NCBI RefSeq assembly: GCF_003231495.1 | Contig: NZ_PQWO01000012.1 | Coordinates: 60,001-92,000 of the forward strand | Direction: 5' to 3' | Length of the DNA stretch: 32,000 nucleotides | Source of the DNA: Acaryochloris thomasi RCC1774 | GTDB lineage: Bacteria; Cyanobacteriota; Cyanobacteriia; Thermosynechococcales; Thermosynechococcaceae | Shown: one piece after another, positions 1 through 32,000 of the stretch | How the letters are laid out: every line of letters begins with the position of its first letter | How positions within the stretch are numbered: the stretch's first letter is position 1 | The notes under the pieces: model-generated | The model's input: only the letters and a program-made list of their open reading frames with translations | Database searches by the model: none | Told to the model about the DNA's origin: nothing | Made by a program: the position numbers and the translations under genes

Positions 1-375
1 CCAATGCTCCTGTCGCCAGGATTCTAGAGTCCGATCCTCTTCACCTTCGTCATAGGCAAACTGAGTATCCACTTCGCTGAAGGATCGAATATTGATCTCT
101 ACTGTTTCAATAATGCAGATAGGGGCACCTTCACCATTCAGAATGACCGTTTTTATCCCCATCATCTCATTGGGATCCGTTTGTTCCACCTCCCATTCCC
201 AAAGAGAGGAACAGGTGGCCGTTTTCACGCCATCTAGAACCAGTTGACCAAGGTCATTCGCGAGCTGGGCTGTATCGCCAAATTGATCAACGAGGTAGGC
301 TGCGTCCGGTTCGGTACCGGCTGGCAGGGCTTTGAGATAGCGATGCCAGCATTGTTCGATCTGTCTCTTGTTCAT
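1..375 (-). CDS. ASCH domain-containing protein (N-terminal 125 codons only; gene runs off the left window edge)
   Basis: Absent from the ORF track because it is truncated by the edge. A minus-strand ATG at 375 opens a frame that stays open to nt 1: MNKRQIEQCWHRYLKALPAGTEPDAAYLVDQFGDTAQLANDLGQLVLDGVKTATCSSLWEWE...FAYDEGEEDRTLESWRQEHW. This fits the ASCH/PUA-like pattern (FGD..la.el..LVl.G.KTAT ... fA.dEGE.DrsLe.Wr..H). Confidence 0.6.
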   Translation of the reverse strand, partial: MNKRQIEQCWHRYLKALPAGTEPDAAYLVDQFGDTAQLANDLGQLVLDGVKTATCSSLWEWEVEQTDPNEMMGIKTVILNGEGAPICIIETVEINIRSFSEVDTQFAYDEGEEDRTLESWRQEHW

Positions 376-1270
376 AGCGATTCTTCGGTGACCAATGATG
401 TTGGAGAAAGGCTCCTGCTTCTGAGATCGCAACTCTCCCCTCCTCCAACATGGGTGCAAACAACTGAAAGCAGTGAATCATGTCTTGCCAAACCTTGAGT
501 TCTACGGCAACGTTGGCCAATGCCGCCTGATGGGCAAGCCGCAGAGCGTCGCCGAGTAAAATCTCTGCTGCCCCGACGTGAATCAGAAGCGGCGGTAGGC
601 CAGATAGATCAGCATAGATCGGTGAGATCAGAGGGTCCTTCACGTTCTCATGGGGAGCATACCAAGCAGTAAGAGTATCCATCAGTGTCCGAGATACCAT
701 CAGATCGAGGTGGCCATGAGTATCAATGGTGGAGCTGGTTTGGGTCAGATCGCAGTAGGGCGAGATCAGTAGCCCTGAAGAAGGCAGTATCTCTTTGGTA
801 TCCCTTAAAGACAGCAGGGCTGCCAAAGCGAGATTGCCCCCAGCGGAGTCGCCTGCGATCGCAACTTGGCTGGGATGAAACCGACGTGTCTCAACAAGCC
901 AGCGATAAGCCGTCAGCGTATCTTCTAGCGCTGCTGGGTAAGGATGCTCCGGTGCAAGGCGATAGTCAATCACCAACACCCTTGCGGATGACGCCTCTGC
1001 TAGATCGCTAGCAATACGTCGATAGGTTTGGCGTGTTCCCATGACAAAACCGCCCCCATGAAGATACAGAATGACGCGATCTGGATCACTATTGGGAAGG
1101 GTAATCAGCTCGGCAGGAACACCATCAGCATCGAGGGTCTGAACCTGGGCTGTGGGATGGGACGGCAGAGAAAAGCAGCGGTTAAAGTTCGCTCTCATCT
1201 CGGCGAGTGTATCGCCCCAAGAAAAATCCTGCAGCATCGAAAGAATGTTGTTCAGTTCATTTTGACTCAT
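287..1270 (-). CDS. alpha/beta hydrolase, hormone-sensitive-lipase-type esterase/lipase
   Basis: 327-aa ORF with the oxyanion motif LHGGGF and the nucleophile elbow GDSAGG, both typical of the alpha/beta hydrolase fold-3 (HSL) family. The C-terminal ~35 aa overlap the next gene. Confidence 0.9.
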   Translation of the reverse strand: MSQNELNNILSMLQDFSWGDTLAEMRANFNRCFSLPSHPTAQVQTLDADGVPAELITLPNSDPDRVILYLHGGGFVMGTRQTYRRIASDLAEASSARVLVIDYRLAPEHPYPAALEDTLTAYRWLVETRRFHPSQVAIAGDSAGGNLALAALLSLRDTKEILPSSGLLISPYCDLTQTSSTIDTHGHLDLMVSRTLMDTLTAWYAPHENVKDPLISPIYADLSGLPPLLIHVGAAEILLGDALRLAHQAALANVAVELKVWQDMIHCFQLFAPMLEEGRVAISEAGAFLQHHWSPKNRYEQETDRTMLASLSQSPASRYRTGRSLPR

Positions 1271-1353
1271 GATTAAGAAGGCTCCATATGAAGAACTGAA
1301 GGAAACGCAAGTACGAGGCTGTCTCTACGCTCCACTTAGCTGTTTGGTTTGGA

Positions 1354-1923
1354 CTATGCTTCGATCTGAATCTGAGGCACGATACTTACAGGGTTGGCCA
1401 TATTCCATAGGTTGGGCGAAGCCATCAGGGTCATCTCATAGATCTCTTGGAACTGTTTAGCGGTTGCGTCTCCTTTGACGATCAGTGTCCAATACAGTGA
1501 CTGACAACCAGGGACAATACTGGGATCGAGTCCAAAGAATCCACGCAGGTCTAAATACCCGCTGCTTTTAATCTCTGCCTTCTCTAGGCGAATTCCGTAG
1601 GCGGTGCAAAGCTCAGTGAAGGTTGCCAGAATGCAGGAATTAATTGCCGATAGCAGCACCTCTTGGGGATTGGGGCCCAAGTTTGAGCCACCGATTTCTT
1701 TTGGCTCATCAATCACCAGGGTGAAATCGCGATCATAGGTTTCACTGCCCCAATCAAAGGACTTGACGTGAGAGATAGAACGGGGACCGTCGACCCAGGC
1801 GCTTGAGACCTGGAAGGTTAGCTTGGCCTGGAGGGGATTGGTTGCGATCGCACCCGATAACTCTTCGAGTTCATTGAGATCAAAACCATTGAGAGTCTGT
1901 GCTTGTTGAGTTTGCATCATCAT
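1354..1923 (-). CDS. OsmC/Ohr family protein (peroxiredoxin-like)
   Basis: 189-aa ORF with GPNPQEVLLSAINSCILATF (the OsmC signature G.NP.ElLl.Al..C) and a second Cys in VPGCQS. Confidence 0.75.
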   Translation of the reverse strand: MMMQTQQAQTLNGFDLNELEELSGAIATNPLQAKLTFQVSSAWVDGPRSISHVKSFDWGSETYDRDFTLVIDEPKEIGGSNLGPNPQEVLLSAINSCILATFTELCTAYGIRLEKAEIKSSGYLDLRGFFGLDPSIVPGCQSLYWTLIVKGDATAKQFQEIYEMTLMASPNLWNMANPVSIVPQIQIEA

Positions 1924-2000
1924 TTTCCTTATCTAGAAATATAGAGGTCATTGAATAGAGTGATAGGTGCCCCCATTCGTTGTCTTGCTGAAGCATTGCC

Positions 2001-2930
2001 TCAAGAGAAAGCCTGCGTTGTCTCAGCAATCAGGTCATACCCATCAGGCCCTAACGTGCGCACGCTCTCTACAAAGTTGGGGTGGGTCATCCCTGCAACA
2101 AGAAAGGTTTGCTGATAGGAAACCGTTTGTTGTTGCTGAATCGCTTCTCTGTCAGTGAGAGAAAGCGATCGCTCGGTCACTCGCTCCAGACTGTCAATAT
2201 CGAGCTGCACCTGGTTTATCAGTCCTGCATTGAGGTACTGAATAACAGCGATGTAATCATCAATGCCGGTGGCAATGGCTGCAGCATCTAAGTCTCGGGC
2301 CATTGACTGCACCATCAGCGTATCGAGTCGAGCGTGTTGGGCTTCTTCCTGCCAGTGATGCTTTAACAGACTGCAGAACTGCGGATCGAGGTTCTCTCGC
2401 TGATTTTCACGCACGCTTTCGAGAAAGTGACGTTGGGTCATCCATTCAATGTGTAGTGTCATCAGAGCGACACCGAGAGAACTGTGCTGGAGAATGAAAC
2501 GGGCGATCGCCGATGATGGACCAATACAGTCATAAGGACTGCCGAACCCAGCTTCAAAAGCTTCTGCAAACCGACGGAACAAATGGATATGCTTGCTTTC
2601 TTCGCTTGCAACGCCCAGGAAAGCTTGAGTTGCTTCAATCTCATCACTGCCAATCGCCTGAATATGATTAACCACTAAGGGCAAGATGGCTTCCTCTAAA
2701 ACGCTAAATAAATATAAGTAGCTGTTGCCGCGAATCTGGTTGAGCTTAAGTTGCTCTGCAGAACTCAGGCTGGCGATGGCCCCTGTGTGAGCGAGTCCCT
2801 CAGGGAGGAAGGGTTTGAAAAAATCAAGCGAGTTTTTATCGTTAATCAAATCCTGGACACGCCAGTTGATTTTGGTCGCGTCTTTCAAGATTGATGAATA
2901 GGTATTGTCATAAGTTATAAGAGCGGCCAT
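2001..2930 (-). CDS. ferritin-like diiron oxygenase (AurF / N-oxygenase-like family)
   Basis: 309-aa helical ORF with two ExxH diiron motifs (ASEESKHIHLF and WQEEAQHARLD) plus additional conserved Glu (VLEEAIL, HIEWMTQRH). The layout resembles AurF-type diiron oxygenases. Confidence 0.7.
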   Translation of the reverse strand: MAALITYDNTYSSILKDATKINWRVQDLINDKNSLDFFKPFLPEGLAHTGAIASLSSAEQLKLNQIRGNSYLYLFSVLEEAILPLVVNHIQAIGSDEIEATQAFLGVASEESKHIHLFRRFAEAFEAGFGSPYDCIGPSSAIARFILQHSSLGVALMTLHIEWMTQRHFLESVRENQRENLDPQFCSLLKHHWQEEAQHARLDTLMVQSMARDLDAAAIATGIDDYIAVIQYLNAGLINQVQLDIDSLERVTERSLSLTDREAIQQQQTVSYQQTFLVAGMTHPNFVESVRTLGPDGYDLIAETTQAFS

Positions 2931-2996
2931 GAAACCTCTTGTTTTTGAGTGAAAGTTGCTGAGTTGCCGAAAGCGTGTTGCCTCAACCTTGATTTC

Positions 2997-3050
2997 AGGC
3001 TAGAGAAGAGGGCGTTCCCGAAGCGTTCTTGAAACGTTCCTGAGACGTCT
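2997..3050 (-). promoter_or_regulatory. candidate promoter plus activator operator: four 11-bp-phased direct repeats abutting a -10 box (site A)
   Basis: On the plus strand CGTTC occurs at 3013, 3024 and 3035, and CGTCT at 3046, in exact 11-nt phase. In gene sense the array ends ...GGGAACGC, followed by 9 nt (CCTCTTCTC) and TAGCCT (TAnnnT, plus 2997-3002). The start codon of the diiron oxygenase is at 2930. The block is nearly identical to 15876-15907. Confidence 0.6.
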
Positions 3051-3338
3051 GGTCCTATTGGGAACAGGCACTGTTATGCCTTCAAACTGGGGTTCTCCAA
3101 AGGCGGTAAAGTCATTGAGATTAAGCGGGTCGGCATTGCCCTTCTGCAGCACAGCCAGCTGAGTACTGCCAAGGCGGAGGGTCGCCTTGTTCGCTTACTG
3201 AATAACGTCAAGATCTTCAAAGAGGAGTCCGTTCGACAGTCCGATCGGGTCTACAACTGTTGGAGAATTCCAGACACAAAAAAGCCGCCCTGGAGAACGG
3301 CCTTGGTAAATCCAATTGCTCTAAAAAACAGAGTCTGA
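3033..3338 (+). pseudogene. possible remnant of a LysR-type regulator (C-terminal substrate-binding part only)
   Basis: A stop-to-stop frame of 101 codons contains no ATG, GTG or TTG. It translates to ...KVIEIKRVGIALLQHSQLSTAKAEGRLVRLLNNVKIFKEESVRQSDRVYNCWRIPDTKKPPWRTALVNPI. This resembles the LysR C-terminal pattern (GlGIalLP......l..GrLV.ll........ly.vwr....sp..raf). The HTH and first ~200 aa are absent. Confidence 0.3.
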
Positions 3339-3348
3339 AATACTATGC

Positions 3349-4101
3349 TCACGTCAGGTTGAGTCCACCATCAGAGAGTAATATCTCGCCTGTAATGTAG
3401 TGGCTCACAATTAACATAGAAGCCACTTGTGCGATTTCTTCTGGCTGTGCGCCTCGACCCATAGGCGCCCGCATCTTCCAAAGCTCTCTTGCGGCAGTCC
3501 AATTCTGGCTCATAGGGGTGTTCACTAGGCCGGGTGCGATCGCATTCACCCGAATCGATGGTGCCAAACTCACCGCCAGCAATTTGGTCATATGGTTCAA
3601 AGCAGCTTTACTGACCGAATAGGGAACCGAAGCTCCCTTCGGTCGAATCCCGGCATGGGAACTGATATTTAGAATGCAGCTTGGGCATTCCTGACTTGAG
3701 GACTGGCGCAACGCGGCTTCAGCTTCGGTGATCAGTGTCCACGGCGCAATGACGTTGACTTCATACAGATCGCGCCAGATTTCCGGCGATGCTTCTTTTA
3801 ATGCCGTATGGGGGATTGCGGCGGTCACGCCAGCATTATTAACCAATGCATCTAGGCGACCGTAATGAGATAAAACCTCAGCGATTAACTGACGAGCTTG
3901 ATCTTGATCTGATAGATCAGCTTGGAAATAGGAGGCATCTGGGTATGCCGCAGCTAATTCTCGCCCTGCCGTCACGGAGGATTTGGAATGAAAGGCAACA
4001 GCGAAGTTGTCTCGAGCGAGCTGAGCTGCGATCGCTTTTCCAATGCCAGAAGTTGAGCCCGTCACCAGCGCAACTCTTTTGGGGTCCTTATCTCTGATCA
4101 C
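3349..4101 (-). CDS. SDR family oxidoreductase (short-chain dehydrogenase/reductase)
   Basis: 250 aa with the cofactor motif VTGSTSGIGKAIA, NNAG, and the catalytic S...YSVSKAA (YxxxK). Confidence 0.9.
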   Translation of the reverse strand: MIRDKDPKRVALVTGSTSGIGKAIAAQLARDNFAVAFHSKSSVTAGRELAAAYPDASYFQADLSDQDQARQLIAEVLSHYGRLDALVNNAGVTAAIPHTALKEASPEIWRDLYEVNVIAPWTLITEAEAALRQSSSQECPSCILNISSHAGIRPKGASVPYSVSKAALNHMTKLLAVSLAPSIRVNAIAPGLVNTPMSQNWTAARELWKMRAPMGRGAQPEEIAQVASMLIVSHYITGEILLSDGGLNLT

Positions 4102-4285
4102 AACTTGGCGCTTCTCATTTTGCTAAACTCAACCGACCGAGCCGTCCCCTAGAACTGATTTCAAACTATTCAGACCGGCACTCTCAAAGTGTTCTCTGGA
4201 CTTTGCAGCAATTCTTACACCTGGAGGAAGATGCCAATACCACTTCGAGAATGGCTAATCAGAAGCTCTCTACTGATGCGATGAT

Positions 4286-4678
4286 CTAAGAATGAACCTC
4301 ACTGACAATCATTGCATCGATCTCCACGAGTTGATGCTCATAGGCCAGTCGCGCTACGCCCAGTAATGTAGCTGGGGGGACATCATTGTTGAACCACTCC
4401 GTAACCGCCTGCCATGCAGCCATGAGAGTTGGATGATCTCCAACGACGTAGATTTTTAGCTGGCGAATATCACGTTTATCAAAACCATGCAGCGTGATTA
4501 GCGTTCGCAAATTACCAAGGCACTGATTCACCTGAACATGGGGCTTGCCGATGCCAACCAGATTTGCCTCAGAATCGTGCGGCACCTGACCGGAAATGAA
4601 CAGTTGTGGACCAATGCGCTGAGCATATTGGTAGTTAGGAGTCTGGGCTAGCCCTGCTGCTATTTCATGCTCGTTCAC
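4286..4678 (-). CDS. RidA/YjgF/endoribonuclease L-PSP family protein
   Basis: 130 aa with LFISGQVP..., IKIYVVG and a C-terminal LVEIDAMI, typical of the RidA fold. Confidence 0.8.
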   Translation of the reverse strand: MNEHEIAAGLAQTPNYQYAQRIGPQLFISGQVPHDSEANLVGIGKPHVQVNQCLGNLRTLITLHGFDKRDIRQLKIYVVGDHPTLMAAWQAVTEWFNNDVPPATLLGVARLAYEHQLVEIDAMIVSEVHS

Positions 4679-4827
4679 TTCAGGTTCCTTGTTAGATTTT
4701 CAGCTTTGTGAGAGATCAAGAGTCTTTGGGCCTATTCTTTCGATTACGTTTGAGCTGAACGCTGGTTACTGAGGCTCAGTATTGCAGCCTTACTTGAACC
4801 GCAGAGGCTGAGCGCAAATCCTGAGCA

Positions 4828-5100
4828 TCAATGAGAGGCGGCGGCCACTGCAGGCGTAATCAGATCGACGGTCCAAATGCGGACAAAAGGTAGCCCAGCT
4901 TTACGAAAGGACCGCTGGACGGTCTCAGCATCAGGAGCCTCAAATTCACAGATGACCTGGGTGCGATCGCAACCCATCATCGACCTCACCCAGTGAACGT
5001 TGTGGGCTGTATGGCAAGGAATGCCAATGGCAACATCTCGGTCCCATTTTTCTGGTGTAATCGGTGGATCAAAATGCTTTTCAACAAGGACGCGGACCAT
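4828..5100 (-). CDS. DUF4242 domain protein (SCO4226-like small alpha/beta protein)
   Basis: 90 aa. The pattern ...HWVRSMMGCDRTQVICEFEAPDAETVQRSFRKAGLPFVRIWTV matches the DUF4242 consensus as I recall it (W..s..s.D......C.yeApd.e.vre...raglp.d.i.ev). Confidence 0.55.
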   Translation of the reverse strand: MVRVLVEKHFDPPITPEKWDRDVAIGIPCHTAHNVHWVRSMMGCDRTQVICEFEAPDAETVQRSFRKAGLPFVRIWTVDLITPAVAAASH

Positions 5101-5244
5101 AGGTCAAATCACAATTCAAGATCACGAACAGTTGACTGGACACGGGCTGCCTCAGATCCCAACTGATTTAAAGGCGGATGGGTACTGATCAGATTGTAGC
5201 TAATCACTGTTGGGGGCAAGCGTAATCCAGTCGAATAGGCGGAA

Positions 5245-8200
5245 CTAAGCTGTGTGGATAGGAGCGTCTAGCTGGGTCGATATATTTGCGATCGCAACTC
5301 TAGCCCGAGCAGCCAGACCCAGCGGATTTATTTTCTGCAGGTCTCGAAAATGCGTCTCAGCAAGCTCAAGCTCGCCAATTGCTAGATAACCCTGAATCAA
5401 CGTTGCCAACACCAGGGCAACATCACTAGGATGATCAACAACTCGGGCTGCCTCCAGCGCCATTTGGCATCGGGAGATAGCGCGTTGGGGTTCGCCTCGC
5501 TCCAAGTCTTTCTCCGCAGCGGACGTCAGCGTATAGGCCAGACTTCGCTGAGCATCGACGCATTTCAGCCTGTCTAACGTCTGTTCTAACTCCGTTTCAG
5601 CTTCTGAAGGCTGCAGCCAGTATTGCGATAAAGCCACCAGCGCCGCTGCAACAGCCCCTTCATTGCCACCGCCAAGCTGAGCGGCAACAGTCGTGAGTTG
5701 CCGACAATAATCTAATGCCGCAATCGCATTTCCGCTTTCAAGTTCTAGCATCGCTAAATATGAAACACAGGTGAATTCTCGCCAGTGATCCTGCATATAT
5801 TGGGCAATCTGCCGCGCCTGCGTCAGCAACAGACGCGCCTGCTCATCGTCACCGTGATACCGGCGAACACAGCCTAGCCCACAGGGAATATCGAAGGGTT
5901 CTAGCCCGACTCGACTAGCCAGAGATTGAGCCTCTAACAGCAGAGCCTCAGCCCGCTCCATCTCGCGGCCAATATCCGATAGACACCAGCCTGTATAGGC
6001 CAGCATTTGAGCCATCACGGTAGGACTTGCGCTGCGACCTTGTTCTACGGCCTTCAGACACTGTTGATGGACATCTGCGAGATTGTCTTGCTCATAGTGC
6101 AGCGCAATCAGAACTTCTAGCCCTAGAGCCTCTTCATCTGGCAGGCTGAGTCTTCGGGCCTCTAGCAGTAGCTGGTTCAAGCTGACTTCGACCTGCTGGG
6201 CCTGCACTTTATCCATCCCAGCCAGCACACAAACCTTGAGCAGACGCAAATGCAGACTGATTCGGACTTCAGGTGGTAAAGATTGGCACTGTTCAATCCC
6301 CCACCGCGCCAGTGCTGCGGCATCAGTATAGGCAAACAGGCGCAGGCCGCGTTCGGCTGCTGCCAGTAGAGATGTCGCGGCAAGTTCAGGATCCTGCCCT
6401 ATGGCTGCGTGACGGGCAATATCACTGGCTAAAGCGTCATCAGAACTCGTCAGTTTCTGTAGCTGGTGAGCGATATGTCGATGCATCAGCCGTCGACGAG
6501 GCTCAGAGGGTTGGCCATAGGCAACCTGTCGGACAACATCATGGGTAAAGAGATAGACCGCTTCACCGTCATCCCTAATGTCTGGACTGAGAATACCCTG
6601 CTGTTCTAGCTCTTCTATCGCGGTCAAGAAGGTTGTCAGCGGACAGTCCGCGATCTGAGCGACCTGCATTGGATCAAAGCTGCGCCCCATTGCTGCAGCC
6701 CAGGTCAAAAGATCCTGTGTAGAAGTGTCGAGCTGCTGCAGCCGCTCCTGAACTAGCGCCTCTAAGTTGTCAGCATCCGCTGAGTAGCCAGATGCGATCG
6801 TACGCGCAATTTCCAGGGCAAACAGGGGATTGCCACCGCTGTCGGTATAGATGCGATCGCTATCCAAATCCGCGTCAATGGTCTGGGTCAGCTCCGTCGT
6901 GGCCTGACGATCCAATGGCTCTAGGGGGATGACTTGGAGTTTGCGATCGCGTCTGAGCGTTTTCACGAGCTGACAAGCTGCGGCGTTGGCTTCCAGATCT
7001 CGGTGACGGGCTGCACAGGCAAACTGAATCGACGAGTGTCCCAACAGGCAAACAACATAGTTCAGCAGGGCCGTCGAAATTTCATCAAGCCATTGAATGT
7101 CGTCAAAAATGATCACCAGCGGGACTGACTGCTTCGCCAGCCCAGTCAGGTATTCAGCCACTGCATCGAAGAGGCGACTACGATCGATCTGAAGTTCCGG
7201 GTCACCCGGCTCAGGGAAGAGTGTTCCCAGTTCAGCAGGGAGCTGGCTAGGCAGCGCATCCAGCCAAATGCTGAAGGGCCTGACTTTTTCAGCTTCAAAC
7301 CCACGTCCCCAAAGCACCTGTCCCCCCATATCCTGGACCGCTGAACGCAGCGTTTCCAGAACTCGGGTTTTGCCAATGCCTGATTCTCCTAGCAACAGCA
7401 GAGATAAGTGAGAGCCGAGCCACCCTTGAATCATTTCCCATTCTTGCCGACGTCCGATGAGAGATGACGTTGAGGGTAGAGTCGCGAGTGGCTTCCCCTG
7501 AGAAGCGGCTATAGGAACGTTAGATATCTCAGCATTCGTCGCTGCAGCGGTCTTAATTTGCTCAACAGCACCCAACTGCTTGAGCGACATTCTCTGAGCT
7601 TCGGTTAGCCCCCTTGCATGGAGGATATTGGTTCTGTCATAGGGGCGCGCACCGCGCAGGACCGCCACACATTCGCCCGTTTCTCGGTCCCAGAGGTGAA
7701 CCGTTTCATCCTGGCTGCCGCTAGCCAGCAGGTGACCCTCAGGGCTAAAGGTTACGGCCCAAGCCAGATTGGTGTGTCCCTCCAAGGTCTGGAGACAGCC
7801 TCCTGTTCGTACATCCCAGAGCTTGACTGTTTTATCGCTGCTGGCGCTGGCGAGACATTGACCATCAGGACTAAAGGCCACGGACCACACCCGACTGCTG
7901 TGACCTTCGAGTGTTTTCAAGCACTGGCCCGTTTTCAGATTCCAGAGCTTGATGGAATGGTCTCCGCTACCGCTGGCGAGGTGTTGCCCATCGGGACTCA
8001 AGGCAATGGACCAGACCCAGTTGCTGTGCCCCTCAAGGGTCTGACAGCAGGCTCCCGTAAAAGGATCCCAAATTTTAATGGTTTGGTCATAGCCACCACT
8101 GACCAACCTGAGGGATTCGGCTGGGCAAAAAGCCACTGAACAGACCCAGTTTGTGTGCCCCTTCAACGTGCGTAAGCATTGGCCCGTATGGACATCCCAA

Positions 8201-11200
8201 AGTTTAATCGTTTGATCTTCACTGCCGCTGGCTAAGAGGCCCCCCTCTGGACTGAAGGCAACTGACCAAATCCTGCTGGTGTGTCCTTTCAAAGTCCGTA
8301 AACACTGGCCGGTCTCAAGATCCCAGAGCTTGATGGTTTGGTCTTCGCTGCCGCTGGCGATCAGATGATCTTGGGGACTGAATCTAACGGCACAGACGGC
8401 ATCGGTATGTCCTGACAGCGTTTGCCGATAGGTCGGTCCTTCTACATTCCACAGCTTGATCTGGTGGTCGTCATTGGCGCTTGCCAAAATGCCGCCGTAG
8501 GGATGTTGCGCAGAACCGGGACTGAAGGCAACGGACCAGACGCGATCAATATAGCCCTGGAGTGTTCTCTGGCACTGACCGTTGGTCCCCCATAGCTTGA
8601 CGGTGTTGTCACCACTGCCGCTAGCGAGGGTTTTTCCATCGGGGCTGAAGGCGACAGAGCGAATCCAGTTACCATGTCCTCGAAGGGTTTGACGACAGTT
8701 CCCTGAAGCGATTTGCCAGAGCCTGATGGTCCTATCTTCGCTGCCGCTGGCGAGGGTTTCTCCGTCAGGGCTGAAGGCAATGGAGCGCACCCAGTTGGTG
8801 TGTCCAGACAAGGTTTGAATACAGTGGCCGGTCTGAGTGTCCCAAAACTTGATCGTGCAGTCGCTGCTGCTGCTGGCTAGTCTGTTGCCTGAGGCATAGG
8901 CTAAGGACCACACCCGTTTTGAGTGCCCCTCTAGCGTCTGTTCACACCGTCCCGTTTCCGTCGCCCAGAACTTAATAGTTTGATCATCACTGCCGCTGGC
9001 GATTGTTTTCCCGTTGGGGCTGAAGGTGACGGAGCGCACCCAGTCGGTATGGCCGGTTAGGGTCTGGTGACAGGCTCCTGTTTCTAAGTCCCAGAGCTTG
9101 ACGGTGTGATCTTCGCTGGCGCTGGCGAGGAGGGGTGTTGTGGGGTGGAAGGCCACTGACCAGACTTGAGCTTTGTGATCAAACGTTTGCCGACATTGAC
9201 CTGTTTCTAGATCCCAGAGTTTGATGGTGCGATCGCTACTCCCGCTCGCCACAGTACCGCCATCGGGACTAAAGGCCACGGACCAGATCCAGTCTGTATG
9301 TCCCGAACAAATAAGCAGATTTCGGCCATCCTCAACGCTCCAGATGCGAATCTCACCTTTCGCATCTCCAGTGGCTAGACGTGTTCCATCAGGGCTGAAC
9401 GCTAGTGCTAGCGGCAAGCTCAGCGTTTCTATAAAGGCAGCCTGAGACAGATCAGCCTCCTGTAGGTTGCAGTCGGATAAATGAACCCGACGTAAATCGG
9501 CCTGCCGCAGCGCTAGTCCTGAGAAGTCATAGTGCTCCAAGACCGGGCTGGACTGGCTCAGCAGATTGAGAATGTTGCCCGCCGCGTAGCTCGACTGTAA
9601 GGTGGGATCGCTGTGCAGCCCCGCCAGAGCCTGACGCAAGCAGGGTTCACTGTTCGCCTCGCTGCCGCACTGACCGGACAAACCGTTGAGGACCGGCTGC
9701 AGAATCTCTCGAATTTGAATTTCGCGAATGTAGTCGCTACTCTGAGCCTTGAGCAAAGTATGGGTGCAGAAAAGGGCGGTGGCAGATAGATTCTCCTGCT
9801 CTGCTTCCGTCTCTGAAACTTGACCAAGAGTCAAAATCTCATGGCAAACCTGGTCTACAAGCTGTGCAGTAACGTACTCCATAACCACTGGCTGTTGGGC
9901 ATAGCGGCCTGCTTGTTTTTCAAGTAGCGATCGCCACATCAGCGACTCCAGGGCTTCTAGGAGTGCCGACCGCGAGGTTTGAGGCACAAGATCTTCGGCG
10001 AGTTCAGCAATCGCAGTCCACTCCCGGTTGATGGCTAACCAATACATGACCGATTGCTCTAGGGGCGTGCAGCGCTGGAACTGCTGTTCTAATAGTTGAT
10101 GAATACCGCTGAAGATGCCTGCGCCGGGTCGATGGAAGGCGGCAATGTCACCATCAAACAAGTCTTGAATGGAGGTGGCGACAATTTTTAGGGCCAAGGG
10201 ATTGTGGCCGTAGAACTGGCACAGGTCCTGCTGCTGTTGTTCTGTTCCGATCAGACCCTTGGTCTGGACCAGGGTCATCGCGGCTTCTGGCGAACCATTC
10301 AATAGGAGCGATCGCACCGGCAGATCCATGCCCTCTAATGCAGAAAATTCTCGCGGCTTCTCGCGGCTGGTGAGGATCAAGCAGCTTTGATGGTGGGTCT
10401 CTCCCATCAACCGCAGGAGTTCTCCGTAGTTTTCGTAGCCGGGGTGATACTGTCCAGAGCGCTGGTCTCCTTTTAAAAGCGTTTCAACGTTGTCTAGAAT
10501 CAGCAGGCATCGGGTCTGACGCAGGCCATCCATCAAACGAGCTAAGGTTGGCTCTGTTTCCTGCTGGTCAGAGATAATGGGGACGATCTCACCCATTAGG
10601 GTTTCTAGGCTAGGGGCATTCCGCAGAGATCGCCAAACAATGCAGTCAAATTTATCGTCAGCATCAGACCCTAATTGAGAATGCTCAACGAGGACCTGTG
10701 CTAGCTTCACCGATAGGGACGTCTTGCCAATACCGCCCATGCCTAGCAAGACAATGACGCGACAGCGATCCGCCAGGGTCCACTGCTCCAGCATTTCTAG
10801 TTCATCGGCACGTCCATAGAAGAGGCTGACATCCGGAGCGTTTCCCCAGTCGCAGCGTAGAGAGGAAGCTCCTGTTGATGTCTCGGAGGCTGATCGGTGG
10901 ACCTCTACGTATCTATCTTGCTGGGCATTTTGGTGATTTGTTAATAACGCTGGTTCGTCGAGGAGATGTTGATAGAAGGCTTGAATTGATTGACTGGGGT
11001 CGATTCCTAGCTCTTCTTGTAGGGTCGTCATGCAGCGATGATAGACCTGCAGGGCTTGGGTGCGGTCGCCGTTGGCGAGATGCGATCGCATCAAGTATTC
11101 ATAAGCAGTTTCACTCAGCGGATCCATCTGCAGAAGCTGCTGGGCATAGCGAATCACCTGGCTATGGTCTCGCTGTATCTGCAAAAGCTGCAGCAGCCCT

Positions 11201-11772
11201 GCATAAGCTTGAATGCAGGATTGATGGAGTCGCTCGCGCTCAGCTTCAATCCACTCGTCATAGCAGCTCGGCAGTAATTTCCCTTCATAGAGCTTGACTG
11301 CCTGCTGCAGAGCTGAGCCAATTGTTTTCAACTGCTCGGGCTGACGGGTTACAAGCTCATCTGACTGATCGACGAACAAAGAGACAGCTCGCTCAAACTC
11401 ATTGACATCAAGGGTATAGGGAGACTCTAAACGCCACTGGATGGACTGTGTGTCAACCGCAATGAACTGCTCTGAATCTGGAAAAACCTGGCGCAGAGAA
11501 TGGAGATTTCGTCGCAGGTTCGTTCGCGCCTGCGAGTCACTGGAGTCTGGCCAGAGGCGAAATGCAATCTGCTGTCGAGATTGAGGCGTATGTCGATGCA
11601 GCAGCAAGTAGGCCAGCAGGGACTGCAGCCGCTTCGGTATCTTCCCACCGATGGACTTTTGTTTGTAGATCAGGTCAAAGCCACCTAAGAATCTTATTCG
11701 TAAGATTTTTGGCACACTCACATACCTTCTTGAAACGGTGGAAGCTTCAAGTGGATAGCCCCACGATCTCAT
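5245..11772 (-). CDS. giant STAND regulator: SARP (OmpR-type wHTH + BTAD), NB-ARC, pentapeptide, 14 WD40 repeats, fused to a second AAA_16 P-loop and TPR-like module
   Basis: Single 2175-codon ORF.
- wHTH+BTAD, about 10945-11715: ILRIRFLGGFDL...LLAYLLLHRHTPQSRQQIAFRLWPD...LRRNLHSLRQ, then LYEGKLLP..YDEWIEAERERL...ALQVYHRCMTTLQEELGIDPS.
- NB-ARC: Walker A GMGGIGKT at 10720-10743 and Walker B CLLILDNVE.
- Pentapeptide-like tract at 9435-9531.
- WD40 array at 7650-9411.
- Second P-loop LLLLGESGIGKT at 7366-7389 and Walker B LVIIFDDIQWLDE at about 7085-7122.
- Helical/TPR-like tail from about 6500 down to 5245.
The true start may be the GTG at 11715 (AGAAGG lies 9 nt upstream), which would give (M)PKILRIRFLGG. 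Confidence 0.9.
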   Translation of the reverse strand: MRSWGYPLEASTVSRRYVSVPKILRIRFLGGFDLIYKQKSIGGKIPKRLQSLLAYLLLHRHTPQSRQQIAFRLWPDSSDSQARTNLRRNLHSLRQVFPDSEQFIAVDTQSIQWRLESPYTLDVNEFERAVSLFVDQSDELVTRQPEQLKTIGSALQQAVKLYEGKLLPSCYDEWIEAERERLHQSCIQAYAGLLQLLQIQRDHSQVIRYAQQLLQMDPLSETAYEYLMRSHLANGDRTQALQVYHRCMTTLQEELGIDPSQSIQAFYQHLLDEPALLTNHQNAQQDRYVEVHRSASETSTGASSLRCDWGNAPDVSLFYGRADELEMLEQWTLADRCRVIVLLGMGGIGKTSLSVKLAQVLVEHSQLGSDADDKFDCIVWRSLRNAPSLETLMGEIVPIISDQQETEPTLARLMDGLRQTRCLLILDNVETLLKGDQRSGQYHPGYENYGELLRLMGETHHQSCLILTSREKPREFSALEGMDLPVRSLLLNGSPEAAMTLVQTKGLIGTEQQQQDLCQFYGHNPLALKIVATSIQDLFDGDIAAFHRPGAGIFSGIHQLLEQQFQRCTPLEQSVMYWLAINREWTAIAELAEDLVPQTSRSALLEALESLMWRSLLEKQAGRYAQQPVVMEYVTAQLVDQVCHEILTLGQVSETEAEQENLSATALFCTHTLLKAQSSDYIREIQIREILQPVLNGLSGQCGSEANSEPCLRQALAGLHSDPTLQSSYAAGNILNLLSQSSPVLEHYDFSGLALRQADLRRVHLSDCNLQEADLSQAAFIETLSLPLALAFSPDGTRLATGDAKGEIRIWSVEDGRNLLICSGHTDWIWSVAFSPDGGTVASGSSDRTIKLWDLETGQCRQTFDHKAQVWSVAFHPTTPLLASASEDHTVKLWDLETGACHQTLTGHTDWVRSVTFSPNGKTIASGSDDQTIKFWATETGRCEQTLEGHSKRVWSLAYASGNRLASSSSDCTIKFWDTQTGHCIQTLSGHTNWVRSIAFSPDGETLASGSEDRTIRLWQIASGNCRQTLRGHGNWIRSVAFSPDGKTLASGSGDNTVKLWGTNGQCQRTLQGYIDRVWSVAFSPGSAQHPYGGILASANDDHQIKLWNVEGPTYRQTLSGHTDAVCAVRFSPQDHLIASGSEDQTIKLWDLETGQCLRTLKGHTSRIWSVAFSPEGGLLASGSEDQTIKLWDVHTGQCLRTLKGHTNWVCSVAFCPAESLRLVSGGYDQTIKIWDPFTGACCQTLEGHSNWVWSIALSPDGQHLASGSGDHSIKLWNLKTGQCLKTLEGHSSRVWSVAFSPDGQCLASASSDKTVKLWDVRTGGCLQTLEGHTNLAWAVTFSPEGHLLASGSQDETVHLWDRETGECVAVLRGARPYDRTNILHARGLTEAQRMSLKQLGAVEQIKTAAATNAEISNVPIAASQGKPLATLPSTSSLIGRRQEWEMIQGWLGSHLSLLLLGESGIGKTRVLETLRSAVQDMGGQVLWGRGFEAEKVRPFSIWLDALPSQLPAELGTLFPEPGDPELQIDRSRLFDAVAEYLTGLAKQSVPLVIIFDDIQWLDEISTALLNYVVCLLGHSSIQFACAARHRDLEANAAACQLVKTLRRDRKLQVIPLEPLDRQATTELTQTIDADLDSDRIYTDSGGNPLFALEIARTIASGYSADADNLEALVQERLQQLDTSTQDLLTWAAAMGRSFDPMQVAQIADCPLTTFLTAIEELEQQGILSPDIRDDGEAVYLFTHDVVRQVAYGQPSEPRRRLMHRHIAHQLQKLTSSDDALASDIARHAAIGQDPELAATSLLAAAERGLRLFAYTDAAALARWGIEQCQSLPPEVRISLHLRLLKVCVLAGMDKVQAQQVEVSLNQLLLEARRLSLPDEEALGLEVLIALHYEQDNLADVHQQCLKAVEQGRSASPTVMAQMLAYTGWCLSDIGREMERAEALLLEAQSLASRVGLEPFDIPCGLGCVRRYHGDDEQARLLLTQARQIAQYMQDHWREFTCVSYLAMLELESGNAIAALDYCRQLTTVAAQLGGGNEGAVAAALVALSQYWLQPSEAETELEQTLDRLKCVDAQRSLAYTLTSAAEKDLERGEPQRAISRCQMALEAARVVDHPSDVALVLATLIQGYLAIGELELAETHFRDLQKINPLGLAARARVAIANISTQLDAPIHTA
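7650..9411 (-). repeat. intragenic array of 14 WD40 repeat units (~126 nt each, two predicted 7-bladed propellers)
   Basis: Fourteen units fit GH(T/S)xW(V/I)xSVAFSPDGxxLASGSxDxTIKLWDxxTGQCxxTL. Each ends in (I/V)(K/R/H)(L/F/I)W: IRIW, IKLW, VKLW, IKFW, IKFW, IRLW, VKLW, IKLW, IKLW, IKLW, IKIW, IKLW, VKLW, VHLW. Neighbouring units look only about two-thirds identical at nucleotide level by eye. Confidence 0.9.
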
Positions 11773-12087
11773 CTTACCGATTCTGCTCCAACAAATAGGT
11801 TTATTGTTGACACCCCATATCTGTCAGTAGATATCTAGGATGATAGATCTGTTTTCAACTTTAGTCTTATCTGTCTGAAAAACCCTCATTACGCAAATAT
11901 TCCCCCTATTCGTTTGGAGAGGCTAATCTTGCAGTTTCTTTGATAGTAGGAAATTCATAATTCAGGACTATAGTCTAGAAAAAGCTGAAGTCATCAAACT
12001 TTCTTCTAGGCAAATCCTACGTGCGTTTTGGAGTTTCGTGACCGCGGAGGACACTTATGTTTGGTCCCTCGCATAGATGGCTTACTT

Positions 12088-12648
12088 TTATTTGGATACG
12101 GGGAGTGTCGTTGACTCTCCAGTTGACGCGTCTAGACCGACAGGCTGGTTGAAAGTCAGGCTTATCGTTGCTCTCTTCTCAACATCAAGTGACCCTTCTT
12201 GAATGAATTGGCTCTCGCGAACTGTTCCTTTGCGTGCCCGTTGATCATTGTGATAAATGTCTCCTGTCTCTAGGTCGTACTCTAGCTCTAGCGCGACACC
12301 GTCAAAAAAGCTGATGTCAACAGGCTCATCATTTTGAGGTCCGTCGTTGTCATATAGCTCAACCCGAATCGGCACCCTAGCTTTTGAAGTCTGTTTTGTC
12401 TGAGTGAGGTCGAATCCGGCTGAATTAAAATTATTACGGCCTTGATCGGAACCTATTTCCTGATCGTCGACAAAGAGCACGGCTTTCAACTCAGATCGTC
12501 GCTCAGTTTTATTATCAACTTCATCGAAAATTATCCTGGGGTCAGTATCGGTACGAACAACGCTGAACGTTCTGGTTGATCGAGATTGTGCTCGTGCGCC
12601 TCCTTTAGCGAGAGTTGGTGTAGAGCTAACTAACGCAGGAAGAGCCAT
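12088..12648 (-). CDS. hypothetical secreted protein (no family recognised)
   Basis: 186-aa ORF from the first canonical start. The in-frame upstream codons (to 12687/12696) encode a textbook Sec signal peptide, so the real start is probably non-canonical (see findings). The mature part is acidic and beta-rich (VELYDNDGPQNDEPVDISFFDGVALELEYDLETGDIY). The gene is lower in GC than its neighbours by eye. Confidence 0.6.
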   Translation of the reverse strand: MALPALVSSTPTLAKGGARAQSRSTRTFSVVRTDTDPRIIFDEVDNKTERRSELKAVLFVDDQEIGSDQGRNNFNSAGFDLTQTKQTSKARVPIRVELYDNDGPQNDEPVDISFFDGVALELEYDLETGDIYHNDQRARKGTVRESQFIQEGSLDVEKRATISLTFNQPVGLDASTGESTTLPVSK

Positions 12649-12744
12649 TGCTGCCAGTAAACCGAACGCAATAAGTTGGCGTTTTATAGCTTGAATATCC
12701 TTGGATTGAATTAAGTGGGCTTGCTAAGTGTTTTGAACAATTCA

Positions 12745-12792
12745 AAGGTATTTAGCTAGGCGTTATAAAAGAATTTTAGAAGCGTCCAGTAA
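12745..12792 (-). promoter_or_regulatory. possible weaker third copy of the 11-bp-repeat promoter (site C)
   Basis: On the plus strand GCGTTATAAAA lies at 12760-12770 (8/11 to GCGTTCCCAAA) and GCGTCCAGTAA at 12782-12792, 22 nt later, resembling the distal aCGTCCTGAG unit of site B. The middle unit is not conserved. In gene sense, 9 nt after the proximal repeat lies TACCTT (TAnnnT, plus 12745-12750), the same geometry as sites A and B. Confidence 0.3.
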
Positions 12793-12916
12793 ATGTTTTA
12801 TGATGTCTTTTGTTCGCAAAATATAATTAATTTAGAGGTGAAGCTTGCCCCAAATCTTGCTAAAGAATACAGATAGAAACGAAATAAATTTTATTAGAAA
12901 AAGTATATTCTTCTCC

Positions 12917-12943
12917 AAAAAAAAGCCCTCCTTGATGGAGGGC
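12917..12943 (-). terminator. Rho-independent terminator downstream of the HMGL-like gene
   Basis: Minus-strand reading is GCCCTCC-atcaa-GGAGGGC followed by TTTTTTTT. On the plus strand the A8 run is 12917-12924 and the stems are 12925-12931 and 12937-12943. It lies 74 nt after the stop at 13017. Confidence 0.75.
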
Positions 12944-13016
12944 GCACACAGGATATATCAAAAGTAGGGATAGTGGTGCGTTAGTACAGACCCCTAGTCT
13001 AGGTTTTACGTATTCT

Positions 13017-13847
13017 TTAAATTCTCCCAGACATTATATTGGTCACCTGCTCTGCAGCTTGCTCAAGCAGATCGGTCTTAACATTGGTGTAGTAATCAGG
13101 ATGCTTTGCGATCGCATCTAAAATTCCTCCTAAATCTGCATTCCCCTTCCTCACCCCTAGACCCTTGATCGAACACCCAACTTGTCGAGCACCGGCCTGA
13201 ATCGCCGCCAGCGAATTCTCAACCGCCAGCCCGCGATCGTCACGGCAGTGAACAGAAAGCGTCACCTGATCAATATTGGGCACCTGCCTTTTGAGTAAAG
13301 CAATGAGGCCTGCGAATGATTCCGGTTCAGCCACACCCGCCGTATCAGGAATATTGATTGTCGTTGCCCCACCCTCAATCGCCGTTTCCACCGCACAGCA
13401 GAGAAATTCTGGTTCACTCTTGAGGGCATTGAAAGCTGACCACTCTATGTCAAAAGAATAGTTGCGGGCGAGGACAAGGGTCTGACGGATCAGTTCTAGA
13501 AGTGCTGATCGGTTGAAAATGGCCTTCTGCTGCACTGGCGTGTAGACATGAATCCGCCCTCGTGCAGCAGACCGTAGGGCAAGGGCGACATCAATGACTT
13601 CATCAGGCTTGGAGCCTGCCAAACCACAAATGGCGGTCTGCTTGATCCGTTTTGAAACCATCAGCAGCTCATCAAAGTCTTTGCGGAAGGCACCGGGATA
13701 GCCGGCCTCAATCACATCAATCTGCATTTTTTCAAGTAATTCGGCAATTTGAACCTTTTGATAGAGCGTCATTCTCACCCCCGGCATCCGTTCACCGTCC
13801 CGGAGGGTGGTGTCAAAAATTGTAATTTTCGATGGAGAAGCCGTCAT
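13017..13847 (-). CDS. HMGL-like / 2-isopropylmalate-synthase-like TIM-barrel protein, truncated and with degenerate catalytic motifs
   Basis: MTASPSKITIFDTTLRDGERMPG...IDVIEAGYPGA...INIPDTAGVAEP...SVHCRDDRGLAVENSLAAIQAGA...GLGVRKGNA matches the LeuA/HMGL family backbone. I place the start at the ATG at 13847. The track ORF begins at a TTG at 13946, adding a Cys/Arg-rich 33-aa extension that is unlikely to be real. Confidence 0.75.
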   Translation of the reverse strand: MTASPSKITIFDTTLRDGERMPGVRMTLYQKVQIAELLEKMQIDVIEAGYPGAFRKDFDELLMVSKRIKQTAICGLAGSKPDEVIDVALALRSAARGRIHVYTPVQQKAIFNRSALLELIRQTLVLARNYSFDIEWSAFNALKSEPEFLCCAVETAIEGGATTINIPDTAGVAEPESFAGLIALLKRQVPNIDQVTLSVHCRDDRGLAVENSLAAIQAGARQVGCSIKGLGVRKGNADLGGILDAIAKHPDYYTNVKTDLLEQAAEQVTNIMSGRI

Positions 13848-13942
13848 AACAATGGGGAACACAGTATGGGGGAAAGGCGTTGAGCAACCACCGCGCTCAT
13901 GGATCCTTGATCGACGGGCCAGTCGACCGCACAGGCAGTCAC

Positions 13943-14533
13943 TCAACTCTGGAGCGCTGGGGGGTAGCGCACCATTGGGAAAATAGGAGGAGAATCGTTC
14001 ACCTGGATAGTGGTCAGCACCTCAAATCCGTGGCGTTCGTAGAAGGGAATGTTGTCGGGATTGGATGATTCAAGATAGGCCAGTTGGGCGTTGCGATCGC
14101 ACTCCCTCAGCACAGGCTCCATCAGGGCAGATCCGTGTCCTCTACGCTGCTGTTCTGGTTCAACGCCCAGCAATGCCAAATACCAGTGGGGCGCTTCAGG
14201 ATGACAGTTGCTCATCGCTTCGAATAGAGCAAACACGGTGTCTAGATCGGGGGAAACAGTTCGCTGAAGCAGAGTATTGAGAGCCTGATTTTCGGGATAG
14301 CTCCCCGGTGCCTGCCACAGCGCAGTTCCAGCGTTATTCTCAGCGGCATATGCCGTATCGGCATCAAAGGCAGTTCCACCTAACAACTGCACAAAATCAG
14401 GGAAGTACGTAAGGTACTGATGGGAGTTGGGATAAAGCCAACGCACTGCCGGATCGGTGCGAAAAGCAAGTACTAAAGCATCGATCATCGCATCCACTTT
14501 AGTGCTTGGTTCTCTGAGGGAGAGGGCTGTCAT
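13943..14533 (-). CDS. GNAT family N-acetyltransferase
   Basis: 196 aa with the acetyl-CoA binding core LLGVEPEQQRRGHGSALMEPVL...AYLESSNPDNIPFYERHGFEV. Confidence 0.85.
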   Translation of the reverse strand: MTALSLREPSTKVDAMIDALVLAFRTDPAVRWLYPNSHQYLTYFPDFVQLLGGTAFDADTAYAAENNAGTALWQAPGSYPENQALNTLLQRTVSPDLDTVFALFEAMSNCHPEAPHWYLALLGVEPEQQRRGHGSALMEPVLRECDRNAQLAYLESSNPDNIPFYERHGFEVLTTIQVNDSPPIFPMVRYPPALQS

Positions 14534-14699
14534 GATCTTGATCTCCTAAAGATTGGTCGTGGGTAGCAGGGCCTGACTTCAAACCTTGGCGATGATCTGT
14601 TACTACTAAGGTTGAGAACTGGCTCGTGTCCAGCAGTGACGCCGAAGAAAGCAGAGCGTTGGAGTAACGCTGTCCGATGCGGCAAATTTGGCACATGCT

Positions 14700-15776
14700 T
14701 TAGCTCTTTTTGACGATGTAGAAATTATTCTGAAAGTCGTGGTCGAGCTGCTTGATTTCCACTTGCTTGAATCCGGCCTCTTCTAGCATCTCTAGCGCTT
14801 TTTCTTCTCCCCACATGGCTCCAAGCCCCAAGCCCCCAGCGGCGAGAGAAACGGTCATGCAGTGCAGACAAGAGATGGTGTAAAGCAATGGCCCAACTGG
14901 ATGCTCTAGGTTCCCGCTCACGTCACTAGCGGCGCGAATATCCTGCATGAAGTAGGTACCGTTGGGTCGTAAGGCCCGGTAGATGTTATTGAGGACCACA
15001 TCAGGTTTGGCCTGATCGTGGATTGCATCAAAGGTGGTGATCAAGTCGTACTGCTCGACAGCATCCAGGGTCGCGGCATCCTTGATCTGGAACCGGACGT
15101 TGGTCAACCCTTGGGACTGCGCTTCAATGTTGGCAGTTGCGATCGCTTCTTCCGAAAAATCATACCCAGTAAAGCGACTGTGAGGGAACAGCATCGCCAT
15201 CTGATTGAGAGCACGACCGCTACCGCAGCCAACATCCATAACCTCAATGCCGCGCTCTAAAGCATCAACCAAACCGGGCATGAGGGGCAAAACATGCTCC
15301 ATTAATGCTGCAACGACCGTTTGGCCACTATCTTCGGCCATCACTTGGTGAAAGCGCTTATATTCTGAATAGGGAACGCCACCGCCGCTGTAGAAGCAGT
15401 CGATTACTTGGTCTTCAACGCTGCCCAGTAGTGGAATGTACTGACTAAATGCTGCCAAATTATTGGGGGAGGCAGTGCGGGTCAAGAAGGCCGCATGTTC
15501 TGACGGCAGATGATAGGTTTGCTCGATGGCGTTATAGTCCACAAATCTTGCGGTTACCATTGCCCCCAGCCACTCGCGGACGTAACGTTCTTGCAGTCCA
15601 GCAGCATCAGCAACGGCCTGACTTGTCGCAGGAGGGAGCTGAGCTAGGGTATCAAATAGACCGGTACGGTGACCGATGGAGGTCATAAGTGCGACTGCAC
15701 CACCGTTGAGCGTATCTAGAAGCCGATCGGCAAAAGCTTCGGCTTTCATCTCCTTGAACACTTGTGCTGTCATCAT
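14700..15776 (-). CDS. class I SAM-dependent methyltransferase with N-terminal winged-helix-like domain (Rv2258c-like)
   Basis: 358 aa with motif I VMDVGCGSGRAL, an acidic loop YDFSEEA, and post-I/II motifs DLITTFDAIHD and LRPNGTYFM. The N-terminal ~150 aa form a helical dimerisation/wHTH-like region. Confidence 0.85.
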   Translation of the reverse strand: MMTAQVFKEMKAEAFADRLLDTLNGGAVALMTSIGHRTGLFDTLAQLPPATSQAVADAAGLQERYVREWLGAMVTARFVDYNAIEQTYHLPSEHAAFLTRTASPNNLAAFSQYIPLLGSVEDQVIDCFYSGGGVPYSEYKRFHQVMAEDSGQTVVAALMEHVLPLMPGLVDALERGIEVMDVGCGSGRALNQMAMLFPHSRFTGYDFSEEAIATANIEAQSQGLTNVRFQIKDAATLDAVEQYDLITTFDAIHDQAKPDVVLNNIYRALRPNGTYFMQDIRAASDVSGNLEHPVGPLLYTISCLHCMTVSLAAGGLGLGAMWGEEKALEMLEEAGFKQVEIKQLDHDFQNNFYIVKKS

Positions 15777-15860
15777 CGGTTTCTCCTAGTAGCGAAAAAG
15801 CCGGAGGCTCAAATGGGCCTGCCGAGAGGAAACTTAGGTTTTATGTAACTCGATGATTGA

Positions 15861-15903
15861 AATTTAGCGGGGCAAGCGTTCCCAAAGCGTTCCCAAAACG
15901 TCC
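15861..15903 (-). promoter_or_regulatory. candidate promoter plus activator operator: three 11-bp-phased direct repeats abutting a -10 box (site B)
   Basis: On the plus strand CGTTC occurs at 15877 and 15888, and CGTCC at 15899, in exact 11-nt phase (GCGTTCCCAAA GCGTTCCCAAA aCGTCCTGAG). In gene sense the array ends ...GGGAACGC, followed by 9 nt (TTGCCCCGC) and TAAATT (plus 15861-15866). The methyltransferase start codon is at 15776. Confidence 0.6.
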
Positions 15904-15936
15904 TGAGTTTTTATGACTCTTCTTTCCATAGAACAA

Positions 15937-15975
15937 GCCGCCTACCTTTAGGGAATTCCCCCATCAGTAAGCGGC
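15937..15975 (-). terminator. putative infC terminator hairpin
   Basis: Minus-strand GCCGCTTAC (15975-15967) pairs with GTAGGCGGC (15945-15937), giving 9 bp with one G-U pair. The 21-nt loop contains the perfect palindrome GGGAATTCCC. The hairpin is followed by a moderately U-rich CUUGUUCUAU and lies 38 nt after the infC stop. Confidence 0.35.
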
Positions 15976-16012
15976 ATGAAACAGAAAAATATCTGTCGTG
16001 TTAAATAAAACG

Positions 16013-16501
16013 CTAGGCCGTCACGACCTGAAGCACAAGCGCCCTCTTGTCAAAGACCTGCACCTCACCTGCGCTGTTCAAATCAGCAATGACGCGCTTG
16101 AGTAAATCGATGGCACGATCGCGGTGCTGGTGCTCTCGCCCTCTGAGGCGGACCTGAAACCGCACCATATCACCTTTCTTAAGCCACTGCAGCGCCCGCT
16201 TAATGCGTACGCCGTAATCTGCATCTCCAACATTGGGTCGCAGCTTGACCTCTTTTAAAGAGGGCTTCGAAGAATTTTGCTTTTGATTTTTCTTGCGGTC
16301 GTAGCGAAACCGGCCAAAATCTAAAATCTTTGCCACAGGTGCGCTTTTACGCTCAGACACAACCACTAGGTCTAGCTCTGCTTGTTTTGCAAGCGCCAAA
16401 GCCTCCTGAGTGTCGGTCACGCCGTGGTTGGTGCCATCTTTATCAATGAGCAAAACCTGGGGAGAATCAATGCGATGGTTAACTTTTGACTTACTTAGGA
16501 T
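16013..16501 (-). CDS. infC: translation initiation factor IF-3, with non-canonical AUC start
   Basis: The sequence ...VNHRIDSPQVLLIDKDGTNHGVTDTQEALALAKQAELDLVVVS...EVKLRPNVGDADYGVRIKRALQWLKKGDMVRFQVRLRGRE is an unmistakable IF-3. The track ORF starts at an internal TTG (16453) and lacks the conserved N-terminus. The frame is open up to a stop at 16523-16525 with no ATG, GTG or TTG. ATC at 16499-16501 sits 7 nt after GAGGTG. Confidence 0.85.
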   Translation of the reverse strand: MLSKSKVNHRIDSPQVLLIDKDGTNHGVTDTQEALALAKQAELDLVVVSERKSAPVAKILDFGRFRYDRKKNQKQNSSKPSLKEVKLRPNVGDADYGVRIKRALQWLKKGDMVRFQVRLRGREHQHRDRAIDLLKRVIADLNSAGEVQVFDKRALVLQVVTA

Positions 16502-16697
16502 AAAAACACCTCGTAGAAAACATTAGTCTCCTATAGGCTAACTCAGCAGGCATAGGCTTTACATCCCCCTCGCGGTAGAGATTAACTTCAGCATTGACAC
16601 TGCCAAACTTCTTTATTTAGGTAGGAACAAACCTGTTTTCAGTTGCCTCTAGATTGCTATTCTCAAAGATAGTTCAGAAATTTTTGGTCAATTCCCA

Positions 16698-17348
16698 ATG
16701 ACAGCCTCGGACCCTACACGTTTGGCCTCAGCCATCCCCTTAGACAAAATTCGCTATGATGACCGCGGCCTCGTCCCTGCGATTGTGCAGGACTACCTTG
16801 ATGGCACCGTCTTGATGATGGCTTGGATGAATCGAGAGTCTCTGCAGAAAATGCTGGAAACCCAGCGCACTTGGTTCTGGAGTCGTTCGCGTCAAGAACT
16901 CTGGCCCAAGGGCGCAACTTCCGGGCATGTGCAAAACGTGCAGTCGATTCGCTATGACTGCGATAGCGACACGCTCTTGGTGACCGTTGAGCAAGTTGGA
17001 GATATTGCTTGCCATAAAGGAGAGCGGAGCTGCTTCCATCAAATCGATGGACAGGTCATCCCGCCGCCTGCCGATACTTTGTCCCAGGTGTATGGCGTGA
17101 TTTGCGATCGCAAATCCAACCCCTCTCCCGACTCCTACACCAACAAGCTCTTAGCAGGGGGCGACAACAAGATCCTCAAAAAGATTGGGGAAGAAGCCGC
17201 CGAGGTGGTGATGGCCTGTAAAGACGACGACCCTGATCAAATTGCTGGAGAAGTCGCAGACCTGCTGTATCACAGCCTCGTGGCAATGGCCCACCACAAC
17301 GTTGATATCAAAGACGTTTACCGTAAGCTACAGGCTCGTCGCCGCTAA
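16698..17348 (+). CDS. hisIE: bifunctional phosphoribosyl-AMP cyclohydrolase / phosphoribosyl-ATP diphosphatase
   Basis: The HisI part is [26 protein letters not shown]...[19 protein letters not shown]...DCDSDTLL..V...G.ACH.GERSCF. The HisE part is [28 protein letters not shown]...[11 protein letters not shown]. Confidence 0.95.
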
Positions 17349-18530
17349 ATGACGCCTGAAAACCGCAACCTGTGGATTATTGCCTCCATCGCCTTCGTCA
17401 ACGCCCTCAGCTTTACCATCCTGATCCCGATTTTGTACCTTTACGGTCGGCAGTTTGGCCTCAATGATTTTGAGACCAGCCTCTTATTCTCAATGTTCTC
17501 GCTGGCGCAATTCTTCGCCACTCCCGTCATCGGCAAGCTCTCCGACCGCTTTGGCCGTAAGCCTCTGCTCGTGATTAGCTTAGCTGGCACCGTGATTGCC
17601 AACCTCTGGGCGGGCGCTGCCACCGCCGCCTGGATGCTTTTTTGTGCTCGGATCCTAGACGGCATCACTGGGGGCAACGCCTCCGTAGCGCAAGCCGTCA
17701 TTTCTGACCTGACCGATGAGAGTAATCGCGCCCGTGGGTTTGGTCTGTTTGGAGCGGCCTTTGGTTTAGGATTTGTGCTGGGCCCAGTGATCAGTTTATT
17801 AGCACAGCAAGTTTCGCTAGGTGCCGCCTTCTACGCCTCAGGTGCGATTGCATTCCTCGCCCTGATTCTGACGGTCCTCTTTTTACCCGAAACCCTGGAA
17901 CGACGCGTCCGCACTAATATTTTCGATTTGGGTCTTGGCACCTTGGTGACGGGACTTTTCATGCCAAGAGTTGGAATTTTGCTGATCATCAACTTGCTGC
18001 TTGGCACCACCTTCACGATGTTTACCTTCGCTTTCCAGCCCTACTATCTTGAGGTCTTGGGGCAAAACAGCCAGTCACTCACCGTACTATTCATTGTTTA
18101 TGGTACTCTCGGCGTGGTCATGCAGACCGTCGGCGTTCCCTATCTGACCCAACGATTCAAATTGACGCGCATTTTGTTCCTCGCACTGCTGGTCCGCAGT
18201 CTTTCGTTTGTATTGATGCCGATCTGGCCGATATTGGCCTACTTCGTCATCGTGACCGTCATTTTCTCAATTTTGAGCTCTTTGGTGCAGCCCATTATTA
18301 GCACCATGATTTCTCTTAATGCTAAGCCAGAGCAGCAGGGCGTTGTCCTCGGGCTAAACGCCTCCTATCTAAGCGTCTCTAATGCCATTGGCCCCGTACT
18401 CGCGGGTTTAATGGTTCGTCAAACCAATCCCACAACCTATGGCTACCCACTCTATTGGGCTGGAGTCTGTACGTTTTTGGTTTTGAGCGTTGCGATCGCA
18501 ACGCGTCGGCGCTATGCCCCTGCAACTTGA
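17349..18530 (+). CDS. MFS transporter (drug:H+ antiporter / TetA-like)
   Basis: 393 aa with about 12 predicted TM helices and MFS motif A GKLSDRFGRKPLL. The ATG directly follows the hisIE TAA (TAAATG). Confidence 0.85.
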   Translation: MTPENRNLWIIASIAFVNALSFTILIPILYLYGRQFGLNDFETSLLFSMFSLAQFFATPVIGKLSDRFGRKPLLVISLAGTVIANLWAGAATAAWMLFCARILDGITGGNASVAQAVISDLTDESNRARGFGLFGAAFGLGFVLGPVISLLAQQVSLGAAFYASGAIAFLALILTVLFLPETLERRVRTNIFDLGLGTLVTGLFMPRVGILLIINLLLGTTFTMFTFAFQPYYLEVLGQNSQSLTVLFIVYGTLGVVMQTVGVPYLTQRFKLTRILFLALLVRSLSFVLMPIWPILAYFVIVTVIFSILSSLVQPIISTMISLNAKPEQQGVVLGLNASYLSVSNAIGPVLAGLMVRQTNPTTYGYPLYWAGVCTFLVLSVAIATRRRYAPAT

Positions 18531-18578
18531 TCACGACCCGACAGTGCCGAACAGAAATAGCATAAAAATACGACTGAT

Positions 18579-19010
18579 CTATGACTGAGCAGCGGAGAAC
18601 TGAGCAAAAAGCTCTTCTCCAGTCATGTTATGGGTTTCATTCGCAAAGTGATAGAACCCAGGCTTCTCATCAATGAAAACTTGGTGGTCAAAAACCAGCG
18701 CCTCGCCATCTGCGAACAGCCCCACAGGCATGAAGTGCTGCTGCCCTTCCTTTAGTCGATAGAACAGATGCGTACCGCAGGTTCGGCAAAAGCCACGCTC
18801 CGCCCAATCAGAAGAGCTAAAAACAGCAATATTTTCCTCTCCCTCAAAGGTCACATCAGCACCACAATCAGCCGCAAAGAACGGTCCCCCTGTCCAAGTC
18901 CGGCACGTCTTGCAGTGACAAGCCCCTACCTTCGGATTCAGCGCCTTTGCTGTGACCCGCACAGCACTGCAAAGGCAGGTGCCCTGCACTTCCGTTACAT
19001 CAGCCATCAA
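18579..19010 (-). CDS. GFA family protein (CENP-V/glutathione-dependent formaldehyde-activating domain)
   Basis: 143 aa with zinc-binding Cys clusters CLCSAV, CHCKTCR and FCRTCGTHLF, typical of the GFA domain. Confidence 0.8.
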   Translation of the reverse strand: MMADVTEVQGTCLCSAVRVTAKALNPKVGACHCKTCRTWTGGPFFAADCGADVTFEGEENIAVFSSSDWAERGFCRTCGTHLFYRLKEGQQHFMPVGLFADGEALVFDHQVFIDEKPGFYHFANETHNMTGEELFAQFSAAQS

Positions 19011-19176
19011 TGAATCCTCGCCAGATTACTGCAATTGCACCTAGATACAACGCCATTATAAATTCCAGCACAGATCAATTAGATCTAGATCAGCGTCTTC
19101 AAGCAGAAAAAATCAGAGCCGCTTTGATTTCAACGCATCTGCTACTTGATTTTCATCGAGAGCAAAGAGAATGAAC

Positions 19177-19701
19177 CTAAGCCGCCACTGAATCATCGGC
19201 CACCATCATTGCCAGCGCCTCTTGAGTCCAGGCCAGATTTGCGTTCTGGGCAATGGGGTGCGGGAAGAATTTCAACGCGTGGGGTGAGCGCTGCATTAGC
19301 TCAGTGGAGCGACTTTCTGCCTCAATCCAGCTCGCAAGCCAAGGCGCAAAGTCCATCATCTGCTCGGACAGGAGCGACAGCTCCCAACTCCAATCACGAT
19401 TGAATTGCGGATCCTTGACATTCTTAGAAGCCTGGTTTGCAGTGTTCGGCCACTGATTGACAGCAATGCGTAGAATTAGCGGTCGCTGTGGGATTAAGCT
19501 ATCCGGCGCTGCATGGGCATAAATCGCCAAACAATTAACGCGATTGTGTCGATCAACCCAAGAGGTGACAGGGGCCATTGAGGGATTGAAAATAAGTGAC
19601 TTACCCTTAGACAGTTTGACCGGCACCTTCATCTCAGTCTGAAATAAATCGTAAAAGCTCTCTCTCAGAGAACTCAGGATATTAGCAGCTTCTGGCGTCA
19701 T
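19177..19701 (-). CDS. hypothetical protein (no family recognised)
   Basis: 174-aa ORF with an ATG start and no overlapping competitor of similar length in a plausible frame. I recognised no motif. Confidence 0.5.
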   Translation of the reverse strand: MTPEAANILSSLRESFYDLFQTEMKVPVKLSKGKSLIFNPSMAPVTSWVDRHNRVNCLAIYAHAAPDSLIPQRPLILRIAVNQWPNTANQASKNVKDPQFNRDWSWELSLLSEQMMDFAPWLASWIEAESRSTELMQRSPHALKFFPHPIAQNANLAWTQEALAMMVADDSVAA

Positions 19702-20101
19702 GGTTTCTCTCTCCTCAAGTGTGGTAGCAGATAAAAATACAGATTTATCGATATTGTCTCTAATTTATCTATCTGGATGCCACCCTCCTCTATATGCAAA
19801 GTCGTATGAATACCGCTAGAGTTCCCAAAGTTTACACAGAGTTAATCCTGGTAACCGTAAAATTTTCTACATATTTGAGATAGAAGAAATCGGTCCCGTG
19901 AATTCAAGCCGTATTTTAGTGCTCAGGGCTACATTCCTCGCCCTAATGCTATTTTCCTACTGCCAATGGATTAAGAATAGGATTGCAAGCTTATTACAAA
20001 AATCAATATAATTCGATCTCTCAATTTATCTAGCGACGGTACAGCACCGGACATTAAACTAGATCAGTTGAGATTTATTTGTCCTTCGATTTTTCAGAGC
20101 T

Positions 20102-20485
20102 ATGAACGCCATTCTTGAGTCGCAAACAGCGACCAACGACAAGTTGTCCCAGCGTTTTATTGAGCTAGACCCTAGTGGATATTTCCTGATTTTCCTTGAT
20201 CAACAATCCGGGCTCATTTGTGCTGAACACTACTCTAACAACATCAATAAGCAAGGATTAGCGACCGATCCTGAAACAGGAGAACCCCTTCCCTGTCACG
20301 GGTCTCTCAAGCGTCAACCCACAGCTTGCTTCAAAGCACATACGGCCAAGGAACTTTGTATCAAGATCTTTGAGGTGCCTCAAACTCAGTGGATCACCAA
20401 GTTAGATCATGCTGCCTATTTGGGCAGAGAATTTGTGCGGGCCGAAATAGCCTTGGCTAGCGGCACCCAATACATTCAGGACTGA
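20102..20485 (+). CDS. DUF4346 domain-containing protein
   Basis: 127 aa: LDPSGYFLIFLD...I.AEHY.N.IN..G...DPETGEP.PC......P...F...TAKELCIKIF......ITKLDHAAYLGREFVRAEIALASGTQYIQD. This matches my recollection of the cyanobacterial DUF4346 family. Confidence 0.55.
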   Translation: MNAILESQTATNDKLSQRFIELDPSGYFLIFLDQQSGLICAEHYSNNINKQGLATDPETGEPLPCHGSLKRQPTACFKAHTAKELCIKIFEVPQTQWITKLDHAAYLGREFVRAEIALASGTQYIQD

Positions 20486-20558
20486 CGCGTGCCAGCGTCA
20501 TCGGCCACACAGCTTACAGTAATCTTGCTCTAAAGAAATTGGTTCAATACTCTGCATC

Positions 20559-21017
20559 GTGACTAATCTACGCCTGTTTCCAGCATTGCTGCTTATCAGT
20601 TCTCTCCTCGGATGCACAGCTACAGAGGTTTCTGACTCTGGGCCTGCTTCTCCAGAGGAGGCAGGGAGCCTGACGGGACCGGCCAGAGAGCAAGAAGGCA
20701 AGGTTTCGGTTAGCACCCTTAGCAAGGCACAGCAGGCTTTCTTTTTAGAAAATAGCCGGTATGCTGAATCCCTCGATGAGTTAGACATTGCCCTAGCTCC
20801 TAAACACTATGAGCTAGAAATTGTTGAGGTTAGCAATCAGCAGGTGATTACGAAGGCAGTGCCCATAGAAGAGGGGCTAAAAAGCTATATAACAGGCGTC
20901 TCCGGCATCTCACAGCTCGTTGTTTGCGCCAGTGATGCGCCAGGGAAAGAAATCTCTAGCCCCGTTTTCCAGAATGAAGCCTGGGCCTGTGGACCCAATT
21001 CAACATTAGTGGAGTAA
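20559..21017 (+). CDS. type IV pilin-like G/H family (Pilin_GH) protein with lipoprotein signal
   Basis: GTG start. The signal peptide has a lipobox (LLLISSLLGC). It is followed by QEGKVSVSTLSKAQQAFFLENSRYAESLDELDIAL...YELEIVEV....ITKAVP...LKSYITGV, typical of the cyanobacterial Pilin_GH family. Confidence 0.65.
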   Translation: MTNLRLFPALLLISSLLGCTATEVSDSGPASPEEAGSLTGPAREQEGKVSVSTLSKAQQAFFLENSRYAESLDELDIALAPKHYELEIVEVSNQQVITKAVPIEEGLKSYITGVSGISQLVVCASDAPGKEISSPVFQNEAWACGPNSTLVE

Positions 21018-21051
21018 ATCAGCACCTCTGTGATGGCCTGCGTTCAGGATC

Positions 21052-21735
21052 CTATGGGTAACGCCGCTTACGCATCAGTAAGGGGAAGGCCGACATTAGG
21101 GCAAGCAGGCTGCAGGCAATGATGAAGGAGCTGAGATTTTCCCCCTGCATTGCTTGATGTCCAGTCACACCGACCCAGGTATAGGCCATGACGCCCGGAA
21201 TAATCCCAATGAGGGTTCCTAAGCTATAGGGCATCCAGTGGACTTCTGTCAGTCCAAATAGAAAGTTGACAAGATTAAAAGGTGAGATGGGCGCAAACCG
21301 AACGGTGAGTACAAAGGCAAACGGATGCTTTTGAATAGCGTCATTAAATACGGTGAGCAGCTTTTGATCGCGGATGCGTCGTTGTGCCCAGCCGTGCAGC
21401 AGAGAACGCGCCATCCAGAAAGCAGCTATTGCACCTAATGTCGCGCCAATGAGCGACCACAGGCTTCCCCAGACGAGACCAAAGGCAACTCCGCCCACTA
21501 GGGTGAGCACAACGCCGGGAATACCAATCATTGTGGCTCCAATATGGAGCAGGATGAAAATGACGACAGCCCAAAAGCCACTTTGACGAAGCTCTTCAAG
21601 CAAGCGCATCTGATTGAACAGCAGCGGAATGAACTCTAAGAGCTTGGGCAGCGCAAGCACACACAACAGTGATGCTAACGCCAGTAGTGCAGGCCGTGGC
21701 ACATGTCGTTTCACCCTGGACAGTGATTGCTGCAT
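21052..21735 (-). CDS. TVP38/TMEM64 (DedA-superfamily, SNARE-associated) membrane protein
   Basis: 227 aa, multi-TM, with the re-entrant loop motif TVRFAPISPFNLVNFLFGLTEV and GIIPGVMAYTWVG. Confidence 0.8.
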   Translation of the reverse strand: MQQSLSRVKRHVPRPALLALASLLCVLALPKLLEFIPLLFNQMRLLEELRQSGFWAVVIFILLHIGATMIGIPGVVLTLVGGVAFGLVWGSLWSLIGATLGAIAAFWMARSLLHGWAQRRIRDQKLLTVFNDAIQKHPFAFVLTVRFAPISPFNLVNFLFGLTEVHWMPYSLGTLIGIIPGVMAYTWVGVTGHQAMQGENLSSFIIACSLLALMSAFPLLMRKRRYP

Positions 21736-21747
21736 CAGGATTTGTGC

Positions 21748-22497
21748 TCAGGACGAGACAGATTCTGTTTCTTTTGTTTCTGGTACCGCTTCAGCAAGGG
21801 CTTTACGGGCAATGCGAGTGACCACGACCGTGACGGCAACTGTTGCGATCAGACCAATGATCCGAATGGCCCAAGTGACAGTTGGATTCGAGGGTGCTTC
21901 TCCAGCCCCTAAGGTCGCTAGATTACCGGCTAAAGAACCGAGGTAAACATACATCACGGTGCCTGGAATCATACCGACAGAGCCAAAGAAGTAGTCCTTC
22001 AGCGAGACGTTGGTAACGCCAAGGCCGTAGTTAAGGATATTAAAGGGAAAAATTGGAGATAAACGGAGCAGAGTGACAATTTTAAAGCCCTCCTTGCCAA
22101 CCGCTTTGTCGATGGCAGCAAAATTTTGATTGCCTTCAATTTTTTTAGCGACCCAGCCCCTAGCCAGGTAGCGCCCCACCAAAAATGCGAGGGTTGCTCC
22201 AACAGTTGCTCCAACGAAAACGACGAGAGAACCTTGAACGACGCCAAAGAGAACACCTGCCCCTAAGGTTAGAACTGAACCGGGAAGGAAGGCGACCGTG
22301 GCAACGATGTATATGCCGATAAATGCGATCGCACCTGCCGGACCCAGCCCCTTTACCCACTCCAAAGCATCCACTAGTAGCTGCTGCGGGTTAAATCCCG
22401 CATTAACGGCGGCCAAAGCCGGGGGTTGAAAAGTGATGAGCAGGCAAACCGCCATAGCAACAACCGTGTAGTACCAACGCTTAGATCGAAGAAACAT
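21748..22497 (-). CDS. TVP38/TMEM64 (DedA-superfamily) membrane protein
   Basis: 249 aa with LLRLSPIFPFNILNYGLGVTNVSLKDYFFGSVGMIPGTVMYVYLG. It is a paralog of the downstream gene, with a 12-nt gap. Confidence 0.85.
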   Translation of the reverse strand: MFLRSKRWYYTVVAMAVCLLITFQPPALAAVNAGFNPQQLLVDALEWVKGLGPAGAIAFIGIYIVATVAFLPGSVLTLGAGVLFGVVQGSLVVFVGATVGATLAFLVGRYLARGWVAKKIEGNQNFAAIDKAVGKEGFKIVTLLRLSPIFPFNILNYGLGVTNVSLKDYFFGSVGMIPGTVMYVYLGSLAGNLATLGAGEAPSNPTVTWAIRIIGLIATVAVTVVVTRIARKALAEAVPETKETESVSS

Positions 22498-22539
22498 AGT
22501 GTGACCTATTTAGAGAACTTGAGCCGAGGGTCAGGAATC

Positions 22540-23535
22540 TTAAACAAGGGAACCACCACAACTAGAACCGCAGCCAGCCGTACAGCCATAGCAAAACGCA
22601 TCCGTCTGCACCTCTCCAATCACATCCAGGGAGCCTGCTGTCAGCAGCTTGCCTACGGTTAGAGGCTCTCCCTCAGGCGTTTGGGCGGGAATATCTTCCA
22701 TTTGATTGAAGTCGCAGTCATAAATTTTGCCGTTGTAGTCCACCGAGAGCTGATTACGGCACATCAGATTTTCAATCGTGGCCGCATTAAACTGCGCTTC
22801 GAGAAACTGCAGGTAGGGCTGATGTAAATTACGATGCTGAAGGTGGAACTTGGTGCGGCCAATGGGTAGATTTGTGATCGCAAATAGACGATTAAAGACA
22901 ATCCCAAAATGCTGACGAAGATAAGCCTTATAGTCCGGCTCTAAAGCTTCTTGATCAGGCGTCGCCGAGAACTCTGCCTGAGTAGGGATAGGGGGGTTAT
23001 AGACTAAATCTAAAACCAGATCAGGATCTTGCCCGTAGCCCAGTTTATTGAGCCACTGTAGAGCCTTAATCGATTCGTCGTAGACACCCTGGCCCCGCAT
23101 CTTATCGACATTATCTTCTAGATAGCAGGGCAGCGAAGCTACCACCCGTAGCTGGTGTTCCGCAAAATATTCCGGTAGATCTTCAAAGCCAGCTTGGAAG
23201 AAAATGGTCAAATTTGACCGCACAATCACCTCTTTCCCCTGAGCGCGTGCGACCTCAACTAGTGGCTTAAAGCCATAGTTCATCTCAGGCGCGCCCCCCG
23301 TCAGATCCACCGTTTGAATCTGAGGAAAACGCTCAATGACCTCAATCAACTGCTCACAGATCTCGGGCGTCAGCTCCTCAGTCCGCTTGGGACTGGCCTC
23401 AACATGACAGTGAGAGCAGGCCAGATTGCAGCGACGGCCCAGATTAATCTGCAGCACCGTGATGGGCTGCTTTGTAAGGGGTCGGTCTAGCTTCTCGGCA
23501 AAAGGCGTCAGGCGAGTATTTGCAGATGTGATCAT
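22540..23535 (-). CDS. arsS: arsenosugar-biosynthesis radical SAM / Cys-rich domain protein
   Basis: The radical-SAM cluster motif is CNLACSHCHVEA (CxxxCxxC). The C-terminal Cys-rich tail CYGCTAGCGSSCGGSLV is typical of the rSAM/Cys-rich (ArsS) family. I prefer the ATG at 23535 (MITSANTRLTPFAEKL...). The track start at 23595 would overlap arsM by 23 nt. Confidence 0.8.
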   Translation of the reverse strand: MITSANTRLTPFAEKLDRPLTKQPITVLQINLGRRCNLACSHCHVEASPKRTEELTPEICEQLIEVIERFPQIQTVDLTGGAPEMNYGFKPLVEVARAQGKEVIVRSNLTIFFQAGFEDLPEYFAEHQLRVVASLPCYLEDNVDKMRGQGVYDESIKALQWLNKLGYGQDPDLVLDLVYNPPIPTQAEFSATPDQEALEPDYKAYLRQHFGIVFNRLFAITNLPIGRTKFHLQHRNLHQPYLQFLEAQFNAATIENLMCRNQLSVDYNGKIYDCDFNQMEDIPAQTPEGEPLTVGKLLTAGSLDVIGEVQTDAFCYGCTAGCGSSCGGSLV

Positions 23536-23572
23536 GACATTCTCTAAAGAGCGTTGAGCATTATTCAGGAGA

Positions 23573-24544
23573 CTAGCAGCAGCCACCCCCGTCATAGTGC
23601 CAAGTCGAATCTGTCACCACCACCTGCTGAGGGTGAGACTTCGCCATATTCCTTGCCGTCTTATCACATACGGCCACGGGAACGCCTAGAGTGAGAATAT
23701 GTCCGGCCTGATCGTCGAAGTAGGAGTGAGGTCCGGTATAAATAGCCGTCTTTCCTGTAAAGACGCAGGCACCATCATCTGCAATATCAACCTTAAAAGA
23801 GACCGTATCTAAGCTCTCCAGCAGCAAATTTTCATCCATGCTGTAATTTTCTTTGTCCAGCAGCCGATAAGGTCGACGAGTACGGACCTCCACTTGACCA
23901 AAACCGGCCTTAATAATCCGCTGAACGTATTGCTCATAGGTCAATGCACCGGACAGACACATCGCTCGTAAGCGATCATCCTGCTGCAAATGCTCAGGGA
24001 TAGCGCGAGTGGCAATAGGATCGCTCATGACCAAGCGACCACCGGGCTTCAGCACACGGTAGGTCTCTTGGAGTGCCCGGGTCAAATCTTCTGGCTCAAA
24101 AATGTTGAACAGGCAATTCTGAGCAACAACATCAACAGACGCATCCGCGACTGGTAGAGAGAAGGCATCTCCCTGACGTAGCTCAACGAAACTCGTTTCA
24201 AACCAATCATTGTCTTCGGCTGCTAGCTCTAAATTTCGAGCGGCGGCCTGCCGCATCTCATCAACTGGATCAACCGCGATGACGGCACCTGCGCGGCGGG
24301 AGAAGTAGGAAAACTGAAGGGCCTCTAAACCACCACCCACACCAACGTAGAGTACCGTTGGGGCACCTGATAGCTCTGCAGCATGAACGGTTGTGCCACA
24401 GCCATAATTCATCTCCTGCATTTGCAGAGGGATTTTAAGGCCTGGCAACTGCAGGGGCGTACTCTGAACACAGCACAGCCCTACATCGGGAGTTTCAGCA
24501 ACTTCGCTATAAAATTTGGCAGCGGATTCAAGATAGGTCATCAC
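23573..24544 (-). CDS. arsM: ArsM-like SAM-dependent (arsenite) methyltransferase
   Basis: 323 aa with the ArsM layout: an N-terminal Cys pair (GLCCVQ), NYGCG, the SAM motif VLYVGVGGGLEA, LKPGGRLVMSD, a conserved Cys in RAMCLSGAL, a C-terminal domain with GACVFTGKTAIYTG, and a terminal GGGCC. It lies directly upstream of arsS. Confidence 0.7.
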   Translation of the reverse strand: MMTYLESAAKFYSEVAETPDVGLCCVQSTPLQLPGLKIPLQMQEMNYGCGTTVHAAELSGAPTVLYVGVGGGLEALQFSYFSRRAGAVIAVDPVDEMRQAAARNLELAAEDNDWFETSFVELRQGDAFSLPVADASVDVVAQNCLFNIFEPEDLTRALQETYRVLKPGGRLVMSDPIATRAIPEHLQQDDRLRAMCLSGALTYEQYVQRIIKAGFGQVEVRTRRPYRLLDKENYSMDENLLLESLDTVSFKVDIADDGACVFTGKTAIYTGPHSYFDDQAGHILTLGVPVAVCDKTARNMAKSHPQQVVVTDSTWHYDGGGCC

Positions 24545-24947
24545 AGTCTTTGCTATTCAATAGATGGGCTAGGCAGAACGTCTAGTTCAACTGATTCTCG
24601 CAGTTTTAACGACATAATAGACAAGGTTTTGTTGAGGTCTACACTGCAAATGACCGAGAATGTCCTGCAGCACCAAAGGGGGATAGGCCGAGAGTGGAGA
24701 CCTTATCCGTTTGCTCGGATTAGTACCATAAAAAGCCAGGTCCCTGAATTTTCCCTGAGAACAACCCGATAGAAAGTTAAAGTCTGGTTTCCCTCAGCGG
24801 CGAAGCCTGGGGTAAAGCTGTTGAGGCATCGATTTTGAAGCAAGGGCACTACTTAAGCTATTTATTTCGAAAATTTAGATTCAAAAGTTCCCCTGACGAC
24901 TGACTATCCTGGAACACAGTCACTGTAAATTATTCCCACTGTGATGA

Positions 24948-25304
24948 CTATGTGGAATCTTGCCGCGAATCTTCTGCTTCAGAATGCAGCGTCGTCCCTG
25001 GCGTCAGGTATATAAACTTCGCGCCAGAGGGTGCAGCCGGTTTATGCCAGACCCCTTTCGGAATCACAAAAGAAGAGCCAGCAGGGGCGACAAAATGTTC
25101 TGGCTCCGCCCCCTGCATGAGCGTGACTTCAAACTCACCTTCAATAATGTAGAAAAACTCATCTGTATCGGGATGCATCTCCCAGACTGGAGAAATGCCG
25201 GTAATGCCACAAGCTCCCACAATAGAGCCATTGAAGGACGCTATGTTCAAGAAAGAACCTGCGGGGTTAACAGCTAGTTCAGAACGGATATTTTTGATTT
25301 CCAT
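24948..25304 (-). CDS. cupin domain-containing protein
   Basis: 118 aa with the cupin_2 core HPDTDEFFYIIEGEFEVTL...FVIPKGVWHKP. Confidence 0.8.
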   Translation of the reverse strand: MEIKNIRSELAVNPAGSFLNIASFNGSIVGACGITGISPVWEMHPDTDEFFYIIEGEFEVTLMQGAEPEHFVAPAGSSFVIPKGVWHKPAAPSGAKFIYLTPGTTLHSEAEDSRQDST

Positions 25305-25336
25305 GGGCCTGTTCTGTCACTCACAACGACCGTCAC

Positions 25337-26257
25337 CTAGTGCAGAATTTGCGTGAGGGCTTGCTTAACTTGAGGGTACTGATACCTGAATCCAGAGGCC
25401 TGAGTGTTCTGTGGCTGAACATTCTGTCCCGTCAAAATGACCTGCGCGGCTTCTCCCAGAAGTAGCTCTAAGGCAAACCCAGGGACAGGCAACCAAGAAG
25501 GACGATTAATAACCTTGCCTAACGTTGAGCAAAATTCGTTCATCCGCACAGGCTGAGGGGCTGTGGCATTATAGACCCCTGCCATCTGATTCTCCGTTAG
25601 GGCTTTAATGATCAGGCTTACTAAGTCATCACGATGCACCCACGAGAACCATTGGCGACCGGTCCCGACGGGGCCACCGCCGAATAGCTGAAAGGGAGGT
25701 AGCATGCGCTCCAATGCTCCACCTTTACCCAAGACAATGCCAATGCGAACGATCACGAGGCGAGTTCCAACGTCCTTGACAGACTGTGCTGCAGCTTCCC
25801 AGGATTGGCACACCTGCGCTAGAAAGTCATCACCGCTGGCGCTGGTCTCATCAAAGGTAGCGGTCTCGCTGGTGCCGTAGTAGCCGATGGCAGAAGCGTT
25901 AATCAAAACGCTAGGCTTTGCGTCAGCTTTAGCAATCGCCTCAACAATTTTTTCAGTTCCCAACTTGCGACTGGCAATGATTTCTTGTTTGTTATTGGCA
26001 GTCCAGCGTTCGCCGAATAAAGGCTCACCCGCTAAGTTAACAACACCGTCACAGCCCGAGATCTGAGCCTGCCAATCCCCCGACTCCTTGGGAGTGTAGG
26101 CAACAGCCTCAACCTGCGGGAACTCAGACCGAGGGAAGAGTTCGCCCGCCCTTCGAACATCCCGAGCAAGGACGATGACGCCATGTCCTTCTGCCTGCAG
26201 GCACTCGACAAGACGCTGCCCCACAAAGCCTGTTGCGCCTGTAATTGCTAACTTCAT
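25337..26257 (-). CDS. TIGR01777-family NAD-dependent epimerase/dehydratase (SDR39U1/YfcH-like, C-terminal DUF1731)
   Basis: 306 aa with the Rossmann motif [12 protein letters not shown] and the C-terminal signature [49 protein letters not shown]. Confidence 0.85.
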
Positions 26258-26476
26258 ACTGCTTTTACACTCAGTGTTTCGCTCCGATCATACAAAACTC
26301 TGTGCTACACAAGCGACTCACATATTTTAGGCAACAGACATTGATCTCGAAGCACGATTCGCAGGCACAGCCCTCCAAGTCGCGCTTTACTTCCACTGCG
26401 AGAAAATGTCAAGATCTATTGCGATAAGTTTACGTATGTGATATATTTGTTTACAAATCAATACAAGGGAGTCTAC

Positions 26477-26647
26477 ATGATCAGTACAACTGACGAACGC
26501 GGCGTTATCAATAACTTTGCTAAAGATCCCGTTGCGTCTGCGGCTGAATATCCTTCTGAGGCTCAGCAGCGTCGCTACTGGATCATGGGTGCTGCAAGCA
26601 CTGTTTTCATGGCAGGCGTCTTTGCCCTTGCCTATGCAGTCAGTTAG
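26477..26647 (+). CDS. one-helix light-harvesting-like (HLIP/Scp-related) small membrane protein, copy A
   Basis: 56 aa: MISTTDERGVINNFAKDPVASAAEYPSEAQQRRYWIMGAASTVFMAGVFALAYAVS. It has an HLIP-like N-terminus (NNFA) and a single C-terminal TM helix, but the ExxNGR chlorophyll-binding motif reads EAQQRR. The SD AAGGGAG lies 5 nt before the ATG. The track start (GTG 26438) is not supported by copy B. Confidence 0.75.
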   Translation: MISTTDERGVINNFAKDPVASAAEYPSEAQQRRYWIMGAASTVFMAGVFALAYAVS

Positions 26648-26711
26648 GTACCACCCTAATGGCTCATCTGCTCAATCTTTGTTTACAACACTATAAAAAA
26701 AGGAATTTTTA

Positions 26712-26882
26712 ATGATCAGCACAACTGACGAACGTGGCGTTATCAACAACTTTGCAAAGGATCCTGTTGCGTCTGCGGCTGAATATCCTTCTGAGGCTCA
26801 GCAGCGTCGCTACTGGATCATGGGTGCTGCAAGCACTGTTTTCATGGCAGGCGTCTTTGCCCTTGCCTATGCAGTCAGTTAG
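26712..26882 (+). CDS. one-helix light-harvesting-like small membrane protein, copy B (tandem duplicate)
   Basis: Missing from the ORF track because it is under 60 aa. It encodes a protein 100% identical to copy A. AAGGAA lies upstream of the ATG at 26712. The track ORFs 26709..26936(-) and 26734..26925(+) are shadows of this gene. Confidence 0.75.
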   Translation: MISTTDERGVINNFAKDPVASAAEYPSEAQQRRYWIMGAASTVFMAGVFALAYAVS

Positions 26883-27217
26883 ATTTAGCAAGTTTGTTGA
26901 CCGCTTGATTAACGAGCACCCATGAGAATTGTTCAATGTTCCTTCTGCTATCGCTGGCTATTGTTGGCTGGGTTTCGGCCTCAGCCTTAGGCACTCAGGC
27001 TCACTTTCGAGGTGGGGAACAGCCCCATGCTCGCGGTATCCGTGAGTCTTTTGTCAGACTGACGGCCATAATTACAGGACGAGGGACAGATCTTAGTCGT
27101 AAGGCCGTCGCAGATCAGGCGAGCCGCACTGGATTTTGAGGCAGGTTTCGTGAATCCTCTCACCCTCAGTTAGGGAGATGTGCGAGGAAAACGAAGATAA
27201 TTCAACGAGTTACGAGC

Positions 27218-28672
27218 TTAGCCCATCTCAAACAGGAGGTGGGCTAAACTATGGGGCAATGGCAGAATAATGAGCAGCAGTAGGGCCAGAGAAACAAGGC
27301 CCAGCAGGTCTCGTCTGTTATCGAGTTCACTCACATCGTTAAGGGCTGGTTCATCAATGGCGGGAAGGCACAGAAGAATGATGGCCCACAGCAATAGCAA
27401 GGGCTGAATAAAAGATAGTAATAAAACCAACAGACGGGTCACCTGGCCGATGATGGCTCCGTTACGATGGCCAAACATGGCGTGAACGATATGTCCGCCA
27501 TCTAGTTGGCCAACGGGCATCAGGTTGAGGGCGGTAACGATTAATCCCAGCCAACCTGCGATCGCAACTGGGTGTAAATCAATCATCTGCGCCATCGTCA
27601 GCTCAGTGGGGAAAGCTGCTTTGCTAATAAGTGCAAACAGAATAGAGATGCTGGGATTAAAGGCGTTCGTATCTAAGAGACTTGGCTGGGTCGGGATGCT
27701 GGTAAGAGAAGAGTGCATCAGCCCCCAGGTCAGTAGTGGCATCGTCACGACGAAGCCCGCCAGCGGTCCCGCTAATCCGATATCAAAAAGCGCCGTTCGA
27801 TTGGGAACCGGAGAGCGCATTTGAATAAAGGCCCCAAACGTACCGAAACTGAAGGGCGGTGGCATCGGAATAAAGTAGGGGAGCGTTGCCTTGATTTTGT
27901 AAAAGCGGGCCGTTAGATAATGCCCAGATTCATGAATGCCCAAAATCAGCATAATTGCGATCGCATAGGGTAGCCCACCCCTCAGAACCGACAGATCTGT
28001 AAAAGACTGCCAAGTCAGCTCAGGCATCACGAGCTTAGCGCCAGCAAGCGTGGTGGTGATGAAAGTCGCGAATAGGAGGCCCAACGCCAGAACTGGTCGC
28101 GTTAATTGTCGGGCCTTCCGATTTCTTTGCGGATCGGGAACTAGCGCAAAAAACGGCTGGTTTTGAGCGCCTACCTGAAAGATCACAAGATAGCGATCGC
28201 CAAACTGCTGCCGAACATTATCGCGAATCGTTTGGTAGGCAGCATTGGCCTGCGCCTTCAACTGCCCTCGGCAAATAATTGCCTGGGGTTTGTAGTCAAT
28301 TTTTTGCAAAAAATAGGTAGACCAAGGGAAGCAGGTTTGCAGCTGACTTTCTTCAGCCTTCGTCAGAGATAGGGGTTGAGGTTCAGGCATGGTCTTGATC
28401 TGCGGTTCAGATGATGGCGATGCAGAGCGCTTGGGATTCAAGCGCACGAGAGCTACATAGAGAATAGAACTCATCAGAAAAGAGCCAATTACCAAAGGGG
28501 GTGGAATCGGATCCTCGGTGCCATTGGCCGATACCCAGCCCACCATCAGTACCGCTGGAGCCATTAGGATTGCCCACAGAACCCACCAGGGCGTTTGGGT
28601 TACATAGACAACGCTGTATTGGACAATGAAGTACAGCAGCAATCCGAGCAGCAGCAGAGAGAACCAAATCAT
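27218..28672 (-). CDS. site-2 protease family (M50) intramembrane metalloprotease, EGY-like
   Basis: 484 aa, polytopic, with the HExxH motif in a TM helix (GIHESGHYLTA) and NLMPVGQLDGGH (NxxPxxxLDG). Confidence 0.9.
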   Translation of the reverse strand: MIWFSLLLLGLLLYFIVQYSVVYVTQTPWWVLWAILMAPAVLMVGWVSANGTEDPIPPPLVIGSFLMSSILYVALVRLNPKRSASPSSEPQIKTMPEPQPLSLTKAEESQLQTCFPWSTYFLQKIDYKPQAIICRGQLKAQANAAYQTIRDNVRQQFGDRYLVIFQVGAQNQPFFALVPDPQRNRKARQLTRPVLALGLLFATFITTTLAGAKLVMPELTWQSFTDLSVLRGGLPYAIAIMLILGIHESGHYLTARFYKIKATLPYFIPMPPPFSFGTFGAFIQMRSPVPNRTALFDIGLAGPLAGFVVTMPLLTWGLMHSSLTSIPTQPSLLDTNAFNPSISILFALISKAAFPTELTMAQMIDLHPVAIAGWLGLIVTALNLMPVGQLDGGHIVHAMFGHRNGAIIGQVTRLLVLLLSFIQPLLLLWAIILLCLPAIDEPALNDVSELDNRRDLLGLVSLALLLLIILPLPHSLAHLLFEMG

Positions 28673-28722
28673 GCAATGCGATAGAGTGTGGACTCAACAG
28701 AAACAGGCGGCAAGAGAACATC

Positions 28723-29382
28723 GTGAGTAAAGCAGCACAGCAGGTTCTTGACTCAATTTTTGCCTTTCCTCCTAATCGAGAAACGTTAGGAGGGACCGCT
28801 TACCTCATTGTAGGCAATCCCTGGAACATCCTGGTAGATTGCCCTGCTTGGACCCCGGAGAACCAAAGCTTTATCGCTAGTCACGGCCCCGTTCAATGGC
28901 TGGCAATCACCCATCGTCAGGGGATTGGTGCCCATATTTCGCAAATGCAGCAGACCCTAGCCTGTCAAATTGCGATTCAAGAGCAGGAAGCCTACTTGTT
29001 GCCTAACTTACCGGTCACGGCCTTTCAAGACCGTTTATCCCTTTCAGACGATAGCTATCTGCTATGGACGCCCGGGCATTCGCCAGGTTCGGCCTGTTGT
29101 TACGACCGGCGGAGCCGCGTTCTGTTCACAGGGCGGCATCTCCTCCCTAATCTACAGGGACAGCCCACACCTCTACGAACGGCAAAGACTTTCCACTGGC
29201 CCCGTCAAATTCGCAGTCTTGAGAAGCTGCAAACTAGCTTTACGTCAGAGACATTGCAGTTTATCTGTCCCGGAGCCAACACTGGTTTTTTGCGCGGCCG
29301 ACGAGTGATTGACCACGCCTATCAGGCTATTTGCAACCTCCAGCCGGATCGTTTACGGTGGGTTGAAATCCATGACGGGTGA
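28723..29382 (+). CDS. MBL-fold protein with degenerate metal-binding motif
   Basis: GTG start, 219 aa: FPPNRETLGGTAYLIVG..NILVDCP, LAITHRQGIGAH in place of HxHxDH, WTPGHSPGS and LFTGRHL. It is a paralog of the MBL part of 30606..31478. Confidence 0.7.
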   Translation: MSKAAQQVLDSIFAFPPNRETLGGTAYLIVGNPWNILVDCPAWTPENQSFIASHGPVQWLAITHRQGIGAHISQMQQTLACQIAIQEQEAYLLPNLPVTAFQDRLSLSDDSYLLWTPGHSPGSACCYDRRSRVLFTGRHLLPNLQGQPTPLRTAKTFHWPRQIRSLEKLQTSFTSETLQFICPGANTGFLRGRRVIDHAYQAICNLQPDRLRWVEIHDG

Positions 29383-29475
29383 GAACAAGGCCCTATTGGA
29401 CACACAAAGGGAATCGAATCATCCGTGGAGAGAGTTATCGCCCCGACTACGCAGTGCCAGGTGAGGGGATAGAGA

Positions 29476-30483
29476 ATGCAGCTTCCCTATGTTCAGCTAT
29501 TGATCATTGAAGATGATGCGCTGGACGTTGAAATTGTCCGAGAGTGGTTGGCGGAGATTCCATCATTCTTAGTTACCCTTGAGCATTGTGAGACTTTGGC
29601 GGCGGGGCTTGAGAGACTCAAAGATAGTCATGCTCCAATCCATTTGGCGCTGCTAGATCTGAACTTGCCAGATGCCCAGGGACTCAGCGGTCTCCTCAAG
29701 CTACATCAAGCTTTTCCCAAGCTACCGATCATTATTTTCAGCGGCAATACCGATGAGAGGCTGGCCTTAGAGGCGGTTCAAAAAGGCGCACAGGACTATC
29801 TCATCAAAGGACAGTTTGATGGCAAACTGCTCCAGCACAGTGTTCGCTATGCCATCGAACGGCAGAAGCTTTATTTAGAGCTAGAAGATAAGACACGGCA
29901 ACTACAGCTGCTATCTCAGCAGCTAGAGACGAATAATCAAAAGCTAGAGCAGCTGGCAACGATTGACAGCTTGACTCAGATTAACAATCGACGACAGCTT
30001 GATCAGCTCTATCAAGCTGAGTGGAAGCGCCTGTGCCGGGAACAGCGGCCTCTCTCTTTGCTCATGTGTGATGTTGACTATTTCAAAGCCTATAACGACG
30101 CCTACGGCCATCCAGCCGGAGACCTGTGCTTACAGCAAGTCGCTCAGGTGCTGCTCAAGTCAGCCAAGCGCCCTGCTGACTGTGTGGCTCGCTATGGTGG
30201 CGAAGAATTTATGGTGATCTTACCTAACACTGATGTAGCTGGTGCAGTGCATGTGGCAGGGCTTATTCAATCAGGCTTACATCAAATACATTTACACCAT
30301 GCGCACTCATCAGCTAGCGATCGGGTAACGCTGAGCATCGGGGTTGCCAGTCAAGTCCCAATGTCTGGGGTGGATCCTGCTGTGCTGATTGCAGCGGCGG
30401 ACCAGGCTCTATATGCGGCAAAAAATCAGGGACGGGACTGCATTCAAGCTTATCCAGACAATCCGAGCCATCCCAGTAGCTAA
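29476..30483 (+). CDS. response regulator receiver - coiled coil - GGDEF diguanylate cyclase
   Basis: REC domain: LLIIEDDALDVEIV, phospho-acceptor LALLDLNLPDAQG, IIFSG and a conserved K in DYLIKG. GGDEF domain: an active-site RYGGEEF preceded by an intact I-site (RPAD) at the canonical distance. Confidence 0.9.
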   Translation: MQLPYVQLLIIEDDALDVEIVREWLAEIPSFLVTLEHCETLAAGLERLKDSHAPIHLALLDLNLPDAQGLSGLLKLHQAFPKLPIIIFSGNTDERLALEAVQKGAQDYLIKGQFDGKLLQHSVRYAIERQKLYLELEDKTRQLQLLSQQLETNNQKLEQLATIDSLTQINNRRQLDQLYQAEWKRLCREQRPLSLLMCDVDYFKAYNDAYGHPAGDLCLQQVAQVLLKSAKRPADCVARYGGEEFMVILPNTDVAGAVHVAGLIQSGLHQIHLHHAHSSASDRVTLSIGVASQVPMSGVDPAVLIAAADQALYAAKNQGRDCIQAYPDNPSHPSS

Positions 30484-30605
30484 ATGTGTCAATCCTTAGG
30501 GTAGGTGGCTTGGGCAGACCGTCTTGATGAAGATGGCGAGAGGATCAAGGTAAGCTCAGACTCTTCCGCTGATGCTGTTGACCGAATTTTGGTGCGTTCG
30601 GTTGT

Positions 30606-31478
30606 TTAAACCGTGTCCATCCAATCAATACAGTCCTGGAGCTGCTGTTGCATGCGTTGAGGGTCGGCAGAGTGACGACGACCGTGGCCTGGGAGTACCC
30701 ACTCAAATCGGTAGTCTAGGAGGCGCTTCATCGCTTCAATTTGTTGCGGCCAGGAATACCAGCAAAAGCGATGAAAGCCGACGAGGTGGTCCAAGGTCCG
30801 CGACCATGCAAGGTGATCGCCGGTAAAAAGAAAGCGATTTTGATATAGCAAAACGGTATGCCCCTTGGTGTGGCCTGGGACGGGGATGATCTGCAGGTCT
30901 GGTGCCAATTTAAAAGACTCTTGGCCTTCAAGCTGGATCTCAACCTCTTGGGTCGCAGGTGTGATGTCGTCTTGGTGGAGGATGCGATCGCAACCAAATC
31001 GCTCCCGAAATTTTTCATGATCGGCCACATCATCCCGATGGGTGAGGTAGAGATAGCGTATGCCCCCCAGTGCCTCCAGGTTTTTAACCAGCGGCGGCGC
31101 AAACCGAGGAGAATCCACCAGCACGTTGCCCTCCGGTCGCTGAATGAAGTAGCTCGCCGCCCCAAAAGACTTTTCAGAATGGTAGCCGCAGTGATAGACC
31201 CCATCCTCAATCAACAGCGGAAAGCTTTGCTGCGCCTTACGGATATCCCTAGGCTTCTCCACCGTACCAATCGAAGCAGTTGGGCAAGCTAACAATGCCT
31301 GTAGACTCTCCAAACGCTCCTGCTCAGTGGCAGGCTGATGATAAACCGCCGACTGACCTGCCTCACGGCTGAAAACCTGAGGCGTCATCCAGCGACAGGT
31401 ATCGCAGTCGATGCAGGTGCTATCAACGTAAAACTCACCTGCGACATTTTCAGTTCGTCGTTCGGTTAAATGGGCCAT
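30606..31478 (-). CDS. ferredoxin-domain / MBL-fold metallo-hydrolase fusion protein
   Basis: The N-terminal 4Fe-4S-type motif is EFYVDSTCIDCDTCRWMTPQVF. The MBL core is YLYLTHRDDVADH, VPGHTKGHTVLLY and LFTGDHL. I prefer the ATG at 31478 (MAHLTERR, with GAGAGGGGAAAGC upstream) over the TTG at 31493. Confidence 0.8.
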   Translation of the reverse strand: MAHLTERRTENVAGEFYVDSTCIDCDTCRWMTPQVFSREAGQSAVYHQPATEQERLESLQALLACPTASIGTVEKPRDIRKAQQSFPLLIEDGVYHCGYHSEKSFGAASYFIQRPEGNVLVDSPRFAPPLVKNLEALGGIRYLYLTHRDDVADHEKFRERFGCDRILHQDDITPATQEVEIQLEGQESFKLAPDLQIIPVPGHTKGHTVLLYQNRFLFTGDHLAWSRTLDHLVGFHRFCWYSWPQQIEAMKRLLDYRFEWVLPGHGRRHSADPQRMQQQLQDCIDWMDTV

Positions 31479-31850
31479 GCTTTCCCCTCTCAATCGCGGC
31501 TAACTCTAGCTTAGCGTCTGCATTCAAGCGCGAGAGGGGGCGACAAATTTACTTCCACCTCGATACCCCTTCACAAAAAAGCTGCTCCCCAGCAGAACCA
31601 ATGCCAGAGAGCATCCATAAATCAGTGGTCTTTTGTGTTCCCCAGATCACCGAATACTCCCAGCCTCCATTGCCGGGAGATATATATAATCTAACCGCGT
31701 GATTTTTCAGAACCCTGAGTAAAAATACGGATTAATTCGGTTTTTTCAAGGTTGACGATCAATCTATAGCCGTCGCCAGCTGAGTTAAGATAGCGCGGCT
31801 CCGGCACATAACTTTCAATCGCTTTGATGTCCTAATCAATATGTCGAAGG

Positions 31851-32000
31851 CTACATCAGAGGATATTGGTGTTGCACCCATTGCTCGGCTGTCGCTCGGT
31901 CCCGCAAAGTACCGTCGACCATTTCCGCCCATAGCTCCGACAGCATCTGCTTAAACTGCTGTCCCGGCTGATATCCGAGGCGAATTAAATCGGAACCATT
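31851..32000 (-). CDS. C-terminal end of a CCA tRNA nucleotidyltransferase / poly(A) polymerase family protein (gene runs off the right edge)
   Basis: The minus-strand frame is open from 32000 to a TAG at 31851-31853: NGSDLIRLGYQPGQQFKQMLSELWAEMVDGTLRDRATAEQWVQHQYPLM. This resembles the C-terminal G.DL..lG..pG...g..L..l....ldG tail of CCA-adding enzymes. Only 49 aa are visible. Confidence 0.45.
   Translation of the reverse strand, partial: NGSDLIRLGYQPGQQFKQMLSELWAEMVDGTLRDRATAEQWVQHQYPLM

What the first reader, a model, noticed from the sequence alone, without database searches (positions are those of the whole stretch)
2001..15776. Hypothesis: a cluster-situated SARP-STAND regulator with flanking target operons forms a compact sensory-regulatory module of unknown output
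Inference from the observations above. The only protein in the window with an OmpR/SARP-type DNA-binding domain is the 2175-aa STAND protein. The repeat promoters lie on either side of its gene, 2.2 kb downstream of its stop codon and 4.1 kb upstream of its start.

The predicted targets are small-molecule-modifying enzymes:
- an AurF-like diiron oxygenase, possibly read through into the OsmC and esterase genes
- a SAM methyltransferase, a GNAT acetyltransferase and a catalytically degenerate HMGL/IPMS-like protein
- possibly a secreted protein

In actinomycetes, SARPs are pathway-specific activators located inside the clusters they control. An analogous arrangement in a cyanobacterium has not, to my knowledge, been described, particularly one gated by two NTPase switches with WD40 and TPR sensors. 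The enzymes do not match a pathway I recognise.
Basis: inference. Interest (0 to 1): 0.75.

Follow-up and report, generated by a model that had tools for sequence, protein, structure and literature searches.

The report
Cyanobacterial SARP-type activator and its promoters
A giant cyanobacterial switch protein carries the DNA-binding head of the Streptomyces antibiotic activators (SARPs), and the promoter boxes beside it recur next to related proteins in many cyanobacteria, which points to an undescribed SARP regulon outside the actinomycetes.

Summary
A 2175-aa protein (5245-11772, minus strand) has the order SARP (wHTH+BTAD), NB-ARC, 14 WD40 repeats, AAA_16, TPR. Two promoters on the same strand each carry three 11-bp direct repeats (rGAACGyTT), with a TAnnnT -10 hexamer 9 nt after the last GGAACGC. 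This is the published SARP/AfsR promoter geometry.

Comparative genomics links the box to the SARP domain. Among 78 cyanobacterial loci, boxes occur in 15 of 17 that encode this SARP domain and in 1 of 61 that do not (p=5e-13). The same box sits beside SARP genes on high-GC metagenome contigs. Orthologues of the predicted targets lie behind boxes in other genera: the Rv2258c-like methyltransferase, the AurF-like protein, the HMGL-like protein and the 186-aa protein.

- The SARP domain sits N-terminal or C-terminal to NB-ARC-WD40 in different genomes.
- The window protein looks like a fusion of that type with an AfsR-like AAA_16-TPR regulator.
- A SCO4226-like gene always follows the AAA_16-TPR part.

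The "cluster-situated, pathway-specific" reading is not supported. No core biosynthetic genes are present, targets differ between genomes, and boxes also occur far from any regulator. Binding itself is untested. I rate this a new variant of a known kind.

The parts
5245..11772 (-). Regulator gene, 2175 aa: SARP, NB-ARC, WD40, AAA_16, TPR
   Evidence: The ORF is. Both Walker A motifs are intact (GMGGIGKT at aa 344, GESGIGKT at aa 1462). The Walker B motifs are CLLILDNV and LVIIFDDI. The closest full-length relatives are a 2160-aa protein in MAG P01_A01_bin.17 (L166) and a 2117-aa protein in Oculatella LEGE 06141 (L003).
10933..11712 (-). SARP domain (OmpR-type winged helix plus BTAD), aa 21-280
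   Evidence: BTAD scores E 2.5e-25. A PDB sequence search finds AfsR at E 1e-9 and EmbR at E 2e-7. The AF2 model (pLDDT 92.8) matches AfsR and EmbR with TM 0.69-0.82. The recognition-helix stretch SQARTNLRRNL is conserved in all relatives that carry GGAACG boxes.
9823..10821 (-). NB-ARC/NACHT-type STAND NTPase module, aa ~318-650
   Evidence: Pfam finds NB-ARC and NACHT. The module is 54-66% identical to the NB-ARC modules of 78 cyanobacterial loci.
7603..9465 (-). WD40 repeat region (14 repeats), aa ~770-1390; presumed sensor
   Evidence: Pfam WD40 gives 14 stretches at E 2.7e-167.
5248..7464 (-). Second STAND module, AAA_16 P-loop NTPase plus TPR-like helical repeats, aa ~1437-2175
   Evidence: AAA_16 scores E 4.6e-19 and TPR_12 is present. 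The module is 42-49% identical to the AAA_16-TPR part of AfsR-like SARP-AAA_16-TPR proteins that are encoded separately in L002 and L157.
4828..5100 (-). SCO4226-like small protein (90 aa), a conserved partner gene directly downstream of the AAA_16-TPR module
   Evidence: Pfam PF14026 scores E 1.9e-14. The gene directly follows the AAA_16-TPR-encoding gene in all 7 loci examined: window, L002, L003, L044, L063, L157 and L166.
15861..15904 (-). Box B: three 11-bp repeats plus the -10 TAAATT; promoter of the methyltransferase operon
   Evidence: Sequence and match are. The PWM score is 43.1 bits. Orthologous boxes lie upstream of the methyltransferase in L003, L044, L063, L067, L069, L157 and L171. 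L108 carries a box about 2 kb upstream of a methyltransferase orthologue, with another ORF in between.
14700..15776 (-). Rv2258c-like SAM methyltransferase; the most widely conserved box-driven gene
   Evidence: Pfam finds HTH_65 and Methyltransf_31. PDB 5f8c (named only 'Methyltransferase' there) matches at E 3.6e-120. The protein is 71-83% identical across cyanobacterial orders.
13017..14533 (-). GNAT acetyltransferase (13943-14533) and truncated HMGL/IPMS-like protein (13017-13946), overlapping by 4 nt; probably read through from box B
   Evidence: Pfam assignments are. Against IPMS 3rmj, RDGEQ becomes RDGER, HCH becomes HCR, GERAGN becomes GVRKGN, and the protein is 309 aa where NCBIfam's IPMS models are about 500-520 positions. 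In L001 a box directly precedes the HMGL-like orthologue. A strong terminator lies at 12943-12925.
12745..12788 (-). Degenerate third box (20.2 bits) in front of the 186-aa gene
   Evidence: The PWM scan gives no hit at or above 14 bits in the reversed-sequence control. In L001 a strong box (45.3 bits) precedes the orthologue.
12088..12648 (-). 186-aa protein with no family assignment; homologues are secreted
   Evidence: Pfam and NCBIfam find nothing. Homologues in L001, L007 and L034 have a signal peptide; the window copy does not.
2997..3040 (-). Box A: three 11-bp repeats plus the -10 TAGCCT; promoter of the AurF-like operon
   Evidence: Sequence and match are. The PWM score is 49.6 bits. 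The box is conserved in L166 (49.2 bits). A 41-bit box heads the operon that contains the AurF-like orthologue in Leptolyngbya (L167, L168, L174).
287..2930 (-). AurF-like di-metal protein (2001-2930), OsmC-like protein (1354-1923), hormone-sensitive-lipase-type esterase (287-1270)
   Evidence: Family assignments are. The AF2 model (pLDDT 92.1) is closest by TM-score to AurF 2jcd (0.68) and CmlI; R2lox gives the best E-values. The E/ExxH ligands are invariant. AurF-like/OsmC adjacency is conserved in L166, L167, L168 and L174. No terminator-like site was found between the three genes.
3349..4678 (-). RidA-family protein (4286-4678) and SDR (3349-4101), co-directional with the regulator; probably not core parts
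   Evidence: Pfam assignments are. In the sister genome L166, RidA is absent and only a 3' SDR remnant is left. A terminator lies at 3304-3281. A marginal 14.5-bit box at 4206 is not relied on.

Best explanation
The 2175-aa protein is a large SARP-family transcription activator of the AfsR type. It is a STAND NTPase whose output is an OmpR-type winged helix plus BTAD.

**Proposed mechanism (inferred by analogy, not shown).**
1. In the resting state the NTPase and repeat modules hold the SARP domain inactive.
2. Ligand sensing by the WD40 and/or TPR repeats, together with ATP binding, releases it or drives oligomerisation.
3. SARP protomers then bind side by side to the three (sometimes four) 11-bp repeats rGAACGyTTnn.
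4. Taking a start site about 7 nt after the -10 hexamer, the repeats occupy roughly -50 to -18 and take the place of a -35 element.
5. The bound protomers recruit RNA polymerase to the TAnnnT -10.

**Transcription units this would switch on in the window.**
- Box B: the Rv2258c-like methyltransferase, probably with GNAT and the HMGL-like protein.
- Box A: the AurF-like protein, OsmC and probably the esterase.
- A degenerate box: weakly, the 186-aa gene.

**Origin of the protein.** It looks like a fusion of two regulator types that are encoded separately in other cyanobacteria: SARP-NB-ARC-WD40, and AfsR-like SARP-AAA_16-TPR. The latter is always followed by a SCO4226-like gene. On this reading, two sensor modules feed one DNA-binding head.

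**Scope.** The box is shared by the whole SARP clade. The window therefore shows a local part of a wider regulon, not a private pathway cluster.

**What is shown and what is inferred.** Shown here: the domains, the fold, the box geometry, the co-occurrence and the conservation of targets. Inferred: binding, activation, ligand control and the output chemistry.
For: 1. **SARP identity.** Pfam finds BTAD. A PDB sequence search finds AfsR and EmbR. The AF2 model matches AfsR and EmbR by Foldseek with TM 0.69-0.82.
2. **Promoter geometry.** The published rule for SARP promoters is direct repeats spaced 11 bp apart with the 3' repeat 8 bp from the -10. The afs box consists of two 11-bp repeats at -40 to -19 (PMC10936776). 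Both window sites fit this rule, and neither has a recognisable -35.
3. **The box is real and conserved.** Seeding only with the window consensus, 23 sites with the -10 geometry were found in the 78 loci plus the window. The reversed-sequence control gave 0. With the PWM at 14 bits or more, the counts are 36 and 0.
4. **Co-occurrence with the SARP domain.** Boxes occur in 15 of 17 SARP-bearing loci and in 1 of 61 NB-ARC-WD40 loci without SARP (Fisher p=4.8e-13). In 8 of 11 loci with a C-terminal SARP, a co-directional box lies downstream of the regulator's stop codon. The distance is within about 275 nt in seven loci and 1.7 kb in L058.
5. **Same box outside cyanobacteria.** It sits next to SARP genes on high-GC metagenome contigs L088, L107 and L115.
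6. **Rosetta-stone evidence.** SARP is fused N-terminal or C-terminal to NB-ARC-WD40 in different genomes, and to AAA_16-TPR in others.
7. **Targets recur behind boxes elsewhere.** This holds for the methyltransferase, the AurF-like operon, the HMGL-like protein and the 186-aa protein.
8. **Hint of co-variation.** L004 has recognition helix EAKANLRRRL and GGACG boxes. L006 has a SARP only 27% identical, recognition helix QALKNLRTVL, and a different triple repeat, AGATCGCCAAG.
9. **Precedent for the control step.** In AfsR the NOD and TPR domains inhibit the SARP domain, and ATP binding relieves this (PMC10936776 abstract).
Against: - No binding or expression data exist.
- The loci compared were chosen by homology to the regulator's N-terminal 650 aa (SARP plus NB-ARC), and most matched through NB-ARC only. 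The sample is therefore not random genome sequence. The PWM was trained on sites from the same loci, although the first scan was not.
- Several SARP paralogues with near-identical recognition helices can occur in one genome (L001, L002). Which paralogue serves sites A and B cannot be assigned from a 32-kb window.
- In the window the boxes are 2.2 and 4.1 kb from the gene, further than in most relatives.
- Two SARP-bearing loci (L006, L025) have no GGAACG box within reach.
- Kovacikia's methyltransferase and Oculatella's AurF-like gene have no box.
- The Trans_reg_C Pfam match is below the curated cut-off.
- The output chemistry and the sensed signal are unknown.
Confidence: 0.66

Rival explanations
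1. The boxes are genuine SARP boxes, but sites A and B are served mainly by another SARP paralogue encoded elsewhere in the Acaryochloris thomasi genome (a small SARP, an AfsR-like protein or an NB-ARC-WD40-SARP protein). The 2175-aa protein would then regulate other sites or be redundant.
For: Paralogues share the recognition helix and the box. Two SARP-STAND genes occur within 20 kb in L001 and in L002. Strong boxes work at a distance from any regulator gene, as in L027, L167/L168, L171 and L174. The clade is large, with 1,252 cluster representatives at E<=1e-30.
Against: The regulator-SCO4226-box A-AurF-like order is kept in the sister genome L166. In Oculatella the orthologous 2117-aa gene is divergently adjacent to the box-driven methyltransferase. 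Boxes lie within a few hundred bases of the regulator gene in most relatives.
Confidence: 0.2
2. The repeats are bound or read by something other than a SARP. Candidates are an OmpR-family response regulator, the winged-helix domain of the Rv2258c-like methyltransferase (autoregulation), or an ECF-type sigma factor that reads GGAAC as a -35.
For: OmpR-family proteins also use direct repeats with 10-11 bp spacing (general knowledge). The box is tightly linked to the methyltransferase gene even where no SARP is nearby (L171). GGAAC resembles ECF -35 elements (my own knowledge).
Against: The window encodes no OmpR-type regulator or ECF sigma factor. Many boxes have no methyltransferase nearby, as in L001, L002, L005, L031 and L058. 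Three equally conserved repeats with helical phasing, plus a conserved sigma-70-type TAnnnT at fixed distance, do not fit an ECF promoter. The box follows SARP genes into high-GC, non-cyanobacterial contigs. The co-occurrence statistic also argues against this.
Confidence: 0.07
3. The repeats are non-functional sequence: a chance or mobile repeat that happens to lie in two intergenic regions.
For: Most exact matches to the three-repeat pattern in metagenomes are plain tandem 11-mers unrelated to promoters.
Against: There were 0 hits in shuffles or reversed controls. The -10 hexamer and the start-site region are conserved at fixed spacing across genera, while the flanks differ. The boxes always point into a downstream gene.
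Confidence: 0.02

Closest known systems
AfsR of Streptomyces coelicolor (large SARP: SARP-NOD-TPR)
   Same: It has the same SARP fold (TM 0.69-0.82), a P-loop STAND NTPase and a TPR-like C-terminus. Its target promoters also carry 11-bp direct repeats that replace the -35, with the last repeat about 8 bp from the -10. In AfsR the NOD and TPR domains inhibit the SARP domain until ATP binds (PMC10936776).
   Different: Here an Apaf-1-like NB-ARC plus 14 WD40 repeats lies between the SARP domain and the AAA_16-TPR module, giving two NTPase modules. The sites have three or four repeats where the afs box has two. The box sequence is rGAACGyTT. The host is a cyanobacterium. SARP sequence identity is only about 20%. 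No AfsK-type kinase link was examined.
Small SARPs and SARP-LAL regulators (ActII-ORF4, DnrI, PimR): cluster-situated activators of antibiotic gene clusters
   Same: They share the DNA-binding head and the repeat-type promoters. The regulator gene lies near its targets.
   Different: There is no biosynthetic core (PKS, NRPS, terpene synthase and the like) in the neighbourhood. Targets vary between genomes. Boxes also occur about 1 Mb from the regulator. The protein behaves like a regulon-level factor and does not look pathway-specific.
STAND transcription factors MalT and GutR
   Same: They follow the same logic: an ATP- and ligand-dependent STAND switch controls an attached DNA-binding domain that binds arrays of repeated boxes (cited as non-immune STANDs in PMC13581612).
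   Different: They have a LuxR-type HTH at the C-terminus and small-sugar ligands. They have no WD40 module and only one NTPase module.
Cyanobacterial Apaf-1-like NB-ARC-WD40 STAND proteins
   Same: The NB-ARC-WD40 core is 54-66% identical to dozens of cyanobacterial proteins. PMC13581612 reports that the closest Apaf-1 homologues are in cyanobacteria.
   Different: [quoted passage not shown] Here the attached domain is a transcription activator, placed at the N- or the C-terminus.

Membership tests
SARP family (OmpR-type wHTH + BTAD transcription activators) | N-terminal OmpR-type winged helix-turn-helix followed by a BTAD helical domain | tested here: met
   BTAD scores E 2.5e-25. Trans_reg_C is weak (21.3 bits against a 26.2 cut-off). 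The AF2 model (pLDDT 92.8) aligns over about 260 columns to AfsR and EmbR with TM 0.69-0.82. phmmer finds AfsR at E 1e-9.
SARP family (OmpR-type wHTH + BTAD transcription activators) | Target promoters with direct repeats spaced 11 (or 22) bp apart, the 3' repeat about 8 bp from the -10 (PMC10936776) | tested here: met
   Sites A and B have 3 x 11-bp repeats. The last GGAACGC heptamer is 9 nt (the 8-mer is 8 nt) from TAnnnT. The same geometry holds in 23 sites across genomes.
SARP family (OmpR-type wHTH + BTAD transcription activators) | Sequence-specific binding to the repeats and activation of transcription | not testable with these tools
   Only indirect evidence is available: box/SARP co-occurrence in 15 of 17 loci against 1 of 61. 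EMSA, DAP-seq or in-vitro transcription is needed.
AfsR-like large SARP / STAND NTPase regulators | P-loop STAND NTPase with intact Walker A and B motifs, followed by a repeat-type sensor domain | tested here: met
   There are two such modules. The first is NB-ARC (GMGGIGKT; CLLILDNV) with 14 WD40 repeats. The second is AAA_16 (GESGIGKT; LVIIFDDI) with TPR. ATP binding and hydrolysis were not tested.
AfsR-like large SARP / STAND NTPase regulators | Canonical domain order SARP-NOD-TPR in a protein of about 1,000 aa | tested here: not met
   The order here is SARP-NB-ARC-WD40-AAA_16-TPR in 2175 aa. Canonical SARP-AAA_16-TPR relatives exist as separate genes in L002 and L157. Among the 150 nearest cluster representatives only one other protein exceeds 2,000 aa.
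Cluster-situated (pathway-specific) regulator of a biosynthetic gene cluster | Lies inside a cluster with core biosynthetic enzymes and controls only that cluster | tested here: not met
   The neighbours are single tailoring or detoxification-type enzymes with no core synthase. Box-driven genes differ between genomes. Strong boxes occur without an adjacent regulator.
OmpR-family two-component response regulator | N-terminal receiver (REC) domain with a phospho-acceptor Asp | tested here: not met
   There is no Response_reg match in the 2175-aa protein.
Anti-phage STAND systems (Avs / bNACHT and similar) | Match to a known defence-family model, or an effector domain of nuclease, protease or NADase type | tested here: not met
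   PADLOC gives only a match in the WD40 repeat region (aa 787-980) to an unnamed model, HEAT-ARM_XIII, and a marginal P-loop match. The attached domain is a transcription activator. Defence-island context was not assessed.

The most novel reading that the evidence does not exclude
An Apaf-1-like NB-ARC-WD40 receptor of cyanobacteria uses a SARP transcription activator as its effector domain. Detection of a protein ligand (phage, damage or a neighbour-cell signal) would then be converted directly into transcription of a dispersed regulon of secreted RTX-type proteins and small-molecule-modifying enzymes. This would be a transcriptional arm of NLR-like sensing in bacteria. In Acaryochloris thomasi, Oculatella and at least one other lineage, a second, AfsR-type ATPase-TPR sensor is fused on, so that two inputs are integrated on one DNA-binding head.
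Probability: 0.15. Interest if true: 0.8.

Novelty: new variant of a known kind. Interest (0 to 1): 0.6.

Why it matters
SARPs are treated almost entirely as actinomycete antibiotic regulators. This analysis yields several testable predictions for cyanobacteria:

- **A defined box.** The predicted site is three copies of rGAACGyTT at 11-bp spacing, ending 9 nt before the -10.
- **A candidate regulon.** Its most conserved member is a methyltransferase that is 71-83% identical across cyanobacterial orders and has no known function.
- **A family of regulators.** In these proteins the SARP head is joined to Apaf-1-like NB-ARC-WD40 sensors in either orientation.

Together these give a direct experimental handle on what the abundant NB-ARC-WD40 proteins of filamentous cyanobacteria sense. 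The natural double-sensor fusion is a ready-made case for studying how two STAND switches control one output. The box could also serve as an inducible promoter part if the signal is found.

Tried and rejected
- **Exact look-ups of window proteins.** These failed for the methyltransferase as read from the window and for its 357-aa database form, P0241. The source was identified only through that 100%-identical database entry named Acaryochloris thomasi.
- **PDB sequence search with the winged helix alone.** It found nothing useful. The full SARP domain and the fold search were needed.
- **Metagenome scan with the exact three-repeat pattern.** It returned 87 contigs, most of them plain tandem 11-mers. 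Only about 15 look like real box-plus-(-10) promoters.
- **PADLOC, Rfam and tRNA scans.** None found anything relevant to the module.
- **Marginal fourth box at 4206 (14.5 bits) upstream of the SDR gene.** Not relied on.
- **L006 triple repeat AGATCGCCAAG.** It may be a simple tandem duplication, and its -10 geometry is imperfect. I treat it only as a hint of co-variation.
- **ECF-sigma promoter reading.** Considered and rejected; see the rival explanations.
- **Autoregulation through the methyltransferase's winged helix.** Considered and rejected; see the rival explanations.
- **A unifying chemistry for the targets (sulfur, selenium or metalloid methylation, or peroxide detoxification).** Considered, but no test supports it.

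Full report
**Source and layout.** The window is cyanobacterial: GCGATCGC (HIP1) repeats are frequent and GC is about 51%. Its methyltransferase is 100% identical to an entry named Acaryochloris thomasi. All genes from 287 to 15776 are on the minus strand. In the direction of transcription the order is:
- box B, Rv2258c-like methyltransferase, GNAT, truncated HMGL/IPMS-like protein, strong terminator (12943-12925);
- a 186-aa protein with no family assignment;
- the 2175-aa regulator, a SCO4226-like protein, RidA, SDR, terminator (3304-3281);
- box A, AurF-like protein, OsmC, esterase.

**Observation check.** They are BTAD (E 2.5e-25) after a weak OmpR-type winged helix, NB-ARC/NACHT, 14 WD40 repeats, AAA_16 and TPR. 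Both P-loops are intact. An AlphaFold2 model of aa 1-290 (pLDDT 92.8) has AfsR and EmbR as its six best PDB matches, with TM 0.69-0.82. A PDB sequence search also finds AfsR at E 1e-9.

Sites A (3040-2997) and B (15904-15861) each hold three 11-bp direct repeats. A TAnnnT hexamer follows 9 nt after the last GGAACGC. The two-repeat pattern occurs 4 times against 0.07 expected. No other scanned ORF in the window has an OmpR/SARP-type DNA-binding domain.

**Geometry.** The AfsR paper states the rule for SARP promoters: direct repeats 11 or 22 bp apart, with the 3' repeat 8 bp from the -10. The afs box is two 11-bp repeats at -40 to -19 that overlap the -35 (PMC10936776). If the start site is taken as about 7 nt after the -10 hexamer, the window repeats fall at about -50 to -18. 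That places them in the same position as the afs box, plus one extra upstream repeat. No sigma-70-like -35 was found at either site.

**Related loci.** A genome scan with the regulator's N-terminal 650 aa returned 78 cyanobacterial loci. I seeded a scan with only the window consensus (GGAACGCTT three times at 11-bp spacing, plus TAnnnT). This found 23 sites in these loci plus the window, and none in the reversed-sequence control. The pooled repeat unit is rGAACGyTTnn, and all three repeats are equally conserved. A PWM built from these sites gives 36 hits at 14 bits or more, against 0 in the control.

A profile search shows that 17 of the 78 loci encode this SARP domain. Boxes occur in 15 of these 17 and in 1 of the 61 others (Fisher p=4.8e-13). 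This is the main evidence that the SARP domain is what reads the box.

There are two caveats. The loci were selected through the regulator, and the PWM was trained on them. The first, untrained scan already shows the same split.

**Independent support.** A metagenome scan for the exact three-repeat pattern mostly returned plain tandem 11-mers. It also returned a cyanobacterial contig, L157, on which one strand carries, in order:
- a 1045-aa SARP-AAA_16-TPR gene;
- a SCO4226-like gene;
- a four-repeat box;
- the methyltransferase gene.

The scan also found high-GC contigs on which the same box with the -10 geometry lies beside SARP genes of 29-41% identity (L088, L107, L115).

**Architectures.**
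- SARP-NB-ARC-WD40: L001 (two copies), L002, L004 and L006.
- The reverse order, NB-ARC-WD40-SARP, with the SARP domain at the C-terminus, in eleven loci. These are L025, L031, L032, L044, L057, L058, L060, L063, L067, L069 and L074. In eight of them a co-directional box lies downstream of the stop codon, within about 275 nt in seven and 1.7 kb away in L058.
- AfsR-like SARP-AAA_16-TPR: L002 and L157.
- The five-part form, seen only in the window, its sister MAG L166 (2160 aa), Oculatella L003 (2117 aa) and one 2169-aa database protein.
- L001's 1497-aa protein ends in a 90-aa AAA_16 remnant.

These permutations argue for a functional coupling between the SARP domain and the STAND modules. They also suggest that the window protein arose by fusion. 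The gene for the SCO4226-like protein directly follows the AAA_16-TPR-encoding gene in all 7 cases examined. I therefore count it as part of the module.

**Targets.** Methyltransferase orthologues (62-73% identical) lie behind boxes in L003, L044, L063, L067, L069 and L157. The same holds in Chroococcidiopsis CCMEE 29, which has a four-repeat, 41.8-bit box and no SARP gene within 10 kb. On metagenome contig L108 a box lies about 2 kb upstream of a 72%-identical orthologue, with another ORF in between.

The AurF-like/OsmC pair is behind box A in L166. In Leptolyngbya IPPAS B-1204 and NK1-12, a 41-bit box heads an operon of S-methyltransferase, AurF-like protein, OsmC, an unassigned ORF, GNAT and SnoaL. 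NK1-12 encodes an NB-ARC-WD40-SARP protein about 1 Mb away from that operon.

In L001, boxes precede the HMGL-like orthologue and the 186-aa orthologue. The window has a degenerate 20-bit box before its own 186-aa gene. Other box-driven genes are RTX calcium-binding proteins, a SulP fragment, MFS, GNAT, enoyl-CoA hydratase and a PPIase. Kovacikia's methyltransferase and Oculatella's AurF-like gene have no box.

**Checks on the enzymes.**
- The AurF-like protein's Pfam match is sub-threshold. Its model (pLDDT 92.1) is closest by TM-score to AurF (0.68) and CmlI, and by E-value to R2lox. The carboxylate and histidine ligands are invariant.
- The HMGL-like protein has changes at conserved IPMS motifs. 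Against 3rmj these are RDGEQ to RDGER, HCH to HCR, and GERAGN to GVRKGN. It is 309 aa where NCBIfam's IPMS models are about 500-520 positions, so 'degenerate' is reasonable.
- The methyltransferase carries the Rv2258c-like HTH_65 domain and is closely related to PDB entry 5f8c (E 3.6e-120).

**Interpretation.** The best reading is an AfsR-like, ATP-gated SARP activator that reads a clade-wide box, by analogy with AfsR. The analogy to cluster-situated, pathway-specific SARPs fails for three reasons: there are no core biosynthetic genes, the targets vary, and some sites act in trans.

Which paralogue serves sites A and B cannot be settled from 32 kb. Synteny in L166 and Oculatella favours the adjacent gene.

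PADLOC gives no defence-family match. A recent STAND survey treats AfsR-type regulators as non-immune and notes that cyanobacteria hold the closest Apaf-1 homologues (PMC13581612).

Four full-text searches found no description of a cyanobacterial SARP regulon. The clade itself is large: 58,620 cluster representatives at E<=1e-3, most of the nearest being about 1,000-1,100 aa with an N-terminal SARP.

**Verdict.** I rate this a new variant of a known kind, with interest about 0.6.

Noticed in passing
window 22540-24544 (minus strand): An arsenosugar biosynthesis pair: radical-SAM ArsS (TIGR04167, 417 bits against a 300 cut-off) and arsenite methyltransferase ArsM (NF038099, 577 bits against a 400 cut-off). 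Two VTT/DedA-domain membrane proteins follow at 21052-22497.
   Followed up: partly
window 26438-26882 (plus strand): Two tandem copies of a 188-nt segment, 93% identical (26460-26647 and 26695-26882). Each encodes a Psb34 (ssl1498-family) photosystem II assembly protein of about 56 aa, so this is a recent tandem gene duplication.
   Followed up: partly
L166 7598-8285 compared with window 3349-4678: In the sister genome (MAG P01_A01_bin.17), RidA is absent and only the 3' end of the SDR gene remains, with an in-frame stop. The RidA-SDR pair is therefore dispensable and has recently been lost or gained between close relatives.
   Followed up: partly
window 3045-3280: About 230 nt between the SDR terminator and box A has no ORF longer than 50 aa and no Rfam match. 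The stretch is conserved in L166. It could be a gene remnant or an upstream regulatory region.
   Followed up: no
L057 6364(-)/6429(+); L058 15645(-)/15895(+): Nodosilinea-type loci carry two boxes back to back on opposite strands, which makes a divergent SARP-dependent promoter pair. In L057 the minus-strand box points at the 3' end of the regulator gene, only about 170 nt away. This may drive an antisense or small transcript.
   Followed up: no
L088 about 1745-2185 (plus strand); L162 about 1520-1910 (minus strand): On two high-GC metagenome contigs the box precedes homologous small, cysteine-rich proteins with a signal peptide (CCCPxxAW...). This may be a further conserved SARP target outside cyanobacteria.
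   Followed up: no
L007 4575-5126; L034 2314-2841: Homologues of the 186-aa protein, with signal peptides, also lie near NB-ARC-WD40 genes that have no SARP domain and no box. This suggests a link between this protein family and NB-ARC-WD40 genes that does not depend on the SARP domain.
   Followed up: no
window 29476-30483: A REC-GGDEF response regulator (diguanylate cyclase). It is the only receiver-domain protein in the window and is unrelated to the boxes.
   Followed up: no

Follow-up and report, generated by a model that had tools for sequence, protein, structure and literature searches.

Which protein controls the promoter of the AurF-like diiron oxygenase operon in this cyanobacterial DNA, and what is the role of the short direct repeats in front of it? 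Within the whole stretch of 32,000 nucleotides analysed here (the window), two arrays of 11-bp repeats, sites A and B, precede two operons, and comparisons at the sequence level indicate that an AfsR/SARP-type regulator encoded nearby most likely switches the site A promoter on. The nearest protein match to the window is 95% identical and carries the name 'Cyanobacteria bacterium P01_A01_bin.17'; the window is cyanobacterial. All genes from 287 to 15776 are encoded on the minus strand and, since this holds for all genes flanking the sites, both arrays are read in gene sense, i.e., on the minus strand. In the order of transcription, genes for a methyltransferase, a GNAT protein, an HMGL-like protein, a 186-aa protein, the candidate regulator, an SCO4226-like protein, RidA, and an SDR are followed by a hairpin, by site A, and by the genes for the AurF-like protein, the OsmC-like protein, and the hydrolase. 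Core natural-product biosynthetic enzymes (PKS, NRPS) are not recognisable in this cluster. The coordinates of all features are collected in Table 1.

Table 1. Features of the window, with sequences given in gene sense and positions counted from the first letter of the window.
Feature	Position (nt)	Strand	Sequence or remarks
Operon downstream of site A	287..2930	-	AurF-like diiron protein 2001..2930; OsmC-like 1354..1923; alpha/beta hydrolase 287..1270
Predicted start, AurF-like operon	2990	-	A of conserved CA, 7 nt past -10; 60-nt 5'UTR; predicted from alignment
Site A spacer and putative -10 hexamer	3011..3003; 3002..2997	-	9 nt CCTCTTCTC; TAGCCT; direct reading
Site A repeat array	3012..3055	-	four 11-bp units; predicted at about -62 to -22; PWM 37.4 bits; Tandem Repeats Finder, pattern scan
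Site A unit 1 (distal, degenerate)	3055..3045	-	GGACCAGACGT
Site A unit 2	3044..3034	-	CTCAGGAACGT
Site A unit 3	3033..3023	-	TTCAAGAACGC
Site A unit 4 (proximal)	3022..3012	-	TTCGGGAACGC
Terminator-like hairpin and T-run after SDR gene	3281..3304	-	separates SDR gene from site A promoter
SDR gene	3349..4101	-	
Candidate weak fourth site	4156..4212	-	upstream of SDR gene; repeats degenerate, core TGAA-TAGTTT-GAAATCA family-typical; 10.5 bits
SCO4226-like gene	4828..5100	-	90 aa; directly downstream of regulator gene
Candidate activator	5245..11772	-	2175 aa; SARP (aa 21-276, nt 10945..11712), NB-ARC, WD40 repeats, second P-loop NOD (AAA_16), TPR
Unannotated 186-aa gene	12088..12648	-	precedes regulator gene
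Candidate weak third site	12738..12794	-	TACTGGACGC / TTCTAAAATTC / TTTTATAACGC, 9 nt, TACCTT; 11.3 bits; upstream of 186-aa gene
Operon downstream of site B	13017..15776	-	wHTH(HTH_65)-SAM methyltransferase 14700..15776; GNAT 13943..14533; HMGL-like/isopropylmalate-synthase-like 13017..13946
Site B spacer, putative -10 hexamer, predicted start	15875..15867; 15866..15861; 15854	-	TTGCCCCGC (9 nt); TAAATT; A of CA
Site B repeat array	15876..15908	-	three units; PWM 29.6 bits; Tandem Repeats Finder, pattern scan
Site B units	15908..15898; 15897..15887; 15886..15876	-	ACTCAGGACGT; TTTGGGAACGC; TTTGGGAACGC

On the plus strand of site A, CGTTC starts at 3013, 3024, and 3035 and CGTCT at 3046; on re-reading the window directly, these coordinates and their 11-bp phase, which come from a preliminary description of this DNA, proved correct. 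The distal fourth unit is degenerate and possesses an AGACG core. AGGCTA (plus strand, 2997-3002) corresponds to TAGCCT in gene sense, and the 9 nt (3003-3011) that separate it from the proximal heptamer GGAACGC (3018..3012) are exactly the gap described before. At site B (15854-15908), CGTTC starts at plus-strand positions 15877 and 15888 and CGTCC at 15899. The phased repeats at site A are real and far beyond chance: the pair CGTTC-N6-CGTTC, allowing at most one mismatch, is matched six times in the window compared with 1.34 expected, a count that none of 100 shuffles reached, and the triple pattern, allowing at most two mismatches, is matched three times compared with 0.05 expected, with all three matches at sites A and B. 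In Tandem Repeats Finder, the only arrays of period 11 in the window are those at 3013-3048 and 15874-15901. Site B (given as 15861-15903) had been described as an almost verbatim recurrence of site A, which is appropriate for the repeats, aligning at about 85% with a gap of 1 nt within the distal site B unit, but not for the spacers and the -10 hexamers, which differ.

For scoring, we employed a 57-nt position weight matrix (PWM) comprising three units, the spacer, the hexamer, and 7 nt, which was applied in a leave-one-locus-out manner, the scores within the window being obtained with a matrix built exclusively from other loci. The window contains only two strong copies of the motif, sites A and B, both in promoter position. 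Two weaker candidate sites (Table 1) are likewise intergenic and co-oriented with the gene downstream, and they score above all controls, for which the maxima are 5.2 bits in 538 kb of non-cyanobacterial AurF loci and 6.3 bits in other metagenome loci; the remaining positions of the window stay at or below 1.2 bits. As the weaker sites combine these three properties, the whole 15.5-kb cluster may constitute one regulon, possibly with autoregulation.

For comparison, 79 loci with AurF-like relatives were sampled at one genome per species, and a few more were added by exact protein look-up; the best match to the window's AurF-like protein in the one-genome-per-species collection is 67%. The cyanobacterial set consists of 47 non-redundant AurF-like loci, and 32 non-cyanobacterial AurF-like loci are employed as controls. 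Three GGAACG-like cores spaced by 11 occur 10 times in 1.37 Mb read on two strands, compared with 0-1 occurrences at each other spacing from 6 to 16, and PWM triple arrays are found 14 times at spacing 11 and not at all at spacings 8-10 or 12-14. With the core set broadened beforehand to take in the GCGACG-type arrays of Nodosilinea/Phormidium, the scan of the 47 cyanobacterial loci returns 34 arrays at lag 11 and 0-4 at other lags. In 29 of these 34 arrays a TAnnnT hexamer is situated exactly 9 nt past the last heptamer, as at site A, and all other offsets between 3 and 17 together account for three. No arrays were found in the 32 non-cyanobacterial AurF-like loci. The arrays lie 8-327 nt upstream of a gene for an AurF-like, OsmC, GNAT, S-methyltransferase, or methyltransferase protein, always on the same strand, and they are conserved across genera in which the proteins share 45-69% identity.

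The sequence of the unit varies among lineages, while phasing, orientation, and distance to the hexamer are constant. Unit cores of the GGAACG/GGATCG type occur in the window, in Leptolyngbya JSC-1 and IPPAS B-1204, in Tumidithrix, and in Aphanothece, those of the GGACG/GGATG type in Nostoc and many Leptolyngbyaceae, and those of the GCGACG/GGGACG type in Nodosilinea and Phormidium tenue. The Aphanothece locus L014 reproduces the two-target layout of the window, in that the AurF-like gene is preceded by one array and a homologue of the window's methyltransferase by another on the opposite strand. In the close relative L001 the stretch from the array to the ATG differs by 3 changes in 135 nt and the upstream intergenic DNA by about 10%, a comparison which, at 95% DNA identity, is too close for footprinting beyond the statement that the promoter has changed less than the spacer upstream. 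In summary, about 30 cyanobacteria share the layout of site A in front of the same oxygenase gene, and the SARP-type geometry that had been proposed for it, 11-bp direct repeats near a -10, is found again in about 30 independent loci of cyanobacteria, at promoters both orthologous and paralogous.

Short tandem and dispersed repeats abound in cyanobacterial genomes, and the arrays could in principle be a chance tandem repeat or a dispersed repeat element devoid of any regulatory role. However, the only two strong copies in the window both occupy promoter positions, control DNA lacks arrays, and conservation across genera retains the phasing and the distance to the -10 while the unit sequence drifts. 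The preliminary description had named scattering of the motif away from promoters as an outcome that would speak against it; in 2.09 Mb of fetched DNA, the motif occurs only upstream of genes and on the strand of the gene. We therefore give hardly any credit to a repeat element without function. STRR repeats have a 7-mer period, and an STRR/MITE-like repeat is ruled out by the period of 11, by the placement at promoters only, and by the position upstream of genes across loci.

For prediction of the transcription start, 31 distinct promoters were aligned on the hexamer. Information is high in the unit cores and in a CA situated 6-7 nt past the hexamer (1.5 and 1.7 bits), and both sites of the window possess this CA (GAAATCA and TCAATCA). 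Since CA represents the usual -1/+1 context at the usual distance, we infer a start at its A, i.e., at 2990 for the AurF-like/OsmC/hydrolase operon and at 15854 for the methyltransferase/GNAT/HMGL operon. If this A is +1, the hexamer occupies -12..-7 and the proximal GGGAACGC -29..-22, with the two proximal 11-bp units together at -40..-19. The afs box bound by AfsR extends from -40 to -19, is centred at -29.5, and is contacted by each protomer over the first 8 bp of a repeat of 11 bp (PMC10936776; PMC11301090). More generally, SARP sites are direct repeats placed 11 or 22 bp apart, and the 3' repeat lies 8 bp from the -10 element (PMC10936776; PMC11301090). At site A the gap to the putative -10 amounts to 9 nt if counted from the heptamer GGAACGC, or to 8 nt if the unit is taken as 8 bp, so the predicted geometry agrees with the published rule within 1 bp. 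No sigma-70 -35/-10 pair was found on the gene strand at site A or site B and, with the predicted start, the units of site A extend from -62 to -22, which bears out the earlier proposal that the repeats occupy the -35 position.

A different use of the same DNA would be that the arrays bind a SARP-type protein or another factor as a repression operator or roadblock and that transcription originates from another promoter. A site overlapping the spacer between -35 and -10 could indeed occlude RNA polymerase (RNAP). However, neither a -35 hexamer nor an alternative sigma-70 promoter was detected, and a terminator-like hairpin is located just upstream of site A. Moreover, the fixed 9-nt gap to TAnnnT together with the CA at the expected start is predicted for co-assembly with RNAP and not for occlusion, and characterised SARPs are activators (PMC10936776). 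Repression thus seems quite improbable, and it is very likely that site A (and site B) represents an activator-dependent promoter with phased binding sites. As a separate candidate, a leader RNA or riboswitch is ruled out: the predicted leaders of 60 and 78 nt show no unusual structure (fold z-scores of -0.01 and -0.17), and no match in the window reaches the Rfam gathering threshold, there being only a sub-threshold match on the terminator hairpin.

If the promoter is activator-dependent, the best candidate for the activator is encoded between the two sites. The preliminary description had assigned a wHTH-BTAD region to the 2175-aa protein encoded at 5245..11772, and this protein indeed possesses a genuine SARP domain. 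The BTAD domain (aa 122-271) is recognised by Pfam with an E value of 2.4e-25; Trans_reg_C (aa 48-102) obtains 21.3 bits, which is under the cut-off of 26.2, and the DNA-binding sub-domain alone has no PDB match by sequence. Over the whole SARP domain, however, residues 21-276 match AfsR (E 1e-9) and EmbR (E 1.5e-7) by sequence. An AlphaFold2 model of the SARP domain, for which 40 homologues were used, reaches a pLDDT of 91.5, and in a fold search its best PDB match is 8hvr_I, i.e., AfsR in the afsS transcription initiation complex (E 3.5e-11, TM 0.77, 261 columns), followed by 8k60 and then by EmbR. The top NCBIfam match of the protein is the AfsR model as well. Residues 24-360 and 1420-2170 align with 39-49% identity to SARP-NOD-TPR proteins of about 1030 aa from other cyanobacteria, with AAA_16 and TPR recognised towards the C terminus. 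The order SARP, P-loop NOD, TPR is thus that of large SARPs of the AfsR type, apart from an insertion of about 1060 aa, comprising NB-ARC and WD40, after the SARP domain. R88 and S92 of the window protein align to T88 and R92, the residues with which AfsR contacts bases, and since these residues differ, recognition cannot be transferred from AfsR. All elements of the earlier SARP reading that are open to sequence analysis have held up, the unit consensus being (T)TTnGGAWCGs and not the Streptomyces heptamer TCGAGXX.

Promoter and regulator are also linked in their distribution. With the PWM threshold set at 7.2 bits, i.e., 2 bits above the maximum of 5.2 in 538 kb of non-cyanobacterial AurF loci, all 18 loci in which an AfsR-like gene is present reach 18 bits or more, whereas none of the seven loci in which an HTH-NB-ARC-WD40 protein is the only STAND neighbour reaches the threshold (Fisher p = 2e-6; p = 2.4e-5 if compared with all other cyanobacterial loci). 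On clustering of all ORFs from the cyanobacterial loci, no regulator family other than the AfsR-like one is enriched or recurrent near AurF-like operons. The AfsR-like neighbour is a complete SARP-NOD-TPR protein of about 1030 aa, with the architecture of AfsR, in 16 loci and is cut by the edge of the locus in two. The partnership of SCO4226-like gene and regulator gene is conserved in 17 cyanobacterial loci. Four loci fetched by means of the SARP protein alone (L118, L140, L159, and L164) carry arrays, and in L140 three GGGAACG units, 9 nt, and TATACT follow directly after the regulator gene.

Similarity of the SARP domain has to be read with care in this context. Scanning metagenomes with the SARP-domain alignment yields homologues of which about 76 of 80, mostly of higher G+C, are devoid of arrays or AurF-like neighbours; the array-less metagenome loci are probably non-cyanobacterial. 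One array-less metagenome locus carries an AurF-like gene. Since many soil-metagenome proteins without arrays or AurF-like neighbours also show SARP-domain identities of 43-51%, identity in this range is not a marker of orthology, and the case for the regulator rests on synteny and on the correlation between DNA-binding domain and operator, not on sequence identity. The recognition-helix region AKANLRRRLHEL goes together with GGACG units, AKTSLRRELYRL with GCGACG units, and ARTNLRRNLHSL and ARANLRKELSRL with GGAACG/GGATCG units, and these differences would fit a co-evolution of protein and site, a correspondence that is confounded by phylogeny.

Winged-helix regulators of the OmpR/PhoB family, at class II promoters such as those with a pho box (SphR, CcaR, RpaB), likewise bind direct repeats phased at 11 bp that replace the -35, in nearly the same geometry, and the resemblance of SARP and OmpR/PhoB binding has been remarked upon (PMC11301090). 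A response regulator of this family encoded elsewhere might thus bind the repeats in the manner of a pho box, and the neighbouring SARP-STAND protein would then have no part in binding. Twelve of the 23 array-bearing or array-capable loci lack an AfsR-like gene within the fetched flanks, which is in line with a regulator encoded elsewhere; if the regulator is AfsR-like, action in trans must be assumed for these 12 loci. Such action is plausible in Leptolyngbya JSC-1, where L013 has the array and the regulator is found at L023, a second AurF-like locus of the same genome. By contrast, the window encodes no regulator with receiver and Trans_reg_C domains but only, at 29476..30483, a REC-GGDEF protein; enrichment near the operons was seen for none of the response-regulator families, and the promoter tracks the AfsR-like gene. 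The protein linked here carries a BTA domain and STAND modules, and the consensus is a different one. Cyanobacterial boxes read PyTTAAPyPy for SphR and GTTACA for RpaB (HLR1), and CcaR employs the G-box; the unit described here is unlike any of them and also differs from the pho box. As no such regulator is linked to these operons, we consider a response regulator as the binder to be unlikely. For the neighbouring SARP-STAND protein as activator of the site A and site B promoters, we estimate a probability of roughly three in four.

How would such an activator work? Three to four head-to-tail 11-bp units (TTnGGAWCGs in gene sense) lie on one face of the helix and end 9 nt before TAnnnT. The SARP domain (aa 21-276), consisting of an OmpR-type winged helix and the BTA domain, would bind with one protomer per unit. 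By analogy with AfsR, the bound protomers would provide, in place of the -35, a surface on which sigma region 4 and the core of RNAP can dock ('sigma adaptation') and would recruit RNAP in this way. Until a signal arrives, the SARP domain is presumably held inactive by the NTPase and repeat modules of the C-terminal part (NB-ARC-WD40 and NOD-TPR). Of this scheme, the repeats with their phasing and conserved gap to the -10, the SARP fold of the protein, and the joint occurrence of promoter and regulator gene are observed; we infer the binding, the position of the start, what the signal is, and that the promoter is activated and not repressed.

Among the systems described, the AfsR/afs box of the Streptomyces coelicolor afsS promoter (PDB 8hvr, 8k60) likewise has 11-bp head-to-tail repeats; a -35 is poor or absent in both, the two proximal units of the window coincide with the afs box if the predicted start is correct, and in both regulators an N-terminal SARP domain is followed by P-loop NOD and TPR. 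In contrast, the host here is a cyanobacterium, the targets are the AurF-like/OsmC operon and not afsS, the (T)TTnGGAWCGs unit occurs three to five times and not twice as in the afs box, and the window regulator carries the additional NB-ARC-WD40 module between SARP domain and NOD. Similarly, the pathway-specific small SARPs ActII-ORF4, DnrI, and RedD and the SARP-LAL PimR are cluster-situated as is the regulator here, and several promoters of the same cluster share phased repeats. In these, about 8 bp separate the promoter-proximal repeat and the -10 (PMC10936776), as compared with 9 nt past the heptamer here; they differ in the heptamer TCGAGXX, which is absent here, and in that the cluster of the window is without PKS or NRPS. 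EmbR from Mycobacterium tuberculosis (PDB 2fez, 2ff4) has the same SARP-domain fold (TM 0.67-0.69, normalised to the query). It differs by its C-terminal FHA domain and its control by Ser/Thr kinase. We know of no comparable promoter array for EmbR.

To our knowledge, almost all that is known of SARP/AfsR activators comes from antibiotic clusters of actinomycetes. Full-text literature searches retrieved no paper on a cyanobacterial SARP, on its binding site or regulon, or on the motif strings. The comparisons made here support the view that the element is a SARP-type activator-dependent promoter outside the actinobacteria that has a new consensus and serves a conserved regulon, and suggest that the docking geometry of AfsR on RNAP (-40 to -19) was kept across phyla that differ strongly in sigma factors and in the composition of their promoters. 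A wider and more tentative reading, to which we give rather less than even odds, is that of a phylum-wide cyanobacterial AfsR-type 'sigma-adaptation' regulon with the AurF-like di-metal oxygenase/OsmC operon as core target and SCO4226-like, GNAT, and methyltransferase partners. In that case, two STAND sensors would control paralogous copies of the operon via two operators, SARP-NOD-TPR proteins acting on 11-bp GGAWCG arrays and HTH-NB-ARC-WD40 proteins on CCATACTTT pairs, and in the window both sensors would be fused into one 2175-aa protein keeping the SARP DNA-binding domain; if this is true, one promoter type integrates two signals. The conserved target operon spans Leptolyngbya, Nodosilinea, Nostoc, Tumidithrix, Aphanothece, and others. 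A promoter model at base resolution can now be given, with units, 9-nt spacer, -10, predicted start, and candidate regulator, and since the model comes together with this candidate and a target operon, the function of cyanobacterial BTAD/STAND proteins, a large and unstudied class, becomes open to direct tests.

The candidate activator, a 2175-aa protein encoded at 5245..11772 on the minus strand, looks like a chimera of SARP-NOD-TPR and NB-ARC/WD40 parts. In alignments, its residues 24-360 and 1420-2170 are 39-49% identical to ordinary SARP-NOD-TPR proteins of about 1030 aa, and these two matching segments are separated by an inserted module, made up of NB-ARC and WD40 repeats, that is about 1060 aa long (aa ~300-1405). 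The same architecture is found in the regulator (2179 aa) of L001, the locus most closely related to the window, and a partial protein (P0121) combines SARP with NB-ARC. L001 also retains the SCO4226-like gene, the terminator, the repeat array site A and the operon, whereas comparison of its positions 7600..7870 with 3349..4678 of the window reveals that the RidA gene is gone and the SDR gene mostly so, only a C-terminal remnant of the latter being left.

Directly 3' of the regulator gene lies the small SCO4226-like gene, which is absent from the window's 100-aa ORF list. Homologs follow the AfsR-like gene, i.e., the SARP-NOD-TPR gene beside AurF-like operons, in 17 cyanobacterial loci, and tandem duplication is frequent among them. 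A short blastx match (43% over 49 aa, E 2e-7) links the stretch from the terminator to site A (3051..3348) with an ORF in locus L026, and this stretch may be a gene remnant. In the IF3 ORF at 16013..16453, infC probably starts at an unusual codon upstream of the listed one, such start codons being typical of this gene, and a terminator-like hairpin (16029..16015) overlaps the end of its ORF.

An alignment of 31 promoters clarifies that conservation extends beyond the -10 hexamer, many of them sharing the sequence TGAA-TAACCT-GATAACAGAAC. The conserved CA past the -10 fits a predicted transcription start, and the remaining conservation could reflect a preference in the initial transcribed region or a second protein contact. 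The promoter model also detects two weaker matches in the window, and in the one upstream of the SDR gene the core TGAA-TAGTTT-GAAATCA is typical of the family and the repeats are degenerate.

Genes putatively controlled by the arrays hint at thiol, selenium or metalloid chemistry. NCBIfam matches among them in the window (1354..1923 and 14700..15776), all under the cut-off, are to an OsmC-related (seleno)protein and an arsenite-methyltransferase-like protein, and elsewhere (L004/L159) the first operon gene encodes a homocysteine S-methyltransferase.

Features in the window and CCATACT(T) repeats in related loci
Feature	Position	Strand	Remarks
SCO4226-like gene	4828..5100	(-)	90 aa; 'nickel responsive', PF14026, E 2e-14
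IF3 (infC) ORF	16013..16453	(-)	listed start TTG; match begins at IF3_N profile position 12
Post-hexamer stretch, site A	2990..2996		GAAATCA
Post-hexamer stretch, site B	15854..15860		TCAATCA
Weaker promoter-model match	12738..12794	(-)	11.3 bits; upstream of 186-aa gene preceding regulator gene
Weaker promoter-model match	4156..4212	(-)	10.5 bits; upstream of SDR gene
CCATACT(T) repeats, L069	233/254		
CCATACT(T) repeats, L079	9849/9871		
CCATACT(T) repeats, L065	20257/20277/20311		
CCATACT(T) repeats, L016			present upstream of AurF-like gene

Four loci from Proteobacteria MAGs (L063, L072, L073, and L082) encode SARP-like proteins near AurF-like genes; these proteins are distant matches (E 1e-5 to 6e-9), and the cyanobacterial promoter model found no arrays in the four loci. 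The inserted NB-ARC-WD40 module of the regulator is, in the best-matching segment, 39-56% identical to proteins of seven loci (L008, L010, L016, L026, L065, L069, and L079), which adjoin paralogous AurF-like genes and reach about 1140-1200 aa where full-length (L026, L069, and L079). Their N-terminal domain is different, HTH-like and of about 90 aa, and has no match in Pfam. GGAWCG arrays, built on the repeat unit core, occur in none of these seven loci; in at least four, the region upstream of the AurF-like gene contains direct repeats of CCATACT(T), about 20-35 bp apart. The predicted type of operator seems to go with the type of DNA-binding domain of the neighboring STAND protein.

What the first reader, a model, noticed from the sequence alone, without database searches (positions are those of the whole stretch)
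5245..11772. A 2175-aa ORF with two STAND NTPase modules: a complete SARP-NB-ARC-pentapeptide-WD40x14 protein fused in frame to an AAA_16-TPR protein
Seen in sequence: aa 1-1402 already form a complete architecture. It has an OmpR-type wHTH plus BTAD, an NB-ARC with GMGGIGKT and LLILDNVE, a pentapeptide tract and 14 WD40 repeats.

This part ends with RPYDRTNILHARGLTEAQRMSLKQLGA (ending at nt 7567). As I recall, this motif normally forms the extreme C-terminus of cyanobacterial WD40 and pentapeptide proteins.

Without any stop codon, the frame continues through a ~35-aa low-complexity linker (VEQIKTAAATNAEISNVPIAASQGKPLATLPSTSS). It then enters what looks like the normal N-terminus of an AAA_16 regulator: LIGRRQEWEMIQGWL..LLLLGESGIGKTRV, with Walker B LVIIFDDIQWLDE. 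About 600 aa of TPR-like helices follow.

So one polypeptide combines one DNA-binding output, two P-loop switches and two different repeat sensors (propellers and TPR). Large SARPs such as AfsR carry a single NB-ARC+TPR. I do not know of a described regulator with this tandem-STAND layout.

STAND NTPases with WD40 or TPR sensors also serve as phage sensors (the Avs type). A transcriptional effector arm in that role would be unusual.
Basis: partly seen in the sequence, partly recalled or inferred. Interest (0 to 1): 0.8.

Follow-up and report, generated by a model that had tools for sequence, protein, structure and literature searches.

The report
SARP regulator with two STAND switches
This is a real, conserved 2156-2175-residue cyanobacterial transcription regulator in which one DNA-binding head is followed by two different ATP-driven sensor modules, a rare and undescribed layout that seems to have arisen more than once by gene fusion.

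Summary
Window 5245-11772 (minus strand) is one open frame of 2175 codons. GenBank starts it 19 codons later, giving 2156 aa (WP_158535129.1, Acaryochloris thomasi RCC1774).

Domain order:
- SARP head (wHTH + BTAD)
- NB-ARC, then a pentapeptide tract, then 14 WD40 repeats
- the C-terminal tail that normally ends such proteins
- a disordered linker of about 35 aa
- an AAA_16 STAND NTPase with a TPR-like sensor

It is not an artefact. An independently assembled MAG carries the same open frame at 94% aa identity, with dN/dS 0.12 for the first half and 0.21 for the second. Three more diverged fused homologues exist (about 45-56% identity).

The second half is not a free-standing AAA_16-TPR protein. 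It is the local SARP-AAA_16-TPR regulator, a very common ~1030-aa cyanobacterial family that sits next to a DUF4242/SCO4226-like gene. Its own SARP head has been replaced by a whole SARP-NB-ARC-WD40 gene.

Each half of the window protein is closer to unfused genes than to the other fused proteins, which points to at least two independent fusions.

I found no defence-system signal. The function as a two-input transcription activator is inferred, not shown. I rate it a new variant of a known kind, of moderate interest.

The parts
5245..11772 (-). Whole fused ORF. 2175 codons from the first ATG. GenBank and RefSeq start at GTG 11715 (2156 aa, WP_158535129.1); another caller starts at GTG 11721 (2158 aa). 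Stop codon at 5245-5247.
10960..11631 (-). SARP head: OmpR-type wHTH (aa 48-102) plus BTAD (aa 122-271). It is of the A type, that is, closest to the heads of SARP-NB-ARC-WD40 proteins.
   Evidence: Pfam. AfsR and EmbR PDB matches. It is 62% identical to the P0122/P0121 heads but only 41% to the P0001 head.
9538..10821 (-). First STAND module: NB-ARC/NACHT NTPase plus helical ARC-like region (aa ~318-745). Walker A GMGGIGKT (K350), Walker B LLILDN (D427), TSRE, NPLAL.
   Evidence: 69% identity to stand-alone P0121
9436..9534 (-). Short pentapeptide-repeat tract (aa ~747-779) between the NOD and the propellers.
   Evidence: 24.7 bits, cutoff 20.2; also present in the other fused proteins
7648..9420 (-). 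14 WD40 repeats (aa ~785-1375), enough for two seven-bladed propellers: the sensor of module 1.
   Evidence: 14 stretches, 536.7 bits
7558..7647 (-). Tail motif RPYDRTNILHARGLTEAQRMSLKQLGAVEQ (aa 1376-1405), which is the normal extreme C-terminus of this WD40 family. The ancestral stop codon would have been just downstream of it.
   Evidence: family C-termini; L001 ends ...LKQLGALEQSKPPTATSS*
7462..7557 (-). Low-complexity linker (aa 1406-1437). The first ~11 aa resemble the tail extension of the closest stand-alone A gene. The last ~20 aa resemble the BTAD-to-AAA_16 linker of B-type relatives. It is predicted to be disordered.
   Evidence: pLDDT 30-40 for residues 1-33 of the model; dN/dS 0.48
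6517..7461 (-). Second STAND module: AAA_16 NTPase plus helical and winged-helix domains (aa ~1438-1752). Walker A GESGIGKT (K1468), Walker B VIIFDD (D1557/D1558), GGNPLF.
   Evidence: Pfam AAA_16, 69.9 bits; motifs; model and fold matches to 6mfv, MalT and Apaf-1
5266..6504 (-). TPR-like helical-repeat sensor of module 2 (aa ~1757-2169).
   Evidence: AF2 model: helical hairpins, pLDDT mostly above 90. Fold matches to TPR proteins. 57% identity to P0001/P0002.
4828..5100 (-). SCO4226-like / DUF4242 gene (90 aa), 144 nt downstream on the same strand. It is the conserved partner of B-type and of all fused regulators.
   Evidence: Pfam. It lies directly downstream in L003-L005 and L026-L030, and in 36 of 74 evaluable loci.
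287..4678 (-). Co-directional downstream genes: RidA (4286-4678), SDR (3349-4101), a 309-aa AurF-like protein (2001-2930), OsmC (1354-1923), an alpha/beta hydrolase (287-1270). Candidate regulon, by inference only.
   Evidence: RidA, SDR, GST and methyltransferase recur downstream of B-type regulators in L003-L005

Best explanation
What it is: a large SARP-family (AfsR-like) transcription regulator of Acaryochloris thomasi. One SARP DNA-binding and activation head is followed, in a single polypeptide, by two complete STAND NTPase switches:
- module 1: NB-ARC + pentapeptide + 14 WD40 repeats
- module 2: AAA_16 NOD + TPR-like sensor
A disordered linker of about 35 aa joins them.

Origin (shown). 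The C-half occupies the position of the ordinary ~1030-aa SARP-AAA_16-TPR regulator, which sits immediately upstream of a DUF4242/SCO4226-like gene in many cyanobacteria. In this lineage a whole SARP-NB-ARC-WD40 gene, up to and including its C-terminal tail, took the place of that regulator's own SARP head. The simplest route (inferred) is a deletion running from the stop codon of an upstream A-type gene to the end of the BTAD of the B-type gene. The fused gene is kept by purifying selection. The same architecture occurs in three other lineages and most likely arose at least twice.

How it works (inferred from AfsR, MalT and Apaf-1, not shown here). Each STAND module holds the protein inactive until its sensor is engaged and ADP is exchanged for ATP. 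With two modules behind one head, release or multimerisation of the SARP domain on promoter repeats would depend on two inputs. That would make the protein a two-signal integrator for the adjacent DUF4242 gene and nearby small stress or detoxification-type genes.
For: Architecture:
- Pfam hits and PDB matches of the head to AfsR and EmbR.
- AF2 model of the C-half with fold hits to STAND-TPR 6mfv, MalT 8bob and Apaf-1 3sfz.
- Walker A/B and GxP motifs of both modules intact in all five fused proteins.

Reality and selection:
- Same ORF in A. thomasi RCC1774 and in MAG GCA_039814705.1, at 94% aa and 94% nt identity, open across the junction.
- dN/dS 0.116 for the A half and 0.213 for the B half.

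Origin:
- The C-half is 57-58% identical to P0001/P0002, which are SARP-AAA_16-TPR proteins; alignment begins right after their BTAD.
- Same downstream neighbours: SCO4226-like, RidA, SDR, Rv2258c-type methyltransferase.
- The window head is only 40-43% identical to the heads of P0001-P0004, although heads within the B family are at least as conserved as C-parts. It is 62% identical to the heads of the A-type P0121/P0122.
- The whole N-part is 69% and 67% identical to P0121 and P0122.
- A-type proteins normally stop 2-3 aa after ...LGA. The closest stand-alone A gene (L001) stops 12 aa after it, with a tail resembling the start of the window linker.

Other fused genes:
- P0254, P0261 and L029/L030 have the same domains, and each is followed by an SCO4226-like gene.

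Non-monophyly:
- B tree: WIN+MAG group with the unfused P0001-4 in 100 of 100 bootstraps.
- A tree: WIN+MAG group with P0121/P0122 in 100 of 100.
- A clade of all fused proteins appears in 0 of 100 replicates of either tree.

Mechanistic precedent:
- In AfsR the NOD and TPR domains inhibit SARP-driven activation, and ATP binding relieves the inhibition (PMC10936776).
Against: - No expression, binding or ATPase data exist for this protein or for any cyanobacterial SARP that I could find.
- I found no direct-repeat operator near the gene and no promoter or terminator signal above chance, so the target genes are guesses from synteny.
- The DUF4242 gene often overlaps or abuts the regulator. That suggests co-transcription rather than being a regulated target.
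- AND-type logic is only one of several possibilities. OR logic is possible, or one module may have become a scaffold.
- Among about 90 B-type loci I saw no tandem A-then-B gene pair that would make the proposed deletion easy. The only WD40 neighbours lie on the opposite strand.
- The trees are neighbour-joining on limited sampling.
- The closest stand-alone A gene (L001) comes from a frameshifted read-archive contig.
Confidence: 0.6

Rival explanations
1. Neutral accident. A recent deletion fused two regulators, and one half (most likely the AAA_16-TPR half, now without its own DNA-binding head) is functionless baggage on its way to decay.
For: - The fusion is rare: 2 of the 80 best metagenome loci and 2 of the 150 top representatives.
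- dN/dS is higher in the B half (0.21) and in the linker (0.48) than in the A half (0.12).
Against: - dN/dS of 0.21 over 773 codons still indicates clear purifying selection.
- The Walker A/B and GGNP motifs of the second module are intact in all five fused proteins, which are as little as ~45% identical to each other.
- The same layout persists in four lineages.
Confidence: 0.1
2. Single ancient fusion. The architecture arose once and was inherited. The apparent closeness of each half to unfused genes would then reflect later recombination with paralogues, fission, or tree artefacts.
For: - All fused proteins share the same domain order, the same junction logic (tail LGA-x-E, variable linker, then a conserved GR-x-x-EW motif, L[IV]GR in three of the four lineages) and the same downstream DUF4242 gene.
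- They are 45-63% identical over their full length.
Against: - B tree: WIN+MAG group with the unfused P0001-4 in 100 of 100 bootstraps.
- A tree: WIN+MAG group with P0121/P0122 in 100 of 100 bootstraps.
- A clade of all fused proteins appears in 0 of 100 replicates.
- Pairwise identities agree: the B part is 57% to P0001 but 42-52% to other fused proteins, and the A part is 69% to P0121 but 44-54% to other fused proteins.
- P0001-4 carry typical B-type heads, which fission could not create.
- The linkers differ in length (about 15-50 aa) and sequence.
Confidence: 0.2
3. Anti-phage or NLR-like immune sensor (Avs-type). The WD40 and TPR arms recognise phage proteins and the SARP head switches on a defence programme.
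For: STAND NTPases with TPR or WD40 sensors include many defence proteins, and defence and non-defence clades are interspersed in the superfamily (PMC13581612).
Against: - No PADLOC model reaches significance; the best hits are 14-18 bits.
- There is no nuclease, protease, TIR or other immune effector domain.
- The neighbours are housekeeping and small-molecule enzymes.
- The C-half sits at a syntenic locus conserved across many cyanobacteria, not in a variable island.
Confidence: 0.05
4. Assembly or sequencing artefact. Two ordinary adjacent genes were joined by a mis-assembly in WD40 repeats or by a lost stop or frameshift.
For: WD40 repeat arrays do break assemblies. Examples here are the frameshifted L001, L002 cut at the contig end and the truncated gene on L109.
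Against: - Two independent assemblies that differ at 6% of nucleotides both keep the 6.5-kb frame open through the junction.
- Three further diverged fused genes come from unrelated samples.
- The C-half has no SARP head of its own, so it cannot simply be an ordinary neighbouring gene.
Confidence: 0.02

Closest known systems
AfsR of Streptomyces coelicolor (a 'large SARP': SARP + NOD + arm + TPR; PDB 8k60, 8jke, 8hvr)
   Same: - N-terminal OmpR-type wHTH + BTAD followed by a STAND NTPase. AfsR chains match window residues 30-340, and NCBIfam AfsR gives a partial hit.
- The C-terminal TPR-like sensor behind a NOD has the same logic.
- AfsR supplies the mechanistic precedent: NOD and TPR inhibit the SARP domain, and ATP relieves the inhibition.
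   Different: - AfsR has one NOD and one sensor; this protein has two NODs of different STAND clades and two sensor types.
- It scores 68.7 bits against the 1430-bit cutoff of the AfsR model, so it is not an AfsR orthologue.
- It is cyanobacterial and not linked to an antibiotic gene cluster.
Cyanobacterial SARP-AAA_16-TPR regulators of about 1030 aa (for example P0001, P0002, Microcoleus P0046). They are architecturally like the actinobacterial SARP-LAL regulator PimR.
   Same: - The C-half (aa ~1428-2175) is 57-58% identical over about 750 aa.
- Same position upstream of the DUF4242/SCO4226-like gene, and the same kinds of neighbours.
- PimR is likewise a SARP head plus an ATP-binding LAL/cyclase-like C-half without a LuxR HTH (PMC5930380).
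   Different: Their own SARP head directly precedes the AAA_16 domain. Here that head is missing, and about 1405 aa of another regulator stand in its place.
Cyanobacterial SARP-NB-ARC-(pentapeptide)-WD40 proteins of about 1350 aa (for example P0124, P0125, P0134; annotated as 'BTAD domain-containing' or 'NACHT domain-containing')
   Same: - aa 1-1405 match them end to end: 69% to P0121 and 43-55% to P0123 and the full-length members (P0124 onwards).
- The match includes the terminal RPY...LGA tail.
   Different: They stop 2-12 residues after ...LGA. Here the frame continues for another 770 aa.
Classical STAND regulators and NLRs: MalT (8bob), PH0952 STAND-TPR (6mfv), Apaf-1 (3sfz). For tandem NB-ARC, the wheat NLR WTN1.
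   Same: - The fold of the second module matches 6mfv, MalT and Apaf-1.
- A tandem arrangement of NB-ARC domains in one NLR has been reported in plants (bioRxiv 10.1101/2024.08.30.610185).
   Different: - MalT has a C-terminal LuxR HTH and a single NOD.
- WTN1 is a plant immune receptor with two NB-ARC domains of the same kind. Here the two NODs belong to different clades, each has its own sensor, and the output is a bacterial SARP head.

Membership tests
STAND NTPases | P-loop NTPase with Walker A (GxxGxGK[ST]) and Walker B | tested here: met
   Met twice. Module 1: GMGGIGKT / LLILDN. Module 2: GESGIGKT / VIIFDD. Both are conserved in all five fused proteins. Pfam: NB-ARC 30.0 bits, NACHT 27.5 bits, AAA_16 69.9 bits.
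STAND NTPases | NTPase followed by helical and winged-helix domains, then a C-terminal repeat sensor | tested here: met
   Module 2: the AF2 model (pLDDT 88.7) shows an alpha/beta NTPase, a helical domain, a small beta-hairpin (winged-helix-like) and about 400 aa of helical repeats. Its best fold hits are 6mfv (STAND-TPR), MalT and Apaf-1. Module 1: NB-ARC followed by about 270 helical residues and 14 WD40 repeats; no structure was modelled.
SARP family (large SARPs, AfsR type) | N-terminal OmpR-type winged-HTH DNA-binding domain | tested here: inconclusive
   Trans_reg_C scores 21.3 bits, below the 26.2 cutoff. However, residues 30-340 align to AfsR and residues 20-256 to EmbR in the PDB (E 8e-11 and 1e-6).
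SARP family (large SARPs, AfsR type) | BTAD (bacterial transcriptional activation domain) after the wHTH | tested here: met
   BTAD at aa 122-271, 91.7 bits, E 7e-26.
SARP family (large SARPs, AfsR type) | Binds heptameric direct repeats and activates transcription | not testable with these tools
   I found no convincing direct repeats near the gene. DNA-binding or reporter assays are needed.
AfsR orthologues (NCBIfam NF053617) | Full-length match above the curated cutoff | tested here: not met
   68.7 bits against a cutoff of 1430, and only residues 23-360 match.
Cyanobacterial SARP-AAA_16-TPR regulators (B type) | Own SARP head immediately N-terminal to the AAA_16 domain, total length about 1030 aa | tested here: not met
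   The alignment to P0001/P0002 starts after their BTAD. The window head is A-type: 41% to the P0001 head against 62% to the P0122 head.
Cyanobacterial SARP-AAA_16-TPR regulators (B type) | Sits directly upstream of a DUF4242/SCO4226-like gene | tested here: met
   Window 4828-5100. The same arrangement occurs in L003-L005 and in 36 of 74 evaluable loci.
Cyanobacterial SARP-NB-ARC-WD40 proteins (A type) | Protein ends a few residues after the RPY...LGA tail | tested here: not met
   The family C-termini are listed. Here the frame continues for 770 aa.
Avs / anti-phage STAND systems | Match to a known defence-system model, an immune effector domain, or a defence-island context | tested here: not met
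   The best PADLOC hits are 14-18 bits and none covers a stretch of the protein convincingly. The effector is a SARP head. The neighbours are metabolic or housekeeping genes.
MalT / LAL regulators | C-terminal LuxR-type HTH | tested here: not met
   No LuxR/GerE hit appears in the Pfam scan of the C-half. The model ends in helical repeats.

The most novel reading that the evidence does not exclude
Two different NLR-like switches have been wired in series behind one DNA-binding head, repeatedly and independently. Under this reading the fusion is a 'Rosetta stone'. In ordinary cyanobacteria the separate SARP-NB-ARC-WD40 and SARP-AAA_16-TPR regulators would already cooperate, physically or on the same promoters, much like paired sensor/helper NLRs. 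The fused form would be a single-molecule coincidence detector controlling a DUF4242-centred stress regulon.
Probability: 0.3. Interest if true: 0.75.

Novelty: new variant of a known kind. Interest (0 to 1): 0.55.

Why it matters
STAND/NLR proteins are normally described as one switch: one NOD, one sensor, one effector. A natural protein that is conserved, under selection and apparently evolved more than once, with two unlike NOD-sensor units behind one output, is a ready-made system for asking how NLR-type switches can be combined.

It also points to two large and completely uncharacterised families of cyanobacterial SARP regulators, and to their conserved partner gene (DUF4242/SCO4226-like), as a functional unit.

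It has no immediate practical use, and the sequence is already in GenBank under a generic name.

Tried and rejected
- Exact look-up of the 2175-aa ATG-start protein found nothing. Re-trying with GTG starts identified the source and the MAG copy.
- The genome-contig scan did not contain the source genome. It returned only unfused B-type loci at 53% identity or less, plus distant non-cyanobacterial hits.
- The third homologue search, with a junction profile (A1), was swamped by short WD40 proteins and showed no fused member, so it was of no use.
- The first bootstrap script timed out. I redid it with a faster distance routine.
- One Pfam call failed on a frame error and was repeated.
- Direct-repeat operators: none in the upstream or downstream intergenic regions.
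- Promoter or terminator relics at the junction: nothing above shuffled expectation.
- An internal start for separate translation of the C-half: the only in-frame Met nearby (EWEMIQ) is not conserved in the MAG copy (EWETIQ), so I rejected this.
- Tandem A-then-B gene pairs in about 90 B-type loci: none. Only divergently oriented NB-ARC-WD40 or WD40 neighbours turned up, in L003, L004, L012, L015 and L036.
- Apparently long N-terminal extensions in L055 and L077 are stop-free high-GC read-through, not domains.
- L035 and L109, from one sample, could not be shown to be two pieces of one fused gene.
- BTAD-less 'stand-alone' AAA_16-TPR homologues (P0010, P0118, P0120) start at or right before the P-loop and look like truncated calls.
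Full report

Window 5245-11772 holds a single open frame of 2175 codons on the minus strand, with no internal stop. The WD40 tail ...RPYDRTNILHARGLTEAQRMSLKQLGA ends at aa 1402 (nt 7567). A low-complexity stretch follows, and LIGRRQEW begins at aa 1438 (nt 7461).

Whole-protein Pfam output is swamped by beta-propeller models. Scanning the N-terminal 780 aa and the C-terminal 806 aa separately gives:
- BTAD 91.7 bits
- NB-ARC 30.0 bits and NACHT 27.5 bits
- Pentapeptide 24.7 bits
- Trans_reg_C 21.3 bits, just under its cutoff
- AAA_16 69.9 bits (AAA_22 32.6 bits) in the C-half
- TPR_12 24.7 bits, sub-threshold
- 14 WD40 stretches

The weak wHTH call is backed by PDB matches of residues 30-340 to AfsR and of residues 20-256 to EmbR.

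The weak TPR call is backed by structure. An AlphaFold2 model of aa 1403-2175, built on 60 homologues, has mean pLDDT 88.7. It shows a disordered first 33 residues, an alpha/beta NTPase, a helical plus small beta-hairpin region and about 400 residues of helical hairpins. Its best PDB fold matches are the archaeal STAND-TPR protein 6mfv (E 2e-11 over 729 columns), MalT (8bob) and Apaf-1 (3sfz).

So the second P-loop module is a genuine STAND NOD with a TPR-like sensor.

**2. Where it comes from, and whether the fusion is an artefact**

The protein from the ATG start is not in the 15-billion-protein collection. The same ORF from either of two GTG starts, 17 or 19 codons downstream, is. It is PZD72003.1 / WP_158535129.1 of Acaryochloris thomasi RCC1774 on a 183-kb contig. 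The annotations are only 'MoaR1' or 'BTAD domain-containing putative transcriptional regulator'.

The same 90% cluster holds MEO0373913.1 from an independently assembled MAG (GCA_039814705.1). That copy is 2160 aa and 94% identical over the full length. Its frame is open through the junction even though the linker itself carries four substitutions.

A codon-by-codon comparison gives:

| Region | dS | dN/dS |
|---|---|---|
| First 1383 codons | 0.24 | 0.116 |
| Last 773 codons | 0.11 | 0.213 |
| Linker | - | 0.48 |

Two assemblies that differ at 6% of nucleotides and both preserve a 6.5-kb frame, with both halves under purifying selection, rule out a mis-assembly or a lost stop. They also argue against a decaying accident.

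**3. What the two halves are**

N-terminal part. The first 780 aa find a family of cyanobacterial SARP-NB-ARC-(pentapeptide)-WD40 proteins of about 1350 aa. The closest are P0121 (69%) and P0122 (67%). In one search, 26 of the 39 relatives listed end within 12 residues of ...RPYxxxNIxxVxGLTxAQxxxLKxLGA, most of them 2-3 residues after LGA. The closest stand-alone gene (L001, 70-74% identical, frameshifted contig) ends ...LKQLGALEQSKPPTATSS*. That ending resembles the window's ...LKQLGAVEQIKTAAATNAE. The beginning of the 'linker' is therefore the old tail of the first gene.

C-terminal part. Most of the 120 best hits are proteins of about 1030 aa with their own SARP/BTAD head in front of the AAA_16 domain. 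The window aligns to P0001 and P0002 (57-58% over about 755 aa) only from just after their BTAD. The few BTAD-less hits start at the P-loop and look truncated.

Within that family, head identity is at least as high as C-part identity: 78/76, 76/72, 72/67 and about 55/48%. The window head is only 40-43% identical to the heads of P0001-P0004, but 62% identical to those of P0121/P0122.

Conclusion: a whole A-type gene has replaced the head of a B-type gene. The leftover linker length fits a breakpoint at the A stop codon and at the end of the B BTAD. About 12 aa of A tail plus about 22 aa remain, against 22-26 aa between the BTAD and LIGR in P0001-4.

**4. Genomic context**

In the loci of P0001, P0002 and P0003, the ~1030-aa regulator is followed within 2-30 nt by an SCO4226-like/DUF4242 gene. 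RidA, an Rv2258c-type wHTH-methyltransferase, SDR and GST genes come next.

The window has the same set:
- DUF4242 (4828-5100), RidA, SDR, a 309-aa protein, OsmC and a hydrolase downstream
- the Rv2258c-type methyltransferase upstream (14700-15776)

So the C-half sits at its ancestral locus. An SCO4226-like gene lies directly downstream in 36 of the 74 loci from these searches that have enough flank. It is much better conserved than the regulator.

The rest of the window is ordinary chromosome: IF-3, HisIE, an MFS transporter, DedA-type proteins and an M50 peptidase. I saw nothing resembling a defence island. PADLOC gives only 14-18-bit noise.

**5. Is the architecture unique?**

No, but it is rare.
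- A full scan of 1.84 billion representatives with aa 1100-2175 found only two proteins matched in one continuous stretch across propeller, tail, linker and AAA_16-TPR. They are P0254 (2169 aa) and P0261 (2111 aa).
- A metagenome scan with a junction profile returned 80 loci. Two of them (L029/L030, the same gene in two ENA assemblies, about 2220 aa) are fused. The other 78 are ordinary B-type genes.
- All of the fused genes have BTAD, NB-ARC/NACHT, pentapeptide, WD40 and AAA_16 domains, and all are followed directly by an SCO4226-like gene.
- Both sets of nucleotide-binding motifs are intact in all five proteins.
- Their linkers differ in length (about 15 to 50 aa) and in sequence.

**6. One fusion or several?**

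The window's C-half is 57% identical to the unfused P0001 but only 42-52% to the other fused proteins. Its N-part is 69% identical to the unfused P0121 but only 44-54% to the other fused proteins.

Neighbour-joining trees with 100 bootstraps give:
- window+MAG with P0001-4: 100 of 100
- window+MAG with P0121/P0122: 100 of 100
- a clade of all fused proteins: 0 of 100 in either tree

P0001-4 carry typical B-type heads, which fission of a fused gene could not produce. The simplest reading is at least two independent fusions of the same kind. I put this at roughly 0.75, because the trees are distance-based and the sampling is limited.

I could not find the presumed precursor state, an A gene directly upstream of a B gene. 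In the two closest B-type loci an EAD4-NB-ARC-WD40 gene is the immediate neighbour, but it is divergently oriented. An unfused A-type locus (L110) also has an Rv2258c-type methyltransferase and an S-methyltransferase nearby. This hints that A-type and B-type regulators serve related gene sets.

**7. How it probably works (inferred)**

For AfsR, the NOD and TPR domains inhibit transcription activation by the SARP domain, and ATP binding relieves this (PMC10936776). MalT and Apaf-1 follow the general STAND scheme: sensor engagement, nucleotide exchange, oligomerisation.

By analogy, each of the two modules here should gate the single SARP head. The protein would then integrate two inputs: one through the propellers and one through the TPR-like solenoid. 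The disordered linker allows the two NODs to act on each other or on separate partners.

The conserved neighbours suggest a small-molecule, metal or redox stress regulon rather than immunity. They are a DUF4242 protein of the nickel-binding SCO4226 family (PMC4186839), RidA, SDR, OsmC, GST and methyltransferases. None of this is shown. I found no operator repeats and no literature on any cyanobacterial SARP.

**8. Comparison with what is known, and verdict**

The closest described proteins are:
- AfsR (a large SARP with one NOD and a TPR sensor)
- the SARP-LAL regulator PimR (PMC5930380)
- MalT-type STAND regulators
- for tandem NB-ARC domains, only a plant NLR, WTN1

A 2026 survey of prokaryotic STANDs does not mention a tandem layout in the passages that mention transcriptional regulators or WD40 sensors.

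The window protein fails the curated AfsR model (68.7 against 1430 bits). It also fails one defining feature of each parent family: it does not stop after the tail, and there is no head next to the AAA_16 domain. I therefore file it as a new variant of a known kind. It is real, conserved, rare and apparently recurrent, but functionally uncharacterised.

Its description of the second half needs correcting, and its defence idea finds no support.

Noticed in passing
window 22540-23595 (-) and 23573-24544 (-): A radical-SAM protein with a DUF3641 domain overlaps a SAM methyltransferase gene by 23 nt. From memory this pairing resembles the cyanobacterial arsS/arsM arsenosugar genes. I did not test this.
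   Followed up: no
window 14700-15776 (-); also L003 9159-10247, L004 7938-9026, L005 7749-8831, L110 16977-18050: An Rv2258c-like wHTH + SAM-methyltransferase gene recurs next to B-type regulators, next to the fused gene and next to an unfused A-type regulator. It may be a shared target or partner of both regulator families.
   Followed up: partly
L003 197-3886 (-) and L004 1-3255 (-): In the two closest unfused B-type loci, the immediate divergent neighbour is an NB-ARC-WD40 STAND gene, with an EAD4 N-terminal domain on record for the L003 copy. Its NB-ARC is 47-50% identical to that of the window protein. So a propeller-type STAND is associated with this locus even where it is not fused.
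   Followed up: partly
window 7648-9534 (WD40 region) compared with L026: Synonymous divergence between the window and the MAG copy is about 0.34 in the pentapeptide/WD40 region, against 0.11-0.19 elsewhere in the same gene; dN/dS is still 0.12. This may reflect exchange between repeats within the gene.
   Followed up: no
window 3349-4678 compared with L026 7598-8285: The MAG copy of the locus lacks the RidA and SDR genes that lie between the DUF4242 gene and the 309-aa gene in the window. Gene content downstream of the regulator therefore varies between close relatives.
   Followed up: no
window 4828-5100 (-) and its homologues in L003-L005, L027, L028, L030: The DUF4242/SCO4226-like protein is far better conserved than the regulator beside it. 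It is roughly 80% identical between loci whose regulators are about 57% identical, with invariant PCH..H and ICEFEAPD motifs. In several loci it overlaps or abuts the regulator's stop codon.
   Followed up: partly
L001 5490-5520: The closest stand-alone A-type gene carries a frameshift in its WD40 region, so the gene caller split it into 1076-aa and 286-aa products. This could be an assembly error or a pseudogene. It limits how firmly 'unfused' can be asserted for that lineage.
   Followed up: partly
window 21052-21735 (-) and 21748-22497 (-): Two adjacent paralogous VTT/DedA-family membrane protein genes.
   Followed up: no
window 11715-11772: Start codon ambiguity. The 19 codons between the first ATG and the annotated GTG start are open and nearly identical in the MAG copy. 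Homologues, however, begin about where the GTG start lies.
   Followed up: partly

Follow-up and report, generated by a model that had tools for sequence, protein, structure and literature searches.

Phased direct repeats upstream of two gene units of Acaryochloris thomasi RCC1774 as probable SARP-type, activator-dependent promoters

Organization of the locus

The window analysed here, a stretch of 32,000 nucleotides from Acaryochloris thomasi RCC1774, carries on its minus strand all the genes from position 287 to 15776 (Table 1). Two of its transcription units, each of three genes, are preceded by an array of 11-bp direct repeats next to a -10-like hexamer, hereafter site A and site B, and a giant regulator-like protein is encoded between them. 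The methyltransferase that heads the site B unit is 100% identical to the NCBI protein P0001 (Acaryochloris thomasi), which was probably annotated from the second Met, because its length is 357 aa. This enzyme is 70-83% identical across cyanobacterial orders. PADLOC and NCBIfam searches of the window returned generic matches only, with no defence-system or equivalog assignment, and Rfam gave no match in it, so that an RNA element is not indicated.

Table 1. Coordinates of the features discussed in the text (positions of the window; r1 is the repeat proximal to the gene; repeats are given in gene sense).
Feature	Coordinates	Strand	Remarks
Site A unit	287..2930	-	three genes
Alpha/beta hydrolase	287-1270	-	site A unit
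OsmC-like protein	1354-1923	-	site A unit
309-aa protein, weak AurF-like di-iron match	2001-2930	-	first gene after site A
Site A -10 hexamer TAGCCT	2997..3002	-	9 nt from r1; start site predicted at 2990
Site A array	3012..3055	-	four repeats in phase
Site A r1 TTCGGGAACGC	3012-3022	-	
Site A r2 TTCAAGAACGC	3023-3033	-	
Site A r3 CTCAGGAACGT	3034-3044	-	
Site A r4 GGACCAGACGT	3045-3055	-	
Terminator-like hairpin after SDR gene	3281..3304	-	would screen site A from upstream transcription
Genes between regulator and site A	3349..5100	-	same families adjoin the regulator in related clusters
SDR	3349-4101	-	
Candidate fourth site, upstream of SDR gene	4156..4210	-	6.0 bits, ~95th percentile of null; borderline
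RidA/L-PSP	4286-4678	-	
SCO4226-like	4828-5100	-	
Candidate activator	5245..11772	-	2175 aa, between sites A and B
ORF downstream of site C	12088..12648	-	186 aa, without Pfam or NCBIfam match
Site C (weaker, new)	12738..12792	-	TTACTGGACGC TTCTAAAATTC TTTTATAACGC, 9 nt, TACCTT (12745-12750)
Terminator-like hairpin, 3' of site B unit	12917-12943		
Site B unit	13017..15776	-	three genes
HMGL-like enzyme, truncated isopropylmalate-synthase-like	13017-13946	-	site B unit
GNAT	13943-14533	-	site B unit
SAM methyltransferase, Rv2258c-type winged helix (HTH_65 domain)	14700-15776	-	first gene after site B
Site B -10 hexamer TAAATT	15861..15866	-	9 nt downstream of r1
Site B r1 (proximal) TTTGGGAACGC	15876..15886	-	GGAACGC core predicted at ~-28 to -22
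Site B r2 TTTGGGAACGC	15887..15897	-	core predicted at ~-39 to -33, usual place of a -35 hexamer
Site B r3 ACTCAGGACGT	15898..15908	-	GGACG variant, 11-bp phase kept
Terminator-like hairpin at infC end	16015..16029	-	would screen site B from upstream transcription

Site B, on the minus strand at 15861-15908, consists of three in-phase 11-bp direct repeats of the unit TTnnGGAACGC, 9 nt and the hexamer TAAATT, and reads in gene sense ACTCAGGACGT TTTGGGAACGC TTTGGGAACGC, then TTGCCCCGC as the 9 nt between last repeat and hexamer, and then TAAATT. Read on the plus strand, GCGTTCCCAAA stands at 15876-15886 and 15887-15897, ACGTCCTGAG at 15898-15907 and the hexamer, as AATTTA, at 15861-15866, the ATG of the downstream ORF being found at 15776, 85 nt downstream of TAAATT. 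The start site is predicted to be the A at 15854, within a conserved TCA 5-7 nt past the hexamer. The array, spacing, hexamer and ATG described for this site in the first-pass annotation are thus all borne out by the letters. The indel that it had also placed in the third repeat stands as a variant unit (GGACG), a form of the third unit also present in related genomes, and not as a break in phase, since all three ACG cores are 11 bp apart.

Site A (2997-3055) reads in gene sense GGACCAGACGT CTCAGGAACGT TTCAAGAACGC TTCGGGAACGC, followed by CCTCTTCTC and TAGCCT, its positions 3012-3044 being GCGTTCCCGAA GCGTTCTTGAA ACGTTCCTGAG. In both sites the ACG cores recur at intervals of exactly 11 bp, and the sequence agrees with the earlier claim that repeat phase, orientation and hexamer distance are the same at both. 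Flanks of the two sites are unrelated, the likeness being limited to ~33-43 nt. Neither intergenic region contains a canonical -35/-10 pair, which together with the terminator-like hairpin upstream of each site indicates that both units need their own promoters; these are probably activator-dependent.

Some further reading frames of the window are worth recording. A 65-aa ORF on the minus strand (14499-14696) starts 4 nt past the methyltransferase stop and overlaps the GNAT start, and a small ORF (56-90 aa) occupies the same position after the methyltransferase in L001, L004, L007, L008 and L009, five of the related loci described below. A 56-aa ORF (MISTTDERGVINNFAKDPVASAAEYPSEAQQRRYWIMGAASTVFMAGVFALAYAVS) is present in two tandem copies on the plus strand (26477-26647 and 26712-26882; 93% DNA identity), each with its own upstream region, a C-terminal hydrophobic helix and no Pfam match. 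On the minus strand at 22540-24544, a radical-SAM protein with DUF3641 adjoins a class I methyltransferase, a pair that presumably resembles the ArsS/ArsM arsenosugar genes of cyanobacteria.

Significance of the arrays within the window

Tandem Repeats Finder located period-11 arrays at exactly two places of the window, 3013-3048 and 15874-15901. With zero mismatches, CGTTC-N6-CGTTC occurs within it at sites A and B only; tolerating one mismatch raises the count to 6, where 1.3 would be expected, and 0 of 100 shuffles attain it. A 43-nt degenerate pattern comprising three repeats, spacer and TAnnnT retrieved 2997-3039 and 15861-15903 and nothing else, 100 shuffles giving 0 matches, and a 37-bit pattern covering both sites had zero occurrences in shuffled windows.

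A position weight matrix (PWM) built from 49 non-redundant sites, all aligning in phase, scored site A at 54.8 bits and site B at 53.6 bits. It also revealed a weaker site C upstream of the 186-aa ORF, whose score of 18.2 bits is to be compared with a maximum of 11.6 among 200 Markov-shuffled windows. A fourth site upstream of the SDR gene is possible from its score, but very weak (Table 1).

The product of the 186-aa ORF aligns with a gene of the related locus L051 (36% over 160 aa), and the A. marina C2-domain protein matches this same gene; direct BLASTP between both proteins is not significant (E 0.045). Because of this shared match, the 186-aa protein may tentatively be considered a distant relative of the box-carrying C2-domain proteins of related clusters.

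Conservation of the box in related genomes

Related loci were gathered via homologues of the methyltransferase of the window and of the A. marina regulator, exact look-up of the methyltransferase and of the AurF-like protein in the contig index having given no match. Gene order is conserved among four loci, one of A. marina and three on related metagenomic contigs (L004, L007, L008 and L009), and runs regulator, SCO4226-like, second SCO4226-like or L-PSP, and methyltransferase, then DUF4336, SDR, GST and C2-domain protein. The box has its own place in the Acaryochloris-like clusters, which run regulator, SCO4226-like, box, methyltransferase.

When these four loci were searched with a loose regular expression, two RRACG cores 11 bp apart with the -10 left free, nine sites beyond A and B were found, all in gene sense and all showing three or four repeats, then 9 nt and TAnnnT. 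The distance from GGAACGC to TAnnnT is therefore 9 nt (8 nt if the usually conserved following T is counted) at 11 of 11 sites found without any constraint on the -10. Independent evidence for this spacing is confined to these 11 sites, and several of them are orthologous to one another.

A 37-bit pattern fitting all 11 sites was then scanned against one genome per species, covering 185,579 species. By DNA pattern alone, 52 matches were obtained against ~9 expected by chance, in all of which the 9-nt spacing is set by the search pattern; 38 are cyanobacterial, including Leptolyngbya, Myxacorys, Egbenema and Altericista. No A. thomasi or A. marina contigs were returned, though the window has two exact matches. 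Several sites can coexist in one genome, with six in Phormidium tenue FACHB-886 and five in strain FACHB-502. Conservation extends to positions that the pattern left unconstrained, namely T at unit positions 1-3, the G's in the third repeat, and a TCA(G) that stands 5-8 nt past the -10 and likely marks the start site.

Regarding the genes next to the boxes, a methyltransferase orthologue (64-73% identity) is the first ORF downstream in at least 12 of the 52 scan loci, and in L043 the box lies upstream of the orthologue of the site A gene (AurF-like, 62% identity). Other genes downstream of boxes encode L-PSP, GNAT, a second SCO4226-like protein, and PPC-, C2- or RTX-domain proteins. Phylogenetic footprinting, suggested as a check in the first-pass annotation, thus speaks for its proposal, the same orientation and 9-nt spacing recurring at methyltransferase orthologues of many cyanobacteria and site A having its counterpart in L043.

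The methyltransferase promoters of L010-L061 show additional features. Their 9-nt spacer often holds the HIP1 octamer or a near copy of it, as in TGCGATCGC TAACTT, and a conserved AGATTCAGATGC comes after the -10. Such conservation exceeds what an activator model alone needs; a second factor or a conserved 5' leader might account for it. HIP1 (GCGATCGC) is frequent in the window. Non-cyanobacterial matches, namely L012 (Anaerolineae), L044 (Bacillota), L026, L029, L040 and L041, include several with three clean in-phase RRAACG repeats, two of them with a SARP gene nearby, and on this basis SARP proteins of Chloroflexi, Firmicutes and further phyla may employ the same type of box.

The candidate regulator

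The protein encoded at 5245-11772 contains, in this order, a SARP domain, an NB-ARC/NACHT NTPase (aa 318-472), ~14 WD40 repeats (aa ~767-1366), a second NTPase of the AAA_16 type and a TPR-like C-terminal region. Scanned whole it yielded WD40 matches only, the other domains coming from scanning it in pieces. Its SARP domain comprises an OmpR-type winged helix and a BTAD (aa ~22-275). The BTAD (PF03704, aa 122-271) scores 90 bits against a cut-off of 22.1, and Trans_reg_C (aa 48-102) stays at 21.3 bits, under its Pfam cut-off of 26.2. In phmmer searches the first 300 aa match AfsR (E 1e-9) and EmbR (E 1.5e-7), with aa 21-275 aligning with EmbR residues 8-259, and the winged-helix half alone retrieved no AfsR or EmbR match from the PDB.

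An AlphaFold model of these first 300 aa, built with 47 homologues, reached a pLDDT of 92.3 and a pTM of 0.82. Its closest structural counterparts are the AfsR SARP domain as seen in the transcription initiation complexes 8hvr and 8k60 (E ~1e-10, target TM 0.77-0.82), followed by EmbR, and the alignment extends over ~257-263 columns of whole AfsR SARP chains, winged helix included. On the grounds of the alignment with AfsR and EmbR, the model itself and its best fold matches, the N-terminus is assigned as a SARP domain; the sequence of the winged-helix half being weak when taken alone, the assignment of this half relies on the full-domain alignment and the fold match.

The STAND NTPase and repeat sensor that define the large, AfsR-like SARPs are both found in this protein, and its double NTPase module departs from the canonical AfsR layout. 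Over its C-terminal 809 aa the A. thomasi protein shares 54% identity with a 1033-aa SARP-AAA_16 protein of A. marina NIES-2412 (residues 255-1009), the SARP domains of both proteins being 45% identical, and in A. marina an NB-ARC-WD40 protein is the divergent neighbour of this separate 1033-aa SARP protein. As far as these alignments tell, the A. thomasi protein resembles a fusion in which a SARP-NB-ARC-WD40 protein has gained the NTPase/TPR body of the usual regulator, with the loss of one SARP domain. SARP-AAA_16 proteins of 1000-1060 aa are widespread in cyanobacteria (863 relatives at E<1e-50). Searches of the protein collection found neither the A. thomasi protein itself nor any relative of its N-terminus above 56% identity.

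Linkage of the box to SARP genes and alternative explanations

A SARP-domain ORF, as detected with an HMM of this domain, lies inside 14 of the 52 scan loci, each of them only 8 kb long, and two further loci show the C-terminus of the regulator at their edge (14-16 of 52 in all). Two of the 14, L012 (Anaerolineae) and L044 (Bacillota), are not cyanobacterial; in L012 the SARP gene is divergent and 200 bp off the box. Boxes also occur in loci without a methyltransferase within 8 kb. Methyltransferase loci without a SARP neighbour, ~72 in total (L001, L006 and ~70 metagenome loci that had been retrieved by the methyltransferase alone), show no box. The sole metagenome locus with a SARP neighbour, L066, carries a variant box, three TTGACGC units 11 and 22 bp apart followed by 8 nt and TAAATT. 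The box thus follows the regulator, not the methyltransferase.

The variant box of L066 (9863-9915) lies between the divergent SARP gene and a methyltransferase orthologue (63% identity), and could be a natural specificity variant for comparison of recognition helices.

OmpR/PhoB regulators bind tandem direct repeats with ~11-bp phasing, replacing the -35, and PhoB-type promoters share with sites A and B a direct-repeat geometry that ends ~10 bp upstream of the -10. The repeats might on these grounds be bound, as in a Pho box, by a two-component response regulator of this family encoded elsewhere. We nonetheless judge this unlikely: the window encodes no DNA-binding response regulator, its sole receiver protein being a GGDEF fusion, and related clusters likewise show no winged-helix regulator with the receiver domain that characterizes the PhoB/OmpR type. 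Moreover, box and SARP genes go together across phyla, methyltransferase loci that lack a SARP neighbour also lack the box, and the OmpR-type motifs known in cyanobacteria, the SphR Pho box and the RpaB HLR1, differ from it in sequence.

Autoregulation by the methyltransferase through its own winged helix (HTH_65) has in its favour that this N-terminal domain is present in the first gene after site B, that many boxes lie upstream of methyltransferase genes and that orthologues are named 'transcriptional regulator' in some database entries. The linkage data argue against it, considering that orthologue loci devoid of a SARP neighbour are devoid of the box as well and that boxes exist where the methyltransferase is absent. 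Furthermore, winged helices of the Rv2258c type serve for dimerisation in small-molecule methyltransferases, and such a dimer, being symmetric, would be expected to favour inverted over head-to-tail repeats. This explanation was rejected as highly improbable.

The likeness of sites A and B (~27 of 33 positions) is unusual for targets of a single transcription factor, yet the notion that their shared 33-nt block is a non-regulatory remnant of a repeated, mobile or MITE-like element, a promoter duplication or a product of chance is scarcely credible and was rejected, since the likeness ends at the block amid unrelated flanks, the block always stands in gene sense at a fixed distance from the -10, shuffles give 0 matches, and the element recurs at orthologous promoters in dozens of genera with the drift typical of binding sites. 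Sites of the NtcA, LexA, Fur and LysR types were also rejected, those known in cyanobacteria being palindromic or of other sequence.

Proposed mechanism and implications

Considering (i) the linkage between box and SARP genes, and (ii) the precedent of the SARP family, sites A and B are likely SARP-type activator-dependent promoters whose candidate activator is the protein encoded at 5245-11772, and site C is probably another of them. The common activator that the first-pass annotation had postulated for sites A and B finds support in the conserved box, in the SARP-family regulator gene situated between the sites and in a repeat geometry matching that of SARP promoters (PMC10936776). A SARP paralogue encoded elsewhere in the A. 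thomasi genome could be the binder instead.

According to this SARP-type model, the three or four head-to-tail 11-bp units (TTnnGGAACGC) would present their cores on one face of the helix, the last unit ending 9 nt from the -10, and the two proximal cores, at ~-28 to -22 and ~-39 to -33, would stand in for the -35 element. On the pattern of Streptomyces AfsR, SARP domains of the regulator would bind side by side, one protomer per repeat, and by touching sigma region 4 and core RNA polymerase would recruit the polymerase to promoters devoid of a -35, the NTPase and WD40/TPR regions gating this activity upon a signal. The expected outcome is that the methyltransferase-GNAT-HMGL unit, the AurF-like-OsmC-hydrolase unit and the gene for the 186-aa protein are induced together. 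The analysis itself shows how the repeats are built, that they are conserved and linked to SARP genes, and that the N-terminus of the regulator has the SARP fold; binding, activation over repression, the start sites, co-expression and the signal are what we infer. The boxes are most likely served by the SARP-STAND regulator, in which case the region from ~287 to 15908 would be one regulator-centred gene cluster.

A broader reading, which we regard as speculative and rather doubtful, is that the cluster belongs to an NLR-like circuit widespread in cyanobacteria and in some Chloroflexi and Firmicutes, in which giant STAND receptors with WD40/TPR sensors and a SARP output, triggered by an intracellular ligand or by stress, would directly induce a small conserved set of genes (SCO4226-like, winged-helix methyltransferase, GNAT, RidA, and C2/PPC/RTX-domain proteins) as a stress or immunity programme unrelated to antibiotics. 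Were this so, two sensors would be joined on one output in the A. thomasi protein, whose single SARP domain is fused to two NTPase modules.

Regulons of the SARP type have been described in antibiotic-producing actinomycetes, where work on the regulators has treated them almost exclusively as switches of antibiotic clusters; within the limited paper collection searched, no regulon was found for a cyanobacterial SARP or for the SARP-STAND family. The present analysis provides a concrete cis-element, (TTnnGGAACGC) x3-4, 9 nt and TAnnnT, together with a candidate regulator and a conserved target set. This element is relevant to the SARP-STAND proteins of ~1000-2200 aa that are widespread in cyanobacteria, permits regulon prediction in dozens of genomes, and ties a highly conserved cyanobacterial methyltransferase to a defined regulatory input. 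Since the NTPase and TPR regions of AfsR inhibit activation until ATP is bound (PMC10936776), the SARP domain alone is suggested as a means of activating the cluster.

Comparison with known systems

In SARP target promoters the direct repeats are spaced by 11 or 22 bp and the 3' one lies 8 bp off the -10; at the afsS promoter the two 11-bp repeats of the afs box span -40 to -19, overlapping the -35 (PMC10936776). Sites A and B show this same head-to-tail arrangement, with the 3' repeat ~8 bp from a predicted -10 and the position of the -35 overlapped. The closest counterpart is the afs box of the S. coelicolor afsS promoter, bound by AfsR (PMC10936776; 8hvr, 8k60), also made of head-to-tail 11-bp repeats lying over the -35 with the last one ~8 bp from the -10. 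When the conserved A 7 nt after the -10 is taken as the start site, the cores here fall at -28 to -22 and -39 to -33, in agreement with the contacted parts of the afs box at -29 to -22 and -40 to -33. Protein architecture also concurs: in AfsR, too, the SARP domain precedes a STAND-type NTPase and a repeat sensor, and it superimposes on the modelled N-terminus of the A. thomasi protein (TM 0.77-0.82). By contrast, the repeats here have another sequence (GGAACGC) and number three or four where the afs box has two, the host is a cyanobacterium whose -10 is of the sigma-70 type (TAnnnT), and the regulator, only ~22% identical to AfsR, is far larger, with NB-ARC, WD40 and a second AAA_16/TPR module. 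Its presumed targets are small enzymes and putative secreted proteins, rather than afsS or an antibiotic cluster.

The small actinomycete SARPs ActII-ORF4, DnrI and RedD, which recognize heptamer repeats, are likewise encoded within the cluster that they control, and several promoters of such clusters have the same phased direct repeats beside the -10. They differ in consisting of the SARP domain alone and in governing defined antibiotic pathways, whereas here gene content varies among genomes around a core of SCO4226-like, methyltransferase and C2/PPC-domain genes, and no biosynthetic product is evident. Pho boxes of PhoB/OmpR regulators share with our sites the binding of winged-helix proteins to tandem direct repeats phased by one helical turn that replace the -35, but they are bound by phosphorylated receiver-domain regulators, whereas the linkage observed here is to SARP/BTAD genes. 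Finally, EmbR of M. tuberculosis (2fez) has the same fold, an OmpR-type winged helix plus a BTAD, and departs from the A. thomasi protein in its FHA domain, its control by Ser/Thr kinases and its lack of NTPase or WD40 modules.
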